This document shows positions 1 through 64,000 of a stretch of 64,000 nucleotides of DNA, one piece after another. A model generated the notes under the pieces. It was not told where the DNA came from. It searched no databases and was given only the letters and a program-made list of their open reading frames with translations. Position numbers and translations under genes: made by a program. This stretch comes from an uncultured Candidatus Saccharibacteria bacterium (GTDB lineage Bacteria; Patescibacteriota; Minisyncoccia; Portnoybacterales; UBA2143). The stretch spans positions 11,332-75,331 of the forward strand of contig CAZQUN010000002.1 of NCBI GenBank assembly GCA_964596615.1, written 5' to 3'. Positions within the stretch are counted from its first letter, which is position 1. Every line of letters begins with the position of its first letter.

Positions 1-691
1 AACGCCTAAACTTAGGCCAGAAATAATTCTGTTGCGCTGAGGAAAGTTCTGAGCAAAAGGACGGGTAGCCAATCGGGTATTCGCTGATAAGAGCGCCATT
101 CTGGCTGATTTCTTCAGCCAAGCGTTGATTCTGGTAAGGATAAATACTTCTCTTATCCAAACCGGATCCCAAGACAGCAATTGTCCTTCCTTTGGATTTT
201 ATTGTTGCCTGATGGGCCAGAGTATCAATTCCCTTGGCCAAGCCACTGACAATAGTTAATCCTGATTGAGATAATTCAGTTGTAATTAAAGGGGTAATTT
301 GTTTTCCGTAGGAAGAAAGTTTTCTTGGCCCAACAACACCCAAACTGAATTTATCTTTTGGTTTAAATTGGCCGCGAATATATAGCATTGCCGGCGGAGC
401 ATAAATCTCTTTAAGTAATCGGGGATAATTTTTATCAAAAACTGTAATTAGGTCAATATTTTCTTTTGAAAGTTTTTCCATTTCCAGGTCGGGGTTGATT
501 CTTGGTCTTTGTTTTCGGATTTTTTCAATAATTGACCGGTTTAGACCAGCCCGACCTAATTCTGTCAGACTAGATAACCAGGCATTTTCCAAGGATTCAA
601 AATGAGCAATTAATTTCTTAAAAGCAATTGGTCCAATTCCGCCAACCAGATTAAAAGCATTAAAATATTTTTTATTGACAATTCCCTCCAT
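1..691 (-). CDS. dprA: DNA processing protein DprA/Smf (runs off the 5' edge of the window, partial)
   Basis: Hand translation of the minus strand from the ATG at 689-691 gives MEGIVNKKYFNAFNLVGGIGPIAFKK...YAPPAMLYIRG...LGVVGPRK..., the DprA Rossmann-domain signature. The ORF continues past position 1. Confidence 0.75.
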   Translation of the reverse strand, partial: MEGIVNKKYFNAFNLVGGIGPIAFKKLIAHFESLENAWLSSLTELGRAGLNRSIIEKIRKQRPRINPDLEMEKLSKENIDLITVFDKNYPRLLKEIYAPPAMLYIRGQFKPKDKFSLGVVGPRKLSSYGKQITPLITTELSQSGLTIVSGLAKGIDTLAHQATIKSKGRTIAVLGSGLDKRSIYPYQNQRLAEEISQNGALISEYPIGYPSFCSELSSAQQNYFWPKFRR

Positions 692-885
692 TTTTTATAG
701 TATTCATTAATCCTAGCCATCACTAGCCTGCCCATAAAGTAGCCAGATGCCGGGCAATCCCTCCTAGCCTGGCTAGGCCGAAGGATTAGAGAGAGTTCAC
801 TTTTGTGAATTTTCTCTAACGCTTCTGGGTAGGCTAGTGGTGACTAGGTTGTAGTTTTTTCAGAACTAACATCAAGGAGGCAAAG

Positions 886-1089
886 ATGAATAAACAAGGC
901 AAGTTTTATGTTATTGTTACTCTGTTTTGCCTGATTTCGGTTAGCGTTGGAATCATAGTAACCTTCTTCTACCATCACTGCCTGGGAAGATATATAGTTA
1001 TAGGGATAGGAACTGGATACGTTGTCTTCAATCTCATTTTCTTTTCTTTTAATCATTATCGAAAGCCCGAAATCAGAGAATATTTTTAA
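886..1089 (+). CDS. small hydrophobic membrane protein (67 aa)
   Basis: Strong RBS AAGGAGG 8 nt upstream of the ATG; two predicted TM helices; overlaps the pth stop by a few codons. Confidence 0.4.
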   Translation: MNKQGKFYVIVTLFCLISVSVGIIVTFFYHHCLGRYIVIGIGTGYVVFNLIFFSFNHYRKPEIREYF

Positions 1090-1612
1090 TAACCTTCTTA
1101 GGGGCCGCCGCAATCAAACCGGCGGCCTTTTCAATTACTCCTTTAATAATCTTTTCTTCCTGGTCAGTAAAGTTTTCTAAAACAAATTTTTCCGTATCAA
1201 TATTTTCTTCTGCTGGTTTAATTCCAATTCTGATTCTAATAAAATCCTTTGTTCCTAAATGCTCAATAACTGATTCAACGCCTTTGTGTCCGGCGGCGCC
1301 TCTTGATTCCTGTAATTTTACTTCTCCCAAATTTAAATCAATGTCATCATGGATAATTAAAATATCCTGGCTCGGTATTTTGAAATAGTCAGCAATGGCC
1401 TTAACGCTCTGGCCGGAGTTATTCATAAAGGTCAGCGGCTTGGATAAAACGATATTATTCTTTTTGCCAATCAGAGCATTGAATTTCTTATCCTCTTTTA
1501 ATTGATTAATCTCCATTTCTTCTGTCAGAAAATCAACAACCCGCCAACCGAGATTATGGCGGGTTTTTTCATATTTCTCTCCAGGATTACCTAATCCAAC
1601 AATTAATTTCAT
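1073..1612 (-). CDS. pth: peptidyl-tRNA hydrolase
   Basis: MKLIVGLGNPGEKYEKTRHNLGW N-terminal Pth signature; 179 aa. Confidence 0.9.
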   Translation of the reverse strand: MKLIVGLGNPGEKYEKTRHNLGWRVVDFLTEEMEINQLKEDKKFNALIGKKNNIVLSKPLTFMNNSGQSVKAIADYFKIPSQDILIIHDDIDLNLGEVKLQESRGAAGHKGVESVIEHLGTKDFIRIRIGIKPAEENIDTEKFVLENFTDQEEKIIKGVIEKAAGLIAAAPKKVIKNIL

Positions 1613-2607
1613 TGATTAATACTTTCCTTAATATATTCCTTTATCTTCTGGTAATTTCCCTGTCCAACAACGGGATAGACAACCGAAGCCATTTGTTCCC
1701 CAAACATGACTCCGCCACCGGTTAGAAGACCAGTTTCCTTTCTATCAACAACAACACTCCTTATTCTATCAGCTCCAATCTCTTTGGCAATTTGGTAAAA
1801 AAGCCGCATTTCTAAAAGAGAAAGGTCGGTCTCAATCCGTTCATTAAGGGAATTAAATATTTTGAGATAAGTTGGAAAGTCCCATAAGGGATTAAGAGCC
1901 AGAACTTTTTGTTTTAAAAGTTGAATAACCTGCTGCTGACGAGCCATTCGGTCAAAGTCGCCGTTAGGCGAGGTATAGCGGGTCCGAACATATTTCAAAG
2001 CATTCTCTCCATCAAGGTAGCGCCAGCCAGCCGCTAAATCAAATGTTTGGTAAGTATGATTTGGCCCGGGGAAATATGGGTCATGGATGTCTTGTCTGAC
2101 ATAGACATTAAGACCATCAATTAAATCAATGACTTCTTTGAAAACAACCAGGTCAATAATGAGATGATTATCAACTGAAAGACCGGTAATTTCTTTAATT
2201 TTCTCTTTCAGGCCCTCTATGCCGGATAGAGTATAGAGAGAATTGATTTTAGTCAGATTTCCCTTTTCAGGAACCCTAACAAGCAAATCCCTTGGCAAAG
2301 AAATCAGAGTTGCTTTTTTGGATGAATCGCTTTGGTCAATACGGGCCAGGATAATGGTATCGGTTAAATTACTGCCGGAATAGCCCGGTCCTGGCCGACC
2401 AAGAATTAAGATGTTTTTTTCCAAATCCTTATCCCCTGAGATTATTGGAAGAGATTTGAAGACAATTTTTCTTTCTCCTGATAATTCTTGACCCGAATGA
2501 ACCTCAAAAGAAGAAGAAGGCACCATCTGATAAAGAAAAAAAAGAAACAAGAAAAACGTTAAAAATACAATCCAGGAAACAATTCTTTTTTTCTTTTTCC
2601 CTGTCAT
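1609..2607 (-). CDS. LytR-CpsA-Psr (LCP) family cell-envelope transferase
   Basis: N-terminal TM helix, then ILGRPGPGYSGSNLTDTIILARID...ISLPRDL, typical of the LCP domain. Confidence 0.75.
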   Translation of the reverse strand: MTGKKKKRIVSWIVFLTFFLFLFFLYQMVPSSSFEVHSGQELSGERKIVFKSLPIISGDKDLEKNILILGRPGPGYSGSNLTDTIILARIDQSDSSKKATLISLPRDLLVRVPEKGNLTKINSLYTLSGIEGLKEKIKEITGLSVDNHLIIDLVVFKEVIDLIDGLNVYVRQDIHDPYFPGPNHTYQTFDLAAGWRYLDGENALKYVRTRYTSPNGDFDRMARQQQVIQLLKQKVLALNPLWDFPTYLKIFNSLNERIETDLSLLEMRLFYQIAKEIGADRIRSVVVDRKETGLLTGGGVMFGEQMASVVYPVVGQGNYQKIKEYIKESINQ

Positions 2608-2657
2608 TCTTCAAAGTATATCAGAGTGGTTGATTTTCAACAAGAAATGGTTTAGAA

Positions 2658-3185
2658 TTGGAAGCAATGAAAAAAATACTGACTTTTGTCTGGGAAACAG
2701 TTAAAATCGTGGTCATTTCTCTGGCTATCATTATCCCAGTCCGATATTACTTAATCCAACCGTTTTTCGTTCGCGGGGCTTCAATGGAGCCCAATTTTGA
2801 TAATGGTCAATATTTAGTAATTAATGAAATTGGCTATCGTTTTGATAATCCCCAGCGCGGAGATGTCATTGTTTTCAAATATCCCCTTGATCCCTCCCAG
2901 TATTACATTAAGAGAATTGTCGGCCTTCCCGGAGAAATAGTGGAGATTAAAGATAGCCGGGTTTTTATCAATAGTCTTCGACTTGACGAAAAAAGTTATC
3001 TTTCTGAAGGAATGACAACCGAAGGAGAAACCAGAATAGAATTAGGCAACGAAGAGTATTTTGTTTTAGGCGATAACCGGAAAGCTAGTTCTGATTCAAG
3101 GCGATGGGGAGCTTTGCCAGAAGAAAATATTGTTGGTCAGGTTTGGATAAGAGCCTGGCCTTTTAATCAAGCGGAGGTTTTTTAA
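2658..3185 (+). CDS. lepB: signal peptidase I
   Basis: GASMEPNF (catalytic Ser), VFKYP, YIKRIVGLPGE and GDNRKASSDSRRWG boxes. Confidence 0.9.
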   Translation: MEAMKKILTFVWETVKIVVISLAIIIPVRYYLIQPFFVRGASMEPNFDNGQYLVINEIGYRFDNPQRGDVIVFKYPLDPSQYYIKRIVGLPGEIVEIKDSRVFINSLRLDEKSYLSEGMTTEGETRIELGNEEYFVLGDNRKASSDSRRWGALPEENIVGQVWIRAWPFNQAEVF

Positions 3186-3194
3186 TTTAAAACT

Positions 3195-4502
3195 ATGCCT
3201 AAAAAAACCAAAACAACAACTCCAAAAAGGAAAAGATCCTTTCAGGCGCCGAAAGGAACAAGAGATATTCTACCCCAAGAACAGGTCTATTGGGAAAAAG
3301 TCAGACAGGTAATTTCTAAAACGGCTAAAACCTACGGCTTTGACCGGATTGATACTCCGGTAATAGAGGACGTTGATTTGTTTATCAGAGGAACTGGCGC
3401 AACAACCGATATTGTCCAAAAAGAAATGTATACTCTTAGAACAAAAGGAGGAGATAAACTAGTCCTTCGTCCGGAATTCACCCCGGCCATTATCAGGGCC
3501 TATCTTCAAAACGGACTTTCTTCTTTGCCACATCCAATTAAACTCTATAGTATCGGACCGGTCTTTCGCTATGAAAGATCTCAAAAAGGCCGCTATCGAC
3601 AGCACGAACAGGCTAATTTTGAAATCTTTGGCGAGAAAGACCCGGTCTTAGACGCTCAATTAATCCAATTATTTTTCTCCGTTATCAAAGGAGTTGGCCT
3701 TAAAAATGTCATTACCCAGATTAACAGTATTGGTTGTCGTCAATGCCGACCAGCCTATCGAAAGAAACTGGTTAATTTCTATCGGAGGAAAAAAAAGGAA
3801 ATTTGTTCTGATTGCCAAAAACGGCTTCTACAAAATCCTTTAAGATTACTTGATTGCAAAAATGAAAAGTGCGTTTTAATAGCCAGAGAAGCGCCCCAGA
3901 CAATTGATAATCTTTGTCCGGAATGTCATGACCATTTTAAGAATGTTCTTGAATATCTCGATGAAGTTGAAATTCCATACATTCTTAATTCCAATCTGGT
4001 CAGAGGACTGGACTATTACACCAAAACCGTTTTTGAGGTCTGGCCGGAAGAAGAAGATGGCCGACAAATTGCTCTGGGCGGCGGCGGTCGTTACGATGGA
4101 CTGGTTAGGCTCCTCGGTGGCAAAGATACGCCCGGGACTGGTTTTGCTATGGGATTGGACAGGATAGTTAACCTGATGATAGAAAAAGATGTTAAAGTTC
4201 CTTCAAGGAATTCATCCCTAGTTTTTCTGGTCCAATTAGGAGAATTAGGCAAGAAAAAATCCTTAAAATTATTTGAGGAATTAAGACAGGCCGGCATAGA
4301 AACATCAAGTTCGTTTAGTAAAAATACAATCAAGAGTCAGTTGAAAATTGCCGACAAGATGAATGCTCGTTTTGCTCTAATTCTGGGACAAAAAGAAGCC
4401 CTGGATGAAACTATCATTATCCGGGATATGGCTTCCGGCAGCCAGGAAACCGTTTCCCTGGAAAAGGTTGTTAAAGAAATTAAAAAAAGAGTTAAAAAGT
4501 AA
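3195..4502 (+). CDS. hisS: histidyl-tRNA synthetase
   Basis: FQAPKGTRDILP motif, class II aaRS motifs, C-terminal anticodon-binding domain; 435 aa. Confidence 0.9.
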   Translation: MPKKTKTTTPKRKRSFQAPKGTRDILPQEQVYWEKVRQVISKTAKTYGFDRIDTPVIEDVDLFIRGTGATTDIVQKEMYTLRTKGGDKLVLRPEFTPAIIRAYLQNGLSSLPHPIKLYSIGPVFRYERSQKGRYRQHEQANFEIFGEKDPVLDAQLIQLFFSVIKGVGLKNVITQINSIGCRQCRPAYRKKLVNFYRRKKKEICSDCQKRLLQNPLRLLDCKNEKCVLIAREAPQTIDNLCPECHDHFKNVLEYLDEVEIPYILNSNLVRGLDYYTKTVFEVWPEEEDGRQIALGGGGRYDGLVRLLGGKDTPGTGFAMGLDRIVNLMIEKDVKVPSRNSSLVFLVQLGELGKKKSLKLFEELRQAGIETSSSFSKNTIKSQLKIADKMNARFALILGQKEALDETIIIRDMASGSQETVSLEKVVKEIKKRVKK

Positions 4503-4840
4503 TGAGGGATTGTATTTTCTGCCAAATTGCTAATCACAAGCAAAAGGCCGATATTGTCTTTGAAAATGACCAGATAATCATTTTTAAGGATATTAGCCCC
4601 AAGGCGCCGATTCATCTTTTGATTGTTCCAAAAAAGCATATCAGATCAATCAATGATTTAGAAAAAGAAGATAAGCCCCTGATTAATGACATGATTTTCT
4701 TGGCCAGAGATTTAGCTAAAAAGCAAAAGATTGATCAAAAAGGATACCGTTTAGTTTTCTGTGTTGAAAAAGGAGGCGGTCAGACAGTTTTTCACCTTCA
4801 CCTTCATTTATTAGGCGGGGGACCAATAAAGGAATTCTAA
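4502..4840 (+). CDS. HIT-family nucleotide hydrolase
   Basis: HLHLHLLGG histidine-triad motif; 112 aa; start overlaps the hisS stop. Confidence 0.85.
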   Translation: MRDCIFCQIANHKQKADIVFENDQIIIFKDISPKAPIHLLIVPKKHIRSINDLEKEDKPLINDMIFLARDLAKKQKIDQKGYRLVFCVEKGGGQTVFHLHLHLLGGGPIKEF

Positions 4841-5068
4841 ATGGAAGAAAAAATTACTCTTAGTTCAAAAAAGAAATGGTTTTGGCTGGCTATCGCTGTT
4901 ACTTTAATTAGTCCTGTTTCGGGGATAGTTTTGGCTGTTGCTTTTCTAACAGAAGAAGATTTGAAAAAGCAAGGCAGAATTATCCTGGTCCTCTCCATTA
5001 TCTGGGGAGTAATTTCTGTCTATTTAATAAGATGGATGGCTAACAAGGGATATCTTCCTGCCTACTAA
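4841..5068 (+). CDS. small membrane protein (2 TM)
   Basis: Hydrophobic 75-aa ORF tightly packed between HIT and the permease. Confidence 0.4.
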   Translation: MEEKITLSSKKKWFWLAIAVTLISPVSGIVLAVAFLTEEDLKKQGRIILVLSIIWGVISVYLIRWMANKGYLPAY

Positions 5069-5072
5069 AAAA

Positions 5073-6212
5073 ATGAGAGATAAAAATTTCTTCAAAGCCT
5101 TGGCAACTTTAACCGGAACCATTATTGGGGTCGGGCTTTTTAGTTTACCCTATATCACCTCAAAAGTTGGCATCTGGACAATGCTCCTCTATTTCCTCAT
5201 TATCGGAGTAATTGCTCTTTTAACGAATTTTGTTTATGGAGAAATAATTTTAAGAACCAAAGGACTTCATCGTCTGCCGGGCTATGCTGAGAAATATTTG
5301 GGCAAATGGGCGAAAGGACTTTCTTTTTTGAGTAATAGTTTAGGTTTGGGCGGCGCTCTCCTGGCTTATCTGGTTGTTGGCGGCGGATTCCTTTTTTCTC
5401 TTTTTAATCCTTTTTTTGGCCAAAGCCTTCTTTTCTATGTTTTAACCCTGTTTTTAATCGGTTCCCTTTTAATATATTTCGGCATTAAAAGCATTGCCCG
5501 GGTTGAATCAATTCTTCTAATCCTATTCTTCATTGTCCTGCTCTTTATCTTTCAAAAAGGTTTTTCTCTGATTGAAACAGGGAATTTATTCAATTTCAAT
5601 CCAACCTATTTATTCCTTCCCTACGGAGCGGTTCTCTTTTCTCTTTTTGGCAGTTCTTTAATTCCGGAAATCAGAGAAATGCTTAAAGATAATCCTAAAG
5701 ATTTAAAAAAAGTAATCTTCTGGTCAATTTTAATTTCAGCTCTGACTTATCTTTTCTTTATCATTATTATCACCGGCATTACTGGTCAGAATACAACCGA
5801 TGATGCTATTACCGGTCTGAAAAACGTATTAGGCAATGGCATTGTTAATCTCGCTCTCATTTTCGGCTTTTTAACCGTTTTTACTTCATTTTTAACAATT
5901 GGTTTGACTCTTAAAAAAATCCTCTGGTATGATATTGGAATAAAAAAGAATTTGTCCTGGGCATTGGCCTGCTTTGTTCCCCTAATATTCTTCCTTCTTG
6001 GTTTTAATAATTTCATTACTATTATTAGCCTGGCCGGGGGAGTCTTTTTAGGTATTGATATTACTTTAATGATTCTGATTTATCTTAAAGCCAAGAAAAG
6101 AGGAGATATGCAGCCGGCTTATTCTCTTAATCTTCCTCGTCTTTTAATTTACTCCCTAATCCTGTTTTTCATCCTTGGCGCCATTTACGAGATCTATTAT
6201 TTTGTTAGATAA
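5073..6212 (+). CDS. amino-acid permease-like polytopic membrane protein (Trp/Tyr permease-like)
   Basis: About 11 TM segments; N-terminal FKALATLTGTIIGVGLFSLPY resembles the substrate-binding TM1 of amino-acid/aromatic permeases. Confidence 0.45.
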   Translation: MRDKNFFKALATLTGTIIGVGLFSLPYITSKVGIWTMLLYFLIIGVIALLTNFVYGEIILRTKGLHRLPGYAEKYLGKWAKGLSFLSNSLGLGGALLAYLVVGGGFLFSLFNPFFGQSLLFYVLTLFLIGSLLIYFGIKSIARVESILLILFFIVLLFIFQKGFSLIETGNLFNFNPTYLFLPYGAVLFSLFGSSLIPEIREMLKDNPKDLKKVIFWSILISALTYLFFIIIITGITGQNTTDDAITGLKNVLGNGIVNLALIFGFLTVFTSFLTIGLTLKKILWYDIGIKKNLSWALACFVPLIFFLLGFNNFITIISLAGGVFLGIDITLMILIYLKAKKRGDMQPAYSLNLPRLLIYSLILFFILGAIYEIYYFVR

Positions 6213-6289
6213 GACTGTTAGACGTTCGGTGTCTAACACCTAAATTTTTGGTATTTAACGTTCTTTACCAAATTAGAAAAGGAGGAACA

Positions 6290-6946
6290 ATGATACTTAA
6301 GAAAAAGAAAGTATTGTACTTTTATCTGGCGCGTTCGTTTTTTATTCCCGTCATGGTACTCGGTGGAGCCTTTCAGGTATTAGTTGGATTGGGTAATATT
6401 AATGATAATGCATGGTTATTTTTAGGCTATATGACTTCTGTCGTTGTCATAGTGAGCTTATGTTGGTTGGGTTATATTCTTGTTCGTAAAGCAGAAGAAG
6501 AATTGGAAAAGGAAATGGCTTCCGAATCTTCTAAGAATTGCATGAGGTGTCAGATAGACGAGGGGCTTTATCCAGAAGTGCCTTACTGTGAAGATTGCCT
6601 TGCGGTGATAGTCAACGAAATCAATGGATTAGCCAGTGAAGCAAAAAAAAGAATTGAGTTGGCCAAAGAGTTGGGTTTTGAAAAACAGGTTGAGGGAGCG
6701 AAGCAATGGTTTTTCCAAAATCTACCAGAACCGATTAAGTCGACAATCCACCAAGCAGTGCTTTCTCATCTAAGGGGTTATTTTCCTCAAGTTGAACCCT
6801 TCGAGGAATATAATAGGTATGATGGGAGTTTTCAGAAGGTCTCTATCGACAGTGCGTATCCAGAACGAAACATTCCATCCGAAGGATTAGAGATTCTAAA
6901 AAGGATAGCGCAAAAAAATCCTGAATTACTAACAAATGATTCATAA
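6290..6946 (+). CDS. hypothetical membrane protein with a C4 zinc-ribbon
   Basis: RBS GGAGG before the ATG at 6290; two TM helices, then CMRC...CEDC. Confidence 0.4.
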   Translation: MILKKKKVLYFYLARSFFIPVMVLGGAFQVLVGLGNINDNAWLFLGYMTSVVVIVSLCWLGYILVRKAEEELEKEMASESSKNCMRCQIDEGLYPEVPYCEDCLAVIVNEINGLASEAKKRIELAKELGFEKQVEGAKQWFFQNLPEPIKSTIHQAVLSHLRGYFPQVEPFEEYNRYDGSFQKVSIDSAYPERNIPSEGLEILKRIAQKNPELLTNDS

Positions 6947-6958
6947 GGGGGTAAAAAC

Positions 6959-7180
6959 ATGAATGAAGTAATATTAGATAAGCCCGGATTATTTCCTTTG
7001 ACAGGTCCTTTGCCGGAAATAGTAAAAACAAAGGATGCTATCTTATGGAAGAAGGCAAAGGCGCTTTTGCCGGATATTAGAGTTGAAGAGATAGGCCTTT
7101 TTGACGAGAGGGATGGTAGAGACCCAGTCATCGCCCTTAAAATTTTAGGGCAATGGTATAAAATCTATCAATGGGAATAG
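6959..7180 (+). CDS. hypothetical protein (73 aa)
   Basis: ORF with a GGGGGT RBS; followed by a hairpin plus T-run near 7208-7240. Confidence 0.3.
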   Translation: MNEVILDKPGLFPLTGPLPEIVKTKDAILWKKAKALLPDIRVEEIGLFDERDGRDPVIALKILGQWYKIYQWE

Positions 7181-7265
7181 CCAGTAAAAACGTTTGGAGA
7201 GGCGGAGAAGTAAGAACTCCGCCTTTATTTCTTGCTAAAAATAGGGTAGAATAAGGCAAAGAATA

Positions 7266-7466
7266 ATGGAAAAAAGAAAAAGGTTACCCAAGAGTATTCG
7301 TAAATATATTCGATTTCAAAAGTCTCGCATTCGGCGGGAGTTTTTAGATATTAAGAAGCAAAAAGAAGAAATTGACAAAATCTATCAAAAGATTTACAAT
7401 AAAGGCAATGAAAAACAAAAAAGAGACCTTCCGCAGTCCGACAAAAGGAAAAATGAAACTGGATAA
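7266..7466 (+). CDS. small highly basic Lys/Arg-rich protein (66 aa)
   Basis: ORF only. Composition suggests nucleic-acid binding. Overlaps the next gene by 14 nt. Confidence 0.25.
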   Translation: MEKRKRLPKSIRKYIRFQKSRIRREFLDIKKQKEEIDKIYQKIYNKGNEKQKRDLPQSDKRKNETG

Positions 7467-7902
7467 AGTTGTCCGGGAGATTTCAAATTACATTAACCAA
7501 GATTCCCAAAGCGAATACCGCTTGGTTGTCGGAACTGATTCTAATGGAAAACCAGAGGCTGATTTTATTACCGCCATTATTGTCCAGCAGGTTGGCCATG
7601 GAGGAAGGTATTTTTGGAAGAAAACCAACGGCGGCAAGATATATCATACGCTCCGGGACAGGATTTATGAGGAGGTATCACTTTCTCTTAAAACTGCTCA
7701 GGATATTTTAGGCGAGTTGGAATCTTTTCTTGAACCAAAGAAACCAACTTACGATTTTCAGATTCACATTGATGTTGGTCAAAAAGGACCAACCCGGGAA
7801 ATGATTAAAGAAGTTGTTGGTATGGTCCGGGGTAATGGCTTTAATGCTAAAATTAAACCTGAATCATACGCCGCTTCCAATATTGCAGATAAATATATTT
7901 AA
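7453..7902 (+). CDS. YkuK/DUF458-like (RNase H-like fold) protein
   Basis: Internal ATG at 7453 (MKLDKVVREISNY...); LVVGTDS...FITAIIVQQVGHGGRYFW resembles the DUF458 family. Family assignment from memory only. Confidence 0.4.
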   Translation: MKLDKVVREISNYINQDSQSEYRLVVGTDSNGKPEADFITAIIVQQVGHGGRYFWKKTNGGKIYHTLRDRIYEEVSLSLKTAQDILGELESFLEPKKPTYDFQIHIDVGQKGPTREMIKEVVGMVRGNGFNAKIKPESYAASNIADKYI

Positions 7903-7925
7903 ATTATGAGGCATCATTAGGAGAT

Positions 7926-7947
7926 AGTCCGTTTTGGACTTTTTTTA
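7926..7947 (+). terminator. intrinsic terminator
   Basis: AGTCCGTTTTGGACT hairpin followed by TTTTTTT. Confidence 0.6.
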
Positions 7948-7982
7948 TTGTCTTTATGCTTTCCAGACTATACAATTAAATT

Positions 7983-8768
7983 ATGTCAATAAGAATAAGA
8001 AGCAAAAATGCTATTCTAGAACTATTAAAAGATGGTGTTAGTTTTGAAAAAATTATCTTAGCTGATGATCTAAAGCAGGATGATTTAACAAAAGAGATTT
8101 TATCAATAACAATCAGCCAAAATGTGCCGATTGAAAAGACGCCTCGTCGCAGAATGGGCAAAGGAAGAAGTGGAAAAAGCCAAGAAGTTTTGGTTGGTTT
8201 TTTGGCTCCTAAAAATACCTGGTCTTTCAAAGACCTTTTAGACCATCTTTTAAAAGAGAATCAAGACCCATTTTTCCTTTTAATAAACAGAGTTGAGTAT
8301 CCTAATAATATCGGTGCTATCGCCAGAACAGCCTTTGCAGCTGGCGTAAATGGTTTAATCTTTCAGGGAGAAAAAGATTACTTTCTCAATGAAGAAACTG
8401 TTCATTTCTCAATGGGCGCTATCGCCAGAATTCCTCTTGTAAAAATGAATATTTTTGAAGCCTTAAAAGAACTTCAGAAGAATGGCATTAGAACCTTCTC
8501 TATTGAAATGGAGGGTCTGTCTTGTTTTGAAGAAAATCTTTCTGGTCCAGTTGCCTTTATTCTAGGCGCCGAAGGAAGAGGAGTGTCAGAAAAAATATCG
8601 AATCGATGTGATAAAAAAATATCTATTCCAATGCGCAAGGGAATAAATTCACTTAACGTCAGCATCAGCGCCGCTATTATCATCTATGAAAAGATTCGTC
8701 AAGAAGGTGTAATCTATTTAACGAAGAATGGTCAAGGTTGTGCTTTTGACAAAAAACCGGAGAAATAG
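7983..8768 (+). CDS. SpoU/TrmH-family RNA 2'-O-methyltransferase
   Basis: NIGAIARTAFAAGVNGLIF, ILGAEGRGVS and NVSISAAIIIYE SPOUT-class motifs. Confidence 0.8.
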   Translation: MSIRIRSKNAILELLKDGVSFEKIILADDLKQDDLTKEILSITISQNVPIEKTPRRRMGKGRSGKSQEVLVGFLAPKNTWSFKDLLDHLLKENQDPFFLLINRVEYPNNIGAIARTAFAAGVNGLIFQGEKDYFLNEETVHFSMGAIARIPLVKMNIFEALKELQKNGIRTFSIEMEGLSCFEENLSGPVAFILGAEGRGVSEKISNRCDKKISIPMRKGINSLNVSISAAIIIYEKIRQEGVIYLTKNGQGCAFDKKPEK

Positions 8769-8800
8769 TAGGATAAGATAGATAATTAAATTATTCAAAT

Positions 8801-9541
8801 ATGAATGGAGACGAGAAAATTAGGAAAAAAATATTGGTTCCGGCCTCAAAGCTGCCCCAGGTAGCTAAAGAAGAAAAAATCAAGGAAAAAAATGATTTTA
8901 AGGAATCAGTTCAATGGAGAATATTCCGAATTATGGCCGAGTTTGTTGATGGATTTGAATTCCTGAGTGATTTTTCAAAGTCAGTCACTTTTTTTGGTTC
9001 AGCCCGGGTTTCTCCTGATGATCCTCGCTACAAAGAAGCAGAGAAACTGGCTGGAATGCTTTCAAAAGAAGGATTCGCTGTTTTTACCGGCGGCGGACCG
9101 GGAATAATGGAAGGGGCCAACAAGGGAGCCTATAATGCTGACGGAGAATCAGTTGGATTAGATATTCAATTAAAGTATGCCCAGCGGATGAACGAATTCA
9201 TTAAAAAAGCTATGGGCTTCCACTATTTCTTCACCCGCAAAGTCATGCTTTCCTATTCAGCCCAGGCCTATGTTTTTTTCCCGGGTGGCTATGGAACCCT
9301 GGACGAGTTTTTTGAAATTTTAACCTTGATTCAGACAGAAAAGATTCCCCAATATATTCCAATTGTCTGTGTTGGTAAGAAATTCTGGGAACCATTGACT
9401 AAATGGATTGAGGAAGTCAGTTACGGAGAAAACAAATTTATTGATAAAAAGGATATGAATTTTTATCGCATTGTCGATTCAGCCGAAGAGGCATTGGAGA
9501 TAATTAAAAAATCCAAACCAAGAGATGACATCAATTTTTAA
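8801..9541 (+). CDS. LOG-family (TIGR00730) lysine-decarboxylase-like / cytokinin riboside 5'-monophosphate phosphoribohydrolase-like protein
   Basis: GGGPGIMEGANKGA and PGGYGTLDEFFE motifs. Confidence 0.8.
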   Translation: MNGDEKIRKKILVPASKLPQVAKEEKIKEKNDFKESVQWRIFRIMAEFVDGFEFLSDFSKSVTFFGSARVSPDDPRYKEAEKLAGMLSKEGFAVFTGGGPGIMEGANKGAYNADGESVGLDIQLKYAQRMNEFIKKAMGFHYFFTRKVMLSYSAQAYVFFPGGYGTLDEFFEILTLIQTEKIPQYIPIVCVGKKFWEPLTKWIEEVSYGENKFIDKKDMNFYRIVDSAEEALEIIKKSKPRDDINF

Positions 9542-9558
9542 AGGAGGTGATTTCTTTT

Positions 9559-9801
9559 ATGACTATAGAAGTAAAGAAAAAAGAAGGCGAGACAACTCGC
9601 AGTTTGTTAAGACGCTTTACCCGAAGAATTCAGCAGAGCGGTGTTTTGATTCGTGCCCGGAAAGCCAGGTTTCTGGAAAAAACAAAGAGTAAACGCGAAA
9701 GAAGGGAAGGCGCCCTAAGAAGAGACAAGATTTCCAAAGAAAAAGAAAAATTAAGGAAAATGGGTCTTTTAGAAGAAGAACCCAGATGGAAAAGAAGATA
9801 A
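9559..9801 (+). CDS. rpsU: 30S ribosomal protein S21
   Basis: RBS AAGGAGG, then MTIEVKKKEGETTRSLLRRFTRRIQQSGVLIRARKARFLEKTKSKRER matching the S21 consensus. Confidence 0.85.
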   Translation: MTIEVKKKEGETTRSLLRRFTRRIQQSGVLIRARKARFLEKTKSKRERREGALRRDKISKEKEKLRKMGLLEEEPRWKRR

Positions 9802-10299
9802 ATGGCTCTAAAAGAAAAAATTCAATCAGAGATTAAACAAGCTATGACAGAAAAGAAATCCCTGGAGGTTTCTGTTTTGAAAATGCTTATGGCCGCAATT
9901 CAAAACAAAGAAAAAGAGAAGAGAGCCAAATTAAGCAAGGAAGAAAAAGATGCTGAAAAACTGGAAGAATTAAGCCAATTAAATGACGAAGAAATTTTAG
10001 AAGTAATTTCGAGTGAAGTTAAAAAAAGAAAGGATTCAATTGAACAATATCAGAAAGGCAATCGGGATGATTTAGTCAAACAGGAAAAAGAGGAACTTGG
10101 CATTTTAGCAGAATACATGCCGGAGCAAATGCCGGAAGAAGAAATACGAAAGATTGTTAAAAAAAAGATAGAGGAATTAGGAGCGAGCGGTCCTCAGGAA
10201 ACCGGCAAAGTTATGGGAGCGGTTATGCCTGAACTAAAAGGTAAAGCCGAAGGAGGTATTATTAGTAAAATTGTTCAGGAGGAATTGAAAAAGGCATAA
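9802..10299 (+). CDS. yqeY: GatB/YqeY-domain protein
   Basis: MALKEKIQSEIKQAMTEKKSLEVSVLKMLMAAIQNKEKEK; conserved rpsU-yqeY synteny. Confidence 0.75.
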   Translation: MALKEKIQSEIKQAMTEKKSLEVSVLKMLMAAIQNKEKEKRAKLSKEEKDAEKLEELSQLNDEEILEVISSEVKKRKDSIEQYQKGNRDDLVKQEKEELGILAEYMPEQMPEEEIRKIVKKKIEELGASGPQETGKVMGAVMPELKGKAEGGIISKIVQEELKKA

Positions 10300-10787
10300 T
10301 GTTGGAAATTCATAATTTTACTCAAAATGAGATAGATGAAAAGTTTTTCCAGGAAATATTTGGAGTTGTTCTGAAAAAGGTTGGCTTGGAAGATAAGGCG
10401 GAAATTAGTTTGGCAATTGTCGGCGATGGCCGGATGAGAAAATTGAATAAAATCTATCGAGGGAAAAACAGAATAACCGATGTCTTATCCTTTGAAAACA
10501 AATCGGTTATTCCCTATCTCTCCAAAGCTTTTCCCCGACTAAAAAAAGGAGAAAAAACAGAATTCATTCAACCACCCGATGGAATTAAAAGATTAGGCGA
10601 GATTGTTATCTGCTACCCTCAGGCAAAAAAACAGGCCAAGCGCCTTGGTCATTCTTTGGAAAAAGAACTGACCTTTTTGCTGATTCATGGTATACTTCAT
10701 TTGTTGGGATACGAACACGAAAAAGAAGACAAAGCCAAAGAAATGGAAGAAATGGAAGGGAAAGTTTTGTCCGAACTTAAACTTTAA
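10299..10787 (+). CDS. ybeY: rRNA maturation endoribonuclease YbeY
   Basis: HGILHLLGYEHE zinc-binding H3xH5xH motif. Confidence 0.9.
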   Translation: MLEIHNFTQNEIDEKFFQEIFGVVLKKVGLEDKAEISLAIVGDGRMRKLNKIYRGKNRITDVLSFENKSVIPYLSKAFPRLKKGEKTEFIQPPDGIKRLGEIVICYPQAKKQAKRLGHSLEKELTFLLIHGILHLLGYEHEKEDKAKEMEEMEGKVLSELKL

Positions 10788-10790
10788 AAT

Positions 10791-12035
10791 ATGGCAAAAG
10801 AAAACATCATTGTTGGTCTGGATGTTGGCACCTGTTTTATTCGGACTGTCATAGCTAAAATGAAACCGGATGGGACAAAACCCCAGATTATTGGCATTGG
10901 GCAAACTCCTTCCTATGGTCTCCGTCGGGGAGTTGTTGTTGATATTGAAGAGACGGTTAAAAATATTAGTCAGTCAGTTCAGGAAGCAGAACGGAATAGT
11001 GGTCTTTCAGTTGACCGGGTCATAGTCGGAATCAGCGGCAACCACATTGTTTCCCGGTCAAGTAAGGGAGTCGTGGCTGTTTCTCGGGCTGACACTGAAG
11101 TTTCAAGAGAGGATGTTGAAAGGGTGATTAACGCCGCTTCTGCTGTTTCGGTTTCTCAAAACAGAGAAATTATCCATGTCATTCCAAAGAGTTTCCTTGT
11201 TGACAGCCAGGACAGGATTAAAGACCCGGTTGGCATGAATGGAGTCAGATTAGAAGCTGACACTTTAATTATTGAGGGAGCTGCTCCGTATATTAAAAAT
11301 CTGACTAAATGCGTTTCGGAAGTTGGTTTAGAAATAGAGGAATTGGTTTTGGCGCCTTTGGCTGCCAGTCGGGCAGCTTTGAACAAAAGACAAAAAGAAC
11401 TTGGAGTCCTGGCTTTGGATTTAGGCGGCGGAACAGCCGGTCTGACTGTTTTTGAAGAAGGGGAGTTTGTCCATAGTTGTGTTTTGCCGGTTGGCTCTTC
11501 CCATATTACCAATGATATTGCCATAGGACTTCGAAGCAGCATCGACCTGGCAGAAAAAGTTAAACTGGAATATGGAACGGCCCTGTCTTCTGATATTGGC
11601 AAGAAAGATGTAGTTGATTTATCTAAATTGGGTTCGGAAGAAAAGGGAATTGTTTCCCGGGCTGAAGTAGTCAGAATAATTGAAGCTAGATTAGGCGAGA
11701 TTTTAGAACTAGCTAACAAGGAATTGAAAATGATTGACCGACAGGGACTTTTGCCGGCCGGAACAGTTCTTTTAGGCGGGGGAGCCAAAATGCCGGGCTT
11801 GGTTGACTTGGCCAAAGAAGAATTGAAATTACCAGCCCAGATTGGCTTTCCAATGGAATTAGAAGGTATTGTTGATGAGGTTGAGGATCCATCCTTTGCC
11901 ACCGTTATTGGATTAGTTTTATGGAGCGTAGATAACCAAAAAAGGAGTGGTGGTCGAGGTATTTCTCTACCTGAAATTTCTGTTGGTTCAACGGTCGGTA
12001 AAATCAAAGGGTGGCTAAAGGGATTCCTCCCTTAA
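10791..12035 (+). CDS. ftsA: cell division protein FtsA
   Basis: Actin-fold motifs: IVGLDVGT, ALDLGGGT, LLGGGAKMPGL; 414 aa. Confidence 0.9.
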   Translation: MAKENIIVGLDVGTCFIRTVIAKMKPDGTKPQIIGIGQTPSYGLRRGVVVDIEETVKNISQSVQEAERNSGLSVDRVIVGISGNHIVSRSSKGVVAVSRADTEVSREDVERVINAASAVSVSQNREIIHVIPKSFLVDSQDRIKDPVGMNGVRLEADTLIIEGAAPYIKNLTKCVSEVGLEIEELVLAPLAASRAALNKRQKELGVLALDLGGGTAGLTVFEEGEFVHSCVLPVGSSHITNDIAIGLRSSIDLAEKVKLEYGTALSSDIGKKDVVDLSKLGSEEKGIVSRAEVVRIIEARLGEILELANKELKMIDRQGLLPAGTVLLGGGAKMPGLVDLAKEELKLPAQIGFPMELEGIVDEVEDPSFATVIGLVLWSVDNQKRSGGRGISLPEISVGSTVGKIKGWLKGFLP

Positions 12036-12127
12036 AAAAACTTGCAATATTTTTTCCTTTATGATAATAATTCTGTAAAGGCTTGAGGGGGCTTCAGGGG
12101 GTCCCTATTATTAATTTTAATAACATT

Positions 12128-13270
12128 ATGGCTCAAATAAAACCGGAGGTAGAAACTTTTGCTAAAATAAAGGTCATTGGCGTTGGGGGTAGTGGTTCTA
12201 ATGCCATTTCCCGAATGATAGCCTGTAAAATTCATGGAGTTGATTTTGTCGCTATTAACACCGATGCTCAGGACCTTCATCATACTAAAGCCCCTGAAAG
12301 AGTCCATGTCGGAAAGAACCTAACCAAAGGTCTGGGAGCAGGAATGAATCCTGAAATCGGTCGCCAGGCAGCCGAAGAAAACCGGGATGAAATCCACGAA
12401 GTCGTTAAGGGTTCTGATATGGTTTTTGTTACTTGTGGTTTTGGTGGTGGTACCGGAACCGGCGCCGCGCCGATTATTGCCGAAGCAGCCAAAGATTCAG
12501 GCGCTCTGACAGTCGGAGTAGTAACCAAACCATTTTCTTTTGAAGGCCTTCAAAGAGCCAGAATCGCTGAACAAGGCCTTAGCCAGTTAAAGGAAAGAGT
12601 TGATACTCTGATTACAATTCCTAACGACAAACTCCTTTCCGTTATTGATAACAAGACTTCCCTTTTAAATGCTTTTTCCGTTGTTGATGATGTTCTGCGT
12701 CAGGCAGTTCAAGGTATTTCAGATTTAGTTATCACCCCGGGAATTGTTAATGTTGACTTTGCTGATGTTAAGGCGATTATGGAAGATGCTGGCTCAGCCT
12801 TAATGGGCATTGGTCGGGCAACCGGCGATGACCGGGCAATTGAAGCCGCCAAAGCAGCCATTAACTCACCTCTTTTAGAGATTTCAATTGATGGAGCCAA
12901 GGGTGTCCTATTCAATGTCAGTGGTGGTCCTGATCTGGCTATGGCTGAAATTAATGAAGCCGCCAAGATTATTACCGAATCAATTGACCCGGAAGCTAAA
13001 GTCATTTTCGGCGCTGTTATGGATGATAAGATAAAAAAGGGTGAGATAAAGATTACCGTCATTGCCACCGGCTTTGATGAAGACCTGCTCAAGAGAATTG
13101 GTGAACCCAAGGTTCAGGATATCTCACCGATCAGTCACAGTCATCAGCCGAGCCATCAACCGGAAGAAAAAGAAAAAAGGCCCCCGGTTAAACCAAGGCC
13201 AATGCCAGCAATAGAGGAACAAGAAAGTGAATGGGATGTCCCGGCCTTTATCCGAAGGAAGTTAAAATAG
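12128..13270 (+). CDS. ftsZ: cell division GTPase FtsZ
   Basis: GVGGSGSNAISRM and the tubulin signature GGGTGTGAAP; start taken at MAQIKPE. Confidence 0.95.
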   Translation: MAQIKPEVETFAKIKVIGVGGSGSNAISRMIACKIHGVDFVAINTDAQDLHHTKAPERVHVGKNLTKGLGAGMNPEIGRQAAEENRDEIHEVVKGSDMVFVTCGFGGGTGTGAAPIIAEAAKDSGALTVGVVTKPFSFEGLQRARIAEQGLSQLKERVDTLITIPNDKLLSVIDNKTSLLNAFSVVDDVLRQAVQGISDLVITPGIVNVDFADVKAIMEDAGSALMGIGRATGDDRAIEAAKAAINSPLLEISIDGAKGVLFNVSGGPDLAMAEINEAAKIITESIDPEAKVIFGAVMDDKIKKGEIKITVIATGFDEDLLKRIGEPKVQDISPISHSHQPSHQPEEKEKRPPVKPRPMPAIEEQESEWDVPAFIRRKLK

Positions 13271-13288
13271 TTTTTATGTTAGAGAAGG

Positions 13289-13317
13289 CAACCAATCAAT
13301 TTCAGTTGGTTGTTTTT
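13289..13317 (+). terminator. intrinsic terminator after ftsZ
   Basis: CAACCAA...TTGGTTG stem followed by TTTTT. Confidence 0.5.
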
Positions 13318-13359
13318 CATTAATTTGACCCGGCTTTTTAGTTGGAGTAAAATATTGGC

Positions 13360-15549
13360 ATGACTTTAGTTAAATCAAAATTTGAGAAAATTAGGAAGAG
13401 AGACGGTCGGATTGTTGATTTTAATCAAGATAAGGTTACCCAGGCGATTTTTAAGGTCCTTAAGGCCCAAAGCAAAGAAGACAAAAATTTATCTCAAAAC
13501 ATTTCTGATAGAGTAGTTGAAACTCTTAATCGGCGCTTTAAGGAAAAAATTCCCAGCGTTGAACAAATTCAGGATATTGTTGTTGAAGTTTTAGCTAAAG
13601 AAGGACAAAAGGAAATTGCTGATGCCTATTCTCTCTACCGGCAAAAAAGAAAAGAGATTCGGGATAATAAGTGGTGGCTTTTAAGTCAGAATGTCAAAAC
13701 TAAATTAACTCCTAATGCCTTACAGGTTCTAGAGTCAAGGTATCTAAAAAAAGACGAACAGGGAAAAATTATTGAAATGCCTCAACAGCTTTTTCAGAGA
13801 GTCGCGACTAATATTGCTGCGGCAGAAGCTAATCTTAAGCCATCAATTTCAGACGATGAGCTTTTTAATATTGGGGAAAGATTTTACCGGATGATGGCTT
13901 CTATGGAATTCCTTCCCAATTCTCCGACTCTAATGAATGCCGGTGCTACCCTGCAACAATTGTCGGCGTGTTTTGTCCTCCCAGTTGGGGATTCAATGGA
14001 AGAAATTTTTGAAGCGGTAAAAAACACCGCTATGATTCATAAAAGCGGCGGCGGAACTGGTTTTAGTTTTTCCCGCTTAAGATCAAAAGGGACCATTGTC
14101 AGAGCGACGCAAGGACAGGCTTCTGGGCCGCTTTCGTTTATGACAGTCTTTAACGCTGCGACAGAGGTAATTAAACAAGGAGGTAAGAGAAGGGGCGCTA
14201 ACATGGGTATTTTACGGGTTGACCATCCTGATATTATTGAATTTATTACCTCTAAAGTAGAAGAGGGAAATTTGAATAATTTCAATATCTCGGTCGCTAT
14301 TACTGACAAATTCATGGAGGCGGTCAGAAAGAAAAAGAAATATGATTTAATTAATCCGAAAGATGGGGAAATAGTTGAGAAAATAGATGCCAATGAAGTT
14401 TTTGATTTAATTGTTAATTACGCCTGGGAGAATGGCGAACCAGGAGTGATTTTTATTGACCGAATCAACCGGGATAATCCAACGCCAAAACTAGGAGAGA
14501 TCGAATCGACTAACCCATGTGGAGAGCAACCCTTGCTTCCATTTGAAAGCTGTAACCTTGGCAGTATTAATTTATCCAAGATAGTTAAGAAAAATGGCAA
14601 GAGATGGTCAACCGATTGGGATAAATTAAAAGAAACAGTTCATAACGCTGTTCATTTCCTGGATAATGTTGTTGAGGTTAATCGTTATCCCTTATTAAAA
14701 ATTGAGGAATTAACTAAAGGTAACAGAAAGATTGGTCTGGGAGTAATGGGTTGGGCAGACATGCTTATTAGATTAGGAGTCCCCTATAACTCAAGAAGAG
14801 CGCTTAATTTAGCTTCAAGAGTGATGAAATTCATTCAGGATGAATCTAAAAAAGCTTCAATTAAATTAGCAGAAGAAAAAGGAGTTTTTCCGAATTTCAA
14901 AGACAGCATTTATACCGAAAAGAATACCCTCCGGTTAAGGAATGCGACGACAACAACAATTGCGCCAACCGGAACAATCGGAATTATTGCCGGTTGTTCT
15001 TCTTCAATTGAGCCGCTTTTCGCCATATCTTTTGTCAGAAAGTATGTTTTAGGCGGACAAGAATTAATTGAGGTTAATCCAATTTTTGAAGAAATTGCCA
15101 AAGAAAGAGGATTTTGGTCAAAAGAATTAATTGAGGAAATATCAACCAAAGGAAGTGTTCAGGATATTAAGGGAGTCCCAGCTGATATTAAGAGGGTCTT
15201 TATTACTGCCCTTGATATTTCTCCTGAAGACCATATTAAAACCCAATCTGCTTTTCAAAAGCATGTTGACAATGCTGTCAGCAAAACCATTAATTTCCCC
15301 TTTTCTGCTTCCAAAGATGATATTAAAAAAGCATATCTTATGGCTTACAAGCTAGGTTGTAAAGGAGTAACCCTTTACCGAAATGAAAGCAGAAAACAAC
15401 AGGTTTTAAATATTAAGGGCAAAGAACAGGAATTGGATGATGATAAGAAGAAGAGAATTCAGGAAAAAGAACTTTCTCCTGAACTGCGCGATCCTTCGCC
15501 AGATATTCCTGACCTGCCACCAGGAAGCTGTCCAACATGTAATATTTAG
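13360..15549 (+). CDS. nrdJ: ribonucleotide reductase, class II (adenosylcobalamin-dependent) with N-terminal ATP-cone
   Basis: ATP-cone ([17 protein letters not shown]) then [23 protein letters not shown] active-site region typical of class II RNR; 729 aa. Confidence 0.8.
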
Positions 15550-15553
15550 AAAC

Positions 15554-16054
15554 ATGATTCATATTTACACCGGCAATGGAAAAGGAAAAACAGCTGCTGC
15601 TTTAGGATTAGGATTAAGAGCAGTCGGAGCCGGTAAAAGGGTTTTATTAATCCAATTTCTAAAGGACGGCCAAAGTTCAGAGATAAAGGCGATTAAGAGA
15701 ATATCAAACTTTGATATCAGAGTTTTTGGAAGAAAAGGATTTATTAATAGAAACAAATTAAAAAAGATTGACTATGACCTTGCTGAGCAAGGTTTTAATT
15801 TTTTCCAAAAAGCAATTAAAGATGAGAAATATGATTTGATTGTTTTAGATGAAATCAATATTGTTCTCTGCTTTAAATTATTGAAAATAGAAGATTTAAT
15901 CGAATGTATTAAAGGAGAAAAAAAGACAGAAATTATTCTAACCGGTCGTCGAGCGCCAAAAGAAATTATTAAAATCGCCGACCTGGTTACGGAGATGAAA
16001 GAAATCAAACACTATTTCAAAAAGATTAAAGCCAGAAAAGGAATTGAGTGTTGA
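15554..16054 (+). CDS. cob(I)yrinic acid a,c-diamide / cob(I)alamin adenosyltransferase (CobA/BtuR family)
   Basis: MIHIYTGNGKGKTAAALGLGLRAVGAGKRVLLIQFLKDG P-loop signature of the CobA family; immediately downstream of the B12-dependent RNR. Confidence 0.8.
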   Translation: MIHIYTGNGKGKTAAALGLGLRAVGAGKRVLLIQFLKDGQSSEIKAIKRISNFDIRVFGRKGFINRNKLKKIDYDLAEQGFNFFQKAIKDEKYDLIVLDEINIVLCFKLLKIEDLIECIKGEKKTEIILTGRRAPKEIIKIADLVTEMKEIKHYFKKIKARKGIEC

Positions 16055-16136
16055 TTTTGGGTTATTATCCTGCTATGCTATCGGGTTATCTATTTGTTCA
16101 TTAAAAATCAGCGTGAAAGCGCGGAAAGGGGAAAAA

Positions 16137-17216
16137 ATGGAAAATTTGGGAGAAGATATAGAACCTGCAGATTTTACCGAAAAGCAAATTGATGTTATGA
16201 TTAGCCAGGCTTGGAATGGGGAAGATATTGCTCAAATAGACGAAGACATAGAAGCGGCTAGACCAAGTACAGAACAGGCGGGCACAGAGCGAGCGGGAAG
16301 AGAAATAGTGAGAAAACTTGGCTATATTCCTGTTTCTCTAATTACCAATAACATAAAACAGCCTCGCTTTATACTCTTTGAGAGTCAAGAGGAATTTGAT
16401 GAGATGGCTAGGTCTATCCAAACGCACGGTAATGTTAAAAGGCCGATTATAGTTATCCCTTTTAATAAGGGATTTATGTTAAAAGACGGTCAGCGGCGCT
16501 TAGAGGCCGCTCGTTCAGCAGGTATTAAAAAGATATTTTCCATAATCGAGTATGTAATTGATCAAAACGGCCGTCCGCTTCCAGTATCACCCGTTGAACT
16601 CCTTGAAGACGCTGTTATCACGAATCTTCATCAGCGGAAAATGAACTCAATTGAAGAAGCAATGGCTTATATTGACTGGATGGAATTAACAGGCAAAAAT
16701 CAGTCAGAACTGGCTGCTCGGATGGGGAAGAAAAATAGTGATATCTCAAACCTTCTTAAGCTTTTGAAACTTGATGCTGATATTCAAATGGGCCTGATAA
16801 GCGGTCAGATACCGAAAGTTTTAGGCCAACATTTAGCTTCTTGGCCTAAAGAAAAACAGAAGGAATTAGCAAGAGTTTACGATGAGATACTGGTTGGCCT
16901 GAATGGTAAAATTCCTTCAACGAATATTTCTCAATGGACGGCTAAAACATTGAGAAAGGTAGCTGAACAAAAAGGCATTAAGCCACTTAAACCCAAAAAA
17001 GGCCCAAGCTTGAAATCATTTAGCGAAATGGTTGTTGTTTCAAAAACGAGAGCAATTGGAAGATTTCGTTCTAACCTGGATGAGTTGGAGGAGATAGACA
17101 GAAAGGATTTACTAGCAAGAAAAGAGAAATTCTCTAGGCTTATATCCGATCTCAGACTTTTATCTGAAGAGATAGAGGATGCTTGTGTTAGACTGGAAGG
17201 AAGGTTGGGTATATGA
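16137..17216 (+). CDS. ParB/Srx-fold nuclease-domain protein (ParB-like, no ParA partner nearby)
   Basis: ParB box II-like KDGQRRLEAARSAGIKK; HTH-like segment; acidic N-terminus; RBS AAAGGGG before the ATG at 16137. Confidence 0.55.
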   Translation: MENLGEDIEPADFTEKQIDVMISQAWNGEDIAQIDEDIEAARPSTEQAGTERAGREIVRKLGYIPVSLITNNIKQPRFILFESQEEFDEMARSIQTHGNVKRPIIVIPFNKGFMLKDGQRRLEAARSAGIKKIFSIIEYVIDQNGRPLPVSPVELLEDAVITNLHQRKMNSIEEAMAYIDWMELTGKNQSELAARMGKKNSDISNLLKLLKLDADIQMGLISGQIPKVLGQHLASWPKEKQKELARVYDEILVGLNGKIPSTNISQWTAKTLRKVAEQKGIKPLKPKKGPSLKSFSEMVVVSKTRAIGRFRSNLDELEEIDRKDLLARKEKFSRLISDLRLLSEEIEDACVRLEGRLGI

Positions 17217-17245
17217 ATAACAGGGCTCAAACAGTAACAGTGAAA

Positions 17246-17300
17246 GAACCGCTTACCAAAAAGAGAACAAAACTAAGAAGCGGTTCTTTTAATTTTTTGT
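17246..17300 (+). terminator. intrinsic terminator
   Basis: GAACCGCTT...AAGCGGTTC stem with a T-rich tail. Confidence 0.5.
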
Positions 17301-17315
17301 GATATGATATAAACA

Positions 17316-17909
17316 ATGACCAAATCTAAAATTCTTCTCTATCTCTGCCTTTTGTATATCTTCGGTGTCTTTGCTTATTCCCTGGTTGAGAGTCCTCAAC
17401 CTTTTTTATTTAACCAAACAGACAAAGAAACCGTTTTAAAGGGAATCATTGTTGGTGAACCAGAAAAAAGAATTAACCAACAGAAGTTTGAATTTAAGGC
17501 AGAAAACATTGAGGGGAAAGTCTTGATTACCACAGAACTATACCCAAGTTATTTTTATGGAGACGAATTAGAAGTTTTTGGTAAATTACAGGAACCAGCA
17601 GTTTTTGAAGATTTTGATTATCGTCAGTATTTAAGAAAAGATAAAATTTATTCAGTTATTTATTATCCTCAAATTAATCGGCTGGCAGGAAACCAGGGTA
17701 ATTGGTTTTATCAAAGGATTTTTAACTTCAAAGACAAATTGAGAAATATTATTGAACAAACTTTACTTCCTCCTCAATCGTCTATTTTAAAAGCAGTTTT
17801 TCTGGGAGACAGATTTAGCCTTTCAGATGAATTAAAAGAAAAATTAAATATTACTGGTACTCGGCATATTGTTGCTATTTCCGGGATGCATATACCTATA
17901 ACTCCATAG
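17316..17909 (+). pseudogene. comEC: ComEC N-terminal fragment (DUF4131 region through the start of the competence domain), interrupted by an inserted element
   Basis: Ends ...GTRHIVAISGMHI, which is the conserved HLLAISGLH entry into the ComEC competence domain. The continuation is found at 31248 after the 13.4-kb insertion. Confidence 0.8.
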
Positions 17910-17916
17910 CTACAAT

Positions 17917-18960
17917 TTAAGAAAGAATATTGTATTCATCCTCTTTAGCGTCTTCTAGGATTTTTAAAAATTCGTCAAATTCCTTCTTCTTTTTGTTTAT
18001 TATATCCTCTAACAATTCTACTTTTAAATCTCTTAAACCTTTGGGCATATTTGGATCTAGATCAAAACCAATTAAGAAAATATCAATAATCTTAATTTTG
18101 GGATTGTGTCTTTCTATAATCCCTTTATATCCTAAAACTTGGCCAATATGTTCTGCTTTTATTTTTATGATAGGCCTTTTTAATTCAGCTAAAACAATAT
18201 GGTTTTCGTCTTGCAAGTACATCTTAACTATTAAATCTGGTTTTTTCCCGAGTTCGGGGTCTTTCTTTATGTTTTGAGCAAGATAATCACTTAATGGTTT
18301 ATTGCTTTTTACTAAATCATAGTTATTATCTAGTAACCATAGGTTATTTTCTAACAGTTTATGAATCTCTCTTTCTTTCGTATCTTTTTGTTTCATTAAA
18401 CTTTCTAATAATTTAATTATTGATATTTTCTTTTGAATAAGTTCCGCTATAGAATTAATTTGATGAATTTTTAATTCATTTAAAAGCGAAACGAAGCCAG
18501 TCAATTCATCTCCACCTGCCTCAGATAATTTTTTTAACAAAAAATCAAGATTTTCTGCCTTGATTTCATAAATTCTTAGTCCTAGTTTGTCCAACGCCTC
18601 AAAACTTGCCTCGGTTAAATTGCTTATATTTTTATTTGATAGTATTTTTTGCAGAAAATCGGGATCACTTTTTAAGGTTGCATCTATATTTTTTAAAATT
18701 TCTACTTCAGAGGATGTCATCTTTTTAATAGGCCATTGATGTTCTTTTGTGGTTTCTGACTCAATAACGCTTTTTAACATACTCCAATCTTTAAGATGAA
18801 GATTAAAAAATTGTTGTTTTCCTCCGGGTTTTCCTTGCAATGTTCTGTTCATAATTATGTAATTTCTATCTGCGTGTTCCATATCGCTAACCACGGAAAA
18901 TGACGTAAATCCGCTAGACCATTTCTTTGTTATTTTTTTAATTACTTTAAACTTACTCAT
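17917..18960 (-). CDS. PD-(D/E)xK nuclease, Shedu (SduA)/DUF4263-like
   Basis: C-terminal NLWLLDNNYDLV...KKPDLIVKM...VLAELKRP...IGQVLGY gives RecB-like motifs D, ExK and QxxxY. Confidence 0.4.
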   Translation of the reverse strand: MSKFKVIKKITKKWSSGFTSFSVVSDMEHADRNYIIMNRTLQGKPGGKQQFFNLHLKDWSMLKSVIESETTKEHQWPIKKMTSSEVEILKNIDATLKSDPDFLQKILSNKNISNLTEASFEALDKLGLRIYEIKAENLDFLLKKLSEAGGDELTGFVSLLNELKIHQINSIAELIQKKISIIKLLESLMKQKDTKEREIHKLLENNLWLLDNNYDLVKSNKPLSDYLAQNIKKDPELGKKPDLIVKMYLQDENHIVLAELKRPIIKIKAEHIGQVLGYKGIIERHNPKIKIIDIFLIGFDLDPNMPKGLRDLKVELLEDIINKKKKEFDEFLKILEDAKEDEYNILS

Positions 18961-19159
18961 AAAAAATTTGGTTTATTTCAGATGGCTCGTTTATATGCGA
19001 ATTTCAACAATTGACTTTTCTATATCTCTATCCTACCACAACAATATCTATTTTTAATATTTAACTCACATCCTTAATACACCGGCCTGTAGGGCTATAG
19101 CTACAGCTTTAGAGAAATGATTGCATTTTTATCTTAGTATCCAATACTGAAATGGTTTA

Positions 19160-19597
19160 TTAATCATTTTTTATTTTTGTTTTTGAGTTTATTCCGACTC
19201 CTGGCCCATATTTACCCATTGGTACATCATGTAGTTCATTTGGGAATTTATCAATGAGTTTTTTTATTATTTTCTTTGAATAGTCGTCTTTTGCATCCCA
19301 TTCTGTGGTAAGGTGATGGTAGCTACGATGAGGACCATGTCTCTCTAAATAATTAACAAGCCTTGTCTTTCTTCGCCAAGCTTTTATCTCTCGCCATAAA
19401 AAATAAATTAATAGAAGCCAAAGAAAAAGAAATATGATTACAACATACGATTTCCAGGATTGTGGAAATAAAATAATCCATTTATTGATTGTTGATGGGA
19501 GGATAAAAATTAGAAGTATAACTACTATATGTATTGGTTTATTCTCAACTATTTCTAGAATTTCTTTTATATTTTTAATGTTATTATTTTCATTCAT
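19160..19597 (-). CDS. hypothetical membrane protein (3 TM) with a basic cytoplasmic tail
   Basis: ORF and hydropathy only. Confidence 0.35.
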   Translation of the reverse strand: MNENNNIKNIKEILEIVENKPIHIVVILLIFILPSTINKWIILFPQSWKSYVVIIFLFLWLLLIYFLWREIKAWRRKTRLVNYLERHGPHRSYHHLTTEWDAKDDYSKKIIKKLIDKFPNELHDVPMGKYGPGVGINSKTKIKND

Positions 19598-19770
19598 GAT
19601 TGTATATTTAAATTAGTCACAATAATCGATTTTTTTACATCTCTAAGCTTTATATTACCATGGTGATAGATATTTTCAATATTCTTAATCTACATACCTA
19701 TGACTCTATAGCTACATAACCTGCAGAAAACAATAAAATAGGACAATTAAAATTGATCAGACTTATCAAC

Positions 19771-19799
19771 TTGCTGTGTAAAGAATTGTAAAGTATAAT
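19771..19799 (+). promoter_or_regulatory. sigma70-like promoter upstream of the methyltransferase gene
   Basis: TTGCTG, 17-nt spacer, TATAAT, 7 nt before the ATG region. Confidence 0.45.
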
Positions 19800-19805
19800 G
19801 GAGAC

Positions 19806-20936
19806 ATGAACAACAAAATAAAATATTATACAGCTCAAGAGCTTGCAAAAGAATTAAGGGTGAACATAATGACAATCTATCGTTATGTTAAGGCTGGCAA
19901 GCTTAAGGCCCATAAAATAGGTAAGGAATTTAGAATCTACAAAGAAGAATTTGATAGATTTTTAAACGAGACAAAAATTGATAAAAGAGAAAAAAATCCT
20001 AAGAAAGTTAAAAAATACGGCCTCGATTTAGGTAAACGAGGTATTTATGATATTAGAAATCCATTAAATGATTTGACTGGTCGAGAATGGATCTATTTTT
20101 TAAACTCTATTCGTGTTACCGATTTTTCTACTGATGAGAATGAGTTGGAGCTATGGAAATACTTACAAAATTCTTTGATAGAAACTAGATATTCGACAAA
20201 TGGCAAAGATTCATTCGCTCATGATTTAAGAAAAATACATCCTTCGCCAAAGCCACCACAATTGATGAAAGAATTGATAGAATTTTTTACAAAAAGAAGT
20301 GGTTATATTTTAGATCCATTTATGGGGGTGGGGGGAACTCTACTTGGAGCATCGTTATCTAAGAGAAAAGCTGTTGGGATCGATTTGTGTAAAAATTATA
20401 TTGATGTTTATAAAAAAGCTACAGAAAAATTAAACTTAAAAGAACAAACTACTATAGTAGGCGATGCTAGAAATATCGACAAGTATCAACAAACAAAATC
20501 TAAGCTTTTTGATGCCATTATTACAGACCCACCATATGCTAATTTACTATCGAAGAAACGTACTGGAGGGGACAGAACAAAAAAGATAGGCACATCTACG
20601 CCCTTCACAGATAATCCACTAGATCTGGGGAACTTTGACTATAAAGATTTCCTGCCTGAATTTAGAAAAATAATAGAAAGACTCTTATTAAGCTTAAAAC
20701 CGAAAGGATATTTTATTACATTCATAAAAGATCTTCAGTCAAATGAAACGCACCATAATATGTTACACGCAGACATAGTAAACGAGTTAATAAAAATATC
20801 TGATCTTTCCTACAAAGGATATAAGATTTGGTACGATAAGACAATTAACCTATATCCTTATGGTTATCCTTTCTCTTTTGTGGCTAATCAATTACATCAA
20901 TTTATCCTAGTATTTAGAAAAGAGAGAAAAAAATGA
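19806..20936 (+). CDS. DNA methyltransferase (N6-adenine or N4-cytosine) with an N-terminal excisionase-type HTH
   Basis: N-terminal MNNKIKYYTAQELAKELRVNIMTIYRYVKAGKLKAHKIG (HTH_17/Xis-like). Then motif I DPFMGVGGT and motif IV ITDPPY. Confidence 0.7.
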   Translation: MNNKIKYYTAQELAKELRVNIMTIYRYVKAGKLKAHKIGKEFRIYKEEFDRFLNETKIDKREKNPKKVKKYGLDLGKRGIYDIRNPLNDLTGREWIYFLNSIRVTDFSTDENELELWKYLQNSLIETRYSTNGKDSFAHDLRKIHPSPKPPQLMKELIEFFTKRSGYILDPFMGVGGTLLGASLSKRKAVGIDLCKNYIDVYKKATEKLNLKEQTTIVGDARNIDKYQQTKSKLFDAIITDPPYANLLSKKRTGGDRTKKIGTSTPFTDNPLDLGNFDYKDFLPEFRKIIERLLLSLKPKGYFITFIKDLQSNETHHNMLHADIVNELIKISDLSYKGYKIWYDKTINLYPYGYPFSFVANQLHQFILVFRKERKK

Positions 20937-21973
20937 GATTTATAGGGAATAAACAAAAGCTATTAGAATTTATACTTTCTAAGATCAGAGAGCATAAGAT
21001 TGGTCGTGGGATATTGATTGATATATTTTCAGGAACAACTAATGTCGCGAAATTTTTTAAGAGATTGGACTATCCGGTTATCTCGAATGATCTTTTATGT
21101 TTTTCGTATATATTCCAACGAGCGTATATCCAAAACAATCGACAACCTCTTTTTAGGGGATTAAAGAAGATAGTTAATCAGTCTTCTCTATCTTCTGTTA
21201 TTGAGTGTTTAAATAGCCTAAAAGGTGTTGAGGGTTTTATGTACAACAATTTCACAAAAGGGGGCACTTCGAATAAAGAATATAGTAGGAATTATTTAAG
21301 TGAAGAAAATGCAAGGAAAATTGATGCCATCAGAGATAAAATCGAGCAATGGAAAATAAAAAAAATAGTCACAGAAGAAGAATACTTTATTTTATTAACC
21401 TCTTTGATTGAGGCAGTCCCATATGTATCTAATATTGCTGGAACCTATGGGGCTTTTTTAAAAATAGACGATCCCAGGAAATATAAACCTTTAACTTTAA
21501 AGAATCCTGAAATTATTATAAATAAAAATAAAAATTTTGCTTTCAATGAAGATGGGAATGAACTAATTAAAAAAATAAAAGGCGATGTTCTTTATATAGA
21601 TCCGCCATATAATTCAAGACAATACGCTCCCAATTATCACCTTTTAGAACACATTGCAATATGGGATAAAAAGGTTATGGATAATAAAACAGGATTAAGA
21701 GACTATAATAAACAGAAATCCTTATACTGTGCTAAAAATAAAGTTTACCATGTGACTCTGGATCTAATCGAAAAAGCCATAAACAAAGCCCAGGTAAAAC
21801 ATATCTTATTTAGTTATAATAACGAAGGATTATTAGAGGATTATCAAATTAAGGAAATCTTTGATAAGTTTGGAAAAGTTTATTTTTATAAAAAATCATA
21901 TCCCAGATTTACACATCGAAACAACCACAGAAAAAATACTGAAGAATATCTATTTTATTTATCTGTTCAGTAA
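20933..21973 (+). CDS. Dam-family (D12 class) N6-adenine DNA methyltransferase
   Basis: DIFSGTTNV (motif I), YIDPPYNSRQYAPNYHLLEH (motif IV and downstream Dam box). Start overlaps the upstream MTase stop. Confidence 0.7.
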   Translation: MRFIGNKQKLLEFILSKIREHKIGRGILIDIFSGTTNVAKFFKRLDYPVISNDLLCFSYIFQRAYIQNNRQPLFRGLKKIVNQSSLSSVIECLNSLKGVEGFMYNNFTKGGTSNKEYSRNYLSEENARKIDAIRDKIEQWKIKKIVTEEEYFILLTSLIEAVPYVSNIAGTYGAFLKIDDPRKYKPLTLKNPEIIINKNKNFAFNEDGNELIKKIKGDVLYIDPPYNSRQYAPNYHLLEHIAIWDKKVMDNKTGLRDYNKQKSLYCAKNKVYHVTLDLIEKAINKAQVKHILFSYNNEGLLEDYQIKEIFDKFGKVYFYKKSYPRFTHRNNHRKNTEEYLFYLSVQ

Positions 21974-23335
21974 TTTTTCTATTTTATTTAAAAATTTAGC
22001 TAAAGTCTTAAATATAAATACCTCACCTTTTTCTGTTAAAACAAAAATTACATGTTCATTTGTTATTTGTTTGCCGTATAATACTATCCCTCTTTTAAGC
22101 TTATAGCTGGGATATAAAGGTTTTAAGCATTCGGTCTCAAAAGCTAGAAAAGTCTTTAAATCTTTTAATGCTTTTTTTAGTTTAGCTGTTATCTTGCCTT
22201 CCAAAGAATAAATTTCTTTATTGTAGTCATCTCTTAAAACTAAATCTGGTAAATTAACTATCCCTTTTCTTTTATTCCTCTCAATATATTTATGAACAAC
22301 AATTGGATTCCCCTTCAAATCATATAAATATCCTCTTTCGCAACCAGCGTGATTTTCATATATTGGGATAATATCTGTGGTACGCAAAGAAAGCATATGA
22401 AGCAAGATGGTGGCTAATTTTTCTGATTTATTCTCATATTTCCAATATGATTCAGGGAGATCCATTTTAGGAATTTCCAATTTTTCTAGTTCGATATGCA
22501 AGGCATTCGCAATAAGAATGAATTTATTCGAGTGCGATACATGTCTTTGTTTTAGTCCGTGATGTGTGATTATTATTCTACCCTTCCATCCTAATATTCT
22601 CAGCGTCTTCGAAATTAAAGTTAAAGCACCAATATTTGGATCATGAGATAGACTATCGCTTTTAATTAATCTCCCGCTTATATAGATGGCGTTATTAGTC
22701 TTTTTGATTAATATAGGAACATTACCTCTTGGTGGTTTTCTCATTTTATTTTTCACTTCGATTACTTCTTTAATCGATTTAAATGGGGTGGGTTTAAAAA
22801 GGCTACTGCTTTTTCCAAACATCTCAACGCCTATCGTCAATAATAACTTAGTCCCAAATATATTTGTGTCTGTCGGCTTTCTGCTCTCCTCAACTTGTAA
22901 ATTATATAACATGATTTTTCTTATGGTTGGATAATAAATATCTATAAAAACAAATTTTGATGCTCTTTGAAAAATTCCTGTATTTCTTGACTCAATATCT
23001 CCTGTTTTGGTTTCTTCAACGACTAAAATAGGTTTTTGCGTTGGGCTAGGAGGACCAATCCCTTCATATATTAGAAAATCCACAAAGCTGCTATCGCCGC
23101 TTACGATCTTTAACAGAATATCAGATCTTCCTCTAATTCTTACATTATCTATCCTATACAAATGAGCAAAAATACCCTTATTAAAAATAGGGTTAATTAC
23201 TGCGTTGCCTTTAGCTCGAAGATTTAAATTCTTCTGTTCAGCATAAAGCCCAAGTATTTTTTCTATAATCTCCGGCTTAGGCCGTTCCTCGCATAAAATC
23301 CAAGTTTTTATTTTATTTGTGGTAGACATATTCAA
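21959..23335 (-). CDS. putative Type II restriction endonuclease (PD-(D/E)xK-like core near the C-terminus)
   Basis: Convergent with and overlapping the Dam-like MTase; PDLVLRDD...EIYSLEGK fits PD...ExK; no other recognisable domain. Confidence 0.4.
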   Translation of the reverse strand: MNMSTTNKIKTWILCEERPKPEIIEKILGLYAEQKNLNLRAKGNAVINPIFNKGIFAHLYRIDNVRIRGRSDILLKIVSGDSSFVDFLIYEGIGPPSPTQKPILVVEETKTGDIESRNTGIFQRASKFVFIDIYYPTIRKIMLYNLQVEESRKPTDTNIFGTKLLLTIGVEMFGKSSSLFKPTPFKSIKEVIEVKNKMRKPPRGNVPILIKKTNNAIYISGRLIKSDSLSHDPNIGALTLISKTLRILGWKGRIIITHHGLKQRHVSHSNKFILIANALHIELEKLEIPKMDLPESYWKYENKSEKLATILLHMLSLRTTDIIPIYENHAGCERGYLYDLKGNPIVVHKYIERNKRKGIVNLPDLVLRDDYNKEIYSLEGKITAKLKKALKDLKTFLAFETECLKPLYPSYKLKRGIVLYGKQITNEHVIFVLTEKGEVFIFKTLAKFLNKIEKLLNR

Positions 23336-23413
23336 AATTAAACCTCGCTTTTACTTAACCTTAACAATTTTTTATAACAGCGTCTATATCTTGGCTACTA
23401 TAGACTATCAATA

Positions 23414-23443
23414 ACAAAAGCCCGGCAATGGGCTTTTCTTTCA
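23414..23443. terminator. bidirectional intrinsic terminator
   Basis: AGCCCGGCAATGGGCT hairpin flanked by A-run and T-run. Confidence 0.5.
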
Positions 23444-23501
23444 ACTTTGAAGATATTAGTTACTTAAATAAAAGGGCTTTACTTTTTATTTAATGATAAA
23501 T

Positions 23502-24107
23502 TTATCTATTTTCAGTGGGTCCGAGTTTTTTTATATGATCTCTTGGTCTAACGAACTTACTTCTATTCAAAACAACAATTTCATAATTTCTAGCCATAGG
23601 TTCGCCAAAATGAATTTTTATATATTCTCCTAATCCAAACGGAAAATTTTTATCGTAGTTATTTATGCCGTAGCCGATGGGGAATTTGCTAAAAATTGGG
23701 TGAAAAGCGCTGAACTCGTAGCCAACTGGAAGCCAAGATGATCGCCTCGGGTGATATGGATGAAGATATAAAATATCCCAGTGTTTGCCATTTTCGCAAA
23801 CGGTCTCATAAATATCAATAGGGCCGTTAACTTTGCCGCTTTTTGTAGATCCTAATCGATGGTACATAAGACCAGTACCACACTTGCATCTCAATCTATT
23901 GATATATTTCATCTCGCCAATAGCGCCGTTAACAGGAATAGAATTAGCGGCGATGCGACCAAAGTCCTGTTCACTGTCTATCAAAGAATCACAATCCCTT
24001 CCCTTTATGGCTAATGGATATAAACCGGGGATCTCTTTTTTTAGGTCTTGCTCCTGATCTTCAAGGGACTCATCAATAAATTTTTTCTTAAATAAATTAA
24101 AAAACAT
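23502..24107 (-). CDS. hypothetical protein (201 aa)
   Basis: ORF only; Cys-containing; no recognisable motif. Confidence 0.35.
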   Translation of the reverse strand: MFFNLFKKKFIDESLEDQEQDLKKEIPGLYPLAIKGRDCDSLIDSEQDFGRIAANSIPVNGAIGEMKYINRLRCKCGTGLMYHRLGSTKSGKVNGPIDIYETVCENGKHWDILYLHPYHPRRSSWLPVGYEFSAFHPIFSKFPIGYGINNYDKNFPFGLGEYIKIHFGEPMARNYEIVVLNRSKFVRPRDHIKKLGPTENR

Positions 24108-24110
24108 ATA

Positions 24111-24344
24111 TTAGATCTTCGTCTTTTTTTCTAAACTATTTAATTCTCGATATAGATCCTTTAATTCTATTTCCAGTAAGCCAGAAAGTTCTTTTAAATT
24201 AACGACTTCTCTCCTTATGTCTCTTTTTAAGATGCGGAGAATACCGAAGGGATAAAGTAGTTCTGATATCCTTTTATTATATTCTTCTCTTTGCTTTTCC
24301 AAGAACATAATTTTCCGTTTTACTTTTTTAATTCTATTATTCAT
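24111..24344 (-). CDS. hypothetical coiled-coil protein (77 aa)
   Basis: ORF only. Confidence 0.3.
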   Translation of the reverse strand: MNNRIKKVKRKIMFLEKQREEYNKRISELLYPFGILRILKRDIRREVVNLKELSGLLEIELKDLYRELNSLEKKTKI

Positions 24345-24384
24345 GTTTTAAGCTAACTCGTTGATATTTAGGAGATGGATAGAA

Positions 24385-24528
24385 TTATTTACACCAGTAT
24401 TCACAACCTTGTTCAGTCCTTTGAGCGGCATTGTAGGTTCTGTAATCGGTAATAAAAATCCAGATCGAGAAAACTACCAAAGTCGTGACTCCTAATAGAA
24501 GTAGAATTAATTGTAGCCAGTCCTTCAT
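24385..24528 (-). CDS. small hydrophobic peptide (47 aa) ending GCEYWCK
   Basis: Hand translation MKDWLQLILLLLGVTTLVVFSIWIFITDYRTYNAAQRTEQGCEYWCK; one TM helix; not in the ORF track (shorter than 60 aa). Confidence 0.3.
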   Translation of the reverse strand: MKDWLQLILLLLGVTTLVVFSIWIFITDYRTYNAAQRTEQGCEYWCK

Positions 24529-24828
24529 GGTTTTTTACAATGGGAATACACAAAGCCCCGCGCTAGCTAGGCCTTGCGGCCCTATAGCCCTTTCGGGATA
24601 TAGCCCATCACTGAGTTGCTGAACGCGGGGTCCAGTATCAGTGATGGGTCTTTTACGCCATGCCCTAAAAGGGTTTAGGTCATTTAGTTGTTATTTATAA
24701 CTTACCACAAGTTTTATTGGAATGGAAGCGATAAAAGGGGATATCTAATATTTTAAACAAATATTGAAAGAAGGCTTAGAACGGGATAAAATAAAGGAAA
24801 TTACAATGATAATTATTCTAACATTACG

Positions 24829-25695
24829 ATGATCACAGGAGTAAAATTTGATTCAGGAGTAAAATTTGATTGGGAGAATCTTTCCTCAGAAAATCTTAAA
24901 ATCGCCAGGAAGGTTATTAAGGTTATTTCAGATTTTTTACAATTTCAGCCAATGGGCAGATTCTCACCTTATACTGTAATACCATTACAAAGATTCGAAG
25001 AAAAACGGATATGTATAGACGATATAAACATGGTATTGGATAAAATAGATGATATAAAGGTTAGTAACGACGAATTGCGCTATGAAATAAAATATCATCC
25101 ACAACGAATTCTAAGGTGGTTTTATGGAAATTTTACCGATGATGGTTTATTTAACGTCCCACCAGAAAAGATACTCAAAAATTACATTTTTCTACAAATA
25201 AGTTCGATAAGCGATCTTCGTCGAGTACAGGGCTTGATCGATGAAAGACTTAAAATAGACTCCAGGCAAAAAGAAGAAATACTATCTCCTAATTATCTAA
25301 AATCAATACACCTTATTACTAAGTCTCTTGAGCCGACCGATGTGATATTCCTAGTTCTTGATGAGCGTTTTGAATATCCTATAAGAAGCGTAGTATGGCA
25401 CAAAGGCAATCCTACATATGTCAAAAAACTATATGATATTGCCTATTTTGTGGATGTTCCAAATAAAAAAGTTAATTATGGTAAAAATATAGCTAATAGC
25501 ATTAACAACGGGTTATTTAGAAAAAGGCCAGTGGCAGAATATATGGAAACAAATAAATTCAAAAAGCCAACGCTTGTACAAAAATCAGAAAATAAAACTT
25601 TGGTTTTAAAAAATGAAATTCTTGTAGAAACAGGTCTTATTCATAATAAAGTTCCGAAACAATATCAATATCTTTATATAGATAAAACAAGATAG
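24829..25695 (+). CDS. hypothetical protein (288 aa)
   Basis: ORF; followed by a terminator. Confidence 0.4.
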   Translation: MITGVKFDSGVKFDWENLSSENLKIARKVIKVISDFLQFQPMGRFSPYTVIPLQRFEEKRICIDDINMVLDKIDDIKVSNDELRYEIKYHPQRILRWFYGNFTDDGLFNVPPEKILKNYIFLQISSISDLRRVQGLIDERLKIDSRQKEEILSPNYLKSIHLITKSLEPTDVIFLVLDERFEYPIRSVVWHKGNPTYVKKLYDIAYFVDVPNKKVNYGKNIANSINNGLFRKRPVAEYMETNKFKKPTLVQKSENKTLVLKNEILVETGLIHNKVPKQYQYLYIDKTR

Positions 25696-25734
25696 TGTTC
25701 GTATATCATTAAACTTGGGAGTTGGTCGTATGCT

Positions 25735-25762
25735 AAAAACCGCTTTAATAAGCGGTTTTTTT
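25735..25762 (+). terminator. intrinsic terminator
   Basis: AAAAACCGCTTTAATAAGCGGTTTTTTT. Confidence 0.65.
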
Positions 25763-25830
25763 CATTTGTTCTTCGACTGGTCGGATAGATATAATAATAG
25801 CAAATAAATTACTGATCTAATAAAAATTAT

Positions 25831-26091
25831 ATGACCCAAAAACAAATGGATGATACAAAAAATTATTTTCACAGCCACGACATTGGACTGGTTGCTTATT
25901 TGCTTTGTCGAAATTTTGAATTAGTCAGCCTGGATAAAGTCATGAAAAATAAGGTGCTTTTCATTCTGAAAAGGACCAATAGGATAGACATAGAAATAAA
26001 GAAATATTGGGATTTTAATTCATTAGTTGATGCCCAAACTTATTTTAATCAACTAAAGAGGTTAAAAAATCAAATCTTTAGTTCAGAGTGA
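25831..26091 (+). CDS. hypothetical protein (86 aa)
   Basis: ORF only. Confidence 0.3.
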   Translation: MTQKQMDDTKNYFHSHDIGLVAYLLCRNFELVSLDKVMKNKVLFILKRTNRIDIEIKKYWDFNSLVDAQTYFNQLKRLKNQIFSSE

Positions 26092-26343
26092 CTTATGTCG
26101 AATAACAAAATACAAAACGATTAATAGATTTATGACTAGCCAACAAAAGTTTAAAGTTAAAATCAAATTCAATAAAAATATCTCCAAAAAAGAAAGAAAG
26201 AAAAGGCTGCGAAATGTTTTCGATACATTGTTCTCTAAAGGAGATAGTAAAGAAACTAAACTGAACCTTGGTACTGGTTTGGGGTTCCGGCAGGACATGC
26301 AAACTCCCTGGAAACCAGAGCTAGTACTGGGGCTTACGCAGGG

Positions 26344-27141
26344 ATGCCAAAAAGAAGAATGATCGACGCTAATAGATTATATGGGGATACAGAACTGATT
26401 GAAAATATCGGTAAGGATGGGTTGTTGCTCTATATTCTACTTTGGTCAATGTCAGAGGATTTCGGTGCTTTCGAGAATAACCCAAAGCAAATCCATTATG
26501 AGTCAAAAGGGGTAAGATTGAGTGTGAAGAAAATACAAGAATATTTAGAAACACTAGAAAGATTAGGAAAAATTATTCTTTATAGAGTCGATGACAAAGA
26601 ATACTACTGGCTTAAGAATTTTTTTAAGTATCAGAAATTATCTAATGCTTCGCTTCCCAATCTACCTCTACCTGAATGGATTAAGTATAAAGAGTGTCAA
26701 TATCCAGGCGGTAGAAAGTATGCTCAATATAATGTAGATACCGAGAAACTACCTGTAGCCTACATGAAGCCTGTACGAGGCATAGTCGAAAAAGAGAAGC
26801 GAAAGAGAAGCGAAGATAAAAGAAAGGAAAATAAAAGAAGCGAAGAGGGAAAAAAGTTGTCATTCGACAATAATAACGAGCAGTCGTCTTTAAATAGATC
26901 TAATAATATCGCTGAACCGCTTACTTGTAAATCAAAGGAATTCAAAGTTAGAGAGATAGCCGAAGAATTAGGAGAAGTCGATCCGATCAAATCTACCAAA
27001 GTTTGGTTAGGGAAATATGACTACTCTTTAATTAAAAGAACCTGGGAAATTTATGGAAAGCGAACTGAAACTAAAACAATTAAAAACTGCCCCGCCTATT
27101 TCAATAGTTTACTAGAAAAATTACATAGTGAGCGAAAGTAA
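26344..27141 (+). CDS. hypothetical protein, possible replication/regulatory function (Lys-rich linker)
   Basis: ORF lying between the cargo genes and the terS-like gene; no confident motif. Confidence 0.35.
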   Translation: MPKRRMIDANRLYGDTELIENIGKDGLLLYILLWSMSEDFGAFENNPKQIHYESKGVRLSVKKIQEYLETLERLGKIILYRVDDKEYYWLKNFFKYQKLSNASLPNLPLPEWIKYKECQYPGGRKYAQYNVDTEKLPVAYMKPVRGIVEKEKRKRSEDKRKENKRSEEGKKLSFDNNNEQSSLNRSNNIAEPLTCKSKEFKVREIAEELGEVDPIKSTKVWLGKYDYSLIKRTWEIYGKRTETKTIKNCPAYFNSLLEKLHSERK

Positions 27142-27156
27142 ATCCTATTTATTTTT

Positions 27157-27666
27157 ATGAGTAAAGGCGAAAAAATTAAACTATCACCCCAGCAAGAATT
27201 GTTTTGCCAGCTTTATATTAAAGATTATTTTGGCAATGGAGTTAAATCATACATCATTGCCTATAAGAAGGAATTTCCAATAGATGTTGAGTATCGATAT
27301 TTAAATCCAGACGAAAAAAAACGATATGATTCCTATGCTGTCCGGGCCGCTCAACTATTAAGAAACCTTAAGATGGTTAAGCGCATAGGAGAATTACTCG
27401 ATGAGCATATTGAGGATGCAGTAGTAGATAGAGAAATGATAGCGGTTATTCTCCAGAAGGAAGATTTGACCGCGAAGATGAGGGCGATCAGCGAATATAA
27501 CAAAGTCAAACAACGAATCATTTCTAAATCTGAGATTGAGAAAAAAGTAATAAAGGTCGACAAAACAAGTAAAGAGTTTAAGGAGTATAAACAATGGCGA
27601 TTAGAGAAGAGAAAATTAAAAGAAGAGAGCCAGGAGAGGTTGGCCCGAAAGAAGAAAAAGAAATAG
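27157..27666 (+). CDS. phage terminase small subunit-like protein
   Basis: LSPQQELFCQLYIKDYFGNGVKSYIIAY resembles the conserved N-terminal TerS (Terminase_2) motif L-x-QE-FC-x-Y. No terL, portal or capsid genes are present. Confidence 0.5.
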   Translation: MSKGEKIKLSPQQELFCQLYIKDYFGNGVKSYIIAYKKEFPIDVEYRYLNPDEKKRYDSYAVRAAQLLRNLKMVKRIGELLDEHIEDAVVDREMIAVILQKEDLTAKMRAISEYNKVKQRIISKSEIEKKVIKVDKTSKEFKEYKQWRLEKRKLKEESQERLARKKKKK

Positions 27667-28009
27667 TAAAGGAGTACTTTAATCGGTTTCGTCTATCTAA
27701 GGAGCAGCAAAGGGAAGTCCTTGTGAGAATGATTGCCGAGTTGCGATTGGATATAACGATTTCTTTAGAGGACCAGTTTTGCTTAAAAAGGAACAAGAGA
27801 AATAAAAAAACCGTTTAGGCTATTTAGTTTCTCATATTTGATTCTTGCTTGCTTATTCCGTCTGCCTATTTCTTAAGAAGCTCTCTAATTCCTTTTCAGA
27901 AATACGACATGACTTTAATAGATGGTTATATTTATCATAAAAAAAGAAAGAATAAAATCAATTAAATATACCAATATGATACCAACAAAAACCCATAAAA
28001 TAAACTTTT

Positions 28010-28195
28010 TCATTTTCTTTTATTTAAAAACTTTTCTAATTCCTTTTTCTCGATTCTAAAATTCCGCTCAGTTAATTTAATCGCTTTTAATTTACCCGAA
28101 CGAATATAGCGCCAGACGGTTTCGTTGCACACATCTAGTAATCCAGCGATCTCTTTCGGGGTATAGTATCCTTTTTTGAGTTTTGTTTTGGCCAT
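28010..28195 (-). CDS. excisionase/Xis-family HTH DNA-binding protein
   Basis: YYTPKEIAGLLDVCNETVWRYIRSGKLKAIKL is the HTH_17 pattern; divergent from the recombinase gene. Confidence 0.7.
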   Translation of the reverse strand: MAKTKLKKGYYTPKEIAGLLDVCNETVWRYIRSGKLKAIKLTERNFRIEKKELEKFLNKRK

Positions 28196-28333
28196 GTTTT
28201 CATTATAGGAGTCGAGTAAGAGAAAGTCAACTTTTGTCTACTCTATCCATAGTCAACAACACTTGACAGGGGATAACTGGTAAGTTAAAATTAAGACAAG
28301 TATAGTCAACAAGAGTCAACACAATAATCTTTT
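28196..28333. promoter_or_regulatory. xis-int divergent intergenic region with five AGTCAAC-type repeats
   Basis: AAGTCAAC, TAGTCAACAA (twice), AGTCAACAC and an inverted TTGACAG. Confidence 0.4.
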
Positions 28334-29911
28334 ATGACAAGCATGTCAAAAATTAAAGCAGTCGTATATGCTAGGGTTAGTTCTGATGAACAGAAAAAGA
28401 AGGAATTTAGTATTCCCAAAATTCAGATTCCTGAATGTATCAATTATATCAAAGAAGAGGGTTGGCTGTTTGCTGGATCCTATGTGGACGAAGGCTTTGA
28501 TTGTAATGCTTTTGAAAAAAGAGCCGAACTTCAAAGAATGCTTAACGGAGAAACGGATAATTATGATGTGGTTGTCGTTTGGAGCTATGACAGATTAGTC
28601 GGTGATGATGAGAATACCCGGGGCCAAATCTACCATATTTTAGACAGAAACAAAAAACAGATAACTTCGGTCAGACAAAGAGCAAGGATAGTCCCAATTG
28701 ACCAGTATGACCCTAAGAGCTTAGATGTCGCTCAAAGGAGACAAATTACTGATATAGGGGTCAGTTTTGATAGAAAGATTAGGAGGGAGAGGTTTATGGA
28801 ATCAAGAGCCAAGACAGTGGCTAATGGCAGGCATATCTCAGAGCCGCCGTATGGTTATAAACTGATTAGGAAGGTTCACCCAGAGGATAAAAGGAGAACT
28901 ATTGGTTATCGATTAATCAATGAGGATGAATCATTAATTTTAGAAAGGATATTCAAAGAGAGGGCTACTGGCAAGAGTTGTAGGAGGATTGCTTTTGGCC
29001 TAAACGATGATGGAATCAGAACTAGAAAGGGTAAAAATTGGACCAACGCCAGGATAACCTATCTTTTAAAAAATTCTTATCCTTGCGGTCTAATTACTTG
29101 GAATAGGACTACCCAGAGGAAATATGGCGACGAACAGGTAAGAACCTACATCCCAGAAGAAAAATGGCAGTATTTCCCGGTTAATACGGCGGTAGAGAAG
29201 TATTATAAGCCGATTATTAGTAAAGAGTTGTTTGATAAAGTTCAGGAGATTAGACAAAGAAATAGAACAGTGTTAAGAGGAAGCGCTTCGTATAGTAGTA
29301 ATTTTTTGGCCGGTCTTCTGAAATGTCCTGTCTGCGGTCGGCCAATGGTAGAAGCTAGTTTTCGTAAACTCAAGAAAAGCATTCTAAGTTATTATATTTG
29401 TTCTTCTCGTCATAATGACGGGGTTTGTAAGAATAAGAAAAGGATAAGAGCGCCGGAATTGAAAGAAGCAGTGCTTAAAGAGGTAATAAAATACCTGAAT
29501 AATCCAGGCGAGTTTAGAGAATACCAAAAGCAGCAGAAAAAAGATGTGCTTAAGAGAGCGGAGAGAGAGGTACTTATCTATGAGAAAAGATTAGCGAAGA
29601 TGAGATCAAGGATTCATTCGCTGAATTTAAAGTTTATAGATGGAAAAATCAAGGATAGTTATTACAAGCAATTACTGGCCAGTTTAGAAGAAGATGAAGA
29701 AGGATTAAAGAAAATTGTTTCTAGAGAAAAAGAAAAGGTAGAGGATTTTAAGAAAAAAAAGGGGACTATAACGAAGTTAAAAGTATTAAGCAGGGATTTT
29801 CGAAGAAGATTTATGGAGCTGGATAATGTTAAAAGAAAACATATTTTCCATACTTTAATTAGGGAGATAAAGGTTCAGGATGATGAGGTAAAAATATTTT
29901 TTAAGGTTTGA
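28334..29911 (+). CDS. large serine recombinase (resolvase/invertase-type catalytic domain plus recombinase and zinc-ribbon domains)
   Basis: N-terminal AVVYARVSSDEQ catalytic Ser motif; 525 aa; C-terminal CPVCGRPM...C zinc ribbon and coiled-coil. Confidence 0.85.
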   Translation: MTSMSKIKAVVYARVSSDEQKKKEFSIPKIQIPECINYIKEEGWLFAGSYVDEGFDCNAFEKRAELQRMLNGETDNYDVVVVWSYDRLVGDDENTRGQIYHILDRNKKQITSVRQRARIVPIDQYDPKSLDVAQRRQITDIGVSFDRKIRRERFMESRAKTVANGRHISEPPYGYKLIRKVHPEDKRRTIGYRLINEDESLILERIFKERATGKSCRRIAFGLNDDGIRTRKGKNWTNARITYLLKNSYPCGLITWNRTTQRKYGDEQVRTYIPEEKWQYFPVNTAVEKYYKPIISKELFDKVQEIRQRNRTVLRGSASYSSNFLAGLLKCPVCGRPMVEASFRKLKKSILSYYICSSRHNDGVCKNKKRIRAPELKEAVLKEVIKYLNNPGEFREYQKQQKKDVLKRAEREVLIYEKRLAKMRSRIHSLNLKFIDGKIKDSYYKQLLASLEEDEEGLKKIVSREKEKVEDFKKKKGTITKLKVLSRDFRRRFMELDNVKRKHIFHTLIREIKVQDDEVKIFFKV

Positions 29912-30361
29912 TTAGTTTTGTCCCGGTGTTGTAAGGAGAAAGTCATATCCAGTATGGATAACTATCGCCGCGATAAGTCCTAGAACAGGCCTTTTTCTTT
30001 TTATAAAATAGCAGATAATCATAGCGGTAATAATCTGGAGTATTGTAGGGGATATACGGACGCTTAGACTATGAACATCTCCTCTGGCAAGGTGCCGAGT
30101 AAAAGATTCTATTCCAGACCAACCCAGTCCAAAGGAAATGCTATAAGGGTTTTCTATTTTCCAACTTTTGATAGATAGGAACTTGCCTAGTTCTTCAGAA
30201 AGTCCGTTAAATAAAGATTCTGTCAGGTGGGCCGATAAAAGAGGCAAGCTACCTAAAGCGTTAAGGCCTGTTATCCTGATAATAAATTCAAAGACTAGGA
30301 ATAGTATTCCGAAGCCGATTATGCCTGCGAGAAAAGCGATCAGAGTATTAATTAGACGCAT
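29912..30361 (-). CDS. CPBP-family (CAAX protease / Abi) intramembrane metalloprotease
   Basis: Multi-TM; conserved C-terminal ...AAIVIHTGYDFL motif region of the CPBP/Abi family. Confidence 0.6.
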   Translation of the reverse strand: MRLINTLIAFLAGIIGFGILFLVFEFIIRITGLNALGSLPLLSAHLTESLFNGLSEELGKFLSIKSWKIENPYSISFGLGWSGIESFTRHLARGDVHSLSVRISPTILQIITAMIICYFIKRKRPVLGLIAAIVIHTGYDFLLTTPGQN

Positions 30362-30409
30362 TGTTATTTCAGGTTATAATTTACTGAGATGACAAAGTTC
30401 AGATATTTT

Positions 30410-31162
30410 TTAAGGTTTAGCCGAAAAAGATATTGTGTCCTGTCTTTGTTCCAATTTCTTTTCTAAAACCTTTGATATTCCATATTTATACAAATCCTGT
30501 CCAAGCTTTGTTATTGAAAATCGATTCCCATTCCTAAAAGCTATTCCGCTAGCAGAACACAAAGCTTCCATTTCCCAATAATCAAAATCTTTATTTGTTT
30601 CTTTCAATAGTTTGCTAAGCTCATTTATTTTACCGCCACTATTTAAGTAAAACTTAAATTCTGCTCTTGATAAAATAGCTAGATAATTAAATGTTGACTC
30701 TTGAAGGCTTTTCAAACAACTGACAAGCGAGGTAAAACGCTCCCAGTCAATTTTTTTTGATATATAGGCACTGAATAGGTAGGCTAAAATCCTAGATTTT
30801 TTTACTGAGTCTAAGTCTTCGATTATAACTAAAATTTGCTCGGTAATTTTATTTCTGAACTTTTTGTTCTTCTTAAAATTATGTCTAAATTCTTTTAAGG
30901 CTTCTTTGTCTACTTTGTTTGACTTAAACTCACTAAGAAATATCAAAAATTTTTTAATAAAAAATCTTTCTTTCACGGCAACGCCAGTTTTAATAATAGC
31001 AACTAGTGTTTTTACGACCGGAGCCTCTTTTAATAAATCAACATCGAGAAGATTGTCGAGTCCAATTTCGGCATAATCTTTGCTAACATCTAAGCTAGGA
31101 TTAATAATCTCTTTTGAAATATTATTCATTAAAATGTTGTTCATTCTTTTTTTGAGAATCAT
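30410..31162 (-). CDS. hypothetical protein (250 aa), possibly defence-related partner of CPBP
   Basis: ORF; Lys-rich; no confident motif. Confidence 0.35.
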   Translation of the reverse strand: MILKKRMNNILMNNISKEIINPSLDVSKDYAEIGLDNLLDVDLLKEAPVVKTLVAIIKTGVAVKERFFIKKFLIFLSEFKSNKVDKEALKEFRHNFKKNKKFRNKITEQILVIIEDLDSVKKSRILAYLFSAYISKKIDWERFTSLVSCLKSLQESTFNYLAILSRAEFKFYLNSGGKINELSKLLKETNKDFDYWEMEALCSASGIAFRNGNRFSITKLGQDLYKYGISKVLEKKLEQRQDTISFSAKP

Positions 31163-31247
31163 ATGATTAATTGTGTTTAATTGTTATTAATGATAGTCGA
31201 ATCTTGGAAGAGTAGCAAGTGTTGATTGTTGCCATGGAGTAAGCGGT

Positions 31248-31976
31248 ATGCATATGATTATTATGACCCAAGTTCTTTTATTCTTGGCCTTGGCAATTGG
31301 CCTTTGGCGAAACCAGGCCTTTTATTTTGTCCTAATTATCTTAATTCTTTATATTACCATGATTGGCGCTCCGGCTTCGGCAGTCAGAGCCGGAATTATG
31401 GCCGGATTACTTTTATTAGCTCAAAAAGTTGGTCGCTTACGGAGTGCCAACAGAGCAGTCGTTTTTGCTGCGACAATTATGCTCCTAATTAATCCGCTTT
31501 TATTAAAATCTGATGTTGGTTTTCAATTATCTTTTGTGGCAGTCCTGGGCATTATTTATTTAAAACCCATTTTTGATCAAAAAATATCCAAGTGGCCCAA
31601 CCCATATTTTCTAAAAGATATTTTAACAATGACTTTGGCTGCCCAATTATCAACTCTGCCTATTTTAATTTTTCACTTTGGCCGCCTTTCTTTAATTTCT
31701 CCTTTAGCTAACTTATTAATCGTCCCTTTATTGCCTTTAATAATGATATCAGGAATAATTTTAGTTTTTTCCGGTTTAATTTGGCTGCCTTTGGCTAAAA
31801 TTATTGCTTGGCCAGCCTGGCTTTTATTGAGTTATGTTATTAAAATTATTGATTATCTTTCATTGTTTCCAATACCAGCAATTGAATTTGAAAAAGTTTC
31901 TTTAATAATCCTATCTCTTTATTACCCAATCCTATTATTTTTTATTTGGAGAAATATAAAGGAGCAGGTCTCTTAG
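31248..31976 (+). pseudogene. comEC: ComEC competence-domain fragment (continuation of 17316..17909)
   Basis: MHMIIMTQVLLFLALAIGL...GAPASAVRAGIMAGLLLLA...GFQLSFVAVLGI matches Competence-domain (PF03772) TM signatures. The ATG is part of the ATGCATAT junction repeat. Confidence 0.8.
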
Positions 31977-32012
31977 ATTAAGCCCTGCTCCTTTCTCGGG
32001 TGGTTCCGAGTT

Positions 32013-32669
32013 TTATCTTCTGAATCCGCGACCTGGCTGCCGCCAGTACGACGGGCATCTCCGCCATCCGTAATCCGGATCCCAGCACCATCGTTCCGGT
32101 GGTAGTTTTGGTTTTTTGTATCGATATGGCTTTGGTTGGATAACAACAAAAGATTCTGTTGGTTTCGGCTCAACAATAATAATGGGGTCTGGTTCAGTAA
32201 TAACAACGGATTCTTGGATCCCCGGCCTAAAAAAATACAGAGTGGCTATACCCTCTTCGAATCTTAACGTAAACACTCCGGTGTACTCGGCGTTTTCGTT
32301 TAGAAAATCGAAGAAATTGGTGTTTGTCGCGGCGGCATAAAATTGAATTTTATGCTGTTGGCTTAATGCTGCCAGAACCTCGAGTTCCTGGAACTTCCCC
32401 CTTATTCCTTTAAGGGTGTGTTTTCTCCCCTGGAAGAAGATTTCGTAAGTAACAAACTGGTTACTTTCTGTTTTTCTTCCCAGGGCTGTAGCGGGAAATG
32501 AATTTCGTATCCCTTGATGATAAGAATCAACCTCATATGTCGAGTCGGCGTATGAGATTACTCCTTTTCCTGTAAGATAAGGAGGAACTCCGGCGATGGC
32601 GGGGAGGCTGTTGTGAAAAAACACCAAGAAAACAATAAAAACACCTAAAATTATTATTCTTCTTTTCAT
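32013..32669 (-). CDS. secreted hypothetical protein with an Arg/Pro/Trp-rich C-terminus
   Basis: RBS GGAGAT; signal peptide MKRRIIILGVFIVFLVFF...AIAG. Confidence 0.45.
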   Translation of the reverse strand: MKRRIIILGVFIVFLVFFHNSLPAIAGVPPYLTGKGVISYADSTYEVDSYHQGIRNSFPATALGRKTESNQFVTYEIFFQGRKHTLKGIRGKFQELEVLAALSQQHKIQFYAAATNTNFFDFLNENAEYTGVFTLRFEEGIATLYFFRPGIQESVVITEPDPIIIVEPKPTESFVVIQPKPYRYKKPKLPPERWCWDPDYGWRRCPSYWRQPGRGFRR

Positions 32670-32834
32670 GTCAATCTCCTTTTCTGTACTGGGTTTGGGT
32701 TTATGGTTAAAGTTAAAGACCAATATGGTTTAATCTAATATTGCTATAGAAAATAATTTTTGTCAAGATTTGGGATAAAATAAAAAAGCAGGGTTGTTGT
32801 TAACCCTGCCTATTGGGAGATATTTTCTCCCATT

Positions 32835-33068
32835 TTAACCTCCTTTCTGTTCCTGTTTTACGACGATCAAAGGATATTCAGGCTCTGTAATACTTTTGAA
32901 CAGCTCTATCAGAATTTCGCTAAGATCGAATTTCTCCATCTCTTTTGCCTCCTCTTCTCTCATCTTAGCGATGAAATCCGAGATTTCTCCAGCCGTGGCT
33001 GGAGACACCAGAGATAAGAAAATGACGGAGAAAAGAACGATAACTGTGATAACTGCCATGCCTTTCAT
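32835..33068 (-). CDS. small secreted protein
   Basis: Strong RBS GAGGAGG; signal peptide MKGMAVITVIVLFSVIFLSLVSPATAG. Confidence 0.4.
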   Translation of the reverse strand: MKGMAVITVIVLFSVIFLSLVSPATAGEISDFIAKMREEEAKEMEKFDLSEILIELFKSITEPEYPLIVVKQEQKGG

Positions 33069-33192
33069 GCAAGGTACCTCCTCTTCAAATTTAACCCAAA
33101 TCCGTAATGCCATATTTATATCACATAACCTATGACTTGTCAATGTTTTTGCTTTAGTTTAATAAATTCTTTTTAGGTGATAAAATGTATAT

Positions 33193-34056
33193 ATGTTTGG
33201 TAAAAAAATCACTTTTTCAATTTTAATAGTTCTTTTTGGCGGAACTGTTATTACCTGGTCCGTTATTTTCTCTCTAACTCCAGATAATGTTTTAGAAGTT
33301 GTTTTCTTTGATATTGGCCAGGGTGATAGTATTTTCATTGAAACCCCGAGCAAAAGACAGGTTTTAATTGATGGCGGACCGGATAAAAGTGTTTTGGAAA
33401 AATTGAATGAACAAATGCCTTTTTATGACAGGAAAATTGATTTAATCATCTTAACTCATCCTGATGCTGACCATATTACCGGATTAATTGAAGTTCTGGG
33501 GTATTATCAAATTGGCCATATTTTAACCAGCGGTTTTCAAAAAGACACTGTTGTTTACAATAAATGGAAAAAATTAATTGAAGAAAAGGGCATTCCTTTA
33601 TCTTTGGCCCAAAGCGGCCAAAAAATATTTTTAGAAGAAAATATTGTTTTAGAAATTCTCTGGCCGGACCAAAACTCAATTAAAACAATTTCTTCAGCAA
33701 ATAATGCATCGGTTGTTGGTCGATTGGTCTATGGTCAATCAGAAATTCTTTTAACCGGAGACATAGAGAAGAAAATTGAAAGCCAACTTGTTAGACACTC
33801 GGTGTCTAACAGTTTAGAGTCAGATATTTTGAAAGTACCTCATCATGGGAGCAAAACTTCCGCTAGTTACAATTTTCTCCAAGCAGTTAGTCCGGAAATA
33901 GCGGTTATCTCGGTTGGCGAGGGTAATCGATATAAGCATCCTAGTCAGGATGTTTTAGATCGTTTGGAAAATACAACAATTTACCGGACAGACAAAAATG
34001 GAGACATCGAAGTTTTAACCGACGGATTTTTGATTGAAATAGGAACGGAAAAGTGA
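33193..34056 (+). CDS. comEC: ComEC-type metallo-beta-lactamase domain protein (separate ORF)
   Basis: N-terminal TM, then FFDIGQGDSIFIETP...IDGGPD...ILTHPDADHITGL...VPHHGSKTSAS...ISVGEGNRYKHP, the ComEC C-terminal MBL signature. Confidence 0.8.
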   Translation: MFGKKITFSILIVLFGGTVITWSVIFSLTPDNVLEVVFFDIGQGDSIFIETPSKRQVLIDGGPDKSVLEKLNEQMPFYDRKIDLIILTHPDADHITGLIEVLGYYQIGHILTSGFQKDTVVYNKWKKLIEEKGIPLSLAQSGQKIFLEENIVLEILWPDQNSIKTISSANNASVVGRLVYGQSEILLTGDIEKKIESQLVRHSVSNSLESDILKVPHHGSKTSASYNFLQAVSPEIAVISVGEGNRYKHPSQDVLDRLENTTIYRTDKNGDIEVLTDGFLIEIGTEK

Positions 34057-34116
34057 TTTGGCAAAGATATATTTTTATGATAGGCTGTTAAGTTAAATAT
34101 AATTAAAGGGAGAAGT

Positions 34117-35202
34117 ATGAAAAAACAAAAGAACGAATTCCCAATTATTAAGACAAAAACAAGAGGAGTTAAAAAGAAATTTGACCTTAATACTCCAGAA
34201 GGTCGGCGAGAATATTTTAACCAGAAAGCCGGGAAAGAAATTGCTCTGCTTAAAAACTATTTTAAAAAGAATAGTTTTATTGCCTATTTCTTGGGCAAAA
34301 AGAATTCAGGTAAGGGGACATATATTAAAATGATGGTTGAAGTTTTCGGAAAAGACAAAATCGGCCATATTTCAGTCGGGGATATAATCAGAGCGGCTCA
34401 CAAAGACATTTTAGACAAGAACAGAAAAAAGGAATTAATAGAGTATTTGAAGAATAATTATCGGGGATATATTTCTCTAGAAGAGGCAATAGATTCTCTG
34501 GTAAGCAGGAAGACGAACGCTCTTATTCCAACCGAATTTACTTTAGTCCTTATTAAGAGAGAGATAGAAAAAATACCAGGGAAGACTCTTTTTGTTGATG
34601 GATTTCCGAGAGAATTAGATCAGATTTCCTATTCTCTATTTTTTAGAGATTTGATTAATTTCAGAAGTGATTTGGATATTTTTGTTGCTATTAATGCTCC
34701 AGAATCAGTTATTGAAGCGAGAATGCAAGGAAGAGTTGTTTGCCCTGTTTGCCAGGTGCCCCGTGGTTTGAAATTTCTTCCAACCAAAGAAGTCGGCTAT
34801 GACGAAGAGAAGAAAGAGTTCTACTGTATTTGCGATAACCCGGATTGTAAGGGGGCTAGAATGATCGGAAAAGAAGGCGACAACCTGGGACTAAAACCCT
34901 TTAGAAAGAGATTAGACACAGACGGACAACTGATAGACAGGGTTTTTGATTTACACGGCGTTCTAAAAGTGTTTTTAAGAAATTCAGTTCCAGTTAACCT
35001 TGCCAAAAAATATGTTGATGACTATGAACTTACCCCTGAATTTAGTTATCAGTGGAATGAGAAAGACAAAAAGGTAAAAAGATCAGAGAAACCATGGATA
35101 ATAAGAGACGACAATGGCAAAAAGATACATAGTTTAATGGCTTCGGCAGTAGTCCTTGGCCTGATTAAGCAATTGACAAGGATTTTAGGACTAAAGAAAT
35201 AA
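34117..35202 (+). CDS. adenylate-kinase-family protein, atypically long, with an expanded zinc-binding LID
   Basis: GKKNSGKGTYIKMM...HISVGDIIRAA (P-loop/NMP-binding), FVDGFPRELDQ, LID with CPVC...CICDNPDC, RKRLDTD; 361 aa against about 215 for canonical Adk. Confidence 0.55.
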   Translation: MKKQKNEFPIIKTKTRGVKKKFDLNTPEGRREYFNQKAGKEIALLKNYFKKNSFIAYFLGKKNSGKGTYIKMMVEVFGKDKIGHISVGDIIRAAHKDILDKNRKKELIEYLKNNYRGYISLEEAIDSLVSRKTNALIPTEFTLVLIKREIEKIPGKTLFVDGFPRELDQISYSLFFRDLINFRSDLDIFVAINAPESVIEARMQGRVVCPVCQVPRGLKFLPTKEVGYDEEKKEFYCICDNPDCKGARMIGKEGDNLGLKPFRKRLDTDGQLIDRVFDLHGVLKVFLRNSVPVNLAKKYVDDYELTPEFSYQWNEKDKKVKRSEKPWIIRDDNGKKIHSLMASAVVLGLIKQLTRILGLKK

Positions 35203-35222
35203 TTCCTTAAAATTGTCAATAT

Positions 35223-35251
35223 TGACAAATAGGCTTTCTTTTTGGTAGAAT
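35223..35251 (+). promoter_or_regulatory. sigma70-like promoter overlapping a 16-bp perfect palindrome
   Basis: TTGACA, 17 nt, TAGAAT; the palindrome TTGTCAATATTGACAA (35213-35228) includes the -35 box. Confidence 0.5.
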
Positions 35252-35416
35252 GAAAAATGGCTTTGCTGTTCAAGAACTTCTTTAAGATTTCGGATTATAT
35301 TTATAGACTTTGAGTTCTAGTCCGTCTGCCTCGTGGGGTAGAAGGCGGGGCTCTGTTTCTAGGAAAGAGCGAAATTCTTTTAGATGTCCCTTCTTGGCAG
35401 TGAAGCCTTTATTTAC

Positions 35417-35449
35417 GAAAAAAAACACCAGCCGGTGTTGTTTTTTTTA
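35417..35449. terminator. bidirectional intrinsic terminator
   Basis: A8 - ACACCAGCCGGTGTTG hairpin - T9. Confidence 0.7.
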
Positions 35450-35455
35450 TCCCTG

Positions 35456-35529
35456 TCGGGCTGACTGGATTCGAACCAGCGATCCCACGCACCCCATGCG
35501 TGTGCCCTAAGCCGCTAGGCCACAGCCCG
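35456..35529 (-). tRNA. tRNA-Pro (anticodon GGG)
   Basis: Cloverleaf folded by hand: C1:G72, D-stem GCCT/GGGC, anticodon stem CACGC/GCGTG, loop ATGGGGT, T-loop TTCGAAT; CCA not encoded. Confidence 0.75.
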
Positions 35530-35760
35530 CTTTTTGGTTGTTTTTGGCTTGGTTTCTTTTTCGGCCTTCGGTTTTTTGACCTTGCTCAGTGTTTTAATGC
35601 ATTTAGTGCAGGCCTTAACCCGTTTACCATCACTAAGACGAACCCATTGTAAATTGGGGTATTTCCTTTTTTTACCGGTTGGGTTATACTGACCACGAAG
35701 CTTTTTTCGAATAACCGCTACCATTGATTTCTTGCCGCAGATTGAACATCTCCTAGACAT
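35515..35760 (-). CDS. rpmB: 50S ribosomal protein L28
   Basis: MSRRCSICGKK...KRKYPNLQWVRL matches the L28 consensus. The 3' end overlaps the tRNA-Pro 5' end, so the true C-terminus is uncertain. Confidence 0.75.
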   Translation of the reverse strand: MSRRCSICGKKSMVAVIRKKLRGQYNPTGKKRKYPNLQWVRLSDGKRVKACTKCIKTLSKVKKPKAEKETKPKTTKKRAVA

Positions 35761-35801
35761 AATTGCCTATTCTAGCATTTAATTTTTAATTTATCAAGTT
35801 T

Positions 35802-36416
35802 ATGGATTTTGTTACTTTAATCTTCCAACTGGCAATTCTGCTTATGTCAGTTGTTATTCATGAATTCGCTCATGGCTGGATGGCTCTTTATCTGGGCGAT
35901 CCGACCGCCAGAAATTTTGGTCGGCTGACATTAAATCCAATCAAACATTTGGATTTTTTCGGGTCTCTGCTCGTCCCTCTTTTTTTAGTCATTGTCAGAA
36001 GCCCCTTTGTCTTTGGCTGGGCCAAGCCGGTTCCATACAATCCCCATAATCTTCGTGACCAAAAGTACGGTCCGGCCAAAGTCGCGATTGCCGGACCATC
36101 AGCTAATCTTTTGGTCGCCCTTATCTTCGGCTTGGTTCTTCGCTTTATGCCGGAAGGAATTCTGGCTTCAACCGGACTGTTTCAGATTTTGAGCATTATT
36201 GTTTTTATTAACATTCTTTTAGCCGTCTTTAATTTAATTCCGATTCCGCCGCTTGATGGCTCTAAACTTCTTTTTGCTTTTCTTCCGGCCTCTCTGGATA
36301 ATATTAGAATAGCTCTGGAGCGATATGGAACATTTATTCTTCTCCTCTTCATTATTTTCGCTTTTCAGTGGATTATTCCCCTAGTTTTTTTCATCTTTCA
36401 ACTCTTAGTTGGTTAA
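35802..36416 (+). CDS. M50-family (site-2 protease-like) zinc metalloprotease
   Basis: HEFAHGWMA (HExxH within a TM helix); polytopic; LDGSKLL motif. Confidence 0.75.
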   Translation: MDFVTLIFQLAILLMSVVIHEFAHGWMALYLGDPTARNFGRLTLNPIKHLDFFGSLLVPLFLVIVRSPFVFGWAKPVPYNPHNLRDQKYGPAKVAIAGPSANLLVALIFGLVLRFMPEGILASTGLFQILSIIVFINILLAVFNLIPIPPLDGSKLLFAFLPASLDNIRIALERYGTFILLLFIIFAFQWIIPLVFFIFQLLVG

Positions 36417-36435
36417 AATATTTCACCATTAAAAC

Positions 36436-36468
36436 AAAAACCCCTCTTCCTCCAAGAAGGGGTTTTTG
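36436..36468. terminator. bidirectional intrinsic terminator between convergent genes
   Basis: AAAAACCCCTCTT...AAGAAGGGGTTTTTG. Confidence 0.6.
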
Positions 36469-36490
36469 TTCTCAGGCAGAGAGCCTTTCT

Positions 36491-37558
36491 TTATCTTCTT
36501 TCTTCTAATTTTATTGTCGTTACGCCAATTTTATCTGCTCTCAGGATTTTAACTTCAATCAAATTACCGGGTTTGGCCTTATGAATCAAATCCTGTAAAG
36601 GATTTTTCTCTGTTATTTTAGTTTTATTAAACTCCAGAATGATATCATGTTCGGTTAGTTTGGCCTTGGCAGCCGGGCTGCCGGGAACAACAGCCGATTC
36701 GCCCGAACCGGGCTCGCGGATAATTAGAGCGCCATGATCAACTGGCAGGCGAATATTGAATCTTTGGGCAAATTCTTCCTGAAGGGCTTTGTTGATCATG
36801 ATATATCTGACACCGAGAAAAGGTTGAATAATCCGACCGTGTTTTTTCAAATCATCTAAATCTTTCTTAGTATTATTAATCGGAATAGCAAAGCCAATAT
36901 TTTGAGCACCATGAACAACAGCAGTGTTAATAGCAATGACTTTTCCATCAAAACCAACCAAAGGACCGCCGGAATTACCTGGATTAATAGCGGCATCAGT
37001 CTGAACCAATCCCTTTAACTGGGCAATATGGCCGGAAAGGCCATCCTGGGCGGTGATAAACCGACTTAAACCGGAAACAACTCCGGTTGAAACAGTATTG
37101 CTAAAAGTGCCTAGAGCGTTGCCAATGGCAATAACGCTCTGACCCAATTCAATATTATCAGAATTGCCTAATTCTAAAATCGGGAATTTTTTTCCCTTGG
37201 TATCTTTGAGTTTAAGAATAGCAATATCATTAACTGGATCGCGAGCCAGAACCTCGGCCTGGTGTTCTTTTTCATCGGTGGTGACGATTGTGTAATCAAC
37301 ATCAGGAGAGATAACAACGTGGCGGTTAGTTATGATAATGCCTTCTGAGGAAACAAAAAAACCGCTACCTCCGCCAAGTTTGACTTTTTGACGTCCTTCT
37401 TTCCGGTAACGGATGACTGGTGGTCCATGGGGATCCATAAATTCATCCAACGGCTGAACAAAATCTCTTCTGATTTTTGGCAGATTTTTGCTGATGGTAA
37501 TACTGACGACCGCCGGACTAATTTTTTTAATAACTTCAACAATGGGTGACTTGGTCAT
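36491..37558 (-). CDS. htrA: HtrA/DegP-family serine protease with PDZ domain
   Basis: Trypsin-like HD...GNSGGPLV catalytic triad region plus a C-terminal PDZ. Confidence 0.85.
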   Translation of the reverse strand: MTKSPIVEVIKKISPAVVSITISKNLPKIRRDFVQPLDEFMDPHGPPVIRYRKEGRQKVKLGGGSGFFVSSEGIIITNRHVVISPDVDYTIVTTDEKEHQAEVLARDPVNDIAILKLKDTKGKKFPILELGNSDNIELGQSVIAIGNALGTFSNTVSTGVVSGLSRFITAQDGLSGHIAQLKGLVQTDAAINPGNSGGPLVGFDGKVIAINTAVVHGAQNIGFAIPINNTKKDLDDLKKHGRIIQPFLGVRYIMINKALQEEFAQRFNIRLPVDHGALIIREPGSGESAVVPGSPAAKAKLTEHDIILEFNKTKITEKNPLQDLIHKAKPGNLIEVKILRADKIGVTTIKLEERR

Positions 37559-37644
37559 AGTTTTAAATTAAGTTACTTTTCATCCAGTATATTCCATTGA
37601 CTCGGTTAAGTCAATAAGATATATTGGATAAGTAGGATAGACCT

Positions 37645-37718
37645 GCCCTCGTAGCTCAGATGGATAGAGCAACGCACTCCTAACGCGTAGGTCGCAGGTT
37701 CGAATCCTGCCGAGGGTA
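37645..37718 (+). tRNA. tRNA-Arg (anticodon CCT)
   Basis: GCCCTCG acceptor, anticodon loop CTCCTAA, T-loop TTCGAAT. Confidence 0.8.
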
Positions 37719-37725
37719 CTATCGG

Positions 37726-37799
37726 GGGCCGTTAGCTCAGTCGGTTAGAGCGCATGCATGGCATGCATGAGGCCGCCGGTTCGAATCCGGCACGGTCCA
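37726..37799 (+). tRNA. tRNA-Ala (anticodon GGC)
   Basis: Acceptor GGGCCGT/ACGGTCC with the G3:U70 Ala identity pair; anticodon loop ATGGCAT. Confidence 0.75.
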
Positions 37800-37814
37800 C
37801 ACAATTGAATATAT

Positions 37815-37889
37815 GCCGAGGTAGCTCAGGGGTAGAGCGTCTCTCTGAAAAAGAGAAAGTCGGCGGTTCGACTCCGCCCCTCGGCACCA
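37815..37889 (+). tRNA. tRNA-Phe (anticodon GAA), CCA encoded
   Basis: Anticodon stem TCTCT/AGAGA, loop CTGAAAA, ends ...CCTCGGCACCA. Confidence 0.85.
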
Positions 37890-37890
37890 A

Positions 37891-37965
37891 GCGGGTATCG
37901 TATAGTGGTTATTACATCTGGTTGCCAATCAGATAACACGGGTTCGACTCCCGTTACCCGCTCCA
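37891..37965 (+). tRNA. tRNA-Gly (anticodon GCC), CCA encoded
   Basis: Anticodon stem TCTGG/TCAGA, loop TTGCCAA, discriminator U73, CCA. Confidence 0.8.
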
Positions 37966-38092
37966 AAAACGGCTTAAATCAGCCAAAAACACTTAAATCC
38001 CAGAATAGGCCAAAAACCTTGACAAATCGGTTTGTATATGATAGTATATAGGAAATTCCCGAAAGGGGATTTTTTAATTTCTCTAAAAACTT

Positions 38093-38572
38093 ATGTATAC
38101 AAGCCACAAGGTTTCAGCTTCTTTCGCCTTGGTTAACTTACTTTCCAACCTTTTTCTTTCGCAATTTGGTTTAGGAGATGTTAGTTTAACCGAGGAAAAT
38201 GAGTTGTCTCTTGATAAGTTGGTCACTCTCCAAGGCCAGGCCTTGGTTCAGTCAGCTAGTCCGGATACGCCAGTAGTAATTTCTCAGAGATGGGTTACTG
38301 TTACGGCTTATTCTTCTACGCCTGACCAGACCGACTCAACTCCGTTTATCACCGCTTCAGGAACAGATGTTCGTGACGGTGTCGTAGCTTGTAACTTCTT
38401 AAGATTTGGTACCAGAGTCCGATTTCCTCACCTTTACGGAGATAAGATTTTCGTAGTTGAGGACAGAATGGCTCTTAAAAACAGCCATAAAGTCGACATC
38501 TGGTTCTCATCTCGAAGCCAAGCTAAAGAATTCGGAGTTAAGACACTTAAAGTAGAGGTTCTAGAAACCTAA
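38093..38572 (+). CDS. 3D-domain (MltA-like / YabE-type) cell-wall-associated protein
   Basis: WVTVTAYSSTPDQTDSTPFITASGT...VVACNFLRFGTRVRFPH...VVEDRMALKNSHKVDIWF resembles the 3D-domain consensus. Confidence 0.5.
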   Translation: MYTSHKVSASFALVNLLSNLFLSQFGLGDVSLTEENELSLDKLVTLQGQALVQSASPDTPVVISQRWVTVTAYSSTPDQTDSTPFITASGTDVRDGVVACNFLRFGTRVRFPHLYGDKIFVVEDRMALKNSHKVDIWFSSRSQAKEFGVKTLKVEVLET

Positions 38573-38573
38573 A

Positions 38574-38604
38574 GAGACCCCGTTATCCGGGGTCTCTTTG
38601 TTTT
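38574..38604 (+). terminator. intrinsic terminator
   Basis: AGAGACCCCGTTATCCGGGGTCTCT followed by TTGTTTTGT. Confidence 0.65.
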
Positions 38605-38605
38605 G

Positions 38606-38688
38606 TGCCGCGGGTGGGACTCGAACCCACATGGACAAAATCCACAGAATTTTAAGTTCTGCGCGTAAGCCAATTCCGCCACCGCGGC
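38606..38688 (-). tRNA. tRNA-Leu (anticodon TAA), type II
   Basis: Anticodon stem CAGAA/TTCTG, loop CTTAAAA, long variable arm, T-loop TTCGAGT. Confidence 0.8.
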
Positions 38689-38695
38689 ATTCTTG

Positions 38696-38767
38696 AGGCC
38701 AGGAGGGGAATTGCACCCCTGTAGACGGTTTTGCAGACCGTTTCCTAAACTACTCGGACACCTGGCC
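38696..38767 (-). tRNA. tRNA-Cys (anticodon GCA) with an atypical T-loop
   Basis: Acceptor GGCCAGG/CCTGGCC, anticodon loop CTGCAAA, T-arm AGGGG-TGCAATT-CCCCT (G at the position normally occupied by U55). Confidence 0.6.
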
Positions 38768-39001
38768 GTATTTTCTTTTTAATATTTCTTTCTGTTGGCC
38801 GGTTTTCAAAAATCGTTCACGTCTTACCGCATCGCTGCGCGAATTAAATTCTTCTTTATCAAGTAGTTGCCATGGCCTATATGCTTTTGTTGATTTTGCT
38901 TTACCTTTGTTATGTAAGTTAAATCGTCTAACAATATTTTCTGTGCTGCCAACATAAATATCATTGTTTTTTAAACTTCTTAAGATATAAACAAAATACA
39001 T
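38750..39001 (-). CDS. GIY-YIG nuclease-domain protein (small, stand-alone)
   Basis: MYFVYILRSLKNNDIYVGSTENIVRRFNLHN...KAYRPWQLL. The ORF runs through the acceptor stem of tRNA-Cys and stops at a TAG in its D-arm. Confidence 0.7.
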   Translation of the reverse strand: MYFVYILRSLKNNDIYVGSTENIVRRFNLHNKGKAKSTKAYRPWQLLDKEEFNSRSDAVRRERFLKTGQQKEILKRKYGQVSE

Positions 39002-39066
39002 GATTATGTTTTGTGTCCCTTCGGGACATCTCCCGTAGGGAGACAGACCGCTGCCTAACCACTCGG
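39002..39066 (-). pseudogene. truncated tRNA-like 5' fragment (type-II D-arm, Tyr-like up to the anticodon loop) directly abutting the GIY-YIG start codon
   Basis: GGTCTCGTGGCCGAGTGGTTAGGCAGCGGTCTGT, then no complementary anticodon, T or acceptor strands. Confidence 0.45.
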
Positions 39067-39101
39067 CCACGAGACCTTAAATATATTCTACCACACTTTC
39101 C

Positions 39102-39437
39102 CTATTTTTCAACCCTTCTTAAAACTTCTTCTAATTCCTGGGCTTTGACTTCAACCTTATCGATTTCAAAAATCATCTTAGGAACCGGCTTCATATGGAG
39201 TTTCTTATTCAATTCCTGCTGAAGGTCAAAAATATTTCTTTGAATAATTTTCATTACCTCTTCGCCCTTGTCCGTCGGCATGAGAGTAATTTTAATTTTC
39301 GCCTGTCTTAAATCAGGCGAAGTATCAACGTTAGTAATCGTGACCAAAACATTACTAAAATCAACTTCTTTTAAAAGTAATTGGCTGATTTCATGACGAA
39401 GAAGTTGATTAACTTTTTCAATCCTTAAGGATGTCAC
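39102..39437 (-). CDS. rbfA: ribosome-binding factor A
   Basis: MTSLRIEKVNQLLRHEISQLL consensus; conserved infB-rbfA order. Confidence 0.85.
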   Translation of the reverse strand: MTSLRIEKVNQLLRHEISQLLLKEVDFSNVLVTITNVDTSPDLRQAKIKITLMPTDKGEEVMKIIQRNIFDLQQELNKKLHMKPVPKMIFEIDKVEVKAQELEEVLRRVEK

Positions 39438-40987
39438 AATTCTCTTTTTTTCCTTTCCTCCTCGTAAAATTCCAAAGTATCTCCTTTTTCAATACTGGTT
39501 GTTCCTTTGACCAAAAGACCGGCTTCCTGGTCCTTATTAACCTCGTCAGCCTCTTTTTTGTTCTTCTGAAGTTGGGCAACTGTTCCTTGGCTGATTTTTT
39601 CTCCATTTCGAAGAATATCAACCGGGAGTCCTTTTCTGATTACTCCCTTGGTTACCCGGCCGCCAACAATCTGGCGGTCTTTTTCTGTCCGGAAAACTGC
39701 CAGAATTTTCAACTGACCCATGAAATTTTTAACTATTTCCGGTTTTAATAGTTTAGAAAGCAGTTCTCTGATTCCCTGGATAAGTTCATAGATAATGTCA
39801 AAAGTCATAATTCTGACTTTTTTCTGTTCGGCCAATCTTTCTATTGAAGAACTGGCTTTAATTCTAAAGCCAACTATTTTAGCACGGGCTGATTCAGCCA
39901 ATTTAATATCTTTCTCTGTTACTTCGCCAACTTCGCTTTTCAGAATTCTTAAAACTACTTCATCAGAAGGAATGCTTTTCAAAGATTCCTTGATTGCTTC
40001 CAAAGAGCCCTGAACATCAGCTTTTAGAATAATATTCAAAACCTTTTTATCCGGTTCAACCATAAGGACTTCCCGCGAATCGCCGCCTAAAACATCCCTT
40101 TTAGCAGTTTTTCTTTCAACTCTTTTCTGGGCTTGCTCCATGCTTTCAAAGGCGTAGAATTTTTCTCCAACCTGGGGAACCTGATTTAGACCAGTGATAA
40201 TAACCGGAGTTGAAGGAGGGGCTTCTTTAACTATCTTCATCTGAAAATTTTCCATGGTTTTAATTTTTCCCATTGAAGAATCAGTTCCAATAATATCCTT
40301 GTTATCCAAGGTCCCATCTTTGACTAAAAGGGTCGCCGTTGCTCCTCTTTTGTTGTCCTGACGCGATTCAATTATGACCCCTAATGCTCTTTGGTCTGGC
40401 TGGCCTTTTAACTCTTCCATTTCAGAGACCAGATTAATCATTTCCAAAAGATCGTCGATGCCTTGACCGGTTTTAGCTGAGACATTAACCGAAGGAATTT
40501 GACCATTGAGTGATTCAACCAAAACATCATTTTCTGATAATTCTCTTTTAACTTTATCCGGTTGGGCTTCTTTTTTATCAACCTTGTTTATCGCAACAAT
40601 CATTGGAATACCGGTCTTTTTAATATGGGCGATGGCTTCTTTAGTCTGGGGTTTTAATCCTTCTTCAGCTGCAACAACCAGGATAGCAATATCAGCTACT
40701 TTGGCTCCTCTCGAACGCATAGCAGAAAAGGCCTCATGACCAGGGGTGTCAATAAAGGTTATTTTCTTGCCAGCATGCTCTATTTGATAAGCGCCGATAT
40801 GCTGGGTAATGCCGCCGGTTTCTTTTTCAGCTACCTGGCTTTTTCTGATGTAATCAAGAATACTTGTTTTTCCATGATCAACATGGCCTAAAATAACCAC
40901 GACGGGTGGTCTGATTTCGCCAATATTCTTTTTTAATTCTTTCTTGGGCATGGAAATATGTTCCTCATTATATCTTAATACTGGCAT
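39434..40987 (-). CDS. infB: translation initiation factor IF-2 (short form, G-domain onward)
   Basis: ILGHVDHGKTSILD G1 motif, DTPGH, NKVD; 517 aa. Confidence 0.9.
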   Translation of the reverse strand: MPVLRYNEEHISMPKKELKKNIGEIRPPVVVILGHVDHGKTSILDYIRKSQVAEKETGGITQHIGAYQIEHAGKKITFIDTPGHEAFSAMRSRGAKVADIAILVVAAEEGLKPQTKEAIAHIKKTGIPMIVAINKVDKKEAQPDKVKRELSENDVLVESLNGQIPSVNVSAKTGQGIDDLLEMINLVSEMEELKGQPDQRALGVIIESRQDNKRGATATLLVKDGTLDNKDIIGTDSSMGKIKTMENFQMKIVKEAPPSTPVIITGLNQVPQVGEKFYAFESMEQAQKRVERKTAKRDVLGGDSREVLMVEPDKKVLNIILKADVQGSLEAIKESLKSIPSDEVVLRILKSEVGEVTEKDIKLAESARAKIVGFRIKASSSIERLAEQKKVRIMTFDIIYELIQGIRELLSKLLKPEIVKNFMGQLKILAVFRTEKDRQIVGGRVTKGVIRKGLPVDILRNGEKISQGTVAQLQKNKKEADEVNKDQEAGLLVKGTTSIEKGDTLEFYEEERKKREL

Positions 40988-41143
40988 AAACTCAATGCTT
41001 TAGGCAAAAAGCAGGGTTTCTCCTTGTCAGATCTAAAAACCGGGTGGTATAATTGGAGATATGGGTAATGAGTTCGTCTAGAACTTGTTATGTGAAATTT
41101 AGTTCTTAAACAAAATATTTTAATAGGCGTGAAGGGGGAGATT

Positions 41144-41314
41144 ATGCATATCTTTTGCTTGATAATGATTATTTATGTTTGCATTGCATCTTTTGTGTTA
41201 AATTCGGATCGTCTATTAATTATTTTAATAGCAATCCCAACAATTATTTTTATTGTCATTGCAGTCATTATCGACTGCATTGTAAAGAACAAAAAAGGTC
41301 AACCAGAAAATTAA
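41144..41314 (+). CDS. small membrane protein
   Basis: RBS GAAGGGGGAG; two TM helices. Confidence 0.35.
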   Translation: MHIFCLIMIIYVCIASFVLNSDRLLIILIAIPTIIFIVIAVIIDCIVKNKKGQPEN

Positions 41315-41404
41315 TGGGGATAGAAACGCCTACTATCCCCTGTCTATTAAAGTATTTTATTTATCAGCTGGCAGCCCGATTTTTATATAGAAGTAGCAAT
41401 TATC

Positions 41405-41995
41405 ATGTTATTATATCTGACATCATTAACTTCTAAGTCAATAGATAAAATTGACTTCAGGGACAAGAAAAAAGTTGCATTCATTGCAACTGCTGCTGAT
41501 ATTTATGACAACAAATCCTTTGTTGAGAATGATAGACAAGCATTATTAAGCAAAGGCCTTGAGATCCATGATGTTGATATAAAGGATTATTTAGGAGATG
41601 AATTATATAATGTATTAAAAAAGTTTGAGATATTGTTCTTTTCAGGTGGTTGTGCTCACTATCTATTACTCAAGATGAAAACGTCTGGTTTTAACACTAT
41701 TATCCGTCAGCTTTTAGATGAGGGCCTCATCTATATCGGATCAAGTGCTGGATCTGTTGTTTTATGTCCAAGCATAGATTTTATCAAACCGATGGATCAC
41801 ATGCATATATATGTCCCCGATCTGACTGATTTTTCTGGATTAAACATTGTTAACTTCTACATGCTGCCTCATTATGGAAGGGAGAAATATGCTGCTGTGT
41901 GTGATCAAATTCTTAAGAACAAAGACCTACGCATCGTCGCAGTAAAAGATGATGAAGTCGTTATTATAAACAATGATAGATGGGAAAAAGTTTAG
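41405..41995 (+). CDS. peptidase S51 (dipeptidase E)-like protein
   Basis: KKVAFIATAA...FFSGG...IGSSAGSVVL pattern of the S51 family (catalytic Ser in GSSAG). Confidence 0.55.
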   Translation: MLLYLTSLTSKSIDKIDFRDKKKVAFIATAADIYDNKSFVENDRQALLSKGLEIHDVDIKDYLGDELYNVLKKFEILFFSGGCAHYLLLKMKTSGFNTIIRQLLDEGLIYIGSSAGSVVLCPSIDFIKPMDHMHIYVPDLTDFSGLNIVNFYMLPHYGREKYAAVCDQILKNKDLRIVAVKDDEVVIINNDRWEKV

Positions 41996-42036
41996 GTCTT
42001 CCGGATCGCTCAATAGTAACTAAGTTGAAAAATAAT

Positions 42037-42519
42037 ATGATTTATAGTATTGCATTAACCTTTAATAAAGAAACAGGTAATCAAATCAAAGATTTTTATA
42101 ATAAGATAAAGGATAATTTGGATCTTGAATTCGGTTTAGAGGAAAATTCTATTCCGCATATTACCATTATTAAATTTGAATCTCAATCCGAGTTAACGAA
42201 AAATGAATTAGGTAAGATTTCAGATAGTTTAGAGCTTGATATAAATATTGATTTTTCTGGAATCACATTATTGCCATCTCATTCAGAGGGTCATTGGATT
42301 GAACTGTCTGTGTTGAAAAATAGACAATTAGTTAAAATCCAAAACGAATTAATCACAAGATTAAAGAATTATAAAATTTTAAGCGGAATTGGAGATAGAT
42401 TTAGACCTCACATAACTTTTGCCAAAACTAAAAATGGCAAAATTAATTTAGAAAATTTAGATTATTCGATATTGAGAAAAAAGCAGGTTAAAGTAAAAAT
42501 TGTTATACAGAAACTATAA
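42037..42519 (+). CDS. 2H phosphoesterase superfamily protein (LigT/ThpR-like 2'-5' RNA ligase family)
   Basis: Two H-x-T-x motifs: PHITIIKF and PHITFAKT. Confidence 0.6.
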   Translation: MIYSIALTFNKETGNQIKDFYNKIKDNLDLEFGLEENSIPHITIIKFESQSELTKNELGKISDSLELDINIDFSGITLLPSHSEGHWIELSVLKNRQLVKIQNELITRLKNYKILSGIGDRFRPHITFAKTKNGKINLENLDYSILRKKQVKVKIVIQKL

Positions 42520-42575
42520 GGTCTATACAAGGTTACAAGGGTACGCCTTGCAGACACCACCTTTGTAAGAAAAAT

Positions 42576-43136
42576 ATGTCTAAAAAAATTCTATTGTTCA
42601 TTCTAGGATTATTTTTGTTGTTCCAAATGTATTATTATATAGATTTACCAGGAGGAAGGAATTTAAATAAAGACGAAATCAGTTTTTTAAAAGAAGTCTT
42701 TTCTGATGAGATAGAATACGGAGATATTAAAATTTATAACAGGAAGTTTTTTCCAAATTTTATCCAAAATGATTATACTGCGATTGCTCCGAATGGAAAC
42801 ATATATTTCCCTAAAAATTTAGATGTCCATGATTTCTCTGTAATGGATATTGAGGACAGGGCCTGGTTAGTTCATGAGGTTGGACATGTTTATCAATATC
42901 AAAACCAGGGGCAACTTATTATGACTTGGAAAGCAGTTAAGTTATGGTTAATTGATAAGAAGATAAGGGGGCTAGATGTTTATGCCTATGAAATAGAAAG
43001 TGGCAATGAATTGGATGATTATAATATAGAACAGCAGGGAGATATTTTTAGGGATTACTTTTTATTTTTACAAAAACAAAAAGCAATTTCTGGAGAAGAA
43101 GAAAAAATATACAGAGAGATTATAAATAGCTTGTAA
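42576..43136 (+). CDS. hypothetical secreted/membrane-anchored protein with HExxH motif (DUF4157-like putative metallopeptidase)
   Basis: N-terminal TM; LVHEVGHVYQY. Confidence 0.4.
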   Translation: MSKKILLFILGLFLLFQMYYYIDLPGGRNLNKDEISFLKEVFSDEIEYGDIKIYNRKFFPNFIQNDYTAIAPNGNIYFPKNLDVHDFSVMDIEDRAWLVHEVGHVYQYQNQGQLIMTWKAVKLWLIDKKIRGLDVYAYEIESGNELDDYNIEQQGDIFRDYFLFLQKQKAISGEEEKIYREIINSL

Positions 43137-43152
43137 ATTAAAATAGACAAAC

Positions 43153-43180
43153 AAAAAACCGGAAAACTCCGGATTTTTTA
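43153..43180. terminator. bidirectional intrinsic terminator
   Basis: AAAAAACCGGAAAACTCCGGATTTTTT. Confidence 0.65.
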
Positions 43181-43197
43181 ATTCTTCCCTTTTAAGA

Positions 43198-43683
43198 TTA
43201 GATTCGTTTTCCTGCTTTTTTAATCGCTTCTAATTCTTCTTTAGATAATTGATACTGGGACTTTCCTTTTTTAATCGGTTTAGCATAAATTCTTGTTCCC
43301 TGGCGGGTGAATAAACTGGAAATAACCAAACCATTATTATTTGAATCAAGGAGGGCAATGCAAAAGCTTTGGTCTCCGCCGGTTTCCTTAAAAGGATTAA
43401 ACCGGATAACGCCAACCCGCTGAATGCTCTTTGAAGCCATTTTTTCCAGATATTCTGATAATTTAAAAATATCTTTAATATTACCTTCTGCTTTTTTTAA
43501 TCTTCTAATTTCTTCGAATAAAACTCCTTCTAAGTCTGTTGCTTTCTTGCCATTGAAAAAGATTTTAAGTTTTTTCCTTATTTGTATCAGCCGGAAATGA
43601 AGAAAAATATTCCAGATAACAAGAATTGCCAATCCGGCCAGGAAAATAAAGAAGATTGGGTTTTGGTTTAAAATATTAGACAT
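43198..43683 (-). CDS. hypothetical membrane-anchored protein (161 aa)
   Basis: N-terminal TM; ORF only. Confidence 0.35.
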   Translation of the reverse strand: MSNILNQNPIFFIFLAGLAILVIWNIFLHFRLIQIRKKLKIFFNGKKATDLEGVLFEEIRRLKKAEGNIKDIFKLSEYLEKMASKSIQRVGVIRFNPFKETGGDQSFCIALLDSNNNGLVISSLFTRQGTRIYAKPIKKGKSQYQLSKEELEAIKKAGKRI

Positions 43684-43755
43684 ATTATCCTTTATAACAG
43701 AATGTTTTTAGAAAAATGGTGAGATGGAATTCGTAAACCCCATCTCACATGTAGT

Positions 43756-45234
43756 TTAGTCTGAACTAATCTTTTCAGCGATTTTTCTGAAGTGCCACCC
43801 AAAGATAGCCATTTCGATTGCTTTGTGGAGCAATTTAGGTTTTGTGAAAGAGGTTTTTAATAAGAGCTTCCAGAAATATGGACTTGACCTGGAAAATATC
43901 CCAATTAGCCAGACGCTTTTAAAAAATGCCTGTATTTCATTTCTGGAAATCCTTTTTCTCGCTGTCGACTTATAGCTTTTGAAAAACGTGTTTATTCGCT
44001 CATAATAAGCTTTCGGCGAATACAATTCGGCAATCATCTCCTTATACCCCTTAACCAGTACACTCTTCCCCATTTTCGGGATAAAGTTCAGGCAGCCGTC
44101 AGTGTTTTCACCAGTGGTATCATTGGTAAGCCTGCCTTCGACTTGTAGTCGTTGCCACAATCGGGTCTGGGGTAAAGCATCCAGCATTCCCACCATCGCA
44201 GTTACGATTCCGGTGCTTTGAATGAAATCAGTAACTGATTCAAATATATTCCTGTCATCTTGGTCAAATCCGACAATAAAACCACCCATTACCTGCAGGC
44301 CATGTTCCTGAATGATTCTAATGGCATCTTTTAAGTCAATTCCAGTATTTTGTATTTTGCCGCACCCCTTGAGGCTAGCTTCGTTTGGGGATTCGATACC
44401 TACAAACACTTCGCTAAAATTAGCCGCACTCATCAGCCGCATTAAATCTTCGTCTGCGGCTAAGCCTACAGTTGTTTCGGTAAATAGTGGAGATGGACAT
44501 TTGTGTTTTTGTTGACAGTCGATCAGTCGAGGCAACATTTCTTTTACTTTCTTTTTGTTGCCAATGAAATTATCATCAACGAAAAATATCGATCTTTTCC
44601 AACCGGCGTCGTAAAGTGACTGGACTTCGGCTATTATTTGTCCCGGCTCTTTTGTTCTGGATACTCGACCATACATTTTAGTTATGTCGCAGAAATCACA
44701 ATCAAACGGACATCCTCTTGAGTACTGTACTGCCATCGTTGCGTAATCCTTAAAGTTAATCAAAGACCAAAGCGGAACAGGAGTTTTTGTTATATCCGGT
44801 TTTTGGGTAGAAGTGTAAATCTCCTTTAGAGTTCCTCTTTCCAAATCTTTAAGAAACAAAGGCAAAGTAACTTCAGCCTCATTCAGAACAAAGTGATCAA
44901 CTCCCTTAAACTTTTCACAACTAGTTGTGAAAGCAGGACCGCCGGCAACAACTGTTTTTCCAAGCGCTTTGCATCTGTTGATAATTTCTTGGGCGCTGTT
45001 TTTTTGCACCAGCATAGCACTAATGAAAATCATGTCTGCCCATTCAATATCTTCGCCCTTTATATTAGTAACATTGACATCAATCAGCCTTTTGTTCCAT
45101 TCCTCAGGCAGCATAGCGGCGACTGTTAATAAGCCGAGCGGAGGATAAGCCGCCTTTTTTGATATGAACTTCAAGGCGTGCTTAAAACTCCAAAAGGTAT
45201 CTGGATACCCAGGGTACACTAATAGTATTTTCAT
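43756..45234 (-). CDS. B12-binding domain radical SAM protein
   Basis: N-terminal B12-binding fold (KILLVYPGY...), then the CPFDCDFCD radical-SAM cysteine motif; about 490 aa. Confidence 0.8.
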   Translation of the reverse strand: MKILLVYPGYPDTFWSFKHALKFISKKAAYPPLGLLTVAAMLPEEWNKRLIDVNVTNIKGEDIEWADMIFISAMLVQKNSAQEIINRCKALGKTVVAGGPAFTTSCEKFKGVDHFVLNEAEVTLPLFLKDLERGTLKEIYTSTQKPDITKTPVPLWSLINFKDYATMAVQYSRGCPFDCDFCDITKMYGRVSRTKEPGQIIAEVQSLYDAGWKRSIFFVDDNFIGNKKKVKEMLPRLIDCQQKHKCPSPLFTETTVGLAADEDLMRLMSAANFSEVFVGIESPNEASLKGCGKIQNTGIDLKDAIRIIQEHGLQVMGGFIVGFDQDDRNIFESVTDFIQSTGIVTAMVGMLDALPQTRLWQRLQVEGRLTNDTTGENTDGCLNFIPKMGKSVLVKGYKEMIAELYSPKAYYERINTFFKSYKSTARKRISRNEIQAFFKSVWLIGIFSRSSPYFWKLLLKTSFTKPKLLHKAIEMAIFGWHFRKIAEKISSD

Positions 45235-45329
45235 TTTCTCCTCCTTGTCAAGCAAGTTGATTATTTATGTTAAAACCTTTTCCCTTTAAAAACATTTTGT
45301 TAAAGAGCTTTATTTCTGATTTTAATTAT

Positions 45330-45415
<86 letters not shown>

Positions 45416-45417
45416 TT

Positions 45418-46047
45418 TTATATTTTTTTAATTTTTTGGGCAACTTTTTTAACTTGTTTTTTCCAATCATTACCAGTATCTATTTCTGCCAAAAGGGGAA
45501 TACGGAGTTTCCGTAAAATAAATCTGCCGCCTTGTTTATTTTCCCATCGGTAATGATGAGGCGTTCTTCGCCACATTTCCCGGACTGCGATAGTATTGTC
45601 TTTAAACAAATCACGGCTAGGGTTATACTTTGTTTTTACCAGTCGTTCTATCATTACATCTCTGTCAGCGATAGTCCGGATATAGAAAACTTTTGCCTGG
45701 AATTTTTTGGCTTTTTCTTCCAGTTTTTTTCTTTTCTGCGAATCAACGAAATCCGAACATAGAATTACATTACCTTCCTTTTTAAGCACATGCAGGGCGA
45801 CTTTTTCAGAAACGCTTCCGATTTGCTCGTAGCCCTGTTTTTGTTTCCTCAAAGCGACTCGAATCGCATCAGCGACAATAACAGTTGCGTTAATCTGTTT
45901 AGTTAGTTCTCCAGAAACGATAAGTTTTCCAGAGCCGATTAATCCAATCAGAGCAATAACAATTGGTCTTTTTGTTTTTCGTTTGGTAATTCTTAACTGA
46001 CTAATAAATTTGTCAGTTACTTGTTTGATAATTTTTTGTTTTTTCAT
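45418..46047 (-). CDS. P-loop kinase-like protein (AAA_33-like), wedged between two tRNA genes
   Basis: Start at MKKQKIIKQ; Walker A LIGLIGSGK. The longer ORF in the track extends spuriously into tRNA-Val. Confidence 0.5.
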   Translation of the reverse strand: MKKQKIIKQVTDKFISQLRITKRKTKRPIVIALIGLIGSGKLIVSGELTKQINATVIVADAIRVALRKQKQGYEQIGSVSEKVALHVLKKEGNVILCSDFVDSQKRKKLEEKAKKFQAKVFYIRTIADRDVMIERLVKTKYNPSRDLFKDNTIAVREMWRRTPHHYRWENKQGGRFILRKLRIPLLAEIDTGNDWKKQVKKVAQKIKKI

Positions 46048-46060
46048 GTTTTTCCTCTCC

Positions 46061-46137
46061 TGGTGGGCGGTGTAGGAGTCGAACCTACGGCCTTCTCGGT
46101 GTAAACGAGACGCGCTAACCAACTGCGCCAACCGCCC
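46061..46137 (-). tRNA. tRNA-Val (anticodon TAC), CCA encoded
   Basis: GGGCGGT acceptor, anticodon stem TCTCG/CGAGA, loop TTTACAC, T-loop TTCGACT, CCA. Confidence 0.8.
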
Positions 46138-46213
46138 AATTAAATTTCACCCTATCATAAATTGTGGAAAAATTCCAGTTCTTTAATTTCTTGAAATAAG
46201 ATATAATTAGAGT

Positions 46214-47419
46214 ATGCTTTTCTCATTTAACAAGAAGTATTTTGACAAACCTTTATCGCATGGGTTTGTTTCTTTGTATACTGGCAGAACAATCGCTTTA
46301 ATTTCAATGGGTCTTTTAGGATTATTTATGCCGATTTTTCTTTTTGAACTCTTTGGCAATAATATTCAAATGACCTTCATTTTCTACGGAATCGGCTTCA
46401 TTTCCTACGGCTTGATTGTCGCAATTGGAGCAAAGTTTTTGAATAGATACGGCTTTAAAAAAGCGCTTCAGACAAGCGTCTTTTTAGGCGCTCTCTATTA
46501 CGTCTTTTTCTATTTTATCGACCAAAGTAATTGGAAATATATTATTCCCCTGATTCTTATCACCCTTCTTTTCTATCGGATGACTTACTGGCTGCCCTAT
46601 CATGTTGATTTTGCCAAGTTTACCGATAAAAAGAATCGTTGTCGACAGGTGAGTATTTTTGAAGCAACCCGCTTAGGAGCTGGTGTTTTCATCCCTCTCA
46701 TCTCCGGCTTCATTATTACCCGCTTTGGTTTTGATGTTCTGTTTGTTGTCTCAATTTTTCTTTATCTCATATCAGGAATTCCTTATCTGACTATTCCCCG
46801 GACAAAAGAAAATTTTTCCTGGAGTTTAAAAAGAACCTGGCAGGAATTTCTTTCAAAAGAAAAAAGAAAGATGATTATAGTTTTTATTGCTTTTGGGGCG
46901 GAAAGTGTTGTTGGCCTATTAGTCTGGCCCATTTTCATTTACCAACTCCTGAAAGGAAACTATTTCCAGGTTGGGTTTATCGCTACTTTGATTATTGCCG
47001 TCACAGTCGTTTTACAGCTTTTTTTAGGGAGATATATTGATTTGGAAACACCCAAGGAAAAAGTTTTGAAATGGGGGAGTGTTTTGTATTCAATCGGCTG
47101 GATTATTAAGGCTTTTATCGCGACGGCTTTCCAGATTTTCATTGTTGGCGCCTATCACAGCGTTTCAAGTATTTTGCTAAATACGCCCTTTGACGCCCTT
47201 AATTACGAAATTATGGCTGACCAGGGACATTATGTTGACGAATTTACGGTCCTTAGGGAAATGGCAGTTAATTTCGGCAAAACCCTGATGGTGATAACAA
47301 TCATTATTGTCTCATTCTTTTTTGCTATCCAATGGGTCTTTCTTTTTGCCGCTCTAGCCGCCTTTATTATTGGATTTTTAAGGAGAAAAGAACCAATTAT
47401 GACCAAAGCCCTGGCTTGA
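46214..47419 (+). CDS. polytopic membrane transporter (MFS-like)
   Basis: About 10-12 TM helices with short loops; no signature motif verified. Confidence 0.4.
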   Translation: MLFSFNKKYFDKPLSHGFVSLYTGRTIALISMGLLGLFMPIFLFELFGNNIQMTFIFYGIGFISYGLIVAIGAKFLNRYGFKKALQTSVFLGALYYVFFYFIDQSNWKYIIPLILITLLFYRMTYWLPYHVDFAKFTDKKNRCRQVSIFEATRLGAGVFIPLISGFIITRFGFDVLFVVSIFLYLISGIPYLTIPRTKENFSWSLKRTWQEFLSKEKRKMIIVFIAFGAESVVGLLVWPIFIYQLLKGNYFQVGFIATLIIAVTVVLQLFLGRYIDLETPKEKVLKWGSVLYSIGWIIKAFIATAFQIFIVGAYHSVSSILLNTPFDALNYEIMADQGHYVDEFTVLREMAVNFGKTLMVITIIIVSFFFAIQWVFLFAALAAFIIGFLRRKEPIMTKALA

Positions 47420-47461
47420 TTTTGTTTTGACACAATAGTTGCTCCGTGATAGATTCTAGAG

Positions 47462-48778
47462 ATGGATTATATAAAATATTTCAAAGGCAAAAAGATTACT
47501 CTAATGGGATTAGGGATTCTGGGAAGAGGAGTCAATCTGGCCAAATTCCTGGCTGAGAACGGAGCAAAACTTATTATTACCGACTTAAAGAGCGAAAAAG
47601 AACTTCGCTCTTCTTTAAATAGGCTAAAAAAGTTTAAGGGGATAAAATATGTTTTGGAAAAGCATCGGTTAGCTGATTTCAGAAACAGAGATATGGTTGT
47701 TAGAGCCGCCGATGTTCCTCTTGATTCTCCATATATCAAGGAAGCCAAAAAGAACAAAATCCCAATAGAAATGGATGCTTCCTTATTTGCTAAATTGTCA
47801 AAGGCAAGAATTATTGGCATTACCGGTACCCGGGGAAAATCAACCATTACCCATTTCATTTACCAAGCTTTGAAAAACAACAATCAAAGAGTTTTTTTAG
47901 GAGGAAATGTCAGGGGCCTGGCAACTCTGCCTTTAATTAGGAAAGTGAAAGAAAATGATATTGTTGTTTTAGAGCTTGATTCCTGGCAGCTTCAGGGATT
48001 TGGCGATTCAAAAATATCTCCTGATATTTCTGTCTTTAGTAATTTCCTTCCTGACCACATGAACTATTATAAGGGAAATATGAATCAATATTTCAATGAC
48101 AAGGCCAATATTTTCAAATACCAGAATAAAGAGAATTATTTAATTTTAAGCCAACAATCTGAAAAGGAAATTAAAAAAAGATTTAGGGGGAAAATTAAAA
48201 GTCAGGTTATTAAGAAAAACCCTTTCCCAAAAAACTGGAAAACAGAATTAATTGGCCAGCATAACAAAGATAACCTGGCTTTAGGGATAAAGGTATTGGA
48301 AGTTTTAAGAATGAAGAAATCTTTAATTAAGAAAGCAGTTAAGGAATTCAAGGGTATTCCCGGCCGATTAGAATTTATTAAAAAAATTAACAATGTTTCC
48401 TATTACAATGATACCAATGCTTCTTCGCCCGAGGCAGTTATTGCTGCCTTAAAATCTTTTCAAAAAGAGAATATTATCCTGATTGCCGGCGGCAGTGATA
48501 AAAACCTTGATTTCAAAGAAATGATTAAAGAAATTAAAAAAAGAGTTAAATCTTTGATTTTAATCAAAGGAAAAGGAACAGAACAAATGGTTAAAGATTT
48601 AAAGAATTATCCTTTTGAATTAGCAAGCAATATGAAGAAAGCGGTTAAAAAAGCAAAAGGTTTTTCTCAAAAAGGAGATATTGTTTTACTTTCTCCGGGA
48701 ACAGCCAGCTTCGGTGTTTTCAAGAATGAGTATGACCGAGGGGAACAATTTAATAAATATGTTCGAGAATACAAGTAA
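47462..48778 (+). CDS. murD: UDP-N-acetylmuramoylalanine--D-glutamate ligase
   Basis: N-terminal Rossmann GLGILGRGVNLAKFL; Mur ligase P-loop IGITGTRGKST; C-terminal domain. Confidence 0.75.
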   Translation: MDYIKYFKGKKITLMGLGILGRGVNLAKFLAENGAKLIITDLKSEKELRSSLNRLKKFKGIKYVLEKHRLADFRNRDMVVRAADVPLDSPYIKEAKKNKIPIEMDASLFAKLSKARIIGITGTRGKSTITHFIYQALKNNNQRVFLGGNVRGLATLPLIRKVKENDIVVLELDSWQLQGFGDSKISPDISVFSNFLPDHMNYYKGNMNQYFNDKANIFKYQNKENYLILSQQSEKEIKKRFRGKIKSQVIKKNPFPKNWKTELIGQHNKDNLALGIKVLEVLRMKKSLIKKAVKEFKGIPGRLEFIKKINNVSYYNDTNASSPEAVIAALKSFQKENIILIAGGSDKNLDFKEMIKEIKKRVKSLILIKGKGTEQMVKDLKNYPFELASNMKKAVKKAKGFSQKGDIVLLSPGTASFGVFKNEYDRGEQFNKYVREYK

Positions 48779-50033
48779 AATTCATTTTATTGGCATTGGC
48801 GGAATTGGTGTTTCTGCCTTAGCTAAAATGATGCTTTTGTTAAAAAAGGAAGTATCTGGTTCAGATATTTCTTTAAATAAGGCAGCCAAAAGGATTAAAT
48901 CTCTTGGCGGCAGGGTTTTTATTGGCCACAGGAAATCCAATTTAGATAAAAAAACTGATTTAGTTATTTATTCTCCGGTGGTGGAAAAGAACAACCCAGA
49001 ACTATTAAAAGCCAGGAAATTAAATATTCCAATTTATTCCTATCCTGAAGCCCTGGGTTTGATTTCAAAAGAAAAAGAAACCATTGCTGTTTCAGGTACC
49101 CATGGAAAAACAACTACCACTGCCATGATTTCAGAAATACTAATTTCCGCCAAGAAAAGCCCGACTGTTGTTATTGGCAGTTTTCTGAAAAAGCAAAAAG
49201 ATAATTTTATTATGGGCAAAAGCAAATATTTTGTTGTTGAGGCCTGTGAATACAAAAAGTCATTTCTTAATCTTTCTCCTGACATTCTAGTTATTACCAA
49301 TATTGATAACGACCACTTGGATTATTACAAAAACATTAAAAACATCAGAAAGGCCTTTGGCCAATTAATTGAAAAAGTTCCTCAAAACGGACACATTGTT
49401 ACGAATCCTGAAGATAAAAATATTAAACAGGTCCTAAAACTTTCAAAACCAAGAGCTGAAATTATTGATTACGCCAAAGAAAAAGAAGTACAATTAAAAG
49501 TTCTGGGGAAGCATAATATTTTGAACGCTAAAGCTGCAATATCAGTCGTTAGGTTAATTGGTATTAAAAAAGGCCAGGCAGAAAAAGCCTTAAAGAATTT
49601 TTCCGGCACTTGGAGAAGATTTGAATATAAAGGAAAAACAAAAAAAGGCGCTTTAATTTATGATGATTATGCTCATCATCCAACTGAAGTTAAAGCCACC
49701 CTAAAAGCCACCAGGGAAAGTTTCCCTAAAAAGAAAATTGTTGTTGTTTTCCAGCCACATCTTTATTCTCGAACAAAGTTTTTTTTAAAAGAGTTTTCCG
49801 AGAGTTTTAATGACGCTGATGAAGTTATTATGACCGACATTTACGCTGCCAGGGAAAAAAAGGATAAAACCATTCATGCCAGAGATTTAGTTAAAAAAAC
49901 AAAAAACGCTACCTATATTAAGAGTTTTTCAGAGATTAAAAAATATCTTAAAAAAGAAGTAGACAAAAACACTCTCATTATCACTCTCGGCGCAGGGGAT
50001 GTTTTCAGAATAGGGGAAGAGATTAAAACTTGA
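48759..50033 (+). CDS. murC: UDP-N-acetylmuramate--L-alanine ligase
   Basis: IHFIGIGGIGVSALAKMM (MurC N-terminus), VSGTHGKTTTTAM P-loop. The ATG overlaps the last codons of murD in the +1 frame. Confidence 0.8.
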   Translation: MFENTSKIHFIGIGGIGVSALAKMMLLLKKEVSGSDISLNKAAKRIKSLGGRVFIGHRKSNLDKKTDLVIYSPVVEKNNPELLKARKLNIPIYSYPEALGLISKEKETIAVSGTHGKTTTTAMISEILISAKKSPTVVIGSFLKKQKDNFIMGKSKYFVVEACEYKKSFLNLSPDILVITNIDNDHLDYYKNIKNIRKAFGQLIEKVPQNGHIVTNPEDKNIKQVLKLSKPRAEIIDYAKEKEVQLKVLGKHNILNAKAAISVVRLIGIKKGQAEKALKNFSGTWRRFEYKGKTKKGALIYDDYAHHPTEVKATLKATRESFPKKKIVVVFQPHLYSRTKFFLKEFSESFNDADEVIMTDIYAAREKKDKTIHARDLVKKTKNATYIKSFSEIKKYLKKEVDKNTLIITLGAGDVFRIGEEIKT

Positions 50034-50313
50034 CAGGATTATCAACTTATATTATATTAACGCTCACAATATGAATTGTATAAATCACAATCAAAAATAT
50101 CCACTTTTGGCCCGCCAAATGACAGGTATCTTTACTGTTTCTAATACCGGAGTTATCCGGAATCTTATCTGGCCAAGGTGGTTATTTGTAGACAAATTAT
50201 CTTTGAAAACCTAATTAACCTCCTTTTGTAGAATGACCTTCTCGGCCAGATAAAGGCCGAGATTTTTAGTTTTATCTGGGTAACTAGAACCTTAAAAATT
50301 AAAGGAGGTTGAA

Positions 50314-51132
50314 ATGGAAAAAAAAGCCAAAGATTTTTACCGCAAGGATGTTTTGAAAGAATGGAGGAGATTAACTAAAGATCCTTTTCATCGATTGGAA
50401 TTTGAAACCACCCTGCATTTTCTATACCGGTATCTTCCAAGAATTGGATTAATTTTGGATGCGGGCGGTGGCCCTGGTCGGTATACTATTGAATTGGCAA
50501 AGCGAGGAAACGAGATTATCCTTTTCGATTTGACGCCAGAATTACTTAGTTTCGCTGAACAGCGCATAATTAGGGCTGGTGTAAAGGATAGGGTAAAATT
50601 GGTTGTTGAGGGCTCTATTACTGATTTGTCTCAATTTAATGATGATTGCTTTGATGGAGTTATCTGTTTGGGTGGAGCGCTTGGCCATGTCTACGAAAAG
50701 GATAACCGAAAGAAGGCAGTTTCTGAACTTTTCAGGGTAGTTAAGAGAGGTGCTCCGATATGTATTTCAGTAATAGGAAGATTAGCAGTAATTGCAAAAA
50801 TATTGAGATGCTGGCCAGAAGAAGTTGAGATGACCGGACCTTTCAAAGAAATATGGGGGAAGGGAGATGATGATATGTGGAGCGGGAGCTCTTTTCATCA
50901 TTTCTTTTTACCAGAAGAATTAGAAGAATTATTTGCTGATAAAGAGATAGAGATTTTAGAAAGGGTTGGCTTAGAAGGGCTATCATCTCTTTTTCCAAAA
51001 GAGATTAATAAGATGGCCAGACATTCCCCGAAGCGATGGAGAAACTGGTTGGAATGTCATTATGCTCTTTGTGTTCATCCGGCGGTCTTTGCCACTAGTC
51101 TGCATATAATGATTATTGGCCGAAAGAGATAA
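50314..51132 (+). CDS. class I SAM-dependent methyltransferase
   Basis: LDAGGGPGRYTIELAKRGNEIILFDL (motif I plus acidic post-I). Confidence 0.7.
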   Translation: MEKKAKDFYRKDVLKEWRRLTKDPFHRLEFETTLHFLYRYLPRIGLILDAGGGPGRYTIELAKRGNEIILFDLTPELLSFAEQRIIRAGVKDRVKLVVEGSITDLSQFNDDCFDGVICLGGALGHVYEKDNRKKAVSELFRVVKRGAPICISVIGRLAVIAKILRCWPEEVEMTGPFKEIWGKGDDDMWSGSSFHHFFLPEELEELFADKEIEILERVGLEGLSSLFPKEINKMARHSPKRWRNWLECHYALCVHPAVFATSLHIMIIGRKR

Positions 51133-51161
51133 TTAACCACAAAACGTGAAAGGAGATTGAA

Positions 51162-51947
51162 ATGACAAATTCAGAAAAAACAGATTGGATCTATTCATTC
51201 TTTGGCGGAGAGAGAGACTTTTATGGCAAGTCCTATAAAGCCATGGGTCATCTTGATTCAGAAAGAACCAAAAAAGAGATAGACGGTATTCTAGATCTCT
51301 TAAAACCAGAACCAGGTAGCCACATTTTAGACTGGTGTGGTGGTTGGGGCAGACATGCGATTCCTTTGGCTAAGGAGGGATTCGAGGTGACTCTGCTTGA
51401 TTTCTGTAAAGAGTATCTTGAAGGGGCAAGGCAAGAAGCAAAACAAAAGAAAGTAAAGTTGGATTTTGTTCATGCTGACTTCAGAGAAACTCCATCAGAA
51501 ATTCAAGCTGACTACGCAATTAATATCTTTACCGCTGGCTTGGGCTGTTTAGGAGAAGAAAATGATATTATTGCTCTAAAATCTCTTTTCACCGCCCTTA
51601 AACCCAGTGCTAAATTCCTGATTGATACAATGAGTCCTTTCTATGTGGCCAGGAAATTCCAGAAATATTCTTGGGGTGAATCTTCGGATCGGACTAAAAG
51701 ACTTCTTGAAAGGAGACGCTTTGATTTTTGGAATAGCACTGTCGATGTCGAATGTATTTATCAAGATAAAGAAGCGCAGATAGAGGAATGGGCAAGTGAG
51801 ACAAGCGTAAAACTGTATTCTCCTGCGGACTTAGCCCGAGTTCTAAGAATGGCTGGATTCGAGCCAATAGAACTTTATGGCAGTTTTAATGGTTCTAAAT
51901 TCGACTTTGAATCCAAGAGAATAATTATGATTTCCCAAAAACCTTAG
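51162..51947 (+). CDS. class I SAM-dependent methyltransferase (paralogous type)
   Basis: LDWCGGWGRHAIPLAKEGFEVTLLDF. Confidence 0.7.
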   Translation: MTNSEKTDWIYSFFGGERDFYGKSYKAMGHLDSERTKKEIDGILDLLKPEPGSHILDWCGGWGRHAIPLAKEGFEVTLLDFCKEYLEGARQEAKQKKVKLDFVHADFRETPSEIQADYAINIFTAGLGCLGEENDIIALKSLFTALKPSAKFLIDTMSPFYVARKFQKYSWGESSDRTKRLLERRRFDFWNSTVDVECIYQDKEAQIEEWASETSVKLYSPADLARVLRMAGFEPIELYGSFNGSKFDFESKRIIMISQKP

Positions 51948-52004
51948 TTGTCAGTCTGATTAGTCTCGGCCCTAATCGTAACTATGAAAACGAGGATTAA
52001 CCTA

Positions 52005-52030
52005 AAGAGCGCCAAACGGCGCTCTTTGAA
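52005..52030. terminator. bidirectional intrinsic terminator
   Basis: AAAGAGCGCCAAACGGCGCTCTTTG. Confidence 0.6.
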
Positions 52031-52052
52031 ATAGCGTGATTTTAATAATGAG

Positions 52053-52418
52053 TTAAAGTATATCTATTCCTAATTTATTGCTGACTATTTTTTTGAGCCG
52101 GTTAAGGTCGGCTTTCATTATTTTAAACTCATCTTCGATGTCTGTTAGGCGCTTTAAAAATTTATCTAAAGTTGTAGCTAATCGGTCAATCTTTTTATTA
52201 ATTCTTTCTTCCATCTTTTCCATCTTCTTATCAATTCGTATCTCCATTTTTGTTATCCTCTCGTCCAGTCTTCCTATCCTTTCATCCATTCTTCCTATCC
52301 TCTCGTCCAGTCTTCCTATCCTTTCATCTACTGCGCCCAAAATAACCGTTGTTTGTTGATTTAACAACTTTTCAATTTCTTGATAAGTGATTGGTTGATT
52401 TTCTTTTTTCTTTGGCAT
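52053..52418 (-). CDS. coiled-coil protein with tandem ERIGRLD heptad repeats
   Basis: Start at MPKKKENQ; DERIGRLDERIGRMDERIGRLDERITKME encoded by 3.5 copies of a 21-bp repeat. The upstream extension of the ORF overlaps a GC-rich non-coding segment. Confidence 0.5.
   Translation of the reverse strand: MPKKKENQPITYQEIEKLLNQQTTVILGAVDERIGRLDERIGRMDERIGRLDERITKMEIRIDKKMEKMEERINKKIDRLATTLDKFLKRLTDIEDEFKIMKADLNRLKKIVSNKLGIDIL
52250..52330. repeat. 21-bp in-frame tandem repeat (about 3.5 copies) inside the coiled-coil CDS
   Basis: TCGTCCAGTCTTCCTATCCTT / TCATCCATTCTTCCTATCCTC / TCGTCCAGTCTTCCTATCCTT / TCATC... Confidence 0.8.
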
Positions 52419-52527
52419 TATCCTAATTATATATTTTACAAAGCGTCCTGTCAAAACTTGTGCCCAGGGCGGGACTCGCCCTGTCATCCGACGGGGCGCC
52501 CGGTCGAATGACCGGGCGAACTCAATG

Positions 52528-52612
52528 TGGGCGAGGGGGGACTTGAACCCCCACGAGCTAACGCTCATATGCTCCTCAAGCATACCTGTCTACCGAGTTC
52601 CAGCACTCGCCC
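52528..52612 (-). tRNA. tRNA-Leu (anticodon GAG), type II
   Basis: GGGCGAG acceptor, anticodon stem TATGC/GCATA, loop TTGAGGA, long variable arm, T-loop TTCAAGT. Confidence 0.75.
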
Positions 52613-52614
52613 GT

Positions 52615-52992
52615 TTATTTCTTAGATTCAGTTTTTGTTGTTTTAGGTTTTTCCTTAATTTCCTTTAATCTTGCCTCTTTGGCTGATTTTTCTCTGATGT
52701 AATATAACTTAGCTCTTCGTATTTTATGTTTCTTAACAACTTCAATTTTTTCAACAAAAGGGGCATGGACAGGGAAAATTCTTTCAACGCCGATTCCCTG
52801 GCTGATTTTTCTGACTGTAATAGTTGAACTAATTCCCTTGCCATGCTTTCGGGCAATAACTAAACCCTCAAAGATTTGAATTCTTTGCTTATCTCCTTCT
52901 TTAATTTTCTGATGAACCCGGACAGTATAACCCGGTCTGATCTGATCAATTTCTTTTTCCTGTTTTTTATTAAATTTCTCTAATTTATTCAT
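52615..52992 (-). CDS. rplS: 50S ribosomal protein L19
   Basis: [36 protein letters not shown]...FPVHAP matches the L19 consensus. Confidence 0.9.
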
Positions 52993-53675
52993 GATAAGGT
53001 TTTAATAATTTCCTTTAAATCATCAGGAAGTTCTGAATTAAACTCCATCATCTTACCACTTGGTAATTTAATTTTCAAGGCAGTAGCGTGAAGAAATTGC
53101 CTTTTTAAATTAGATGGAGGGATTTGTCTTTTGAATTTGTATTGGCTGTCTCCGGCAATTGGATGGCCAATTGAAGCCAAATGGACTCTAATTTGATGGG
53201 TCCGGCCGGTTTTGATTCCAACCTCTAAAAGAGTAAAATTCTTGAAATATTTCAAAACAGAATATTCTGTCCAGGCCTTTTTTGATTTTTCATCCAAGAG
53301 GGGACTTCTTTTTTTTCTGTCTTTTTTAGAAAAACTAATTGATTTGGTAATTGTTCCTTTTTTATCCTTAATTTTTCCAAAAACCAATGCCAAATATTTT
53401 TTAACAACCTTTCTTTCCTGAAATTGTTCTTTTAAGAAGTCAAAAGAAGAATTATTCCTGGCAATAATCATCAGGCCGGAAGTATCTTTATCCAAGCGAT
53501 GGACAATACCAGGTCTTAATTTATCCTCGCCAACATTTTTAATCTCAGGAAATTGGTTAATCAATTGGTTAACTAAAGTATCTTCCTGTTCTGATTTAAT
53601 CGGATGAACAGTTAATCCGGCTGGTTTTTCTATAACAAGAACATCTTGGTCCTGGTAAATAATCTTTATTCTCAT
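52989..53675 (-). CDS. RluA-family pseudouridine synthase
   Basis: [14 protein letters not shown] catalytic Asp motif; start taken at MRIKIIYQD so the gene abuts tRNA-Ala. Confidence 0.8.
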
Positions 53676-53676
53676 G

Positions 53677-53748
53677 TGGACCAGAAGGGAATTGAACCCT
53701 TGGCCTCCTGATTGCAAAACAGGTGCTCTACCACTGAGCTACTGGCCC
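53677..53748 (-). tRNA. tRNA-Ala (anticodon TGC)
   Basis: GGGCCAG/CTGGTCC acceptor with G3:U70; anticodon loop TTTGCAA; T-loop TTCAATT. Confidence 0.7.
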
Positions 53749-53822
53749 AATAAATATAGAATAGCAGGATTTTGGCTAAAAATCAAGGTTGGAGGAATAA
53801 AAAACACCCCAGAATGAGCATT

Positions 53823-53897
53823 TGGTGGGCTCAGTAGGGATTGAACCTACGACCTCGTCGATGTCAACGACGCACTCTACCACTGAGCTATGAGCCC
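53823..53897 (-). tRNA. tRNA-Val (anticodon GAC), CCA encoded
   Basis: GGGCTCA acceptor, anticodon stem CGTCG/CGACG, loop TTGACAT, T-loop TTCAATC, CCA. Confidence 0.8.
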
Positions 53898-54142
53898 GAG
53901 TTTTTGTCAACTAACCACCTAACATAACTCCTTCTTCTTTTTGATTTAACCTGGTATTCTCTTTTTCTTGCTTCGCTTAGTGTTTTGTATTCTTCAGAAT
54001 ATATTAGTTTCCAAGGTCTCTTGTAGCGGGTAGCTATCGTTTTACCAATATTATGTTCTCCTAGTCGTCTACGCAGATTGTTTGTGCTCCCATAGTAGTA
54101 AGAGTTATTCTTTTGTGATTGTAGAATGTAGAAATGATGCAT
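53888..54142 (-). CDS. GIY-YIG nuclease-domain protein (paralog of 38750..39001)
   Basis: MHHFYILQSQKNNSYYYGSTNNLRRRLGEHN...YKRPWKLI. The stop TAG lies inside the tRNA-Val(GAC) D-arm. Confidence 0.7.
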   Translation of the reverse strand: MHHFYILQSQKNNSYYYGSTNNLRRRLGEHNIGKTIATRYKRPWKLIYSEEYKTLSEARKREYQVKSKRRRSYVRWLVDKNSGS

Positions 54143-54204
54143 TTTGAACCCATGACCTCCCCGCAGTACTGCGGGGCGCTCTAAACCAACTGCGCCAACC
54201 ACCC
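54143..54204 (-). pseudogene. degenerate tRNA-Val(TAC)-like 5' fragment fused to the GIY-YIG start
   Basis: GGGTGGTTGGCGCAGTTGGTTTAGAGCGC is near-identical to the 5' part of tRNA-Val(TAC) at 46061..46137. A palindromic CCCCGCAGTACTGCGGGG replaces the anticodon arm. A T-loop-like GGGTTCAAAATG contains the ATG; there is no 3' acceptor strand. Confidence 0.5.
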
Positions 54205-54211
54205 TTGTCTG

Positions 54212-54283
54212 TGGACGCGCCAGGATTCGAACCTGGAACCACTTAGATATAAGCTAAGAGCTCTGCCATTGAGCTACGCGTCC
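54212..54283 (-). tRNA. tRNA-Ile (anticodon TAT, i.e. UAU)
   Basis: GGACGCG/CGCGTCC acceptor, anticodon stem CTTAG/CTAAG, loop CTTATAT, T-loop TTCGAAT. Confidence 0.65.
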
Positions 54284-54299
54284 TTGAAAATAATATACC

Positions 54300-56123
54300 T
54301 TAAACCTTCCTTTTCATCAAGCGTTCAAATTCTTTTCTCTCAATAGTTTCTTTTTTAATTAATTGTTCGGCGATTTGGTCTAATTTCTTTCTTTTTTCAG
54401 ATATAATCTTCTTAGCAGTATTAAAAGCGTCGTCAATGAATTTAGCAACTTCCTTATCAATTTGAGCAGCAGCTTCTTCGGAATAATCTTTTTCTGTAGC
54501 GATTTCTCTGCCAAGAAAAACCATTTCATCTTTTCCGCCAAAAGTCCTTGGCCCCATTTTTTCACTCATGCCATATTTAGTTACTAACTTTCTGGCTAAA
54601 TCAGTTGCTTTTTGCAGATCACTTGAAGCGCCGGTAGTTAATTCATTGAAAACAATTTTTTCTGAGACATAGCCGCCTAAAAGAACGGTTAGTTCGTCAA
54701 TGTATTCGGAACGAGTATGAAGATGCCTGTCTCTAATCGGAAGTTTTAAAGTGTAGCCGGCAGCCGGACCGCGGGGAATGATTGAAACCTTTTGGATTGG
54801 GTCAGTATTAGGTAAAGAAGCAGCAGTCAAAGCATGACCAGCTTCATGGTAAGCGGTAATTTCTTTTTCTTTTTCAGAAAGGACATGGCTTTTTCTTTCC
54901 GGCCCAAGGATGACTTTTTCAATTGATTCTCGCAGTTCATCCTGACTAATTTTTTTCTTGTTTCTTCTGGCAGTCAGAATAGCGGCCTCGTTGACAATAT
55001 TAGCCAGGTCAGCGCCGGAAAATCCAGGCGTTCTTTCGGCAATTTCTTTTAATTCAACTTTCTCTTCAAGGGGTTTGTTTCTGGCATGGATTTTTAAGAT
55101 TTCTCTCCGGTCTTTTAGGTCAGGCAAATCAAGGACAACTCTTCGATCAAATCGGCCGGGACGAAGAAGGGCCGGGTCTAGAACATCCGGTCGGTTAGTC
55201 GCAGAGATTAATATAATGCCGGTATTGGGGTCAAAGCCATCCATTTCAACCAGAATCTGATTTAAGGTTTGTTCTCTTTCATCATGGCCGCCGCCAAGAC
55301 CGGCTCCTCTTTGTCTCCCAATGGCATCAAGTTCGTCAATAAAGATTAATGCCGGAGCATGTTTTTTAGCGGTTTGGAATAGGTCCCGGACCCGACTTGA
55401 ACCAACCCCGACAAACATTTCAACAAATTCTGAGCCAGAAACAGAGAAGAAAGGAACATTAGCTTCAGAGGCGACTGCCCGGGCAAGAAGAGTTTTTCCG
55501 GTTCCGGGAGCGCCAACCAAAAGAACTCCTTTCGGAATTTTAGCTCCGAGATTAATAAATTTCTTTGGATTTTTCAAAAAATCAACAATTTCATATAATT
55601 CCTGCTTAGCTTCTTTTAAACCGGCAACATCTTTGAAAGTAACCCGGTTTTTCTTATCCTTCGGGTCAACTAGACGGGCTTTGGAACGGCCAAAGCTAAA
55701 AGCCTGCATTTGTCCTCTTTGGGCGCCGCGGAACATAAACCAGAAAAAGAAACCGATAATGAGCAAGGGGAGAAGGAAAGGAAGAACTGCTCCAGCCCAG
55801 AAGAAAAGGCCGCTTTCTCCCTTAATTTCCAGATTGACCAGTTTTAATTTTTCCTGGTTAAGGCCGTAGTTTTTTAAAGATTCAGTCAAAGAAGCCTCTT
55901 TTTCCTTGGTCGCTTCTTCTTTGGCGCCGTCTTTTAATTCAATTTCAAGTTTGTCGCCCCGGATAACAATAGTTGAAACTTCTTCATTGTTAATCCGTTC
56001 AACCAATTGACTCAAAGAGATTTCTTCCGGTTTTTGACCTGATTCATTAAGCAAAGCAAAAAGCCCGGCAATAGTCAGAAATGCCAAAAAAGCAATCAAT
56101 AGATTTTTGAGTAAGTATTTCAT
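54300..56123 (-). CDS. ftsH: ATP-dependent zinc metalloprotease FtsH
   Basis: Two N-terminal TM helices; Walker A GAPGTGKT; SRH; HEAGHAL zinc site. Confidence 0.95.
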
Positions 56124-57202
56124 TATTGAGAATCTTTTAATGCCAGAGCCATCTTATGTTTCTCTGGTGAAAAGGACAGAATCTTGAATTCATGCAACTG
56201 GCCAAGTTCAAGGATGTTTTCCTGTTCGGAGAACTCAGTTGGATGAACCAGGCCATGAATACCTTTGCAGACTTCAATAAAGGCGCCGGAAGAAGATATT
56301 TTAGTCACCTTGCCTTCAACTGTCTGGCCGGCCTGATATTTTTTTTCAATGCCCTGCCAAGGATCATCCTTCAGGGCTTTGAGAGAAAGAGTAATTTGAC
56401 CATCGTTAATACCAATAATCTGGCATTTAACTTTTTCGTTTTCGGAAAGGACCTGATTAGGGTGATCAATTATCTGCCAGTCAAGTTCAGAAATATGAGC
56501 CAGTCCTTCCAGATTTTCGTCAAACCTGATGAAAGCGCCAAAATCGGTCAGGGCGGTAACAACACCCTCAACAACTTCTCCTTCCTTGTGTTTTTCCAGA
56601 TTTTGTTTTAATTCTTTTTCCTGGGCAGCTTTTTCCGAAACAATCAGTTTTTCATTTTTCTTATCAAGGGTAATAATTTTAACCTGCAATTCTTTGCCAA
56701 TAAAGCCATTAAGATGCTTTAGGATTTTGTTCTTATCGCCGCCTTCTACCCGGGGATAATTTTGGGGAGAAAGTTGGGAAACAGGCAGGAAACCAATAAT
56801 GCCGGAGAATTCAATAACCAGGCCGCCCCGGTTGGCTTCAGTTATCCGAACGGCAATAGTCCTGTTTTCCTCCCTTATATCCTTCAAATCAGTCCAGGTT
56901 TTTTTAAGAGTAGCTTCTTTTAAGGAAAGTTCAATATGGCCGTCTTCATTTTCTGGACTGACGACCATGGCTGATATTTTCTGGCCAATTTTTAATTCTT
57001 TGATAATTCGTTTATTCTCTTTCAATTCCCCGCCGTAGACAATTCCTGTTCCAATGACGCCTAAATCAACAATCAGCTCGTTTTTGCTGATTTTGATTAC
57101 TATTCCTTCAATTAGTTCGCCGGTCTGGGGCAAAGAAAGGGATTCTTTCTCTTTAGCCAGCAAATCCTTCATTTTACTTGTATTTTTATCTGTCATGTTC
57201 AA
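56123..57202 (-). CDS. S1 RNA-binding-domain protein (ribosomal protein S1-like, 4 S1 repeats)
   Basis: Repeated G-x-V-x-G-x-V...GAFI/GLVH S1 motifs; 359 aa. Confidence 0.7.
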   Translation of the reverse strand: MNMTDKNTSKMKDLLAKEKESLSLPQTGELIEGIVIKISKNELIVDLGVIGTGIVYGGELKENKRIIKELKIGQKISAMVVSPENEDGHIELSLKEATLKKTWTDLKDIREENRTIAVRITEANRGGLVIEFSGIIGFLPVSQLSPQNYPRVEGGDKNKILKHLNGFIGKELQVKIITLDKKNEKLIVSEKAAQEKELKQNLEKHKEGEVVEGVVTALTDFGAFIRFDENLEGLAHISELDWQIIDHPNQVLSENEKVKCQIIGINDGQITLSLKALKDDPWQGIEKKYQAGQTVEGKVTKISSSGAFIEVCKGIHGLVHPTEFSEQENILELGQLHEFKILSFSPEKHKMALALKDSQ

Positions 57203-57263
57203 AAGTATATCCTAATATTTCCGTCTTGGCAAGGGGTAGAAAACATGATAGAATAGAATCAAT

Positions 57264-57908
57264 ATGACGATTAACTGGTATGGCCATTCTTGTTTTAAGA
57301 TTACTAATCAAGGGGGCCATTTAACTATTATCACCGATCCTTTTGATAAAAAGGTCGGGCTTAATCCGCCCCGGGGCAATGCTGATATTGTCACTGTTTC
57401 TCATGATCATTTCGACCACAACAATGTTAAGGCCGTTGGTGGCGATCCCTTCATTATCAACAGCCCGGGTGAGTACGAAACCAAGGGCATAACCATCAAT
57501 GGTATTTCAAGTTTTCATGATGGAAAAAAAGGCGAAGAAAGGGGAACTAGCACAATTTACTGCATAGAAATGGATGGAATCCGGATTTGCCATATGGGTG
57601 ATTTTGGCCAGGAAAGATTAAGTGATAATCAATTAGAAGCTCTTGGTCAGGTTGGTATTTTAATAATTCCGGTTGGCGGGAATTACACAATTAACGGTTC
57701 CCAGGCGGCTAAAATCGCCAATCAGATTGAACCAGGCATCATCGTTCCGATGCATTACAAAATTCCCGGTTTAACGGTTGATATCAATGACCCAAAGGAA
57801 TTCCTAAAGGAAATGGGAGCAAATGGAATCAAGCCGGTTGATAAATTAACTTTGAAAAAAAAGGATTTGAGTAATAGGGAAATGGAAGTTATCTTATTCA
57901 AACTCTAA
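57264..57908 (+). CDS. metallo-beta-lactamase-fold hydrolase
   Basis: VSHDHFDHNN HxHxDH motif. Confidence 0.7.
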   Translation: MTINWYGHSCFKITNQGGHLTIITDPFDKKVGLNPPRGNADIVTVSHDHFDHNNVKAVGGDPFIINSPGEYETKGITINGISSFHDGKKGEERGTSTIYCIEMDGIRICHMGDFGQERLSDNQLEALGQVGILIIPVGGNYTINGSQAAKIANQIEPGIIVPMHYKIPGLTVDINDPKEFLKEMGANGIKPVDKLTLKKKDLSNREMEVILFKL

Positions 57909-58258
57909 TGTCATTAATTAGTTTTATTGAAAAAATTCAAAAAAAGCCTCGTTATATCCGTATCCAGATTCTTTGGCTGGCTGTTTTTATCTCGATGTTT
58001 TTCATTATCTCCTTCTGGGTAGCTTCTCTTAAGCAATCTTTTCCGACGACTATTGTTGAAAAAGAGGAACCCCTCAAAGAATTAAAAGAAAATGTTCCAA
58101 CCCTAATGGAAACTCTCAAAGCCAGTATTAGCGGTCTTTTCAATGGAGACGAATCAGAGGAATTTCTAAAAGAAGAAAACCAAATTGAAGGCAAAAGAGA
58201 AATAATTAAGGAAAAGCCGGAAGGAATACAACCAGCCAGATTACCTTCAAGTTTTTAA
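57908..58258 (+). CDS. hypothetical membrane-anchored acidic protein
   Basis: ORF with one TM helix. Confidence 0.35.
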   Translation: MSLISFIEKIQKKPRYIRIQILWLAVFISMFFIISFWVASLKQSFPTTIVEKEEPLKELKENVPTLMETLKASISGLFNGDESEEFLKEENQIEGKREIIKEKPEGIQPARLPSSF

Positions 58259-58302
58259 GATAAAAAGGATTTTATCCTAAGTTGTTTTTTGTTTGTTAAA
58301 TT

Positions 58303-60753
58303 ATGCCTGATAAAAAGCAATCAGAGGTTGGATATATTAAAAAACGCTCCATTACTGAGGAAATGAAGGAGTCCTATTTAGACTATGCTATGAGCGTCAT
58401 TATCGCCCGGGCTCTGCCGGATGTCCGCGATGGGTTGAAGCCGGTTCACCGCCGGATTCTTTATGCTATGCATAAAATGGGATTGAGCAGTTCGGCTAAA
58501 TACCGTAAATCAGCCCAGGTTGTTGGAGAGACGCTTGGAAAGTATCATCCCCATGGCGATGTGGCTGTTTACGATGCCATGGCCAGGATGGCTCAGGATT
58601 TTTCCCTCCGTTACCCCTTAGTTAATGGACAGGGTAATTTTGGCTCTATGGACGGCGACAGTCCAGCTGCCCAAAGATACACCGAGGCCAAAATGGCTAA
58701 AGTAGCCGAAGAAATGCTTTCTGATATTGAAAAGGAAACTGTTGATTGGACTGATAACTATGACGGGACAAGACAGGAACCAGTCGTTCTGCCAACCAAG
58801 CTTCCTCAATTGCTTTTGAACGGAACTTTTGGTATTGCCGTTGGTATGGCCAGCAATATCCCGCCCCATAATCTTTCTGAGTTGGTTGATGCAGCCATTT
58901 ATCTAATTGACCATTCAGATGCAACGGTCAAAGATCTTTTTAAGTATGTTAAAGGACCCGATTTTCCAACCGGCGGGGAGATATATGATCGGGCAGGAAT
59001 GATTCAGGCCTACAGCACCGGCAAGGGACCAATTGTCTCCCGGGCTAAGGCAGAAATTACTGAAAAGAAAACCGGTCAATTCCAGATTCTGGTGACTGAA
59101 ACAACCTATGGGACTAATAAGGCGAATTTGGTTTCCAGAATTGCTGAACTGGCCAGGGATAAGAGAATCCAGGGAATCAAAGATATACGCGATGAATCAG
59201 ACAAGGAAGGAACCAGGGTTGCTATTGACCTTAAAAATGATGCCCAGCCCCAAAAGATTCTTAACCGGCTTTTCAAATTGACTGATCTTCAAAAAACATT
59301 TCATTTGAATATGCTTGCTCTGGTCAACGGCATCCAACCCCAGGTTTTATCCTTAAAAGGGGTTCTGGAAGAATACGTCAAGCATCGCCAGAAGGTTGTC
59401 ACCCGCCGGGCAAAATATGATCTAAAACAGGCTAAAGAAAGAGCCCATATTTTGGAAGGATTGAACAAAGCCCTCAATCATATTGATGCTGTTATTGAAA
59501 CAATCAAGAAATCAGCTGATCGGGAAGTCGCTCGTAAGAATCTGATGAAAAAGTTCAAATTGAGCGACAGACAGGCAACCGCCATTTTAGAGATGCGGCT
59601 TCAAACTCTGGCTGGACTGGAAAGAAAGAAAATTAAAGAAGAACTAGATGAAAAGAAAAAATTAATCAAAGAATTAGAGGCTCTCTTAAAGAGTCCGAAG
59701 AAAATTCTGTCAGTCGTCAAAAAAGAACTCCAGGATTTAAAGAAAAAATACGGCGATGAAAGAAGAACCAAGGTTTTTGTCCGTCCAGTTGGTCAATTAA
59801 CCGATGAAGACCTTGTTCCTCAGGAAGATTGTGTCATTATCTTGACCCGGGGAGGATACATTAAAAGAGTTAATCCTCAGGCCTATCGGGCGCAGAAGAG
59901 AGGCGGCAAAGGAATTATCGGTATTATTCCCCGGGAAGAAGATGCTGTTGGTCATTTCCTTTCCGCAACAACCCATGATGATATTCTCTTCTTTACTGAT
60001 AAGGGCCGGGTCTTTCAATCCAAGGCCTATGAACTTTCAGAAGCCAGCCGGACAGCCCGAGGCCAGGCTATAGTTAATATCCTTCAGCTTGGCGCTCAGG
60101 AAAAAATCACAACCGTCCTCAATGTTTCAAAATCCGATGAAGGCAAATACTTGGTTATGGCAACAGAAAAAGGTATAATTAAAAGAACCAAAATAGAGGA
60201 ATTTAAGAATGTCAGGCGAAGCGGTCTAATTGCCATTGGATTAGGCAAAGACGATAGTTTAGGATGGACAAATCTAACTTCCGGCCGTGATGAGATTATG
60301 TTGATAACGGCAAAGGGCCAGAGCATTCGATTCAAAGAAACTGACACCCGGCCAATGGGCCGAACTGCAGCCGGAGTTAAGGGAATTGGTCTGAGAGAAA
60401 ATGATAAACTGGTTGGTATGGATGTTATTGAAAAGAAATCAGATCAAAAAGGTCTTAAGCTCCTGGTTATCACAGAAAATGGTTTTGGTAAAAAGACTGA
60501 TTTAAAACATTACAAAATTCAGAAAAGAGGCGGCCTCGGCATTAAAACAGCTAAAGTGACTGACAAGACCGGCGATATTGTTGTTAGCAGAATTGTTTCA
60601 GGCGAACAGGAAGACCTGATTGCTATTTCTCAAAAAGGTCAGGTTATCAGAACAAAAATCAAAGATATTTCGTCTTTGGGTCGTTCAACCCAGGGGGTTA
60701 AAGTTATGAAAGTCAATCGGGGAGACAAGGTTGCTTCCCTGGCCTGTATCTAA
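58303..60753 (+). CDS. gyrA: DNA gyrase subunit A
   Basis: [23 protein letters not shown], catalytic Tyr region, C-terminal beta-pinwheel repeats; 816 aa. Confidence 0.95.
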
Positions 60754-60791
60754 TTTTAAATATTTGCTAGAATTGAATAAAAGATAACTTC

Positions 60792-61322
60792 ATGGAAAAA
60801 GAGGGGTTTTCCACTCCGGATAAAATATTGGCCCAACTTGACATCCGTGACCAAATGGAGGTGGCTGATTTTGGCTGTGGTCACGGCTATTTTAGTATCC
60901 CTCTGGCTAAAATGATTCCGAACGGAAACATTTATGCAATTGATGTTGTTAATGATACCCTTGAGGCTGTTAAGAGCAAATCCGAACTGGAAAGAATTGA
61001 GAATATTAAAATAGTTCATGCCAATCTTGAAATTCCAGGCAGTTCAAAATTAAAGGCCAATTCGGTTGATATAGTCTTGCTGAGAAATATCTTGTATCAA
61101 TCAGAAAAGAAAGAGGAGATTATAAGGGAAGCTAATCGGACATTAAAAGAAAACGGCAGAATGGTTTTAGTTGAATGGAAGATTGATTCGCCCTTGGCGC
61201 CCAAAGAGGGCTATTTACTTTCTAAAGAAGAAGCTCATCAATTAATCAACCAGGAAAAACTGATTTTAGAAAAAGAACTAGAATTAGATAATCATCATTA
61301 TGGCTTGGTTTTTAAGAAATAA
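60792..61322 (+). CDS. small class I SAM-dependent methyltransferase
   Basis: VADFGCGHGYFSIPLAK motif I. Confidence 0.65.
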   Translation: MEKEGFSTPDKILAQLDIRDQMEVADFGCGHGYFSIPLAKMIPNGNIYAIDVVNDTLEAVKSKSELERIENIKIVHANLEIPGSSKLKANSVDIVLLRNILYQSEKKEEIIREANRTLKENGRMVLVEWKIDSPLAPKEGYLLSKEEAHQLINQEKLILEKELELDNHHYGLVFKK

Positions 61323-62601
61323 ATCGAATATTTTCTATTCCCTGTTTCTTCCTGTTTTTGTTTTTGGTTTGGCTGCTGCCCTGCCGGGCTGTAAAGAACC
61401 CATTAAAGAGGTTAATTTAGAGTTTTGGGGAGTTTATGATGATTCTGATATCTGGCGGTCTTTAATAGAGGATTTTAACGAAGAATTTCCCAGGACTAAA
61501 ATCAATTATTACAAAAAAACCTATTCTAGTTATGAAAAAGACCTTTTAGAAGCCATGGCTACTGGTCGAGGACCAGATATTTTTATGCTTCATAATACCT
61601 GGCTGCCAAAATATGAGGATAAGATTGTTGCTGCTCCGACCGACTTGATCACTTTTCGCGATGTTCAGGATGATTTTGTTGATGTTGTTATCGATGATTT
61701 TACATCAGATGGTTTAATTACAGCGCTTCCTTTGAGTATTGACACTCTCGCCCTTTATTACAACAAAGATATTTTTCAGACTCTGGGTATTCCCCAACCG
61801 CCTCCGACCTGGGAAAAGTTTTTGGAAGATATTGAAAAAATTACCCAAAGAGATGAAAGGGGGAATATTGTCAGGGCTGGAGCAGCCCTGGGTACAGCCA
61901 GAAATATTAATCGTTCGACCGACATCCTTTCCCTTTTAATGCTTCAATCAGGGGTTAAGATGGTTAGTGATAGCAAGACGGAAGCGACTTTTGACGATGC
62001 GGTTATTCTAAAAGGGGAAAGGTATGATGCGGGAGAGAGGGCATTGGAGTTCTATACTGACTTTGCCAGTCCATTAAAATCAGCCTATACCTGGAACAAT
62101 CGGATGCATTACTCCCTTGATGCTTTTTATGAAGGAAAAGTAGCAATGATGTTTAATTATTCTTATCATATCCCAACTATCCGGGCTAAAGCCCCCTACT
62201 TAAATTTCGGCGTTGCTTCCATGCCTCAGATTGAAACTGCAACCAATGATGTTAATTACGCCAATTACTGGGGATTAACTGTTTCTCGTAATTCCGAAGA
62301 ATCCCAAGGGGCTTGGCAGTTCATTACTTGGCTGGCTAAAAAGGAAAACTCCCAGAAATATTTAGAATTGGCTGGGAAACCGGCTGCTCGCCGAGATTTA
62401 GTCCTTTCGCAAGAAAACGACCCTGATTTGGGAGTTTATGCCCAGCAAGCCCTAACTGCTTACTCTTGGTACCAGGTGGATAACTTGGCTATTGAGCAGT
62501 ATTTGGCAGATATGATAGAATCAATAGTAATAGGCGAGTCAACCCTAGAAGAAGCAATTAACAAAGCCGCTAACCAAATATCGCTTTTAATGAAGCAATG
62601 A
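61300..62601 (+). CDS. ABC transporter extracellular solute-binding lipoprotein (sugar-type)
   Basis: Lipobox LAAALPGC; SBP_bac_1-like length and composition. Confidence 0.6.
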   Translation: MAWFLRNKSNIFYSLFLPVFVFGLAAALPGCKEPIKEVNLEFWGVYDDSDIWRSLIEDFNEEFPRTKINYYKKTYSSYEKDLLEAMATGRGPDIFMLHNTWLPKYEDKIVAAPTDLITFRDVQDDFVDVVIDDFTSDGLITALPLSIDTLALYYNKDIFQTLGIPQPPPTWEKFLEDIEKITQRDERGNIVRAGAALGTARNINRSTDILSLLMLQSGVKMVSDSKTEATFDDAVILKGERYDAGERALEFYTDFASPLKSAYTWNNRMHYSLDAFYEGKVAMMFNYSYHIPTIRAKAPYLNFGVASMPQIETATNDVNYANYWGLTVSRNSEESQGAWQFITWLAKKENSQKYLELAGKPAARRDLVLSQENDPDLGVYAQQALTAYSWYQVDNLAIEQYLADMIESIVIGESTLEEAINKAANQISLLMKQ

Positions 62602-63062
62602 AAAAGTACAGAAAAATTCTATTAGGTTCTTTGATTTTAATTGGATTATTCAGTTTTAGTTCAGTTGATGCGATTGGTTTGGAAGGACCAATTGTCCCTT
62701 GCGGCCTTCATGAAGATATTGCTACGACAACTAATTGGGATGAATCCAAAGAATGCACGGTTTGCGACCTTTGGAAGCTGGTTAGCAATATTATTACTTT
62801 CATTAGTTTTGATTTAACTGTTCCAGTCGGCGCCTTCCTCTTTATTGTTGCTGGTGTCCTTTTTCTCACTTCTGGCGGCAATGAAAAAAGATTAGGCTTA
62901 GCCAGAAGTATTTTTACCAATACAGTTATTGGTATTCTCATTATCTTCGTCAGCTGGCTTTTAATTGACAGTTTAATTAAAACAACGGTTTCTAAGAATT
63001 TTGAGACAACAGGAAGCAGGAAAATATATTATTCCTGGAATGAATTTCCTGCCTGTCCATAA
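62598..63062 (+). CDS. TrbC/VirB2-like pilin-family membrane protein (paralog 1)
   Basis: Signal peptide, two hydrophobic helices flanking TSGGNEKR, Cys pairs in the N-terminal part. Confidence 0.45.
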   Translation: MKKYRKILLGSLILIGLFSFSSVDAIGLEGPIVPCGLHEDIATTTNWDESKECTVCDLWKLVSNIITFISFDLTVPVGAFLFIVAGVLFLTSGGNEKRLGLARSIFTNTVIGILIIFVSWLLIDSLIKTTVSKNFETTGSRKIYYSWNEFPACP

Positions 63063-63063
63063 C

Positions 63064-63411
63064 ATGAAGAAAATTTTATTAATCATCTTATTATGTCTCC
63101 CTCTCTTTTTAGGCAGTGCCGGAAGTGTTTTTTCAGCGACAGTTCAGACACCAAATAATTTAAATTTACCCGATATTTCCATAGATGAAGTTTTGGGAAA
63201 TATTTTAAACTTGGTTGCTAAGATTATTGCTTGGGTGGCAGTTTTGGTTATTGTTATCGGCGGGATAATGTGGATGACAGCGGGCGGAGATGAAGAACAA
63301 GTTGCTAGAGCCAGGAAAATGATAATTGCGGCAATAGTTGGCTTGATTATTGTCGGCGCCGCGGCCGGATTAGTTAATTTTATCTTGGATATGGTATTCC
63401 CCGCCTCCTAA
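63064..63411 (+). CDS. TrbC/VirB2-like pilin-family membrane protein (paralog 2)
   Basis: Signal peptide; TM - TAGGDEEQ - TM. Confidence 0.45.
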   Translation: MKKILLIILLCLPLFLGSAGSVFSATVQTPNNLNLPDISIDEVLGNILNLVAKIIAWVAVLVIVIGGIMWMTAGGDEEQVARARKMIIAAIVGLIIVGAAAGLVNFILDMVFPAS

Positions 63412-63437
63412 CAATCTCCCGACTTAAAGTAAAAATA

Positions 63438-63860
63438 ATGGAAAAAAATAAATTCTTAAAATTTCTATTGATTGGATTAGTTATCCAGTTCGCTTTGTTT
63501 TGGATATTTCCTCCGTTGGTAATCGGGGTAGAGGGCGCGATAATTCCAACAGCGCATGCAAATAATTCAAATAATTCAAGTAATGCAAATAATTTGAATA
63601 TAGACAATCCGCTCGGAACAGATTCATTTGTTGATCTCTTTGTCGGTATTGCTAATTGGGTAGCAGGGATTGTCGCGACACTGGCAGTTATAGTCATCGT
63701 TTTTGGCGGCATCCAGTATTTACTTTCCGGCGGAAATGAGGAGAAAATTACGCAGGCCAATAAAACTATTCAATGGGCTATTATTGGATTAATTGTTGTT
63801 GTGCTTTCTTGGAGTTTGCTTAAAACAGTCCTCACAATTTTAGGCGTAACTGTTAATTAA
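63438..63860 (+). CDS. TrbC/VirB2-like pilin-family membrane protein (paralog 3)
   Basis: Signal peptide; Asn-rich linker; TM - LSGGNEEK - TM. Confidence 0.45.
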   Translation: MEKNKFLKFLLIGLVIQFALFWIFPPLVIGVEGAIIPTAHANNSNNSSNANNLNIDNPLGTDSFVDLFVGIANWVAGIVATLAVIVIVFGGIQYLLSGGNEEKITQANKTIQWAIIGLIVVVLSWSLLKTVLTILGVTVN

Positions 63861-63910
63861 AATTATTATAGGTAATAAAATATATTAAAAGGAAAGGGGG
63901 TGAAGATTTG

Positions 63911-64000
63911 TGAGAAAAATATTATCAGCAGGCCTATTATCGCTATTGGTTTTAGCGCTTAGCGCCAGTGTTGCCTTGGCGGGGATAACAAAGCCCGAGT
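63911..64000 (+). CDS. secreted protein, 5' end only (possible fourth paralog)
   Basis: RBS AAAGGGGGTG; signal peptide VRKILSAGLLSLLVLALSASVALAG; runs off the window. Confidence 0.3.

Follow-up and report, generated by a model that had tools for sequence, protein, structure and literature searches.

Gene content of the comEC locus

In a candidate-phyla-radiation bacterium, the DNA-uptake channel gene comEC of the 64,000-nt window, that is, the whole stretch of DNA analysed here, is split by an integrated element: its coding frame is broken at 17893/17894 and resumes at 31248. The GC content is 32.6% in the element vs 38.4% in the remaining window. The features of the locus are as follows (coordinates, strand, description).

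17316..17893, +, comEC 5′ part, residues 1-192: DUF4131/OB fold and the first ~30 residues of the Competence channel domain
17886..17893, +, attL core ATGCATAT, inferred crossover dinucleotide CA at 17889-17890
17894..31255, no strand, integrated mobile element, 13,362 bp with one core copy counted
17917..18960, −, nuclease-like protein (phrog_6203 match; weak likeness, under curated cut-offs, to the Shedu SduA C-terminal domain and a BbrUII-type REase)
19160..19597, −, hypothetical protein of 145 aa whose sequence shows hydrophobic stretches
19806..20936, +, DNA methyltransferase 1, fusion of an N-terminal HTH_17 with N6_N4_Mtase (PF01555 9e-24, PF12728 5.5e-13, MTase_II 2.3e-86)
20933..21973, +, DNA methyltransferase 2, D12-class N6-adenine (PF02086 6e-38, MTase_II 2.2e-93)
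21959..23335, −, type II restriction endonuclease (PDLC03445 REase_II 1.8e-60)
23502..24344, −, a 201-aa and a 77-aa ORF, downstream of the LOOT RNA and co-oriented with it
24569..24681, −, LOOT RNA (Rfam RF03000, 69 bits vs a gathering score of 46.4)
24829..26362, +, rightward block: orf288, DUF5659 protein (25831-26091) and orf76
26344..27141, +, replication initiation protein (phrog_1408 1.4e-13 and four more replication-initiator PHROGs)
27157..27666, +, small-terminase-like (TerS-like) protein (phrog_51 1.4e-8, N-terminal 37 residues only)
28010..28195, −, excisionase-family HTH protein, 61 aa (TIGR01764 38.8 bits, cut-off 28.8; HTH_17 7e-14)
28334..29911, +, large serine recombinase (LSR), 525 aa, full length (Resolvase, Recombinase and Zn_ribbon_recom domains; phrog_95 4e-76)
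29912..31162, −, two ORFs: a hydrophobic 149-aa protein and a 250-aa protein
31248..31255, +, attR core ATGCATAT, inferred crossover CA at 31251-31252
31248..31976, +, comEC 3′ part, residues 191-432 of the rebuilt protein: remaining Competence channel domain
33193..34056, +, metallo-beta-lactamase gene, separate and outside the element (PF00753 9e-14)

The N-terminal comEC ORF spans 17316..17909, with ComEC homology stopping at 17893 (...AISGMH) and a tail of five element-derived codons (IPITP) before the stop at 17909, and the C-terminal ORF (31248..31976) opens with MHMIIMTQ. Joining 17316..17893 to 31256..31976 gave 1299 nt in frame, encoding 432 aa. The rebuilt protein showed one unbroken match to Pfam PF03772 (Competence; residues 162-424, profile 2-265/270, E 1.6e-60) together with a DUF4131 match, the check proposed in the preliminary description, which had correctly placed the split in frame after ISGMH with resumption at 31248; the homology break is now mapped to 17893/17894. 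Both halves in the window are free of any other lesion. Since attL was recovered in the Logan assemblies of three runs (SRR24302412, SRR24302413 and SRR24302424) and attR in the Logan assembly of one run, the junctions are not an assembly accident.

Among the cargo, the two methyltransferases and the endonuclease constitute a predicted type II restriction-modification system. The LOOT RNA occupies the intergenic region from which the leftward and rightward gene blocks diverge and is also present in related elements, with compensatory changes at 14/36 predicted pairs among four copies compared. The DUF5659 protein and orf76 are common to the related element L027, the hydrophobic 149-aa protein occurs in L003 and L005 too, and the TerS-like protein is homologous (E 8e-7) to a Pfam Terminase_2 protein of L023. 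Virion or lysis genes were not detected in the element by profile matching, although phage-protein divergence in this bacterial group could hide them.

The presence of the element's own large serine recombinase, as first described, is borne out by three Pfam domains. The LSR carries the catalytic-serine motif YARVSSDEQ, with R14, S16 and further columns invariant in the alignment, and aligns to the TP901-1 integrase catalytic domain. The Xis-like protein likewise holds up, scoring above the cut-off for TIGR01764 'excisionase family'; its gene is divergent from the integrase gene, and copies 52-72% identical adjoin the integrase in L009, L013, L012, L017 and L027. This co-conserved 61-aa HTH protein could serve as a recombination directionality factor or a regulator. 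Outside the element, the product of the metallo-beta-lactamase gene is probably the nuclease partner of ComEC, encoded separately in this lineage; the arrangement is syntenic in L001, L013 and L018. The dprA gene previously reported in the window is also present (~694..1, minus strand, cut by the window start; PF02481, 6e-43).

Attachment sites and uninterrupted comEC in relatives

As described before, ATGCATAT occurs at both junctions (17886-17893 and 31248-31255). This octamer is not rare in the window (4 copies vs 2.25 expected), and the repeat is significant because both copies stand exactly at the homology breakpoints. Around the central CA of the reconstructed attP, 16/22 positions are complementary (null 5.8 ± 2.1, P(≥14) = 5.5e-4), indicating that the inverted arms noticed earlier are real and longer than first given, while the dyad symmetry of attB is low (7/22 positions).

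An empty site was found in the relative L001, whose uninterrupted comEC encodes a protein 85% identical and carries the same 27-mer site, TCCGGGATGCATATGATTATTATGACC; its DNA aligns to window positions 17316-17893 and then straight to 31244-31852. Moreover, we found more than 100 intact ComEC homologues of 430-500 aa. The target is among the three most conserved blocks of ComEC (~95% vs a mean of 69%). The preliminary description had proposed a search of relatives to separate insertion from an ancestral split, and since relatives keep comEC uninterrupted, the result is insertion.

One comEC position across an integrase clade

The LSR belongs to a tight clade of 43-72% identity, beyond which identity falls sharply from 43% to 27%. 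All 11 further distinct clade elements with enough flank (L003, L005, L006/L014-16, L012, L013, L017, L018, L023, L024/L008/L025, L026 and L027; the L026 match, counted here, is weak, at 27% and at a contig end) abut a comEC fragment broken at ISGMH, residue ~192. Their hosts are Parcubacteria-like and Saccharibacteria genomes. Two relatives are complete: L012, 12.3 kb in a Saccharibacteria MAG, whose junctions have only GCA in common and whose fused comEC is again in frame, and L027, ~9.2 kb. Further comEC N fragments finish with ISGMH and short similar tails (IPITP, IPITL, KPITL, NPVP). The cargo is mosaic between elements, the int-HTH module alone being shared, and one prophage-like relative carries the same int module. 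In L018 and L027, the comEC 3′ part contains a frameshift or deletion, and comEC may have decayed in these two.

Given that the sequence source is a metagenome-assembled genome, we weighed a chimeric assembly and, as a second option, a comEC that was ancestrally two genes separated by unrelated DNA. However, junctions reproduced in independent assemblies of three runs, the 8-bp repeat exactly at both homology breakpoints, the empty site in L001 and the same architecture in 11 further elements effectively refute both, and their probability is negligible.

The two halves might instead be expressed separately and assemble, so that competence is retained. The C fragment starts in the window with an ATG in the core, with GGAG 8 nt upstream; several relatives have an integrase gene that runs straight on into the C fragment; and a separately encoded beta-lactamase-fold (MBL) domain is already tolerated in this lineage. 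But the junction start codon and GGAG are not conserved (L014 has TCGCAC and L012 ACGCAT there), and the break hits the most conserved block of the membrane channel domain rather than a domain boundary. A split but functional ComEC is therefore very improbable.

Proposed mode of integration and relation to known elements

We favour, with a probability of roughly 0.8, a 13.4-kb integrative mobile element, satellite-like or defence-island-like rather than a complete phage, whose LSR is specialised for the comEC DNA encoding RHIVAISGMHMII, a highly conserved stretch of the ComEC channel domain. For the recombination chemistry, we infer that LSR dimers would bind the symmetric attP of the circular element and the comEC attB, cut both at the central CA dinucleotide and exchange strands, giving attL (17886-17893) and attR (31248-31255). 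In the integrated state, ComEC would be left as an N fragment of 192 residues plus a C fragment without the first part of the channel, and DNA uptake through ComEC is therefore most likely abolished. Exact excision, which would rebuild comEC, could be carried out by the LSR together with its excisionase-family HTH neighbour. The replication initiator and the TerS-like protein suggest that the circle could replicate and be packaged by a helper phage as its transfer route; this satellite reading is suggested by a weak TerS match and the non-detection of virion genes. The restriction-modification system and the nuclease-like gene would be cargo that may also stabilise the element.

The excised circle was not found in protein clusters or viral contigs: the viral contigs searched yielded no attP junction, and no empty-site comEC allele of the source strain was detected among 5.8 billion protein clusters. 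These results, the non-detection of virion and lysis genes and the possible decay of comEC beside the related elements L018 and L027 would also fit an immobilised remnant, a decayed prophage or island unable to excise, with comEC permanently inactivated in the lineage and bound to decay. We consider this unlikely, given the full-length integrase with invariant catalytic residues, two perfect att cores, well-preserved attP arms and comEC halves that are still intact. Elements of 9-13 kb are also present in other genomes, pointing to a class of small, functional elements and not to debris.

The preliminary description had raised an excision-dependent competence switch, in which host or element sets off precise excision under defined conditions, comEC and uptake are restored, and the element persists as an episome or integrates again. 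Excision would give back an intact comEC frame whose halves in the window lack other lesions, neither the integrase nor the candidate directionality factor is disrupted, an excised circle could persist by means of the replication initiator, and comK offers a precedent (PMC7397523). However, it was the integrated form that assembled in three samples, with neither empty-site allele nor attP junction detected in the searches above. Most related genomes have a plain intact comEC, which means that the element is no fixed part of regulation. An int module combined with unrelated cargo, in one case prophage-like, is to be expected of a mobile-element integration module rather than of a host-domesticated switch. 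L018 and L027 appear to have a damaged comEC 3′ part, and the on-element restriction-modification system would penalise loss of the element. Further, Tn-seq and clean deletion in a cultured Saccharibacterium found comEC dispensable for growth and needed only for transformation (PMC10633639), which weakens the case for a lineage reliant on DNA uptake. Taken together, these points make a switch quite unlikely. Targeting of comEC is best explained as a strategy of the mobile element, not as a switch evolved by the host: comEC suits a mobile element because the target is invariant, widely present and dispensable. Disabling transformation could protect the element from deletion by recombination, and protection from transformation-mediated deletion has been proposed as the benefit of competence-gene disruption (PMC4774983). 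Alternatively, comEC may merely be a conserved, dispensable site, a neutral account inseparable here from benefit to the element.

The novelty of an element in comEC was overstated at first, because serine-recombinase prophages in streptococcal comEC have already been described (PMC4260502; MN270268): Phi1207.3/Tn1207.3 and Phi10394.4 in S. pyogenes comEC, with Tn1207.1 in pneumococcal celB (PMC4260502), and phi-SsuHCJ31_comEC in S. suis. These share with the present element a serine-family recombinase, site-specific comEC insertion and a very short duplicated core (a GA dinucleotide in streptococci; PMC4260502). In contrast, they are 52-58 kb true prophages in a different host phylum with integrases unrelated at clade level, the best phage matches to the present LSR being ≤29% identical; the S. 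suis prophage interrupts comEC near residue 560, leaving the gene unbroken at the site used here; and the cargo here comprises restriction-modification, replication and TerS-like genes, with virion genes undetected. The survey of Croucher et al. 2016 (PMC4774983) described mobile elements disrupting comYC, comFA, comM and comK, in which, as here, orthologous integrases use orthologous, non-identical competence-gene sites across species and genera; it did not cover Patescibacteria or this comEC site. What is new is an integrase clade at one comEC position in distant Patescibacteria, a new lineage of a known phenomenon.

The Bacillus elements skin in sigK and SPbeta in spsM are LSR elements that split a gene which precise excision restores. 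Listeria phi10403S does the same in comK (PMC7397523), and the comEC element resembles all three in splitting a gene that excision would restore. In these three, excision has been shown to be regulated and linked to a host programme, whereas excision of the comEC element is inferred, and this element is not fixed in its lineage and has mosaic cargo. PICI-type phage satellites are similar in size (about 10-15 kb), integrase, replication initiator, small-terminase-like gene and undetected virion and lysis genes. PICIs typically use tyrosine integrases, unlike the serine integrase here; helper phage, repressor and capsid-remodelling genes were not identified for the element, and with a weak TerS match its PICI membership is not established. 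With the TP901-1, A118, PhiC31 and Bxb1 systems, the LSR shares three domains, the catalytic Ser motif, a symmetric attP, minimal crossover identity and a small partner protein, yet it is only ~25-29% identical to any phage integrase in GenBank phage records and falls in a distinct clade.

Interruption of comEC by a mobile element

We found that comEC is divided into two parts, the first of which leaves the ComEC frame after the ISGMH codons while the second resumes at 31248. Both the breakpoints of homology and the two open reading frames (ORFs) confirmed this division, which the preliminary description had read from the sequence. The features concerned are as follows.

17316..17909, plus strand: comEC 5′ part, the N-terminal 192 ComEC residues, then five foreign codons (IPITP) and a stop codon
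31248..31976, plus strand: comEC 3′ part, starting MHMIIMTQ and coding for the remainder of ComEC
~694..1, minus strand, cut off by the window start: DprA gene (PF02481, 6e-43)

The octamer ATGCATAT, noticed before at the two junctions, lies at 17886-17893 and 31248-31255, exactly on both breakpoints of ComEC homology. Rarity was rejected as an argument, since four copies were observed in the window against 2.25 expected, and the weight of the octamer comes from its placement at the breakpoints. In silico deletion of 17894..31255 (13,362 bp) rebuilt comEC as predicted, giving a 1299-nt gene of 432 codons in frame. The fused translation, for which alignment to ComEC profiles had been proposed as a check, matched PF03772 (Competence) in one unbroken stretch (residues 162-424, profile positions 2-265 of 270, E 1.6e-60), with a DUF4131 match ahead of it (both Pfam). 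In silico, then, precise excision gives back an intact comEC, as in gene-restoring excision switches.

A split gene of this kind could also be ancestral or an artefact of assembly. A search of the protein collection with the rebuilt ComEC returned over 100 intact homologues, 430-500 aa long and 53-85% identical to it, and those carrying names were labelled Candidatus Portnoybacteria or Patescibacteria. The DNA of the closest intact relative (L001, ComEC 85% identical) aligned to window positions 17316-17893 and then straight into 31244-31852, and its site, TCCGGGATGCATATGATTATTATGACC, is the same as the in silico excision product. An uninterrupted comEC at the same synteny, another check that had been suggested, was thus found in L001, and the downstream order of a beta-lactamase-fold gene, an adenylate-kinase-like gene and an M50 peptidase gene is kept as well. 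Moreover, Logan assemblies, made independently, contained the attL junction in three sequencing runs (SRR24302412, SRR24302413 and SRR24302424) and the attR junction in one, and the G+C content of the element (32.6%, against 38.4% for the rest of the window) was below that of every equally long stretch outside it. We conclude that the interruption is an insertion, neither an ancestral split nor an artefact, and it lies within the coding sequence of a competence gene, as is characteristic of competence-gene-targeting elements.

The break falls inside the membrane channel domain, and DNA uptake should therefore be lost in the integrated state, because this domain is the universally required part of ComEC (PMC12455585). 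The dprA gene is present in the window, as had been stated, although incomplete at the window start, so the recombination side of the competence pathway appears otherwise intact in this genome.

Further differences from L001 were seen around the locus. Directly upstream of comEC is a ParB-like gene (16044-17216, plus strand; ParB_N and HTH_ParB), and between comEC and the beta-lactamase-fold gene is a 236-aa ORF with no family match (32013-32723, minus strand); L001 has neither of them, and each is a small, strain-specific insertion beside comEC, additional to the element. The ribonucleotide reductase large subunit (13360-15549, plus strand) has 729 aa in the window, while that of L001 (2037-5504) has 1155 aa with an intein-splicing domain, and this intein is absent from the window copy.

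The integrase, its attachment sites and its relatives

The element codes for its own large serine recombinase and an Xis-like protein, both of which had been proposed from the sequence and were borne out by profile matches.

28010-28195, minus strand: excisionase-family helix-turn-helix (HTH) protein, 61 aa (TIGR01764 38.8 bits, cut-off 28.8; HTH_17)
28334-29911, rightward of the HTH gene: large serine recombinase, 525 aa, with Resolvase, Recombinase and zinc-ribbon domains
attL junction: ...TTTCCGGGATGCATATACCTATAACTCC
attR junction: ...GAGTAAGCGGTATGCATATGATTATTATG
predicted attB: TTGCTATTTCCGGGATGCATATGATTATTATGACCCAAG
predicted attP: GCCATGGAGTAAGCGGTATGCATATACCTATAACTCCATAGC

The catalytic domain of the integrase matched PF00239 (1.8e-13), and its motif YARVSSDEQ aligned to YTRVSTTNQ, the catalytic serine region of TP901-1 integrase, with R14 and S16 invariant across the clade. 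The C-terminal extension matched PF07508 (Recombinase, 3.9e-22) and PF13408 (zinc ribbon, 8.9e-14), with the zinc-ribbon cysteines C331, C334, C356 and C365 likewise invariant across the clade. An attP was rebuilt from both inner flanks (...gccatggagtaagcggtATGCATATacctataactccatagc...), and when all centres were scored for dyad symmetry, a single sharp optimum appeared at the CA dinucleotide (17889-17890 / 31251-31252), with 16 of 22 positions complementary, while random window positions gave 5.8 ± 2.1 and reached at least 14 in 0.055%. The inverted arms described earlier for this site are therefore real, and their symmetry is a serine-integrase attP signature, with CA as the probable crossover. 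Judged by its sequence, with a catalytic domain, Recombinase and zinc-ribbon domains and a symmetric attP with a minimal core, the protein qualifies as a putative large serine recombinase.

The symmetry of attB was weak (7/22). In the window, attP and attB have an 8-bp core in common; in a complete 12.3-kb related element (L012), where the fusion after in silico excision was again in frame, the common core is only GCA, which is consistent with crossover at CA (or GC). The element-derived attR arm (window 31233-31250, and relatives) codes in frame for (V)SG ahead of the core, and so imitates the ISG of ComEC by other codons (AGC GGT versus TCC GGG); AGYGGT is conserved across elements and is probably the core-proximal recognition motif of the integrase, common to attP and attB.

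From established serine-integrase biology, the integrase would synapse attP with the comEC site, and both sites would be cut at the central dinucleotide, with strands exchanged by subunit rotation. Excision would need a directionality factor, for which the obvious candidate is the excisionase-family protein co-conserved with the integrase.

About 27 close relatives of the integrase, with 43-72% identity, were found in a 5.8-billion-cluster protein collection before a sharp fall to 27%. Their genomic context was examined in metagenome contigs, in a species-representative genome collection and by exact-protein look-ups. At every clade locus with enough flank, a comEC fragment broken at residue ~192 of the rebuilt protein lies beside the integrase, and all 11 further distinct elements with enough flank sit at the ISGMH codons, one of them (L026) counted on a weak 27% comEC match at a contig end. 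The integrase reads toward the comEC 3′ part in L003, L005, L006/L014-16, L012, L013, L017, L018, L026 and L027, and converges on a comEC 5′ fragment of 197-217 aa in L023 and L024/L008/L025. A search with the N-terminal fragment yielded further truncated ComEC proteins that end in ISGMH and short, alike tails (IPITP, IPITL, KPITL, NPVP, MPLCL); these tails are element arms of one type. Conservation over 114 homologues is ~95% in the targeted stretch RHIVAISGMHMII, against a ComEC mean of 69%, which places it with the top three blocks of the protein.

Host ComEC proteins at these loci are 38-76% identical to that of the window, and one host is a Saccharibacteria metagenome-assembled genome, so the clade spans at least two deep Patescibacteria lineages. 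Taken together, the whole integrase clade targets this comEC codon, with orthologous integrases at an orthologous site. A second, small resolvase-type serine recombinase (177-188 aa) lies just upstream of the large one in L012 (7461-8027), L017 (9463-9996) and L026 (9097-9654); the element of the window does not carry it.

Cargo genes and the LOOT RNA

The remaining genes of the element form a leftward and a rightward block, separated by a divergent intergenic region.

17917-18960, leftward block: nuclease-like protein with sub-threshold likeness to Shedu SduA and a BbrUII-type enzyme
19160-19597, leftward block: hydrophobic 145-aa protein
19806-20936, listed in the leftward block: HTH-fused N4/N6 methyltransferase (PF01555)
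20933-21973, listed in the leftward block: D12-class methyltransferase (PF02086)
21959-23335, leftward block: type II restriction endonuclease (PADLOC REase_II, 1.8e-60)
23502-24344, leftward block: two ORFs without assigned function
24569-24681, minus strand, divergent intergenic region: LOOT RNA (RF03000)
rightward block: orf288, a DUF5659 protein and orf76
26344-27141, rightward block: replication initiator (phrog_1408, 1.4e-13)
27157-27666, rightward block: small-terminase-like (TerS-like) protein (partial PHROG match, phrog_51, 37 residues)
between the integrase and attR, minus strand: two ORFs without assigned function

The two methyltransferases matched MTase_II (2.3e-86 and 2.2e-93) and, together with the adjacent endonuclease, form a type II restriction-modification system, which would protect the host and select against losing the element. 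Five ORFs matched no family. Membership of the 17917-18960 protein in Shedu was rejected (PF14082 24 bits against a cut-off of 27; PADLOC SduA 18 bits).

Pfam, PHROGs and NCBIfam searches of the element detected no gene for capsid, portal, large terminase, tail or lysis functions, and a complete prophage was rejected on this ground; 13.4 kb is also below the size feasible for a tailed phage. A PICI-like phage satellite is a possible reading of an element with an integrase, a Rep protein (phrog_1408, 1.4e-13), a partial TerS-like match (37 residues) and no detected virion genes, and the TerS-like protein is homologous (E 8e-7) to a Pfam Terminase_2 protein of a related element, L023. The replication initiator and the TerS-like protein suggest that the life cycle may be satellite-like.

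From element to element, conservation is confined to the integrase and the small HTH gene, and the cargo varies widely. L017 carries a phage-like set (Terminase_3, DnaB and a collagen-like protein); L014, L018 and L023 carry restriction-modification of type I or type II, a tyrosine recombinase and Mrr-methylase fusions; and L027, a complete element of ~9.2 kb, carries a Panacea-domain protein and a primase-like protein.

The LOOT RNA of the window scored 69 bits against a gathering score of 46.4, and three further distinct copies in related elements scored 75-87 bits (all minus strand: L003 7164-7278; L023 6875-6994; L024 6436-6557, the same as L008 292-413). Counting the window, 4 of the 12 distinct comEC-targeting elements seen thus have the motif; in each it lies in the intergenic stretch from which the two gene blocks diverge, ~3-3.7 kb upstream of the integrase gene and on the other strand. 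Compensatory changes occur in 14 of 36 predicted pairs among the four copies. LOOT may serve elements of this class as a regulatory RNA. The motif goes undescribed in the main text of the paper that reported its discovery, and this orphan RNA now gains a concrete genomic setting, the control region of comEC-targeting elements.

Competence switch or selfish knock-out

The locus had been interpreted as an excision-dependent competence switch. The observation itself holds, the element being real and its anatomy clear, and so does part of the reading, namely a site-specific in-frame insertion, an intact recombination module and a frame restored by excision; the insertion is precise and reversible in principle. 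We nevertheless regard a switch as an unlikely, minority explanation. No intact ComEC allele of the same strain was found in the 5.8-billion-cluster protein collection, where the best intact match was 85% identical, and no free or excised form was recovered from viral contigs scanned with the integrase, the clade alignment and the exact attP 22-mer. In three samples, assembly gave the integrated form. Nor does the lineage as a whole keep the element at this locus: most relatives, including the closest ones and more than 100 homologues, have a plain intact comEC, the elements at the site have wholly different cargo, and the integration module goes with unrelated cargo.

The comEC 3′ part is, in addition, damaged beside L018 (11629-12268; a ~28-codon deletion and a frameshift) and L027 (10655-11387; a +1 frameshift in a T run), two contigs from the same JGI sample, 3300033145, in which assembly error may explain the lesions. 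In the window, an ATG at the junction and a GGAG upstream of it precede the C-terminal fragment, and neither is conserved in relatives, which argues against selection to express this fragment; an element-supplied ribosome-binding site and start codon were rejected accordingly. Nothing found here supports regulated excision. The premise that the lineage depends on DNA uptake is also weakened, given that in Southlakia epibionticum comEC was not a fitness gene in Tn-seq and its clean deletion was viable and non-transformable (PMC10633639).

We give a probability of about 0.1 to a Patescibacteria-wide family of small satellite-like elements toggling comEC by a dedicated serine integrase, in which integration would stop uptake and regulated excision, as a Rep-maintained episome, would restore it, with int-xis and replication modules, often LOOT in the control region, and variable defence cargo. 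If true, these bacteria would have a reversible competence switch, with LOOT as the regulatory RNA of the element. On present evidence, a new regulatory principle is not revealed. The benefit of targeting comEC may instead be protection from deletion by transformation, or comEC may simply be a conserved, dispensable landing site.

Novelty was narrower than first claimed, since streptococci are known to carry serine-recombinase prophages within comEC (Phi1207.3/Tn1207.3 and Phi10394.4, integrating at a GA dinucleotide; PMC4260502). The same comEC position was rejected for the two groups: an S. suis phage named for its comEC site cuts the host ComEC near residue 560, leaving the protein unbroken at the position targeted here. 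Among the integrases of GenBank phage records, none exceeds ~29% identity to that of the window. Orthologous integrases are known to place elements at orthologous competence-gene sites across genera, which has been read as elements shielding themselves from transformation-mediated deletion (Croucher et al., PMC4774983), and the clade seen here matches this pattern. Literature searches yielded no account of serine recombinases that target comEC in Patescibacteria. What is new is the integrase clade, the target site, the host group and the non-phage element type, while the kind of phenomenon is already known; the comEC specificity of the whole family and the association with LOOT add modestly to what was known.

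With this clade, the candidate phyla radiation joins the groups in which mobile elements home in on competence genes; there, to our knowledge, comEC is nearly universal and mobile elements are poorly described. The integrase clade, whose attP and attB can be inferred and whose target gene is conserved and, in cultured Saccharibacteria, dispensable, could be developed for site-specific integration in bacteria that have very few genetic tools. When metabolism is inferred from such genomes, a comEC that looks "missing" or "fragmentary" can have been interrupted by an element and need not be truly absent. ComEC in the host lineage also lacks a fused C-terminal beta-lactamase-like nuclease domain, and a separate Lactamase_B gene lies just downstream of comEC in the window (33193-34056, plus strand) and in synteny in L001 (7702-8544), L013 (3170-4033) and L018 (12306-13148), which is a natural two-gene ComEC, channel plus separate Lactamase_B gene, independent of the element.

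Follow-up and report, generated by a model that had tools for sequence, protein, structure and literature searches.

Repeated integrase half-sites and variable cargo in a serine-recombinase island in comEC

Why does a 23-nt sequence at the left junction of a mobile element recur 1.8 kb inside that element, and what does its recurrence say about the genes in between? The question arises in a 64-kb stretch of DNA from a Patescibacteria-type genome (the whole stretch is referred to here as the window). The 23-mer ATACCTATAACTCCATAGCTACA is found exactly at 17892-17914 on the forward strand and, as the initial annotation reported, recurs with two mismatches at 19694-19716 (copies 1 and 2; same orientation, 1,802-nt spacing). 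No further match with three or fewer mismatches was found on either strand of the whole 64 kb, and none of 100 dinucleotide-preserving shuffles yielded any match to the 23-mer, so that none is expected by chance. A diverged third copy also exists, but its position had been misassigned: the 16-mer quoted for it, GGGCTATAGCTACAGC, occupies 19092-19107, while 19095-19105 corresponds to the 11-mer CTATAGCTACA, which occurs exactly twice in the window (in copies 2 and 3; zero occurrences expected from shuffles). The description of GCTATAGC as a palindrome was accurate.

A serine-recombinase island in comEC

The element is a 13,362-bp island (17894-31255) that splits the DNA-uptake gene comEC between the codons for ISGMH and MII. 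The N-terminal fragment of comEC (17316-17893, forward strand; Pfam DUF4131 and Competence positions 2-34) ends in the attL core, and the C-terminal fragment begins with the attR core (31248-31976, forward strand, of which 31248-31255 is the core; Pfam Competence positions 31-265). The 8-bp core ATGCATAT is identical at the two junctions (17886-17893 and 31248-31255), and joining 17316-17893 to 31256-31976 in silico restores a single 432-amino-acid (aa) open reading frame (ORF) with an uninterrupted Competence domain (positions 2-265 of 270). The island also encodes a large serine recombinase (LSR; 28334-29911, forward strand) with Resolvase, Recombinase, and Zn_ribbon_recom domains, all above Pfam cutoffs. 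The view of the element as an LSR island within comEC is thus borne out by the presence of the recombinase gene and by the rejoined reading frame.

A half-site matrix derived from the arms of the island family was used to scan the window and gave only three strong matches, all of them parts of the island: 17894-17915 on the forward strand (copy 1), 19696-19717 on the forward strand (copy 2), and 31226-31247 on the reverse strand. The last of these (score, 32) resembles the P arms of four related islands (L002, L014, L004, and L025) and represents the P half-site of attR. In the reconstructed attP, which has the layout P arm-ATGCATAT-P′ arm, the P arm matches the reverse complement of the P′ arm at 19 of 30 positions, forming an imperfect inverted repeat, and we infer that the crossover dinucleotide is the CA (17889-17890) at the symmetry center of GGTATG-CA-TATACC. 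Copy 1 had been proposed to be the element-side (P′) arm of attL; its inverted-repeat pairing with the attR arm and its match at 22 of 23 positions to the attL arm of another relative (L022) both agree with this. Judged by its sequence, the 23-base repeat is a recognition arm (P′ half-site) of the island's LSR.

Could the motif instead be a chance likeness, or a generic host motif unrelated to the island? Two arm-like copies in L025 do lie beyond the present island boundaries, as a host motif might. However, they directly adjoin comEC, have comEC-like flanks, look like fossils, and, among the host flanks of all loci retrieved, are the sole exception; those of seven loci (L004, L007, L009, L024, L026, L037, and L038) contain no strong arm matches. 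Likewise, matrix and mismatch scans did not find the motif in the window's 50 kb of host DNA, so the widespread occurrence outside mobile elements that the initial annotation took as the mark of a generic regulatory motif is not seen. Given also the expectation of zero matches by chance and the inverted-repeat pairing with the other island end, this explanation is already largely refuted, and we regard it as extremely improbable.

The island contains no structural phage genes. It encodes instead a replication-initiator-like protein (26344-27141, forward strand; PHROG, 1.4e-13), a terminase-small-subunit-like protein (27157-27666, forward strand; PHROG, 1.4e-8), defense-type proteins, and a restriction-modification module (19806-23335), which comprises an HTH_17-N6/N4 methylase (19806-20936, forward strand) and a D12 methylase (20933-21973, forward strand), both assigned by Pfam, and a type II restriction endonuclease (21959-23335, reverse strand; PADLOC REase_II, 1.8e-60). 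No Phage_integrase domain was found in the island with Pfam, and the phage serine integrases in phage databases are less than 30% identical to the island LSR. A 61-aa HTH_17 excisionase-like protein (28010-28195, reverse strand; PHROG "excisionase and transcriptional regulator," 5.7e-10; Pfam HTH_17 on an identical Logan gene) is a candidate directionality factor or regulator.

Beyond the LSR gene, the right end carries further cargo and a relic of a second element. A 149-aa membrane protein (29912-30361, reverse strand) has homologues that adjoin the LSR gene in L014 and lie outside an internal arm in L002. It is followed by the last 10 codons and stop codon of a second LSR gene (30388-30420, forward strand; DDKVQIFFKV), recognized by similarity to LSR 3′ ends: a 31-nt stretch is 81% identical to the 3′ end of the island's own LSR gene (29879-29909) and 90.6% identical to that of the L002 LSR gene. 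A further right-end ORF encodes a 250-aa protein of unknown function (30410-31162, reverse strand).

The 1.8-kb module and its inner half-site

The module between copies 1 and 2, described at first as a Shedu-like nuclease plus a membrane protein, does consist of a weakly Shedu-like nuclease and a small membrane protein. The 347-aa PD-(D/E)xK nuclease (17917-18960, reverse strand) matches Pfam SduA_C with an E value of 4.8e-5 and 24 bits, short of the curated 27-bit cutoff. Even so, 19 of 25 homologues match SduA_C at E<0.01 (best, 5.5e-6), PADLOC returns SduA (2e-4), the predicted catalytic-core residues D242, E259, and K261 are invariant, the C-terminal domain is modeled with a pLDDT of 80 to 94, and the best PDB fold match, although weak, is Shedu 8ti8 (E = 0.011, TM score of 0.28 to 0.35). 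The 145-aa predicted membrane protein (19160-19597, reverse strand) has weak PADLOC matches to single-transmembrane effectors (E of about 1e-3) and none in Pfam or PHROG. The contexts of the nuclease homologues (L007-L011, L038, and L039) carry no arms, nor do two loci with homologues of the HTH-methylase (L024 and L037), so that the nuclease gene travels independently of the island family. No relative of the window's own 1.8-kb cassette was found, and a plasmid database contained no DNA match to it.

Copy 2 (19694-19716, forward strand) is an internal P′ half-site, identical to copy 1 at 21 of 23 positions and to the L022 attL arm at 22 of 23. It keeps all of the positions at which live arms never differ, and its identity with copy 1 ends abruptly at the arm edges. 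Its core-equivalent (19688-19695) reads ATCTACAT, not ATGCATAT, with TA in place of the inferred crossover CA. The left flank is weakly comEC-like (p = 0.0035 to 0.05) and has no recognizable P-arm likeness. An internal full attP, as expected from intact tandem integration, was rejected because the 22 nt left of the core-equivalent match the P arm at only 6 of 21 positions. A P-arm-like sequence, TTACCATGGTGATAG (19655-19669), was also discarded as a partner arm and judged to be a chance likeness because it is 14 nt out of register and lies within a promoter-like spacer.

These observations bear on what the initial annotation had made of copy 2. A second attL-like arm is indeed present, of the same type and orientation as copy 1, and it does bound the 1.8-kb module, but it is not a complete attL or attP, as the shared core and any clear partner half-site are lacking. 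The proposal that two elements had integrated at one site is favored in the broad sense that more than one element is involved, given the extra arm at copy 2, the varying cargo, and the second-element relics; simple intact tandem integration and present-day exchange of the cassette by the recombinase both look unlikely, since copy 2 has neither the common core nor a clear partner half-site. LSRs require matching central dinucleotides for religation, and with TA at copy 2, excision between copy 2 and attR should therefore fail. Copy 2 is probably disarmed, to judge by these features of its sequence, although a single integrase subunit could still bind it.

A live cassette of the staphylococcal (SCC) type, in which copy 2 works, the LSR (with a directionality factor) excises DNA between copy 2 and attR or between copies 1 and 2, and cargo is exchanged site specifically, is nonetheless worth weighing. 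Its main difficulties are the altered core, with TA at the inferred crossover CA, and the lack of a recognizable second half-site at copy 2; furthermore, canonical LSRs do not, to our knowledge, recombine one attL-type site with another. No circular or empty-site sequence was found either: IMG/VR viral contigs scanned with three motif patterns gave 0, 4, and 1 matches, which we rejected as island relatives and take as chance because they have no high-scoring arms and no LSR or comEC homologues. What speaks for a live cassette is that the arm of copy 2 is nearly perfect, that extra arms occur in three different islands, each bounding one to three peripheral genes, and that a junction module stays conserved where the neighboring genes are unrelated (see below). 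There is also LSR precedent: SCC-like defense cassettes with additional att sites at their boundaries undergo excision in every combination (PMC11470126), and 16 of 32 enterococcal ECC elements have multiple attR sites (PMC6222049). On balance, we consider a live cassette unlikely.

The position of copy 2 raises another possibility. The membrane-protein and HTH-methylase genes diverge from a 208-nt intergenic region, and copy 2 sits within it, about 90 nt 5′ of the methylase start codon and 14 nt from a promoter-like site (19652-19679, reverse strand; TTGAAA-16-TAATAT with TG) that reads leftward into the membrane-protein and nuclease genes. An integrase subunit or other island protein bound there might control the two divergent operons (membrane protein/nuclease and HTH-methylase) and so make cargo expression depend on integrase state. 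That the arm is more conserved than its flanks, and that the internal arm of L002 lies 47 nt upstream of the start of a SEC-C gene, would fit such a role. The promoter-like site, however, comes from a consensus scan only, in which such sites were no commoner than in shuffles, and the position of the arms relative to genes varies among islands: the two extra arms of L025 adjoin terminator hairpins, and in L022 all that is left upstream of the methylase gene is an 8-mer remnant. We also know of no case in which an LSR controls transcription from an isolated half-site, and we find a regulatory half-site highly unlikely. A structured RNA or known RNA family at the junction was considered and rejected, as the junction region had no Rfam match and its predicted fold was no better than those of shuffles (z = 0.16).

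Related islands and the third copy

Our comparison rests on five informative relatives. LSR relatives at 45 to 87% identity are likewise located in comEC, and ends of related islands, where the initial annotation had suggested looking for the motif, do carry it. In L022, whose LSR is 72% identical to that of the window, the attL arm matches each of copies 1 and 2 at 22 of 23 positions, and the P arms of L002, L014, L004, and L025 adjoin ATGCA[T/C]AT and comEC. The cargo next to the arms varies between relatives, from the nuclease and membrane protein of the window to SLFN_AlbA_2 and two ORFs in L022 and Trypsin_2 in L025.

Extra arms recur in two of these relatives. The right end of L002 holds a mirror-image internal P arm with a leader of about 45 nt, and comparison with L014 (87% DNA identity across the LSR gene) places this arm inside a clean 936-nt single-gene insertion. 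We asked whether the internal site of L002 could be a former attR, now decayed, with a flank from comEC; an ungapped alignment gave 17 of 33 matches, but an anchored shuffle test did not separate it from chance (p = 0.08 to 0.77). L025 has two extra P′ arms, a and b, on either side of a single HAD-hydrolase gene. They lie upstream of an intact N-terminal part of comEC, and the actual junction there lacks a P′ arm. On its left, arm a is flanked by sequence resembling the comEC arm of L025 itself (p < 0.0005). Three of four internal sites (copy 2, L025 arm a, and the L002 internal site) have a central TA instead of CA.

L025 also sheds light on copy 3, a decayed P′ half-site (19085-19106, forward strand; GCCTGTAGGGCTATAGCTACAG) in which the outer half CTATAGCTACAG is intact and the inner half is lost. 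As a whole half-site, copy 3 scores 10.7 bits on the family-arm matrix, which is within the noise of shuffled windows. We accept it as real because of its exact 11-mer and because the 81 nt on its left, a noncoding leader lying between copy 3 and the start codon of the nuclease gene (18986-19066), are 84% identical to the flank of an intact arm in L025 (positions 832-912; blastn E = 2e-19). In L025, the counterpart of this leader precedes the unrelated HAD-hydrolase gene and arm b. The earlier suggestion that the third copy is a regulator-binding site accounts for this less well than does a decayed half-site inherited along with its flank. Because the leader is retained although the genes beside it are unrelated, a live function is conceivable. 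Decay of the leaders from comEC coding sequence was considered as well, but when the leaders beside copies 2 and 3 and beside arms a and b of L025 were aligned locally with 300 nt of comEC, most alignments fell short of significance, and the weak to moderate comEC similarity is confined to the 40 to 60 nt or so adjoining the arms.

Origin of the inner copies and comparison with known systems

We lean, with fair but not strong confidence, toward the view that the island is an accretion mosaic in which copies 2 and 3 are buried, disarmed former attL ends of the same element family. The LSR would have inserted the island into comEC, leaving copy 1 as the P′ arm of attL, and new left-end modules, each bringing its own P′ arm and cargo, would have been added between comEC and the old end. 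It is the burial of old P′ arms under such additions that would make the island a mosaic, with copy 2 and then the more decayed copy 3 as remnants of old left ends. The membrane-protein gene would have arrived first and the Shedu-like nuclease gene later, making the 1.8-kb "cassette" a later-acquired defense-type cargo. Accretion may have proceeded by tandem or nested cointegration followed by deletion or by the grafting, anchored by homology, of an integrated end that came from a different genome.

In favor of such fossil half-sites are the clean comEC split with its identical cores, the island LSR, and the inverted arms of attP; the same arms in relatives, the varying cargo beside them, and the extra arms in L002 and L025; and the lost core of copy 2, the TA at three of four internal sites, the 31-nt LSR relic, and the absence of the motif from host DNA. 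Several observations sit uneasily with it. The identity of copy 2 to live arms is 91 to 96%, yet its left flank reaches no more than about 45 to 50% likeness to comEC; were copy 2 a neutral fossil of the same age as that flank, it too should have decayed, which would mean either that the flank was never comEC or that selection keeps the arm. The 84% identity of the 81 nt by copy 3 to the arm b flank of L025, despite different genes, hints at a conserved and possibly functional junction module. The internal P′ arms all lack the adjoining P-type partner expected from simple tandem integration into attL, the outer flank of the L002 internal site has no significant comEC similarity, and the arm layout of L025 is not explained by the simple model. 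A bolder reading would make the comEC-targeting LSR islands of Patescibacteria cargo-capture platforms, in which recombination or expression takes place at a conserved junction module (a leader of about 80 to 130 nt plus a P′-type half-site) and single-gene defense modules are added at island ends beside the live att site; we regard this as quite unlikely.

The closest analogue to the proposed mosaic is the composite SCC/SCCmec arrays. In these and in enterococcal ECC, as in the island, large serine recombinases target one conserved gene, several direct-orientation att-type repeats accumulate, and the intervals hold variable, often anti-phage cargo with no recombinase of its own (PMC11470126; PMC6222049). 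CcrAB and CcrC mobilize tandem defense cassettes adjoining SCCmec. An extra direct att-type repeat bounding recombinase-less cargo is present in the window, with analogues in L002 and L025. The inner site differs, however: SCC arrays keep the core TATCATAA at every junction and their cassettes have been excised in experiments, whereas the inner site of the island is a single half-site with its core lost, and in L025 (arm a) and L002 (internal site) the crossover core is likewise missing. Moreover, SCC targets the 3′ end of rlmH with CcrA and CcrB, while a single LSR disrupts comEC internally here, and the host is a Patescibacteria-type genome.

Streptococcal ICE-CIME accretion offers a second parallel. 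There, a new element integrates beside a resident one; the result is three att-type repeats plus a module that has no recombinase and may decay to fixed cargo, a layout resembling that of the island. Those systems use tyrosine recombinases and keep a full identical core in attL and attR, whereas the island's enzyme is a serine recombinase and its repeat extends over the arm alone. Integrons share with the island one- or two-gene promoter-proximal modules between recombination-site-like repeats, the newest by the fixed site. They depend, however, on the tyrosine recombinase IntI and folded single-stranded attC hairpins, in contrast to the linear LSR half-site here; with no IntI or Phage_integrase domain in the island and junction folds no better than shuffles, an integron cassette array was rejected. 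In the Listeria comK phage and Bacillus SPbeta (spsM), a serine integrase element splits a gene that precise excision restores (PMC7397523; PMC5499854), as would be the case here, but internal duplicated half-sites such as the island has are not known from those elements. At 13 kb the island is also small, and structural phage genes are lacking.

If the accretion mosaic is correct, the small integrative islands of ultra-small genomes (CPR/Patescibacteria type) acquire their anti-phage cargo by stacking modules at their ends, and old integrase half-sites remain as datable scars. If the inner sites are active, SCC-type tandem cassette mobilization would extend far beyond Firmicutes. ComEC is a DNA-uptake channel on which these bacteria are thought to rely, and the presumably reversible splitting of its gene by this family of serine-recombinase islands echoes the comK "active lysogeny" of Listeria; cargo-capture platforms, should they exist, would be a serine-recombinase counterpart of integron and SCC arrays in bacteria dependent on ComEC-mediated DNA uptake. 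The arm matrix and the comEC target together provide a simple route for finding such islands and their cargo in metagenomes, and the attP and attB sites make up a candidate for a new orthogonal integrase system. Finally, one Logan contig from the same strain stops at about 19601, some 90 nt before copy 2, an end that a break in coverage would produce equally well.

Interruption of comEC and the attachment sites

The island (17894-31255) stands out by its G+C content of 29-35% across 17.9-31.2 kb, compared to about 38.5% on either side, and it splits comEC. An ORF at 17316-17893 (DUF4131 and Competence positions 2-34) encodes the N-terminal part of ComEC, and the ORF from 31248 to 31976 encodes the remainder (Competence positions 31-265). 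ATGCATAT is present at both junctions, and joining 17893 to 31256 in silico yields one 432-aa ORF in which the Competence domain runs without interruption. The C-terminal comEC fragment starts with an in-frame ATG inside this core. A comK-prophage-like, reversible breakage of the DNA-uptake channel ComEC may matter biologically.

The large serine recombinase (LSR) gene (28334-29911) encodes Resolvase, Recombinase, and Zn-ribbon domains; just upstream, on the minus strand, lies the gene for a 61-aa excisionase-like HTH protein (28010-28195). The island also carries a restriction-modification module (two methylases and an REase) and minus-strand cargo at both ends. A replication-initiator-like gene and a TerS-like gene (26344-27666), accompanied by the excisionase-like gene and the integrase and without structural phage genes, recall phage satellites. 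A 48-nt inverted repeat (19929-19976 versus 28013-28060; 75% complementary) reflects the paralogous HTH_17 domains of the methylase N terminus and the small excisionase-like protein (48% amino-acid identity).

In the reconstructed attP, ...TTGTTGCCATGGAGTAAGCGGT-ATGCATAT-ACCTATAACTCCATAGCTACAA..., the two arms pair as an imperfect inverted repeat (19/30), as is usual for the attP of a serine integrase. Because of this architecture, the 23-mer ATACCTATAACTCCATAGCTACA at 17892-17914 (copy 1), proposed in the initial annotation as the element-side arm of attL, can be identified as the P' half-site. The crossover dinucleotide is probably CA, judging from the symmetry GGTATG-CA-TATACC.

Extra copies of the P' arm

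The extra arm copies are a real, non-random feature. Copy 2 (19694-19716) lies on the same strand as copy 1, 1802 nt away and with 2 mismatches, and neither the rest of the 64-kb window nor 100 dinucleotide-preserving shuffles contained a further match at ≤3 mismatches, so the near-identical repeat first reported stands. The diverged third copy, GGGCTATAGCTACAGC, also exists, but it spans 19092-19107 and not 19095-19105 as originally placed. The latter interval holds an 11-mer, CTATAGCTACA, that is common exactly to copies 2 and 3 and occurs nowhere else in the window (0 expected). Copy 3 has kept its outer half and lost its inner half and is best read as a decayed version of the P' half-site. 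The 1.8-kb interval thus comprises two single-gene units, a nuclease (copy 1 to copy 3) and a membrane protein (copy 3 to copy 2). The Shedu-like label given to the nuclease remains tentative: the Pfam score is under threshold, 19 of 25 homologues match SduA_C, the D...ExK motif is conserved, and the top match in a fold search is Shedu 8ti8 (E = 0.011).

A generic motif occurring outside mobile elements is not what we found. A matrix built from the family arms gave just three strong sites in the window, every one inside the island, and no strong site in host flanks at other loci.

The identity between copies 1 and 2 begins and ends at the arm edges. The core-equivalent 8 nt of copy 2 are ATCTACAT, with TA where CA is expected, and the sequence to the left is not P-arm-like; this left flank bears a weak likeness to the comEC arm (anchored alignment, p = 0.04-0.05 against the comEC of the window and of L022, the left end of the contig of relative L002, and 0.0035 against that of relative L025). 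Given the lost core and the non-P-like flank, copy 2 is a P' half-site on its own, in an arrangement that resembles attL and not attP, and its recognition as an att arm was correct. In L022 (2735-2745), the 8-mer ATACCTAT, which corresponds to nt 1-8 of the repeat, precedes the start codon of the HTH-methylase gene by ~30 nt; placed as copy 2 is, it may represent an internal arm that has been almost erased.

Related islands and their mosaic ends

LSR homologues (45-87% identity) were found only in metagenomic CPR-type contigs, and every informative relative (L004, L002, L014, L025, L021, and L026-L031) is located in comEC. The L004 junction is GTGCTATAGCGATAGCGGT-ATGCATAT-comEC, L025 holds a complete island, and the attL in L022 is comEC-ATGCATAT-ACCTATAACTCTATAGCTACAG. 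The L022 arm is a single base away from each of the window copies, which marks the arm as a conserved recognition element of the comEC island family. In CPR-type genomes, the target of this family is the conserved ISGMH|MII codon stretch of comEC. A 53%-identity LSR clade (P0008; L026-L031, e.g., L026 12299-12345) is inserted ~24 nt upstream, at TCGCACAT|TGTT (RHIV codons); as this sequence is similar to the ISGMH|MII site, comEC has two related cores, used by different clades. In a 45%-identity relative (L017 5440-5678), the island is inverted relative to comEC: its LSR gene lies directly against the N-terminal comEC fragment but on the other strand. A limited literature search turned up no account of Patescibacteria LSR islands that target comEC.

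Internal arms recur in these relatives. The 81 nt to the left of copy 3 (18986-19066) are 84% identical to L025 832-912 (E = 2e-19), where they lie to the left of an intact arm, although the adjoining genes differ (nuclease in the window, HAD hydrolase in L025); this non-coding leader, upstream of the cargo gene in both islands, showed no Rfam match, unusual fold, or clear promoter. In L025 (1-1020 and 1600-1660), a pair of additional, intact P' arms, matching each other at 22/23 positions, lies on either side of one HAD-hydrolase gene just upstream of comEC, and the left flank of arm a resembles L025's own comEC arm (p < 0.0005). The true comEC/island junction in L025 has lost its P' arm, and the N-terminal part of comEC is intact. 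The right end of L002 is a mirror image: 1.67 kb inward of the true P arm there is an internal P arm with about 45 nt of the conserved right-end leader. Alignment with L014, whose DNA is 87% identical over the LSR gene, places the internal arm in a clean 936-nt insertion that consists of a single SEC-C-domain gene together with the leader and the arm itself. The central position is TA in three of the four internal sites.

A mosaic structure is seen at the right end of the window as well. The two cargo genes there are separated by a 31-nt relic (30388-30420) that codes for the C-terminal ten residues, plus the stop, of another LSR. It shares 90.6% identity with the 3' end of the L002 LSR gene and 81% with that of the island's LSR gene (29879-29909); at least one recombination between two elements must therefore have happened. 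The two 31-nt stretches, an imperfect direct repeat, flank a 149-aa membrane-protein gene. The pattern parallels the left-end 23-mer, a short duplicate of a neighboring conserved feature bracketing a cargo gene.

Probable accretion of island ends and comparison with SCC elements

On the simplest account, these islands would grow at their shared comEC site by taking on the ends of related elements, and earlier half-sites would persist in the interior as scars. Copy 2 is best explained as a fossil of this process, now disarmed; it would once have marked the left end, next to and upstream of the HTH-methylase operon, and the island would have gained the nuclease and membrane genes afterwards. Three routes could each account for the structures observed: nested integration at a pseudo-site, a tandem integration with a later deletion, or grafting of an integrated end anchored by homology. 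Simple integration into attL is disfavored, as it predicts an internal P-O-P' site and none was observed. Without a partner half-site and with a mismatched central dinucleotide, copy 2 should no longer support strand exchange, a prediction from the established LSR mechanism.

The arm is far better conserved than its own flank, and the junction module is kept beside unrelated genes. A fully neutral fossil predicts neither, so copy 2 may still be bound or used. Yet we consider it unlikely that copy 2 bounds a live SCC-like cassette, and a role as a regulatory half-site is more doubtful still. Arm-adjacent cargo varies by relative (SLFN/AlbA_2, Trypsin_2, SocA_Panacea, and others), and nuclease homologues elsewhere occur without arms.

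The closest known systems are SCC/SCCmec and the enterococcal ECC composite islands, in which LSRs (CcrAB/CcrC) build arrays with multiple att sites, and tandem cassettes that lack ccr but carry many anti-phage genes are mobilized in trans (PMC11470126; PMC6222049). The window locus resembles these in outcome, but the SCC family is defined by a crossover core kept at the internal site, and the internal site here lacks that core, which leaves the locus an analogue rather than a demonstrated member of the SCC/ECC family. An integron was excluded, the locus having no IntI and no attC-like folding.

Two contigs of the same strain break within the island. L005 (Logan SRR24302413, an independent assembly) ends at window ~19601, about 90 nt before copy 2, and L001 begins at about 26929; these breaks could stem from strain variation over the restriction-modification region or simply from a gap in coverage.

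What the first reader, a model, noticed from the sequence alone, without database searches (positions are those of the whole stretch)
17917..18960. Shedu/DUF4263-like PD-(D/E)xK nuclease as the left-end cargo of the element
The 347-aa protein has a C-terminal module with NLWLLDNNYDLV, PDLIVKM, AELKRP and IGQVLGY. These match nuclease motifs II, III and QxxxY of the RecB/restriction-endonuclease fold as found in the Shedu (SduA, DUF4263) anti-phage family. Patescibacteria are reported to have few known defence systems, so a Shedu-like gene carried on a mobile island would be a worthwhile candidate defence system. The family assignment is from motif memory, not a database search.
Basis: inference. 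Interest (0 to 1): 0.55.

Follow-up and report, generated by a model that had tools for sequence, protein, structure and literature searches.

The report
Divergent Shedu nuclease on comEC island
The 347-aa gene is a real, well-conserved but divergent relative of the Shedu anti-phage nuclease, carried at the very edge of a 13.4-kb mobile island that splits the comEC gene of a Patescibacteria (CPR) bacterium; this is a new example of a known kind of system, not a new kind.

Summary
ORF 17917-18960 (-) encodes 347 aa, and all four quoted motifs are present. Their key residues are invariant in homologues down to 34% identity.

- Pfam SduA_C scores just under threshold (24 vs 27 bits), and the PADLOC SduA hit is weak.
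- A nuclease-only family profile ranks B. cereus Shedu first among all PDB sequences (E=3.3e-4) and pairs motifs I-IV residue for residue.
- HHalign against canonical DUF4263 gives 97.2% probability (E=4e-11) over the whole domain.
- Foldseek ranks Shedu first, then NucS/EndoMS.
- The domain plan matches type I Shedu: a bbbba N-terminal domain (possibly Whirly/PUR-like), a helical linker, then the nuclease.

The gene has no conserved neighbour. It recurs next to integrases and other defence genes, mainly in CPR genomes.

It is the left-end gene of a 13,362-bp serine-recombinase island in comEC. That island also carries a complete Type II R-M system.

By sequence, the nearest named relatives are the C-terminal halves of GHKL-ATPase restriction enzymes (BbrUII/HgiDII).

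Defence function is inferred, not shown. The premise that CPR are poor in defence systems is only partly true. Verdict: new member of a known kind, modest interest.

The parts
17917..18960 (-). Complete 347-aa Shedu-like (SduA-like) gene; GC 28.8%
   Evidence: ORF. 36 homologues. Purifying selection and GC content.
18745..18960 (-). N-terminal domain, aa 1-72. Predicted b-b-b-b-a fold, candidate nucleic-acid sensor (PC4/Whirly/PUR-like).
   Evidence: AF2 model has strands 5-14, 17-25, 34-41 and 50-55 and helix 56-70, pLDDT 74-81. Foldseek finds PUR-alpha, WHY2 and SP_0782 over 62-83 columns with weak E-values. The domain is specific to this ~345-370-aa family and absent from the GHKL fusions.
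18391..18744 (-). Alpha-helical linker, aa 73-190
   Evidence: All-helical in the model, with lower confidence. The linker profile is shared with 37 of 152 relatives. It corresponds to the linker described in both Shedu structure papers.
17941..18390 (-). PD-(D/E)xK nuclease domain homologous to DUF4263/SduA_C, aa 191-340
   Evidence: The domain model has pLDDT 89.9 and pTM 0.84. Foldseek top hits are 8ti8 and 8ti9. hmmsearch against PDB ranks Shedu first. HHalign gives 97.2% probability, E=4.2e-11.
18373..18375 (-). Motif I glutamate, E196
   Evidence: Invariant. Aligns with B. cereus E204.
18235..18237 (-). Motif II aspartate, D242 (in RPD/KPD)
   Evidence: Invariant. Aligns with B. cereus D249.
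18178..18186 (-). Motif III, E259-L-K261
   Evidence: Invariant. Aligns with B. cereus E264/K266.
18127..18141 (-). Motif IV, Q274-xxx-Y278
   Evidence: Invariant or near-invariant. Aligns with B. cereus Q295. Lies ~16 residues closer to motif III than in B. cereus.
17886..17893 (.). attL crossover core ATGCATAT (left island boundary)
31248..31255 (.). attR crossover core ATGCATAT (right island boundary). Island length is 13,362 bp.
   Evidence: The joined flanks restore ...HIVAISGMHMIIMTQ..., identical to intact ComEC homologues.
17316..17909 (+). comEC 5' fragment (DUF4131 plus Competence profile positions 2-34)
31248..31976 (+). comEC 3' continuation (Competence profile positions 31-265)
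28334..29911 (+). Large serine recombinase of the island (Resolvase + Recombinase + Zn_ribbon_recom)

Best explanation
The gene encodes a divergent type I Shedu (SduA-like) immune nuclease. It is a single polypeptide with three parts: a small N-terminal b-b-b-b-a domain, a long helical linker, and a C-terminal PD-(D/E)xK nuclease homologous to DUF4263.

Shown here: the homology, the intact catalytic motifs, the three-part domain plan, the absence of a conserved partner gene, and the gene's position at the left edge of a 13.4-kb serine-recombinase island inserted in comEC of a Portnoybacteria-like CPR bacterium.

Inferred by analogy with B. cereus and E. coli SduA: the protein assembles through its nuclease domains into a tetramer that is kept inactive or target-restricted by the N-terminal domains. 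When those domains meet a nucleic-acid feature typical of invading phage or plasmid DNA (single-stranded DNA or free DNA ends), the nuclease nicks or cuts that DNA. This would protect the host, and with it the island. On this island it would act alongside, but independently of, the island's own Type II restriction-modification system.
For: Family assignment:
- Pfam SduA_C E=4.8e-5 and PADLOC SduA E=2e-4.
- 21/27 orthologues and 38/104 distant relatives hit SduA_C. Relatives P0034 and P0035 pass the gathering score.
- The nuclease profile ranks B. cereus SduA first in PDB (E=3.3e-4), ahead of EndoMS and NucS (0.08-0.1), with E/D/ExK/Q paired to E204/D249/E264/K266/Q295.
- HHalign against canonical DUF4263 gives 97.2% probability, E=4.2e-11, 133 columns.
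- Foldseek top hits are 8ti8 and 8ti9, then NucS/EndoMS. Gu et al. report the same neighbour order.

Architecture: NTD, helical linker and nuclease, as in both Shedu structure papers. At 347 aa it is close to the type I mean of 386 aa. The nuclease core is shared by 150/152 relatives with varied N-termini.

Standalone and defence-like context: no conserved neighbour in seven contexts. Neighbours include integrases or recombinases (L005, L009, L010, L017) and TIR, SMODS+SLATT, HEPN_AbiV and Fic genes.

Other points: the island has its own REase_II (E=1.8e-60) and two MTases. The gene is under purifying selection. The island is real.
Against: - The window protein itself is below Pfam's gathering score and covers only ~20% of the PADLOC SduA model, so standard pipelines would probably not call it.
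- Single-sequence and family-only profiles found nothing in PDB.
- Foldseek scores are modest (E~2e-3, TM ~0.49).
- The best curated hit by E-value is a restriction-enzyme family (NF050001).
- The Whirly/PUR-like call for the N-terminal domain rests on weak Foldseek E-values (0.08-0.4) from a medium-confidence model.
- No oligomer, nuclease activity or phage protection was or could be tested.
- Two homologue contexts (L007, L011) are plain housekeeping neighbourhoods.
Confidence: 0.65

Rival explanations
1. It is a solitary restriction-type endonuclease: an HgiDII/BbrUII-like C-terminal cleavage module without the GHKL ATPase. It would cut DNA according to sequence or modification state, possibly under the protection of the two methyltransferases next to it on the island.
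For: The NCBIfam BbrUII/HgiDII model is the best curated hit for the window protein (E=6e-8) and is hit by 86/104 relatives (best 1e-70). Two Type II MTases lie 0.85-3 kb away. Gu et al. propose that some Shedu proteins act like restriction enzymes.
Against: The score is 31.6 bits against a 550-bit cutoff, and only the C-terminal 146 of 659 profile positions match. There is no GHKL domain. The island already has a cognate REase_II convergent with the MTases. None of the six other homologue contexts has an adjacent DNA methyltransferase. The sensor-like N-terminal domain and linker are conserved instead.
Confidence: 0.15
2. It serves the mobile element or DNA repair rather than immunity. Examples would be a NucS/EndoMS-like structure-specific nuclease, or an addiction or exclusion toxin that stabilises the island or competes with other elements.
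For: NucS and EndoMS are the next-best fold and sequence matches. The gene sits at the extreme end of the island. Elements often carry exclusion genes at their ends (general knowledge).
Against: No NucS_C hit for the window protein, and only 2/104 relatives hit it weakly. The patchy distribution in unrelated contexts argues against a housekeeping repair role. The other island genes do not travel with it, so it is not a core island function. No antitoxin-like partner is conserved.
Confidence: 0.12
3. It is an inactive relic or a non-catalytic DNA-binding protein.
For: Nothing specific. Function is untested.
Against: All four catalytic motifs are intact and invariant across the family. Purifying selection is strong. 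The length is the same as in all orthologues.
Confidence: 0.03

Closest known systems
Shedu SduA, type I / Type 1A (B. cereus B4264 SduA, PDB 8ti8/8ti9; Gu et al., bioRxiv 10.1101/2023.08.10.552793)
   Same: A single-gene system with the three-part plan: small N-terminal b-rich domain, helical linker, C-terminal DUF4263 PD-(D/E)xK domain. Motifs I-IV pair residue for residue (E196/D242/E259/K261/Q274 with E204/D249/E264/K266/Q295). It is the best fold and sequence match in PDB. The size is similar (347 vs 380 aa).
   Different: About 14-18% identity. Falls below Pfam's gathering score. Has ~16 fewer residues between motifs III and IV. The linker+nuclease module is closer to the GHKL-fused clade. 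The host lineage (Patescibacteria) is not among the phyla listed by Gu et al.. Whirly-like identity of the N-terminal domain is not firmly shown. Oligomeric state and activity are unknown.
E. coli SduA (Loeff et al., bioRxiv 10.1101/2023.08.10.552762)
   Same: Type I layout: N-terminal sensor, alpha-helical linker, DUF4263. [quoted passage not shown]
   Different: The E. coli N-terminal domain (1-145) is larger and reported to have no structural homologues. It was not among the top 50 Foldseek hits here. Nothing here shows end sensing.
R.HgiDII / R.BbrUII Type II restriction enzymes (NCBIfam NF050001), equivalent to the GHKL-ATPase 'Type 1D Shedu' of Gu et al.
   Same: Their C-terminal ~150-280 residues (linker plus nuclease) are the nearest named sequence relatives (E=6e-8 for the window protein; 86/104 relatives hit the model; P0034/35 at E=1.8e-21 to the window protein).
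   Different: Those enzymes are ~600-660 aa with an N-terminal GHKL ATPase and a cognate methyltransferase. The window protein lacks the ATPase and has a different N-terminal domain. In other genomes it has no cognate MTase.
NucS / EndoMS mismatch endonuclease (PDB 2vld, 5gke)
   Same: Second-closest PD-(D/E)xK fold. Also has an N-terminal DNA-binding domain followed by a C-terminal nuclease.
   Different: No NucS_C family hit. The window protein has a long helical linker. NucS is a vertically inherited repair enzyme, whereas this gene is patchy and associated with mobile elements.

Membership tests
Shedu (SduA, DUF4263 / PF14082) | C-terminal domain homologous to DUF4263 over its whole length | tested here: met
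   HHalign of the family nuclease profile against B. cereus-type DUF4263: probability 97.2%, E=4.2e-11, 133 columns. hmmsearch against PDB: SduA ranks first, E=3.3e-4. Foldseek: 8ti8 and 8ti9 rank first, prob 0.98-0.99.
Shedu (SduA, DUF4263 / PF14082) | Operational criterion: Pfam PF14082 score at or above the gathering threshold (27 bits) | tested here: not met
   24 bits, E=4.8e-5, and only profile positions 2-55 of 159 aligned. PADLOC SduA scores 18 bits. This is a curated cut-off, not a biological property. The shortfall is explained by a ~16-residue difference between motifs III and IV. Relatives P0034 and P0035 reach 28.3 bits.
Shedu (SduA, DUF4263 / PF14082) | PD-(D/E)xK motifs I (E), II (D), III (ExK) and IV (Q) present at equivalent positions | tested here: met
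   E196, D242, E259/K261 and Q274 are invariant. They align with E204, D249, E264/K266 and Q295.
Shedu (SduA, DUF4263 / PF14082) | Type I architecture: variable N-terminal domain, alpha-helical linker, C-terminal nuclease | tested here: met
   Secondary structure of the AF2 model. The domain-specific profiles show a shared nuclease core and a family-specific N-terminal domain.
Shedu (SduA, DUF4263 / PF14082) | Single-gene system with no obligatory conserved partner, found in variable or defence regions | tested here: met
   Seven distinct contexts share no neighbour. Integrases and TIR, SMODS/SLATT, HEPN and Fic genes are nearby.
Shedu (SduA, DUF4263 / PF14082) | Homotetramer formed through the nuclease domains | not testable with these tools
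   No multimer prediction or biophysics is available.
Shedu (SduA, DUF4263 / PF14082) | Nuclease-dependent protection against phage or linear DNA | not testable with these tools
   Requires experiment.
Shedu Type 1A (sPC4/Whirly N-terminal domain) | N-terminal domain of the sPC4/Whirly fold | tested here: inconclusive
   The b-b-b-b-a topology fits. Foldseek lists PUR-alpha (prob 1.0, E 0.085), WHY2 (prob 0.9) and the PC4-like SP_0782 (prob 0.84), but E-values are weak, the model pLDDT is 74-81, and the aligned region was not shown.
BbrUII/HgiDII restriction enzyme (NCBIfam NF050001) | Equivalog score of at least 550 bits over the full 659-position model | tested here: not met
   31.6 bits, profile positions 430-575 only.
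BbrUII/HgiDII restriction enzyme (NCBIfam NF050001) | N-terminal GHKL (HATPase_c_3) ATPase domain | tested here: not met
   No HATPase hit in the window protein. The GHKL-fused relatives do not share its N-terminal domain.
BbrUII/HgiDII restriction enzyme (NCBIfam NF050001) | Cognate adjacent methyltransferase | tested here: not met
   The island MTases pair with their own REase_II. The other homologue contexts have no adjacent DNA MTase.
NucS/EndoMS | NucS_C / NucS family HMM match | tested here: not met
   No hit for the window protein in Pfam or NCBIfam. Only 2/104 relatives hit weakly.

The most novel reading that the evidence does not exclude
The ~345-aa CPR proteins and their more than 1,700 cluster-level relatives, including the GHKL-fused HgiDII-type enzymes, form a distinct sister family to canonical DUF4263 that current defence finders miss. 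In this reading the CPR form is a minimal, ATPase-free derivative whose small N-terminal domain senses a DNA structure, for example incoming single-stranded DNA. Patescibacteria would then hold a sizeable undetected layer of Shedu-like immunity, here carried by an element that also switches off DNA uptake by splitting comEC.
Probability: 0.2. Interest if true: 0.5.

Novelty: new member of a known kind. Interest (0 to 1): 0.3.

Why it matters
The finding extends Shedu-type immunity to Patescibacteria through a clade that falls below Pfam's gathering score and gives only a weak, partial PADLOC SduA hit. This is a concrete example of the 'undetectable' defence content that defensome surveys of CPR suspect. 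It also ties the C-terminal domain of R.HgiDII-type restriction enzymes, left unassigned in 2008, to the DUF4263 nuclease fold. The compact 347-aa protein with a small N-terminal domain would be a convenient minimal model for how Shedu sensors gate the nuclease. None of this changes how Shedu is understood. It is an incremental addition.

Tried and rejected
- Single-sequence phmmer against PDB, and profiles A1, A3 and A4 against PDB, gave no significant nuclease hits. Only a broad nuclease-only profile reached Shedu.
- tblastn against plasmids gave no match.
- The PHROG hit (phrog_6203, E=1e-20) has no annotated function.
- The viral fold library gave only generic PD-(D/E)xK or RPB5-like matches.
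- Supplements of two Shedu papers are not held, so no canonical sequences came from there.
- Seeding with the B. cereus fragment returned only three canonical relatives, so the template profile is thin.
- I considered that the protein is a truncated GHKL-nuclease, because some 605-aa relatives aligned from profile position ~5. I rejected this: a strict N-terminal-domain profile does not match the GHKL fusions, and all 33 orthologues share the same start and length.
- I considered the upstream 145-aa membrane ORF as a partner. I rejected this because it is absent from all other contexts.
- I considered the gene as the REase of the neighbouring MTases. I rejected this because a REase_II is already present.
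- The promoter/terminator scan was at or below chance.
- dN/dS could not be computed because synonymous sites are saturated.

Full report
**Observation.** The window holds one ATG-initiated ORF at 17917..18960 on the minus strand, 347 aa.
- All four quoted peptide strings are present at aa 206-217, 241-247, 258-263 and 272-278.
- The gene is AT-rich: 28.8% GC, against 32.6% for the island and 39% for both flanks.
- A search of 5.8 billion proteins returned 36 relatives. Of these, 33 are full-length (340-367 aa) at 34-77% identity.
- In a 27-sequence alignment, E196, H200, W208, D242, E259, K261, P263, Q274 and Y278 are invariant.
- Against the closest homologue's coding sequence, synonymous sites are saturated (pS 0.82) while pN is 0.126. 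The gene is therefore under purifying selection.

**Direct family tests.**
- Pfam gives SduA_C (PF14082) as the only meaningful hit: E=4.8e-5, 24 bits against a 27-bit gathering score. Only profile positions 2-55 of 159 are aligned.
- PADLOC gives SduA at E=2e-4.
- PHROGs gives an unannotated 644-position family.
- Across the family, 21 of 27 orthologues hit SduA_C weakly.
- The single sequence and the family profile found nothing relevant among PDB sequences.

**Structure.**
- AlphaFold2 on the family alignment gave a three-part protein: strands 5-14, 17-25, 34-41 and 50-55 plus helix 56-70 (pLDDT 74-81); an all-helical, lower-confidence linker to about residue 190; and a confident C-terminal a/b domain (pLDDT 85-94).
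- Foldseek of the whole model against PDB put the B. cereus Shedu cryo-EM structure first (8ti8, prob 0.99, E=2e-3). It also listed PUR-alpha, Arabidopsis WHY2 and the PC4-like SP_0782 over 62-83 columns.
- Folded alone, residues 165-347 reached pLDDT 89.9 and pTM 0.84.
- For that domain, the PDB ranking was 8ti8 (TM 0.49), the 8ti9 Shedu nuclease octamer, NucS 2vld, Kpn2I and EndoMS.
- Gu et al. report EndoMS as the closest structural neighbour of Shedu, so the neighbour order matches. The scores themselves are modest.

**Wider family.**
- An exhaustive profile search of 1.84 billion cluster representatives found 1,756 relatives at E<=1e-3, and 77 at E<=1e-30.
- Among 104 of the best hits, 40 carry an N-terminal GHKL ATPase (HATPase_c_3) and 38 hit SduA_C (best E=6.5e-8). 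A few hit HSDR_N, VRR_NUC or NucS_C.
- 86 of the 104 hit the BbrUII/HgiDII model, best E=1e-70.
- Two GHKL-fused relatives (P0034, P0035; E=1.8e-21 to the window protein) pass Pfam's SduA_C threshold at 28.3 bits. These correspond to the GHKL 'Type 1D Shedu' of Gu et al..
- Orlowski and Bujnicki left the R.HgiDII C-terminal domain unassigned in 2008.
- Domain-specific profiles show that the nuclease core is shared by 150 of 152 relatives and the linker by 37. The N-terminal domain occurs only in the ~345-370-aa family, not in the GHKL fusions.
- This is the Shedu design: a common nuclease core with variable N-terminal domains.

**Decisive homology tests.**
- I built a nuclease-only profile from the window protein and 33 diverse relatives at 19-38% identity. 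E, W, P, D, E, K, Q and Y are invariant.
- Searched against all 177,635 distinct PDB sequences, this profile ranked B. cereus SduA first (8ti8, E=3.3e-4; 8ti9, E=7.4e-4). EndoMS (0.08) and NucS (0.096) came behind.
- The printed alignment pairs E196, W208, D242, E259/K261 and Q274..Y278 with chain residues E206, W218, D251, E266/K268 and Q297..Y. With the chain's +2 offset, these are the published catalytic residues E204, D249, E264, K266 and Q295.
- B. cereus carries about 16 extra residues between motifs III and IV. This explains why Pfam's alignment stops at profile position 55 and the score falls short of threshold.
- I used the printed B. cereus segment to collect three canonical PF14082 proteins.
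- HHalign between the two profiles then gave probability 97.2% and E=4.2e-11 over 133 columns. This covers the whole domain, including the last strand and helix.
- I therefore regard homology of the C-terminal domain to DUF4263 as shown. Pfam-threshold membership of the window protein itself is not met.

**Context in the window.**
- The ORF 17316-17909 (+) is the start of comEC (DUF4131 plus Competence profile positions 2-34). The ORF 31248-31976 (+) continues it at profile positions 31-265.
- Both junctions share the core ATGCATAT, at 17886 and 31248.
- Joining the flanks gives ...HIVAISGMHMIIMTQ.... This is identical to intact 430-440-aa ComEC proteins of Candidatus Portnoybacteria and other Patescibacteria, which reach up to 85% identity over 99% of the length.
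- The island is 13,362 bp. It carries a large serine recombinase at 28334-29911.
- It also carries a full Type II R-M module: an HTH-fused N6/N4 MTase (19806-20936), a D12 MTase (20933-21973) and a REase_II (21959-23335, E=1.8e-60).
- It further holds a DUF5659 protein and a small-terminase-like protein.

**Context elsewhere.**
- Seven distinct homologue contexts share no neighbouring gene.
- Nearby genes include tyrosine integrases (L005, L009) and serine recombinases (L010, L017).
- They also include a TIR-TPR protein, HNH, HEPN_AbiV and Fic (L003), and SMODS+SLATT plus Fic (L009).
- Two contexts are housekeeping neighbourhoods (L007, L011).
- No other context has an adjacent DNA methyltransferase. 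The other island genes do not co-travel with the gene.
- In GTDB representative genomes, full-length orthologues occur in Saccharibacteria, Adlerbacteria, Doudnabacteria and 'Patescibacteria group' MAGs. A few MAGs carry other labels.
- This is the behaviour of a self-contained, horizontally moving defence cassette.

**Mechanism.**
- Shown: a catalytically intact DUF4263-type nuclease behind a helical linker and a small N-terminal domain, with no partner gene, on a mobile island.
- Inferred from B. cereus and E. coli SduA: tetramerisation through the nuclease domains; inhibition or targeting by the N-terminal domains; activation or substrate capture by phage-type nucleic-acid structures; and nicking or cleavage of the invader.
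- The b-b-b-b-a N-terminal domain, with its PUR/Whirly/PC4-like matches, suggests single-stranded nucleic-acid sensing as in Type 1A. This step is weakly supported.

**Rivals.**
- A restriction-type role tied to the island MTases is disfavoured. The island has its own REase, the protein has no GHKL domain, and homologues elsewhere have no MTases.
- A NucS-like repair role or an island-maintenance role is disfavoured by the patchy distribution, the lack of NucS family hits and the lack of co-travelling island genes.
- An inactive relic is disfavoured by the intact motifs and purifying selection.

**Novelty and interest.**
- Shedu is known to be very diverse, to be carried on mobile elements, and to include Whirly-type and GHKL-type forms.
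- CPR bacteria are already known to carry many defence systems per Mb, although few per genome (PMC12259885).
- What is new is modest. This is a CPR-centred clade that sits below Pfam's gathering score and gives only a weak PADLOC hit, has a compact motif III-IV spacing, and is closest to the HgiDII-type nuclease module.
- I rate it a new member of a known kind, with interest of about 0.3.

Noticed in passing
17886-31255: A 13,362-bp island is inserted in comEC with ATGCATAT cores at both ends. The reconstructed attP has imperfect dyad symmetry. The insertion splits the Competence domain, so DNA uptake is presumably disabled while the island is integrated. This resembles the serine-recombinase elements that interrupt comK or sporulation genes in Firmicutes (from general knowledge).
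   Followed up: partly
19806-23335: A complete Type II R-M module: two methyltransferases and a convergent REase_II. The pattern suggests an asymmetric (Type IIS-like) site. The first MTase has an N-terminal HTH_17/excisionase-like domain with weak PADLOC mad1/mad2 hits.
   Followed up: partly
27157-27666 and 25831-26091: The 169-aa protein is 39% identical to a Terminase_2 (small terminase) protein next to the Shedu-like gene in L009. A DUF5659 protein lies nearby. The island has no capsid genes, so it may be a phage-satellite-like or phage-derived element.
   Followed up: partly
19160-19597 (-): A 145-aa predicted membrane protein lies 200 bp upstream on the same strand. It has weak PADLOC hits (CARF_TM and 1TM effector, E~1e-3). 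It is not found next to homologues elsewhere, so it is probably not a partner.
   Followed up: partly
Relatives P0034-P0036, P0041 and others (not in the window): About 600-aa GHKL-ATPase fusions share the linker+nuclease module and match the BbrUII/HgiDII restriction-enzyme model. This links the R.HgiDII C-terminal domain, unassigned to any fold in 2008 (PMC2441816), to the DUF4263 nuclease.
   Followed up: partly
31248-34056: The host comEC seems naturally split. The Competence-domain ORF ends at 31976, and the metallo-beta-lactamase domain is a separate ORF at 33193-34056. Two minus-strand ORFs (32013-32723 and 32835-33143) lie between them.
   Followed up: no
29912-31162 (-): Two right-end island ORFs have no clear family. 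One is a 149-aa membrane protein with faint intramembrane-metalloprotease (YhfC/PrsW) similarity. The other is a 250-aa protein with a faint PADLOC SspB hit.
   Followed up: no
L009:7312-10033 and L003:6038-18030: The homologues' neighbourhoods hold other defence-type genes: SMODS+SLATT_4 and Fic in L009; TIR-TPR, Fic, HNH and HEPN_AbiV in L003. L003 comes from a complete 1.14-Mb Saccharibacteria genome. These look like small defence islands in CPR-type genomes.
   Followed up: no
38750-39070 (-); L003:753-1019; L005:7530-7796: Small GIY-YIG ORFs (88-106 aa) occur in the window and within 10 kb of the Shedu-like gene in two other genomes. Their significance is unknown.
   Followed up: no
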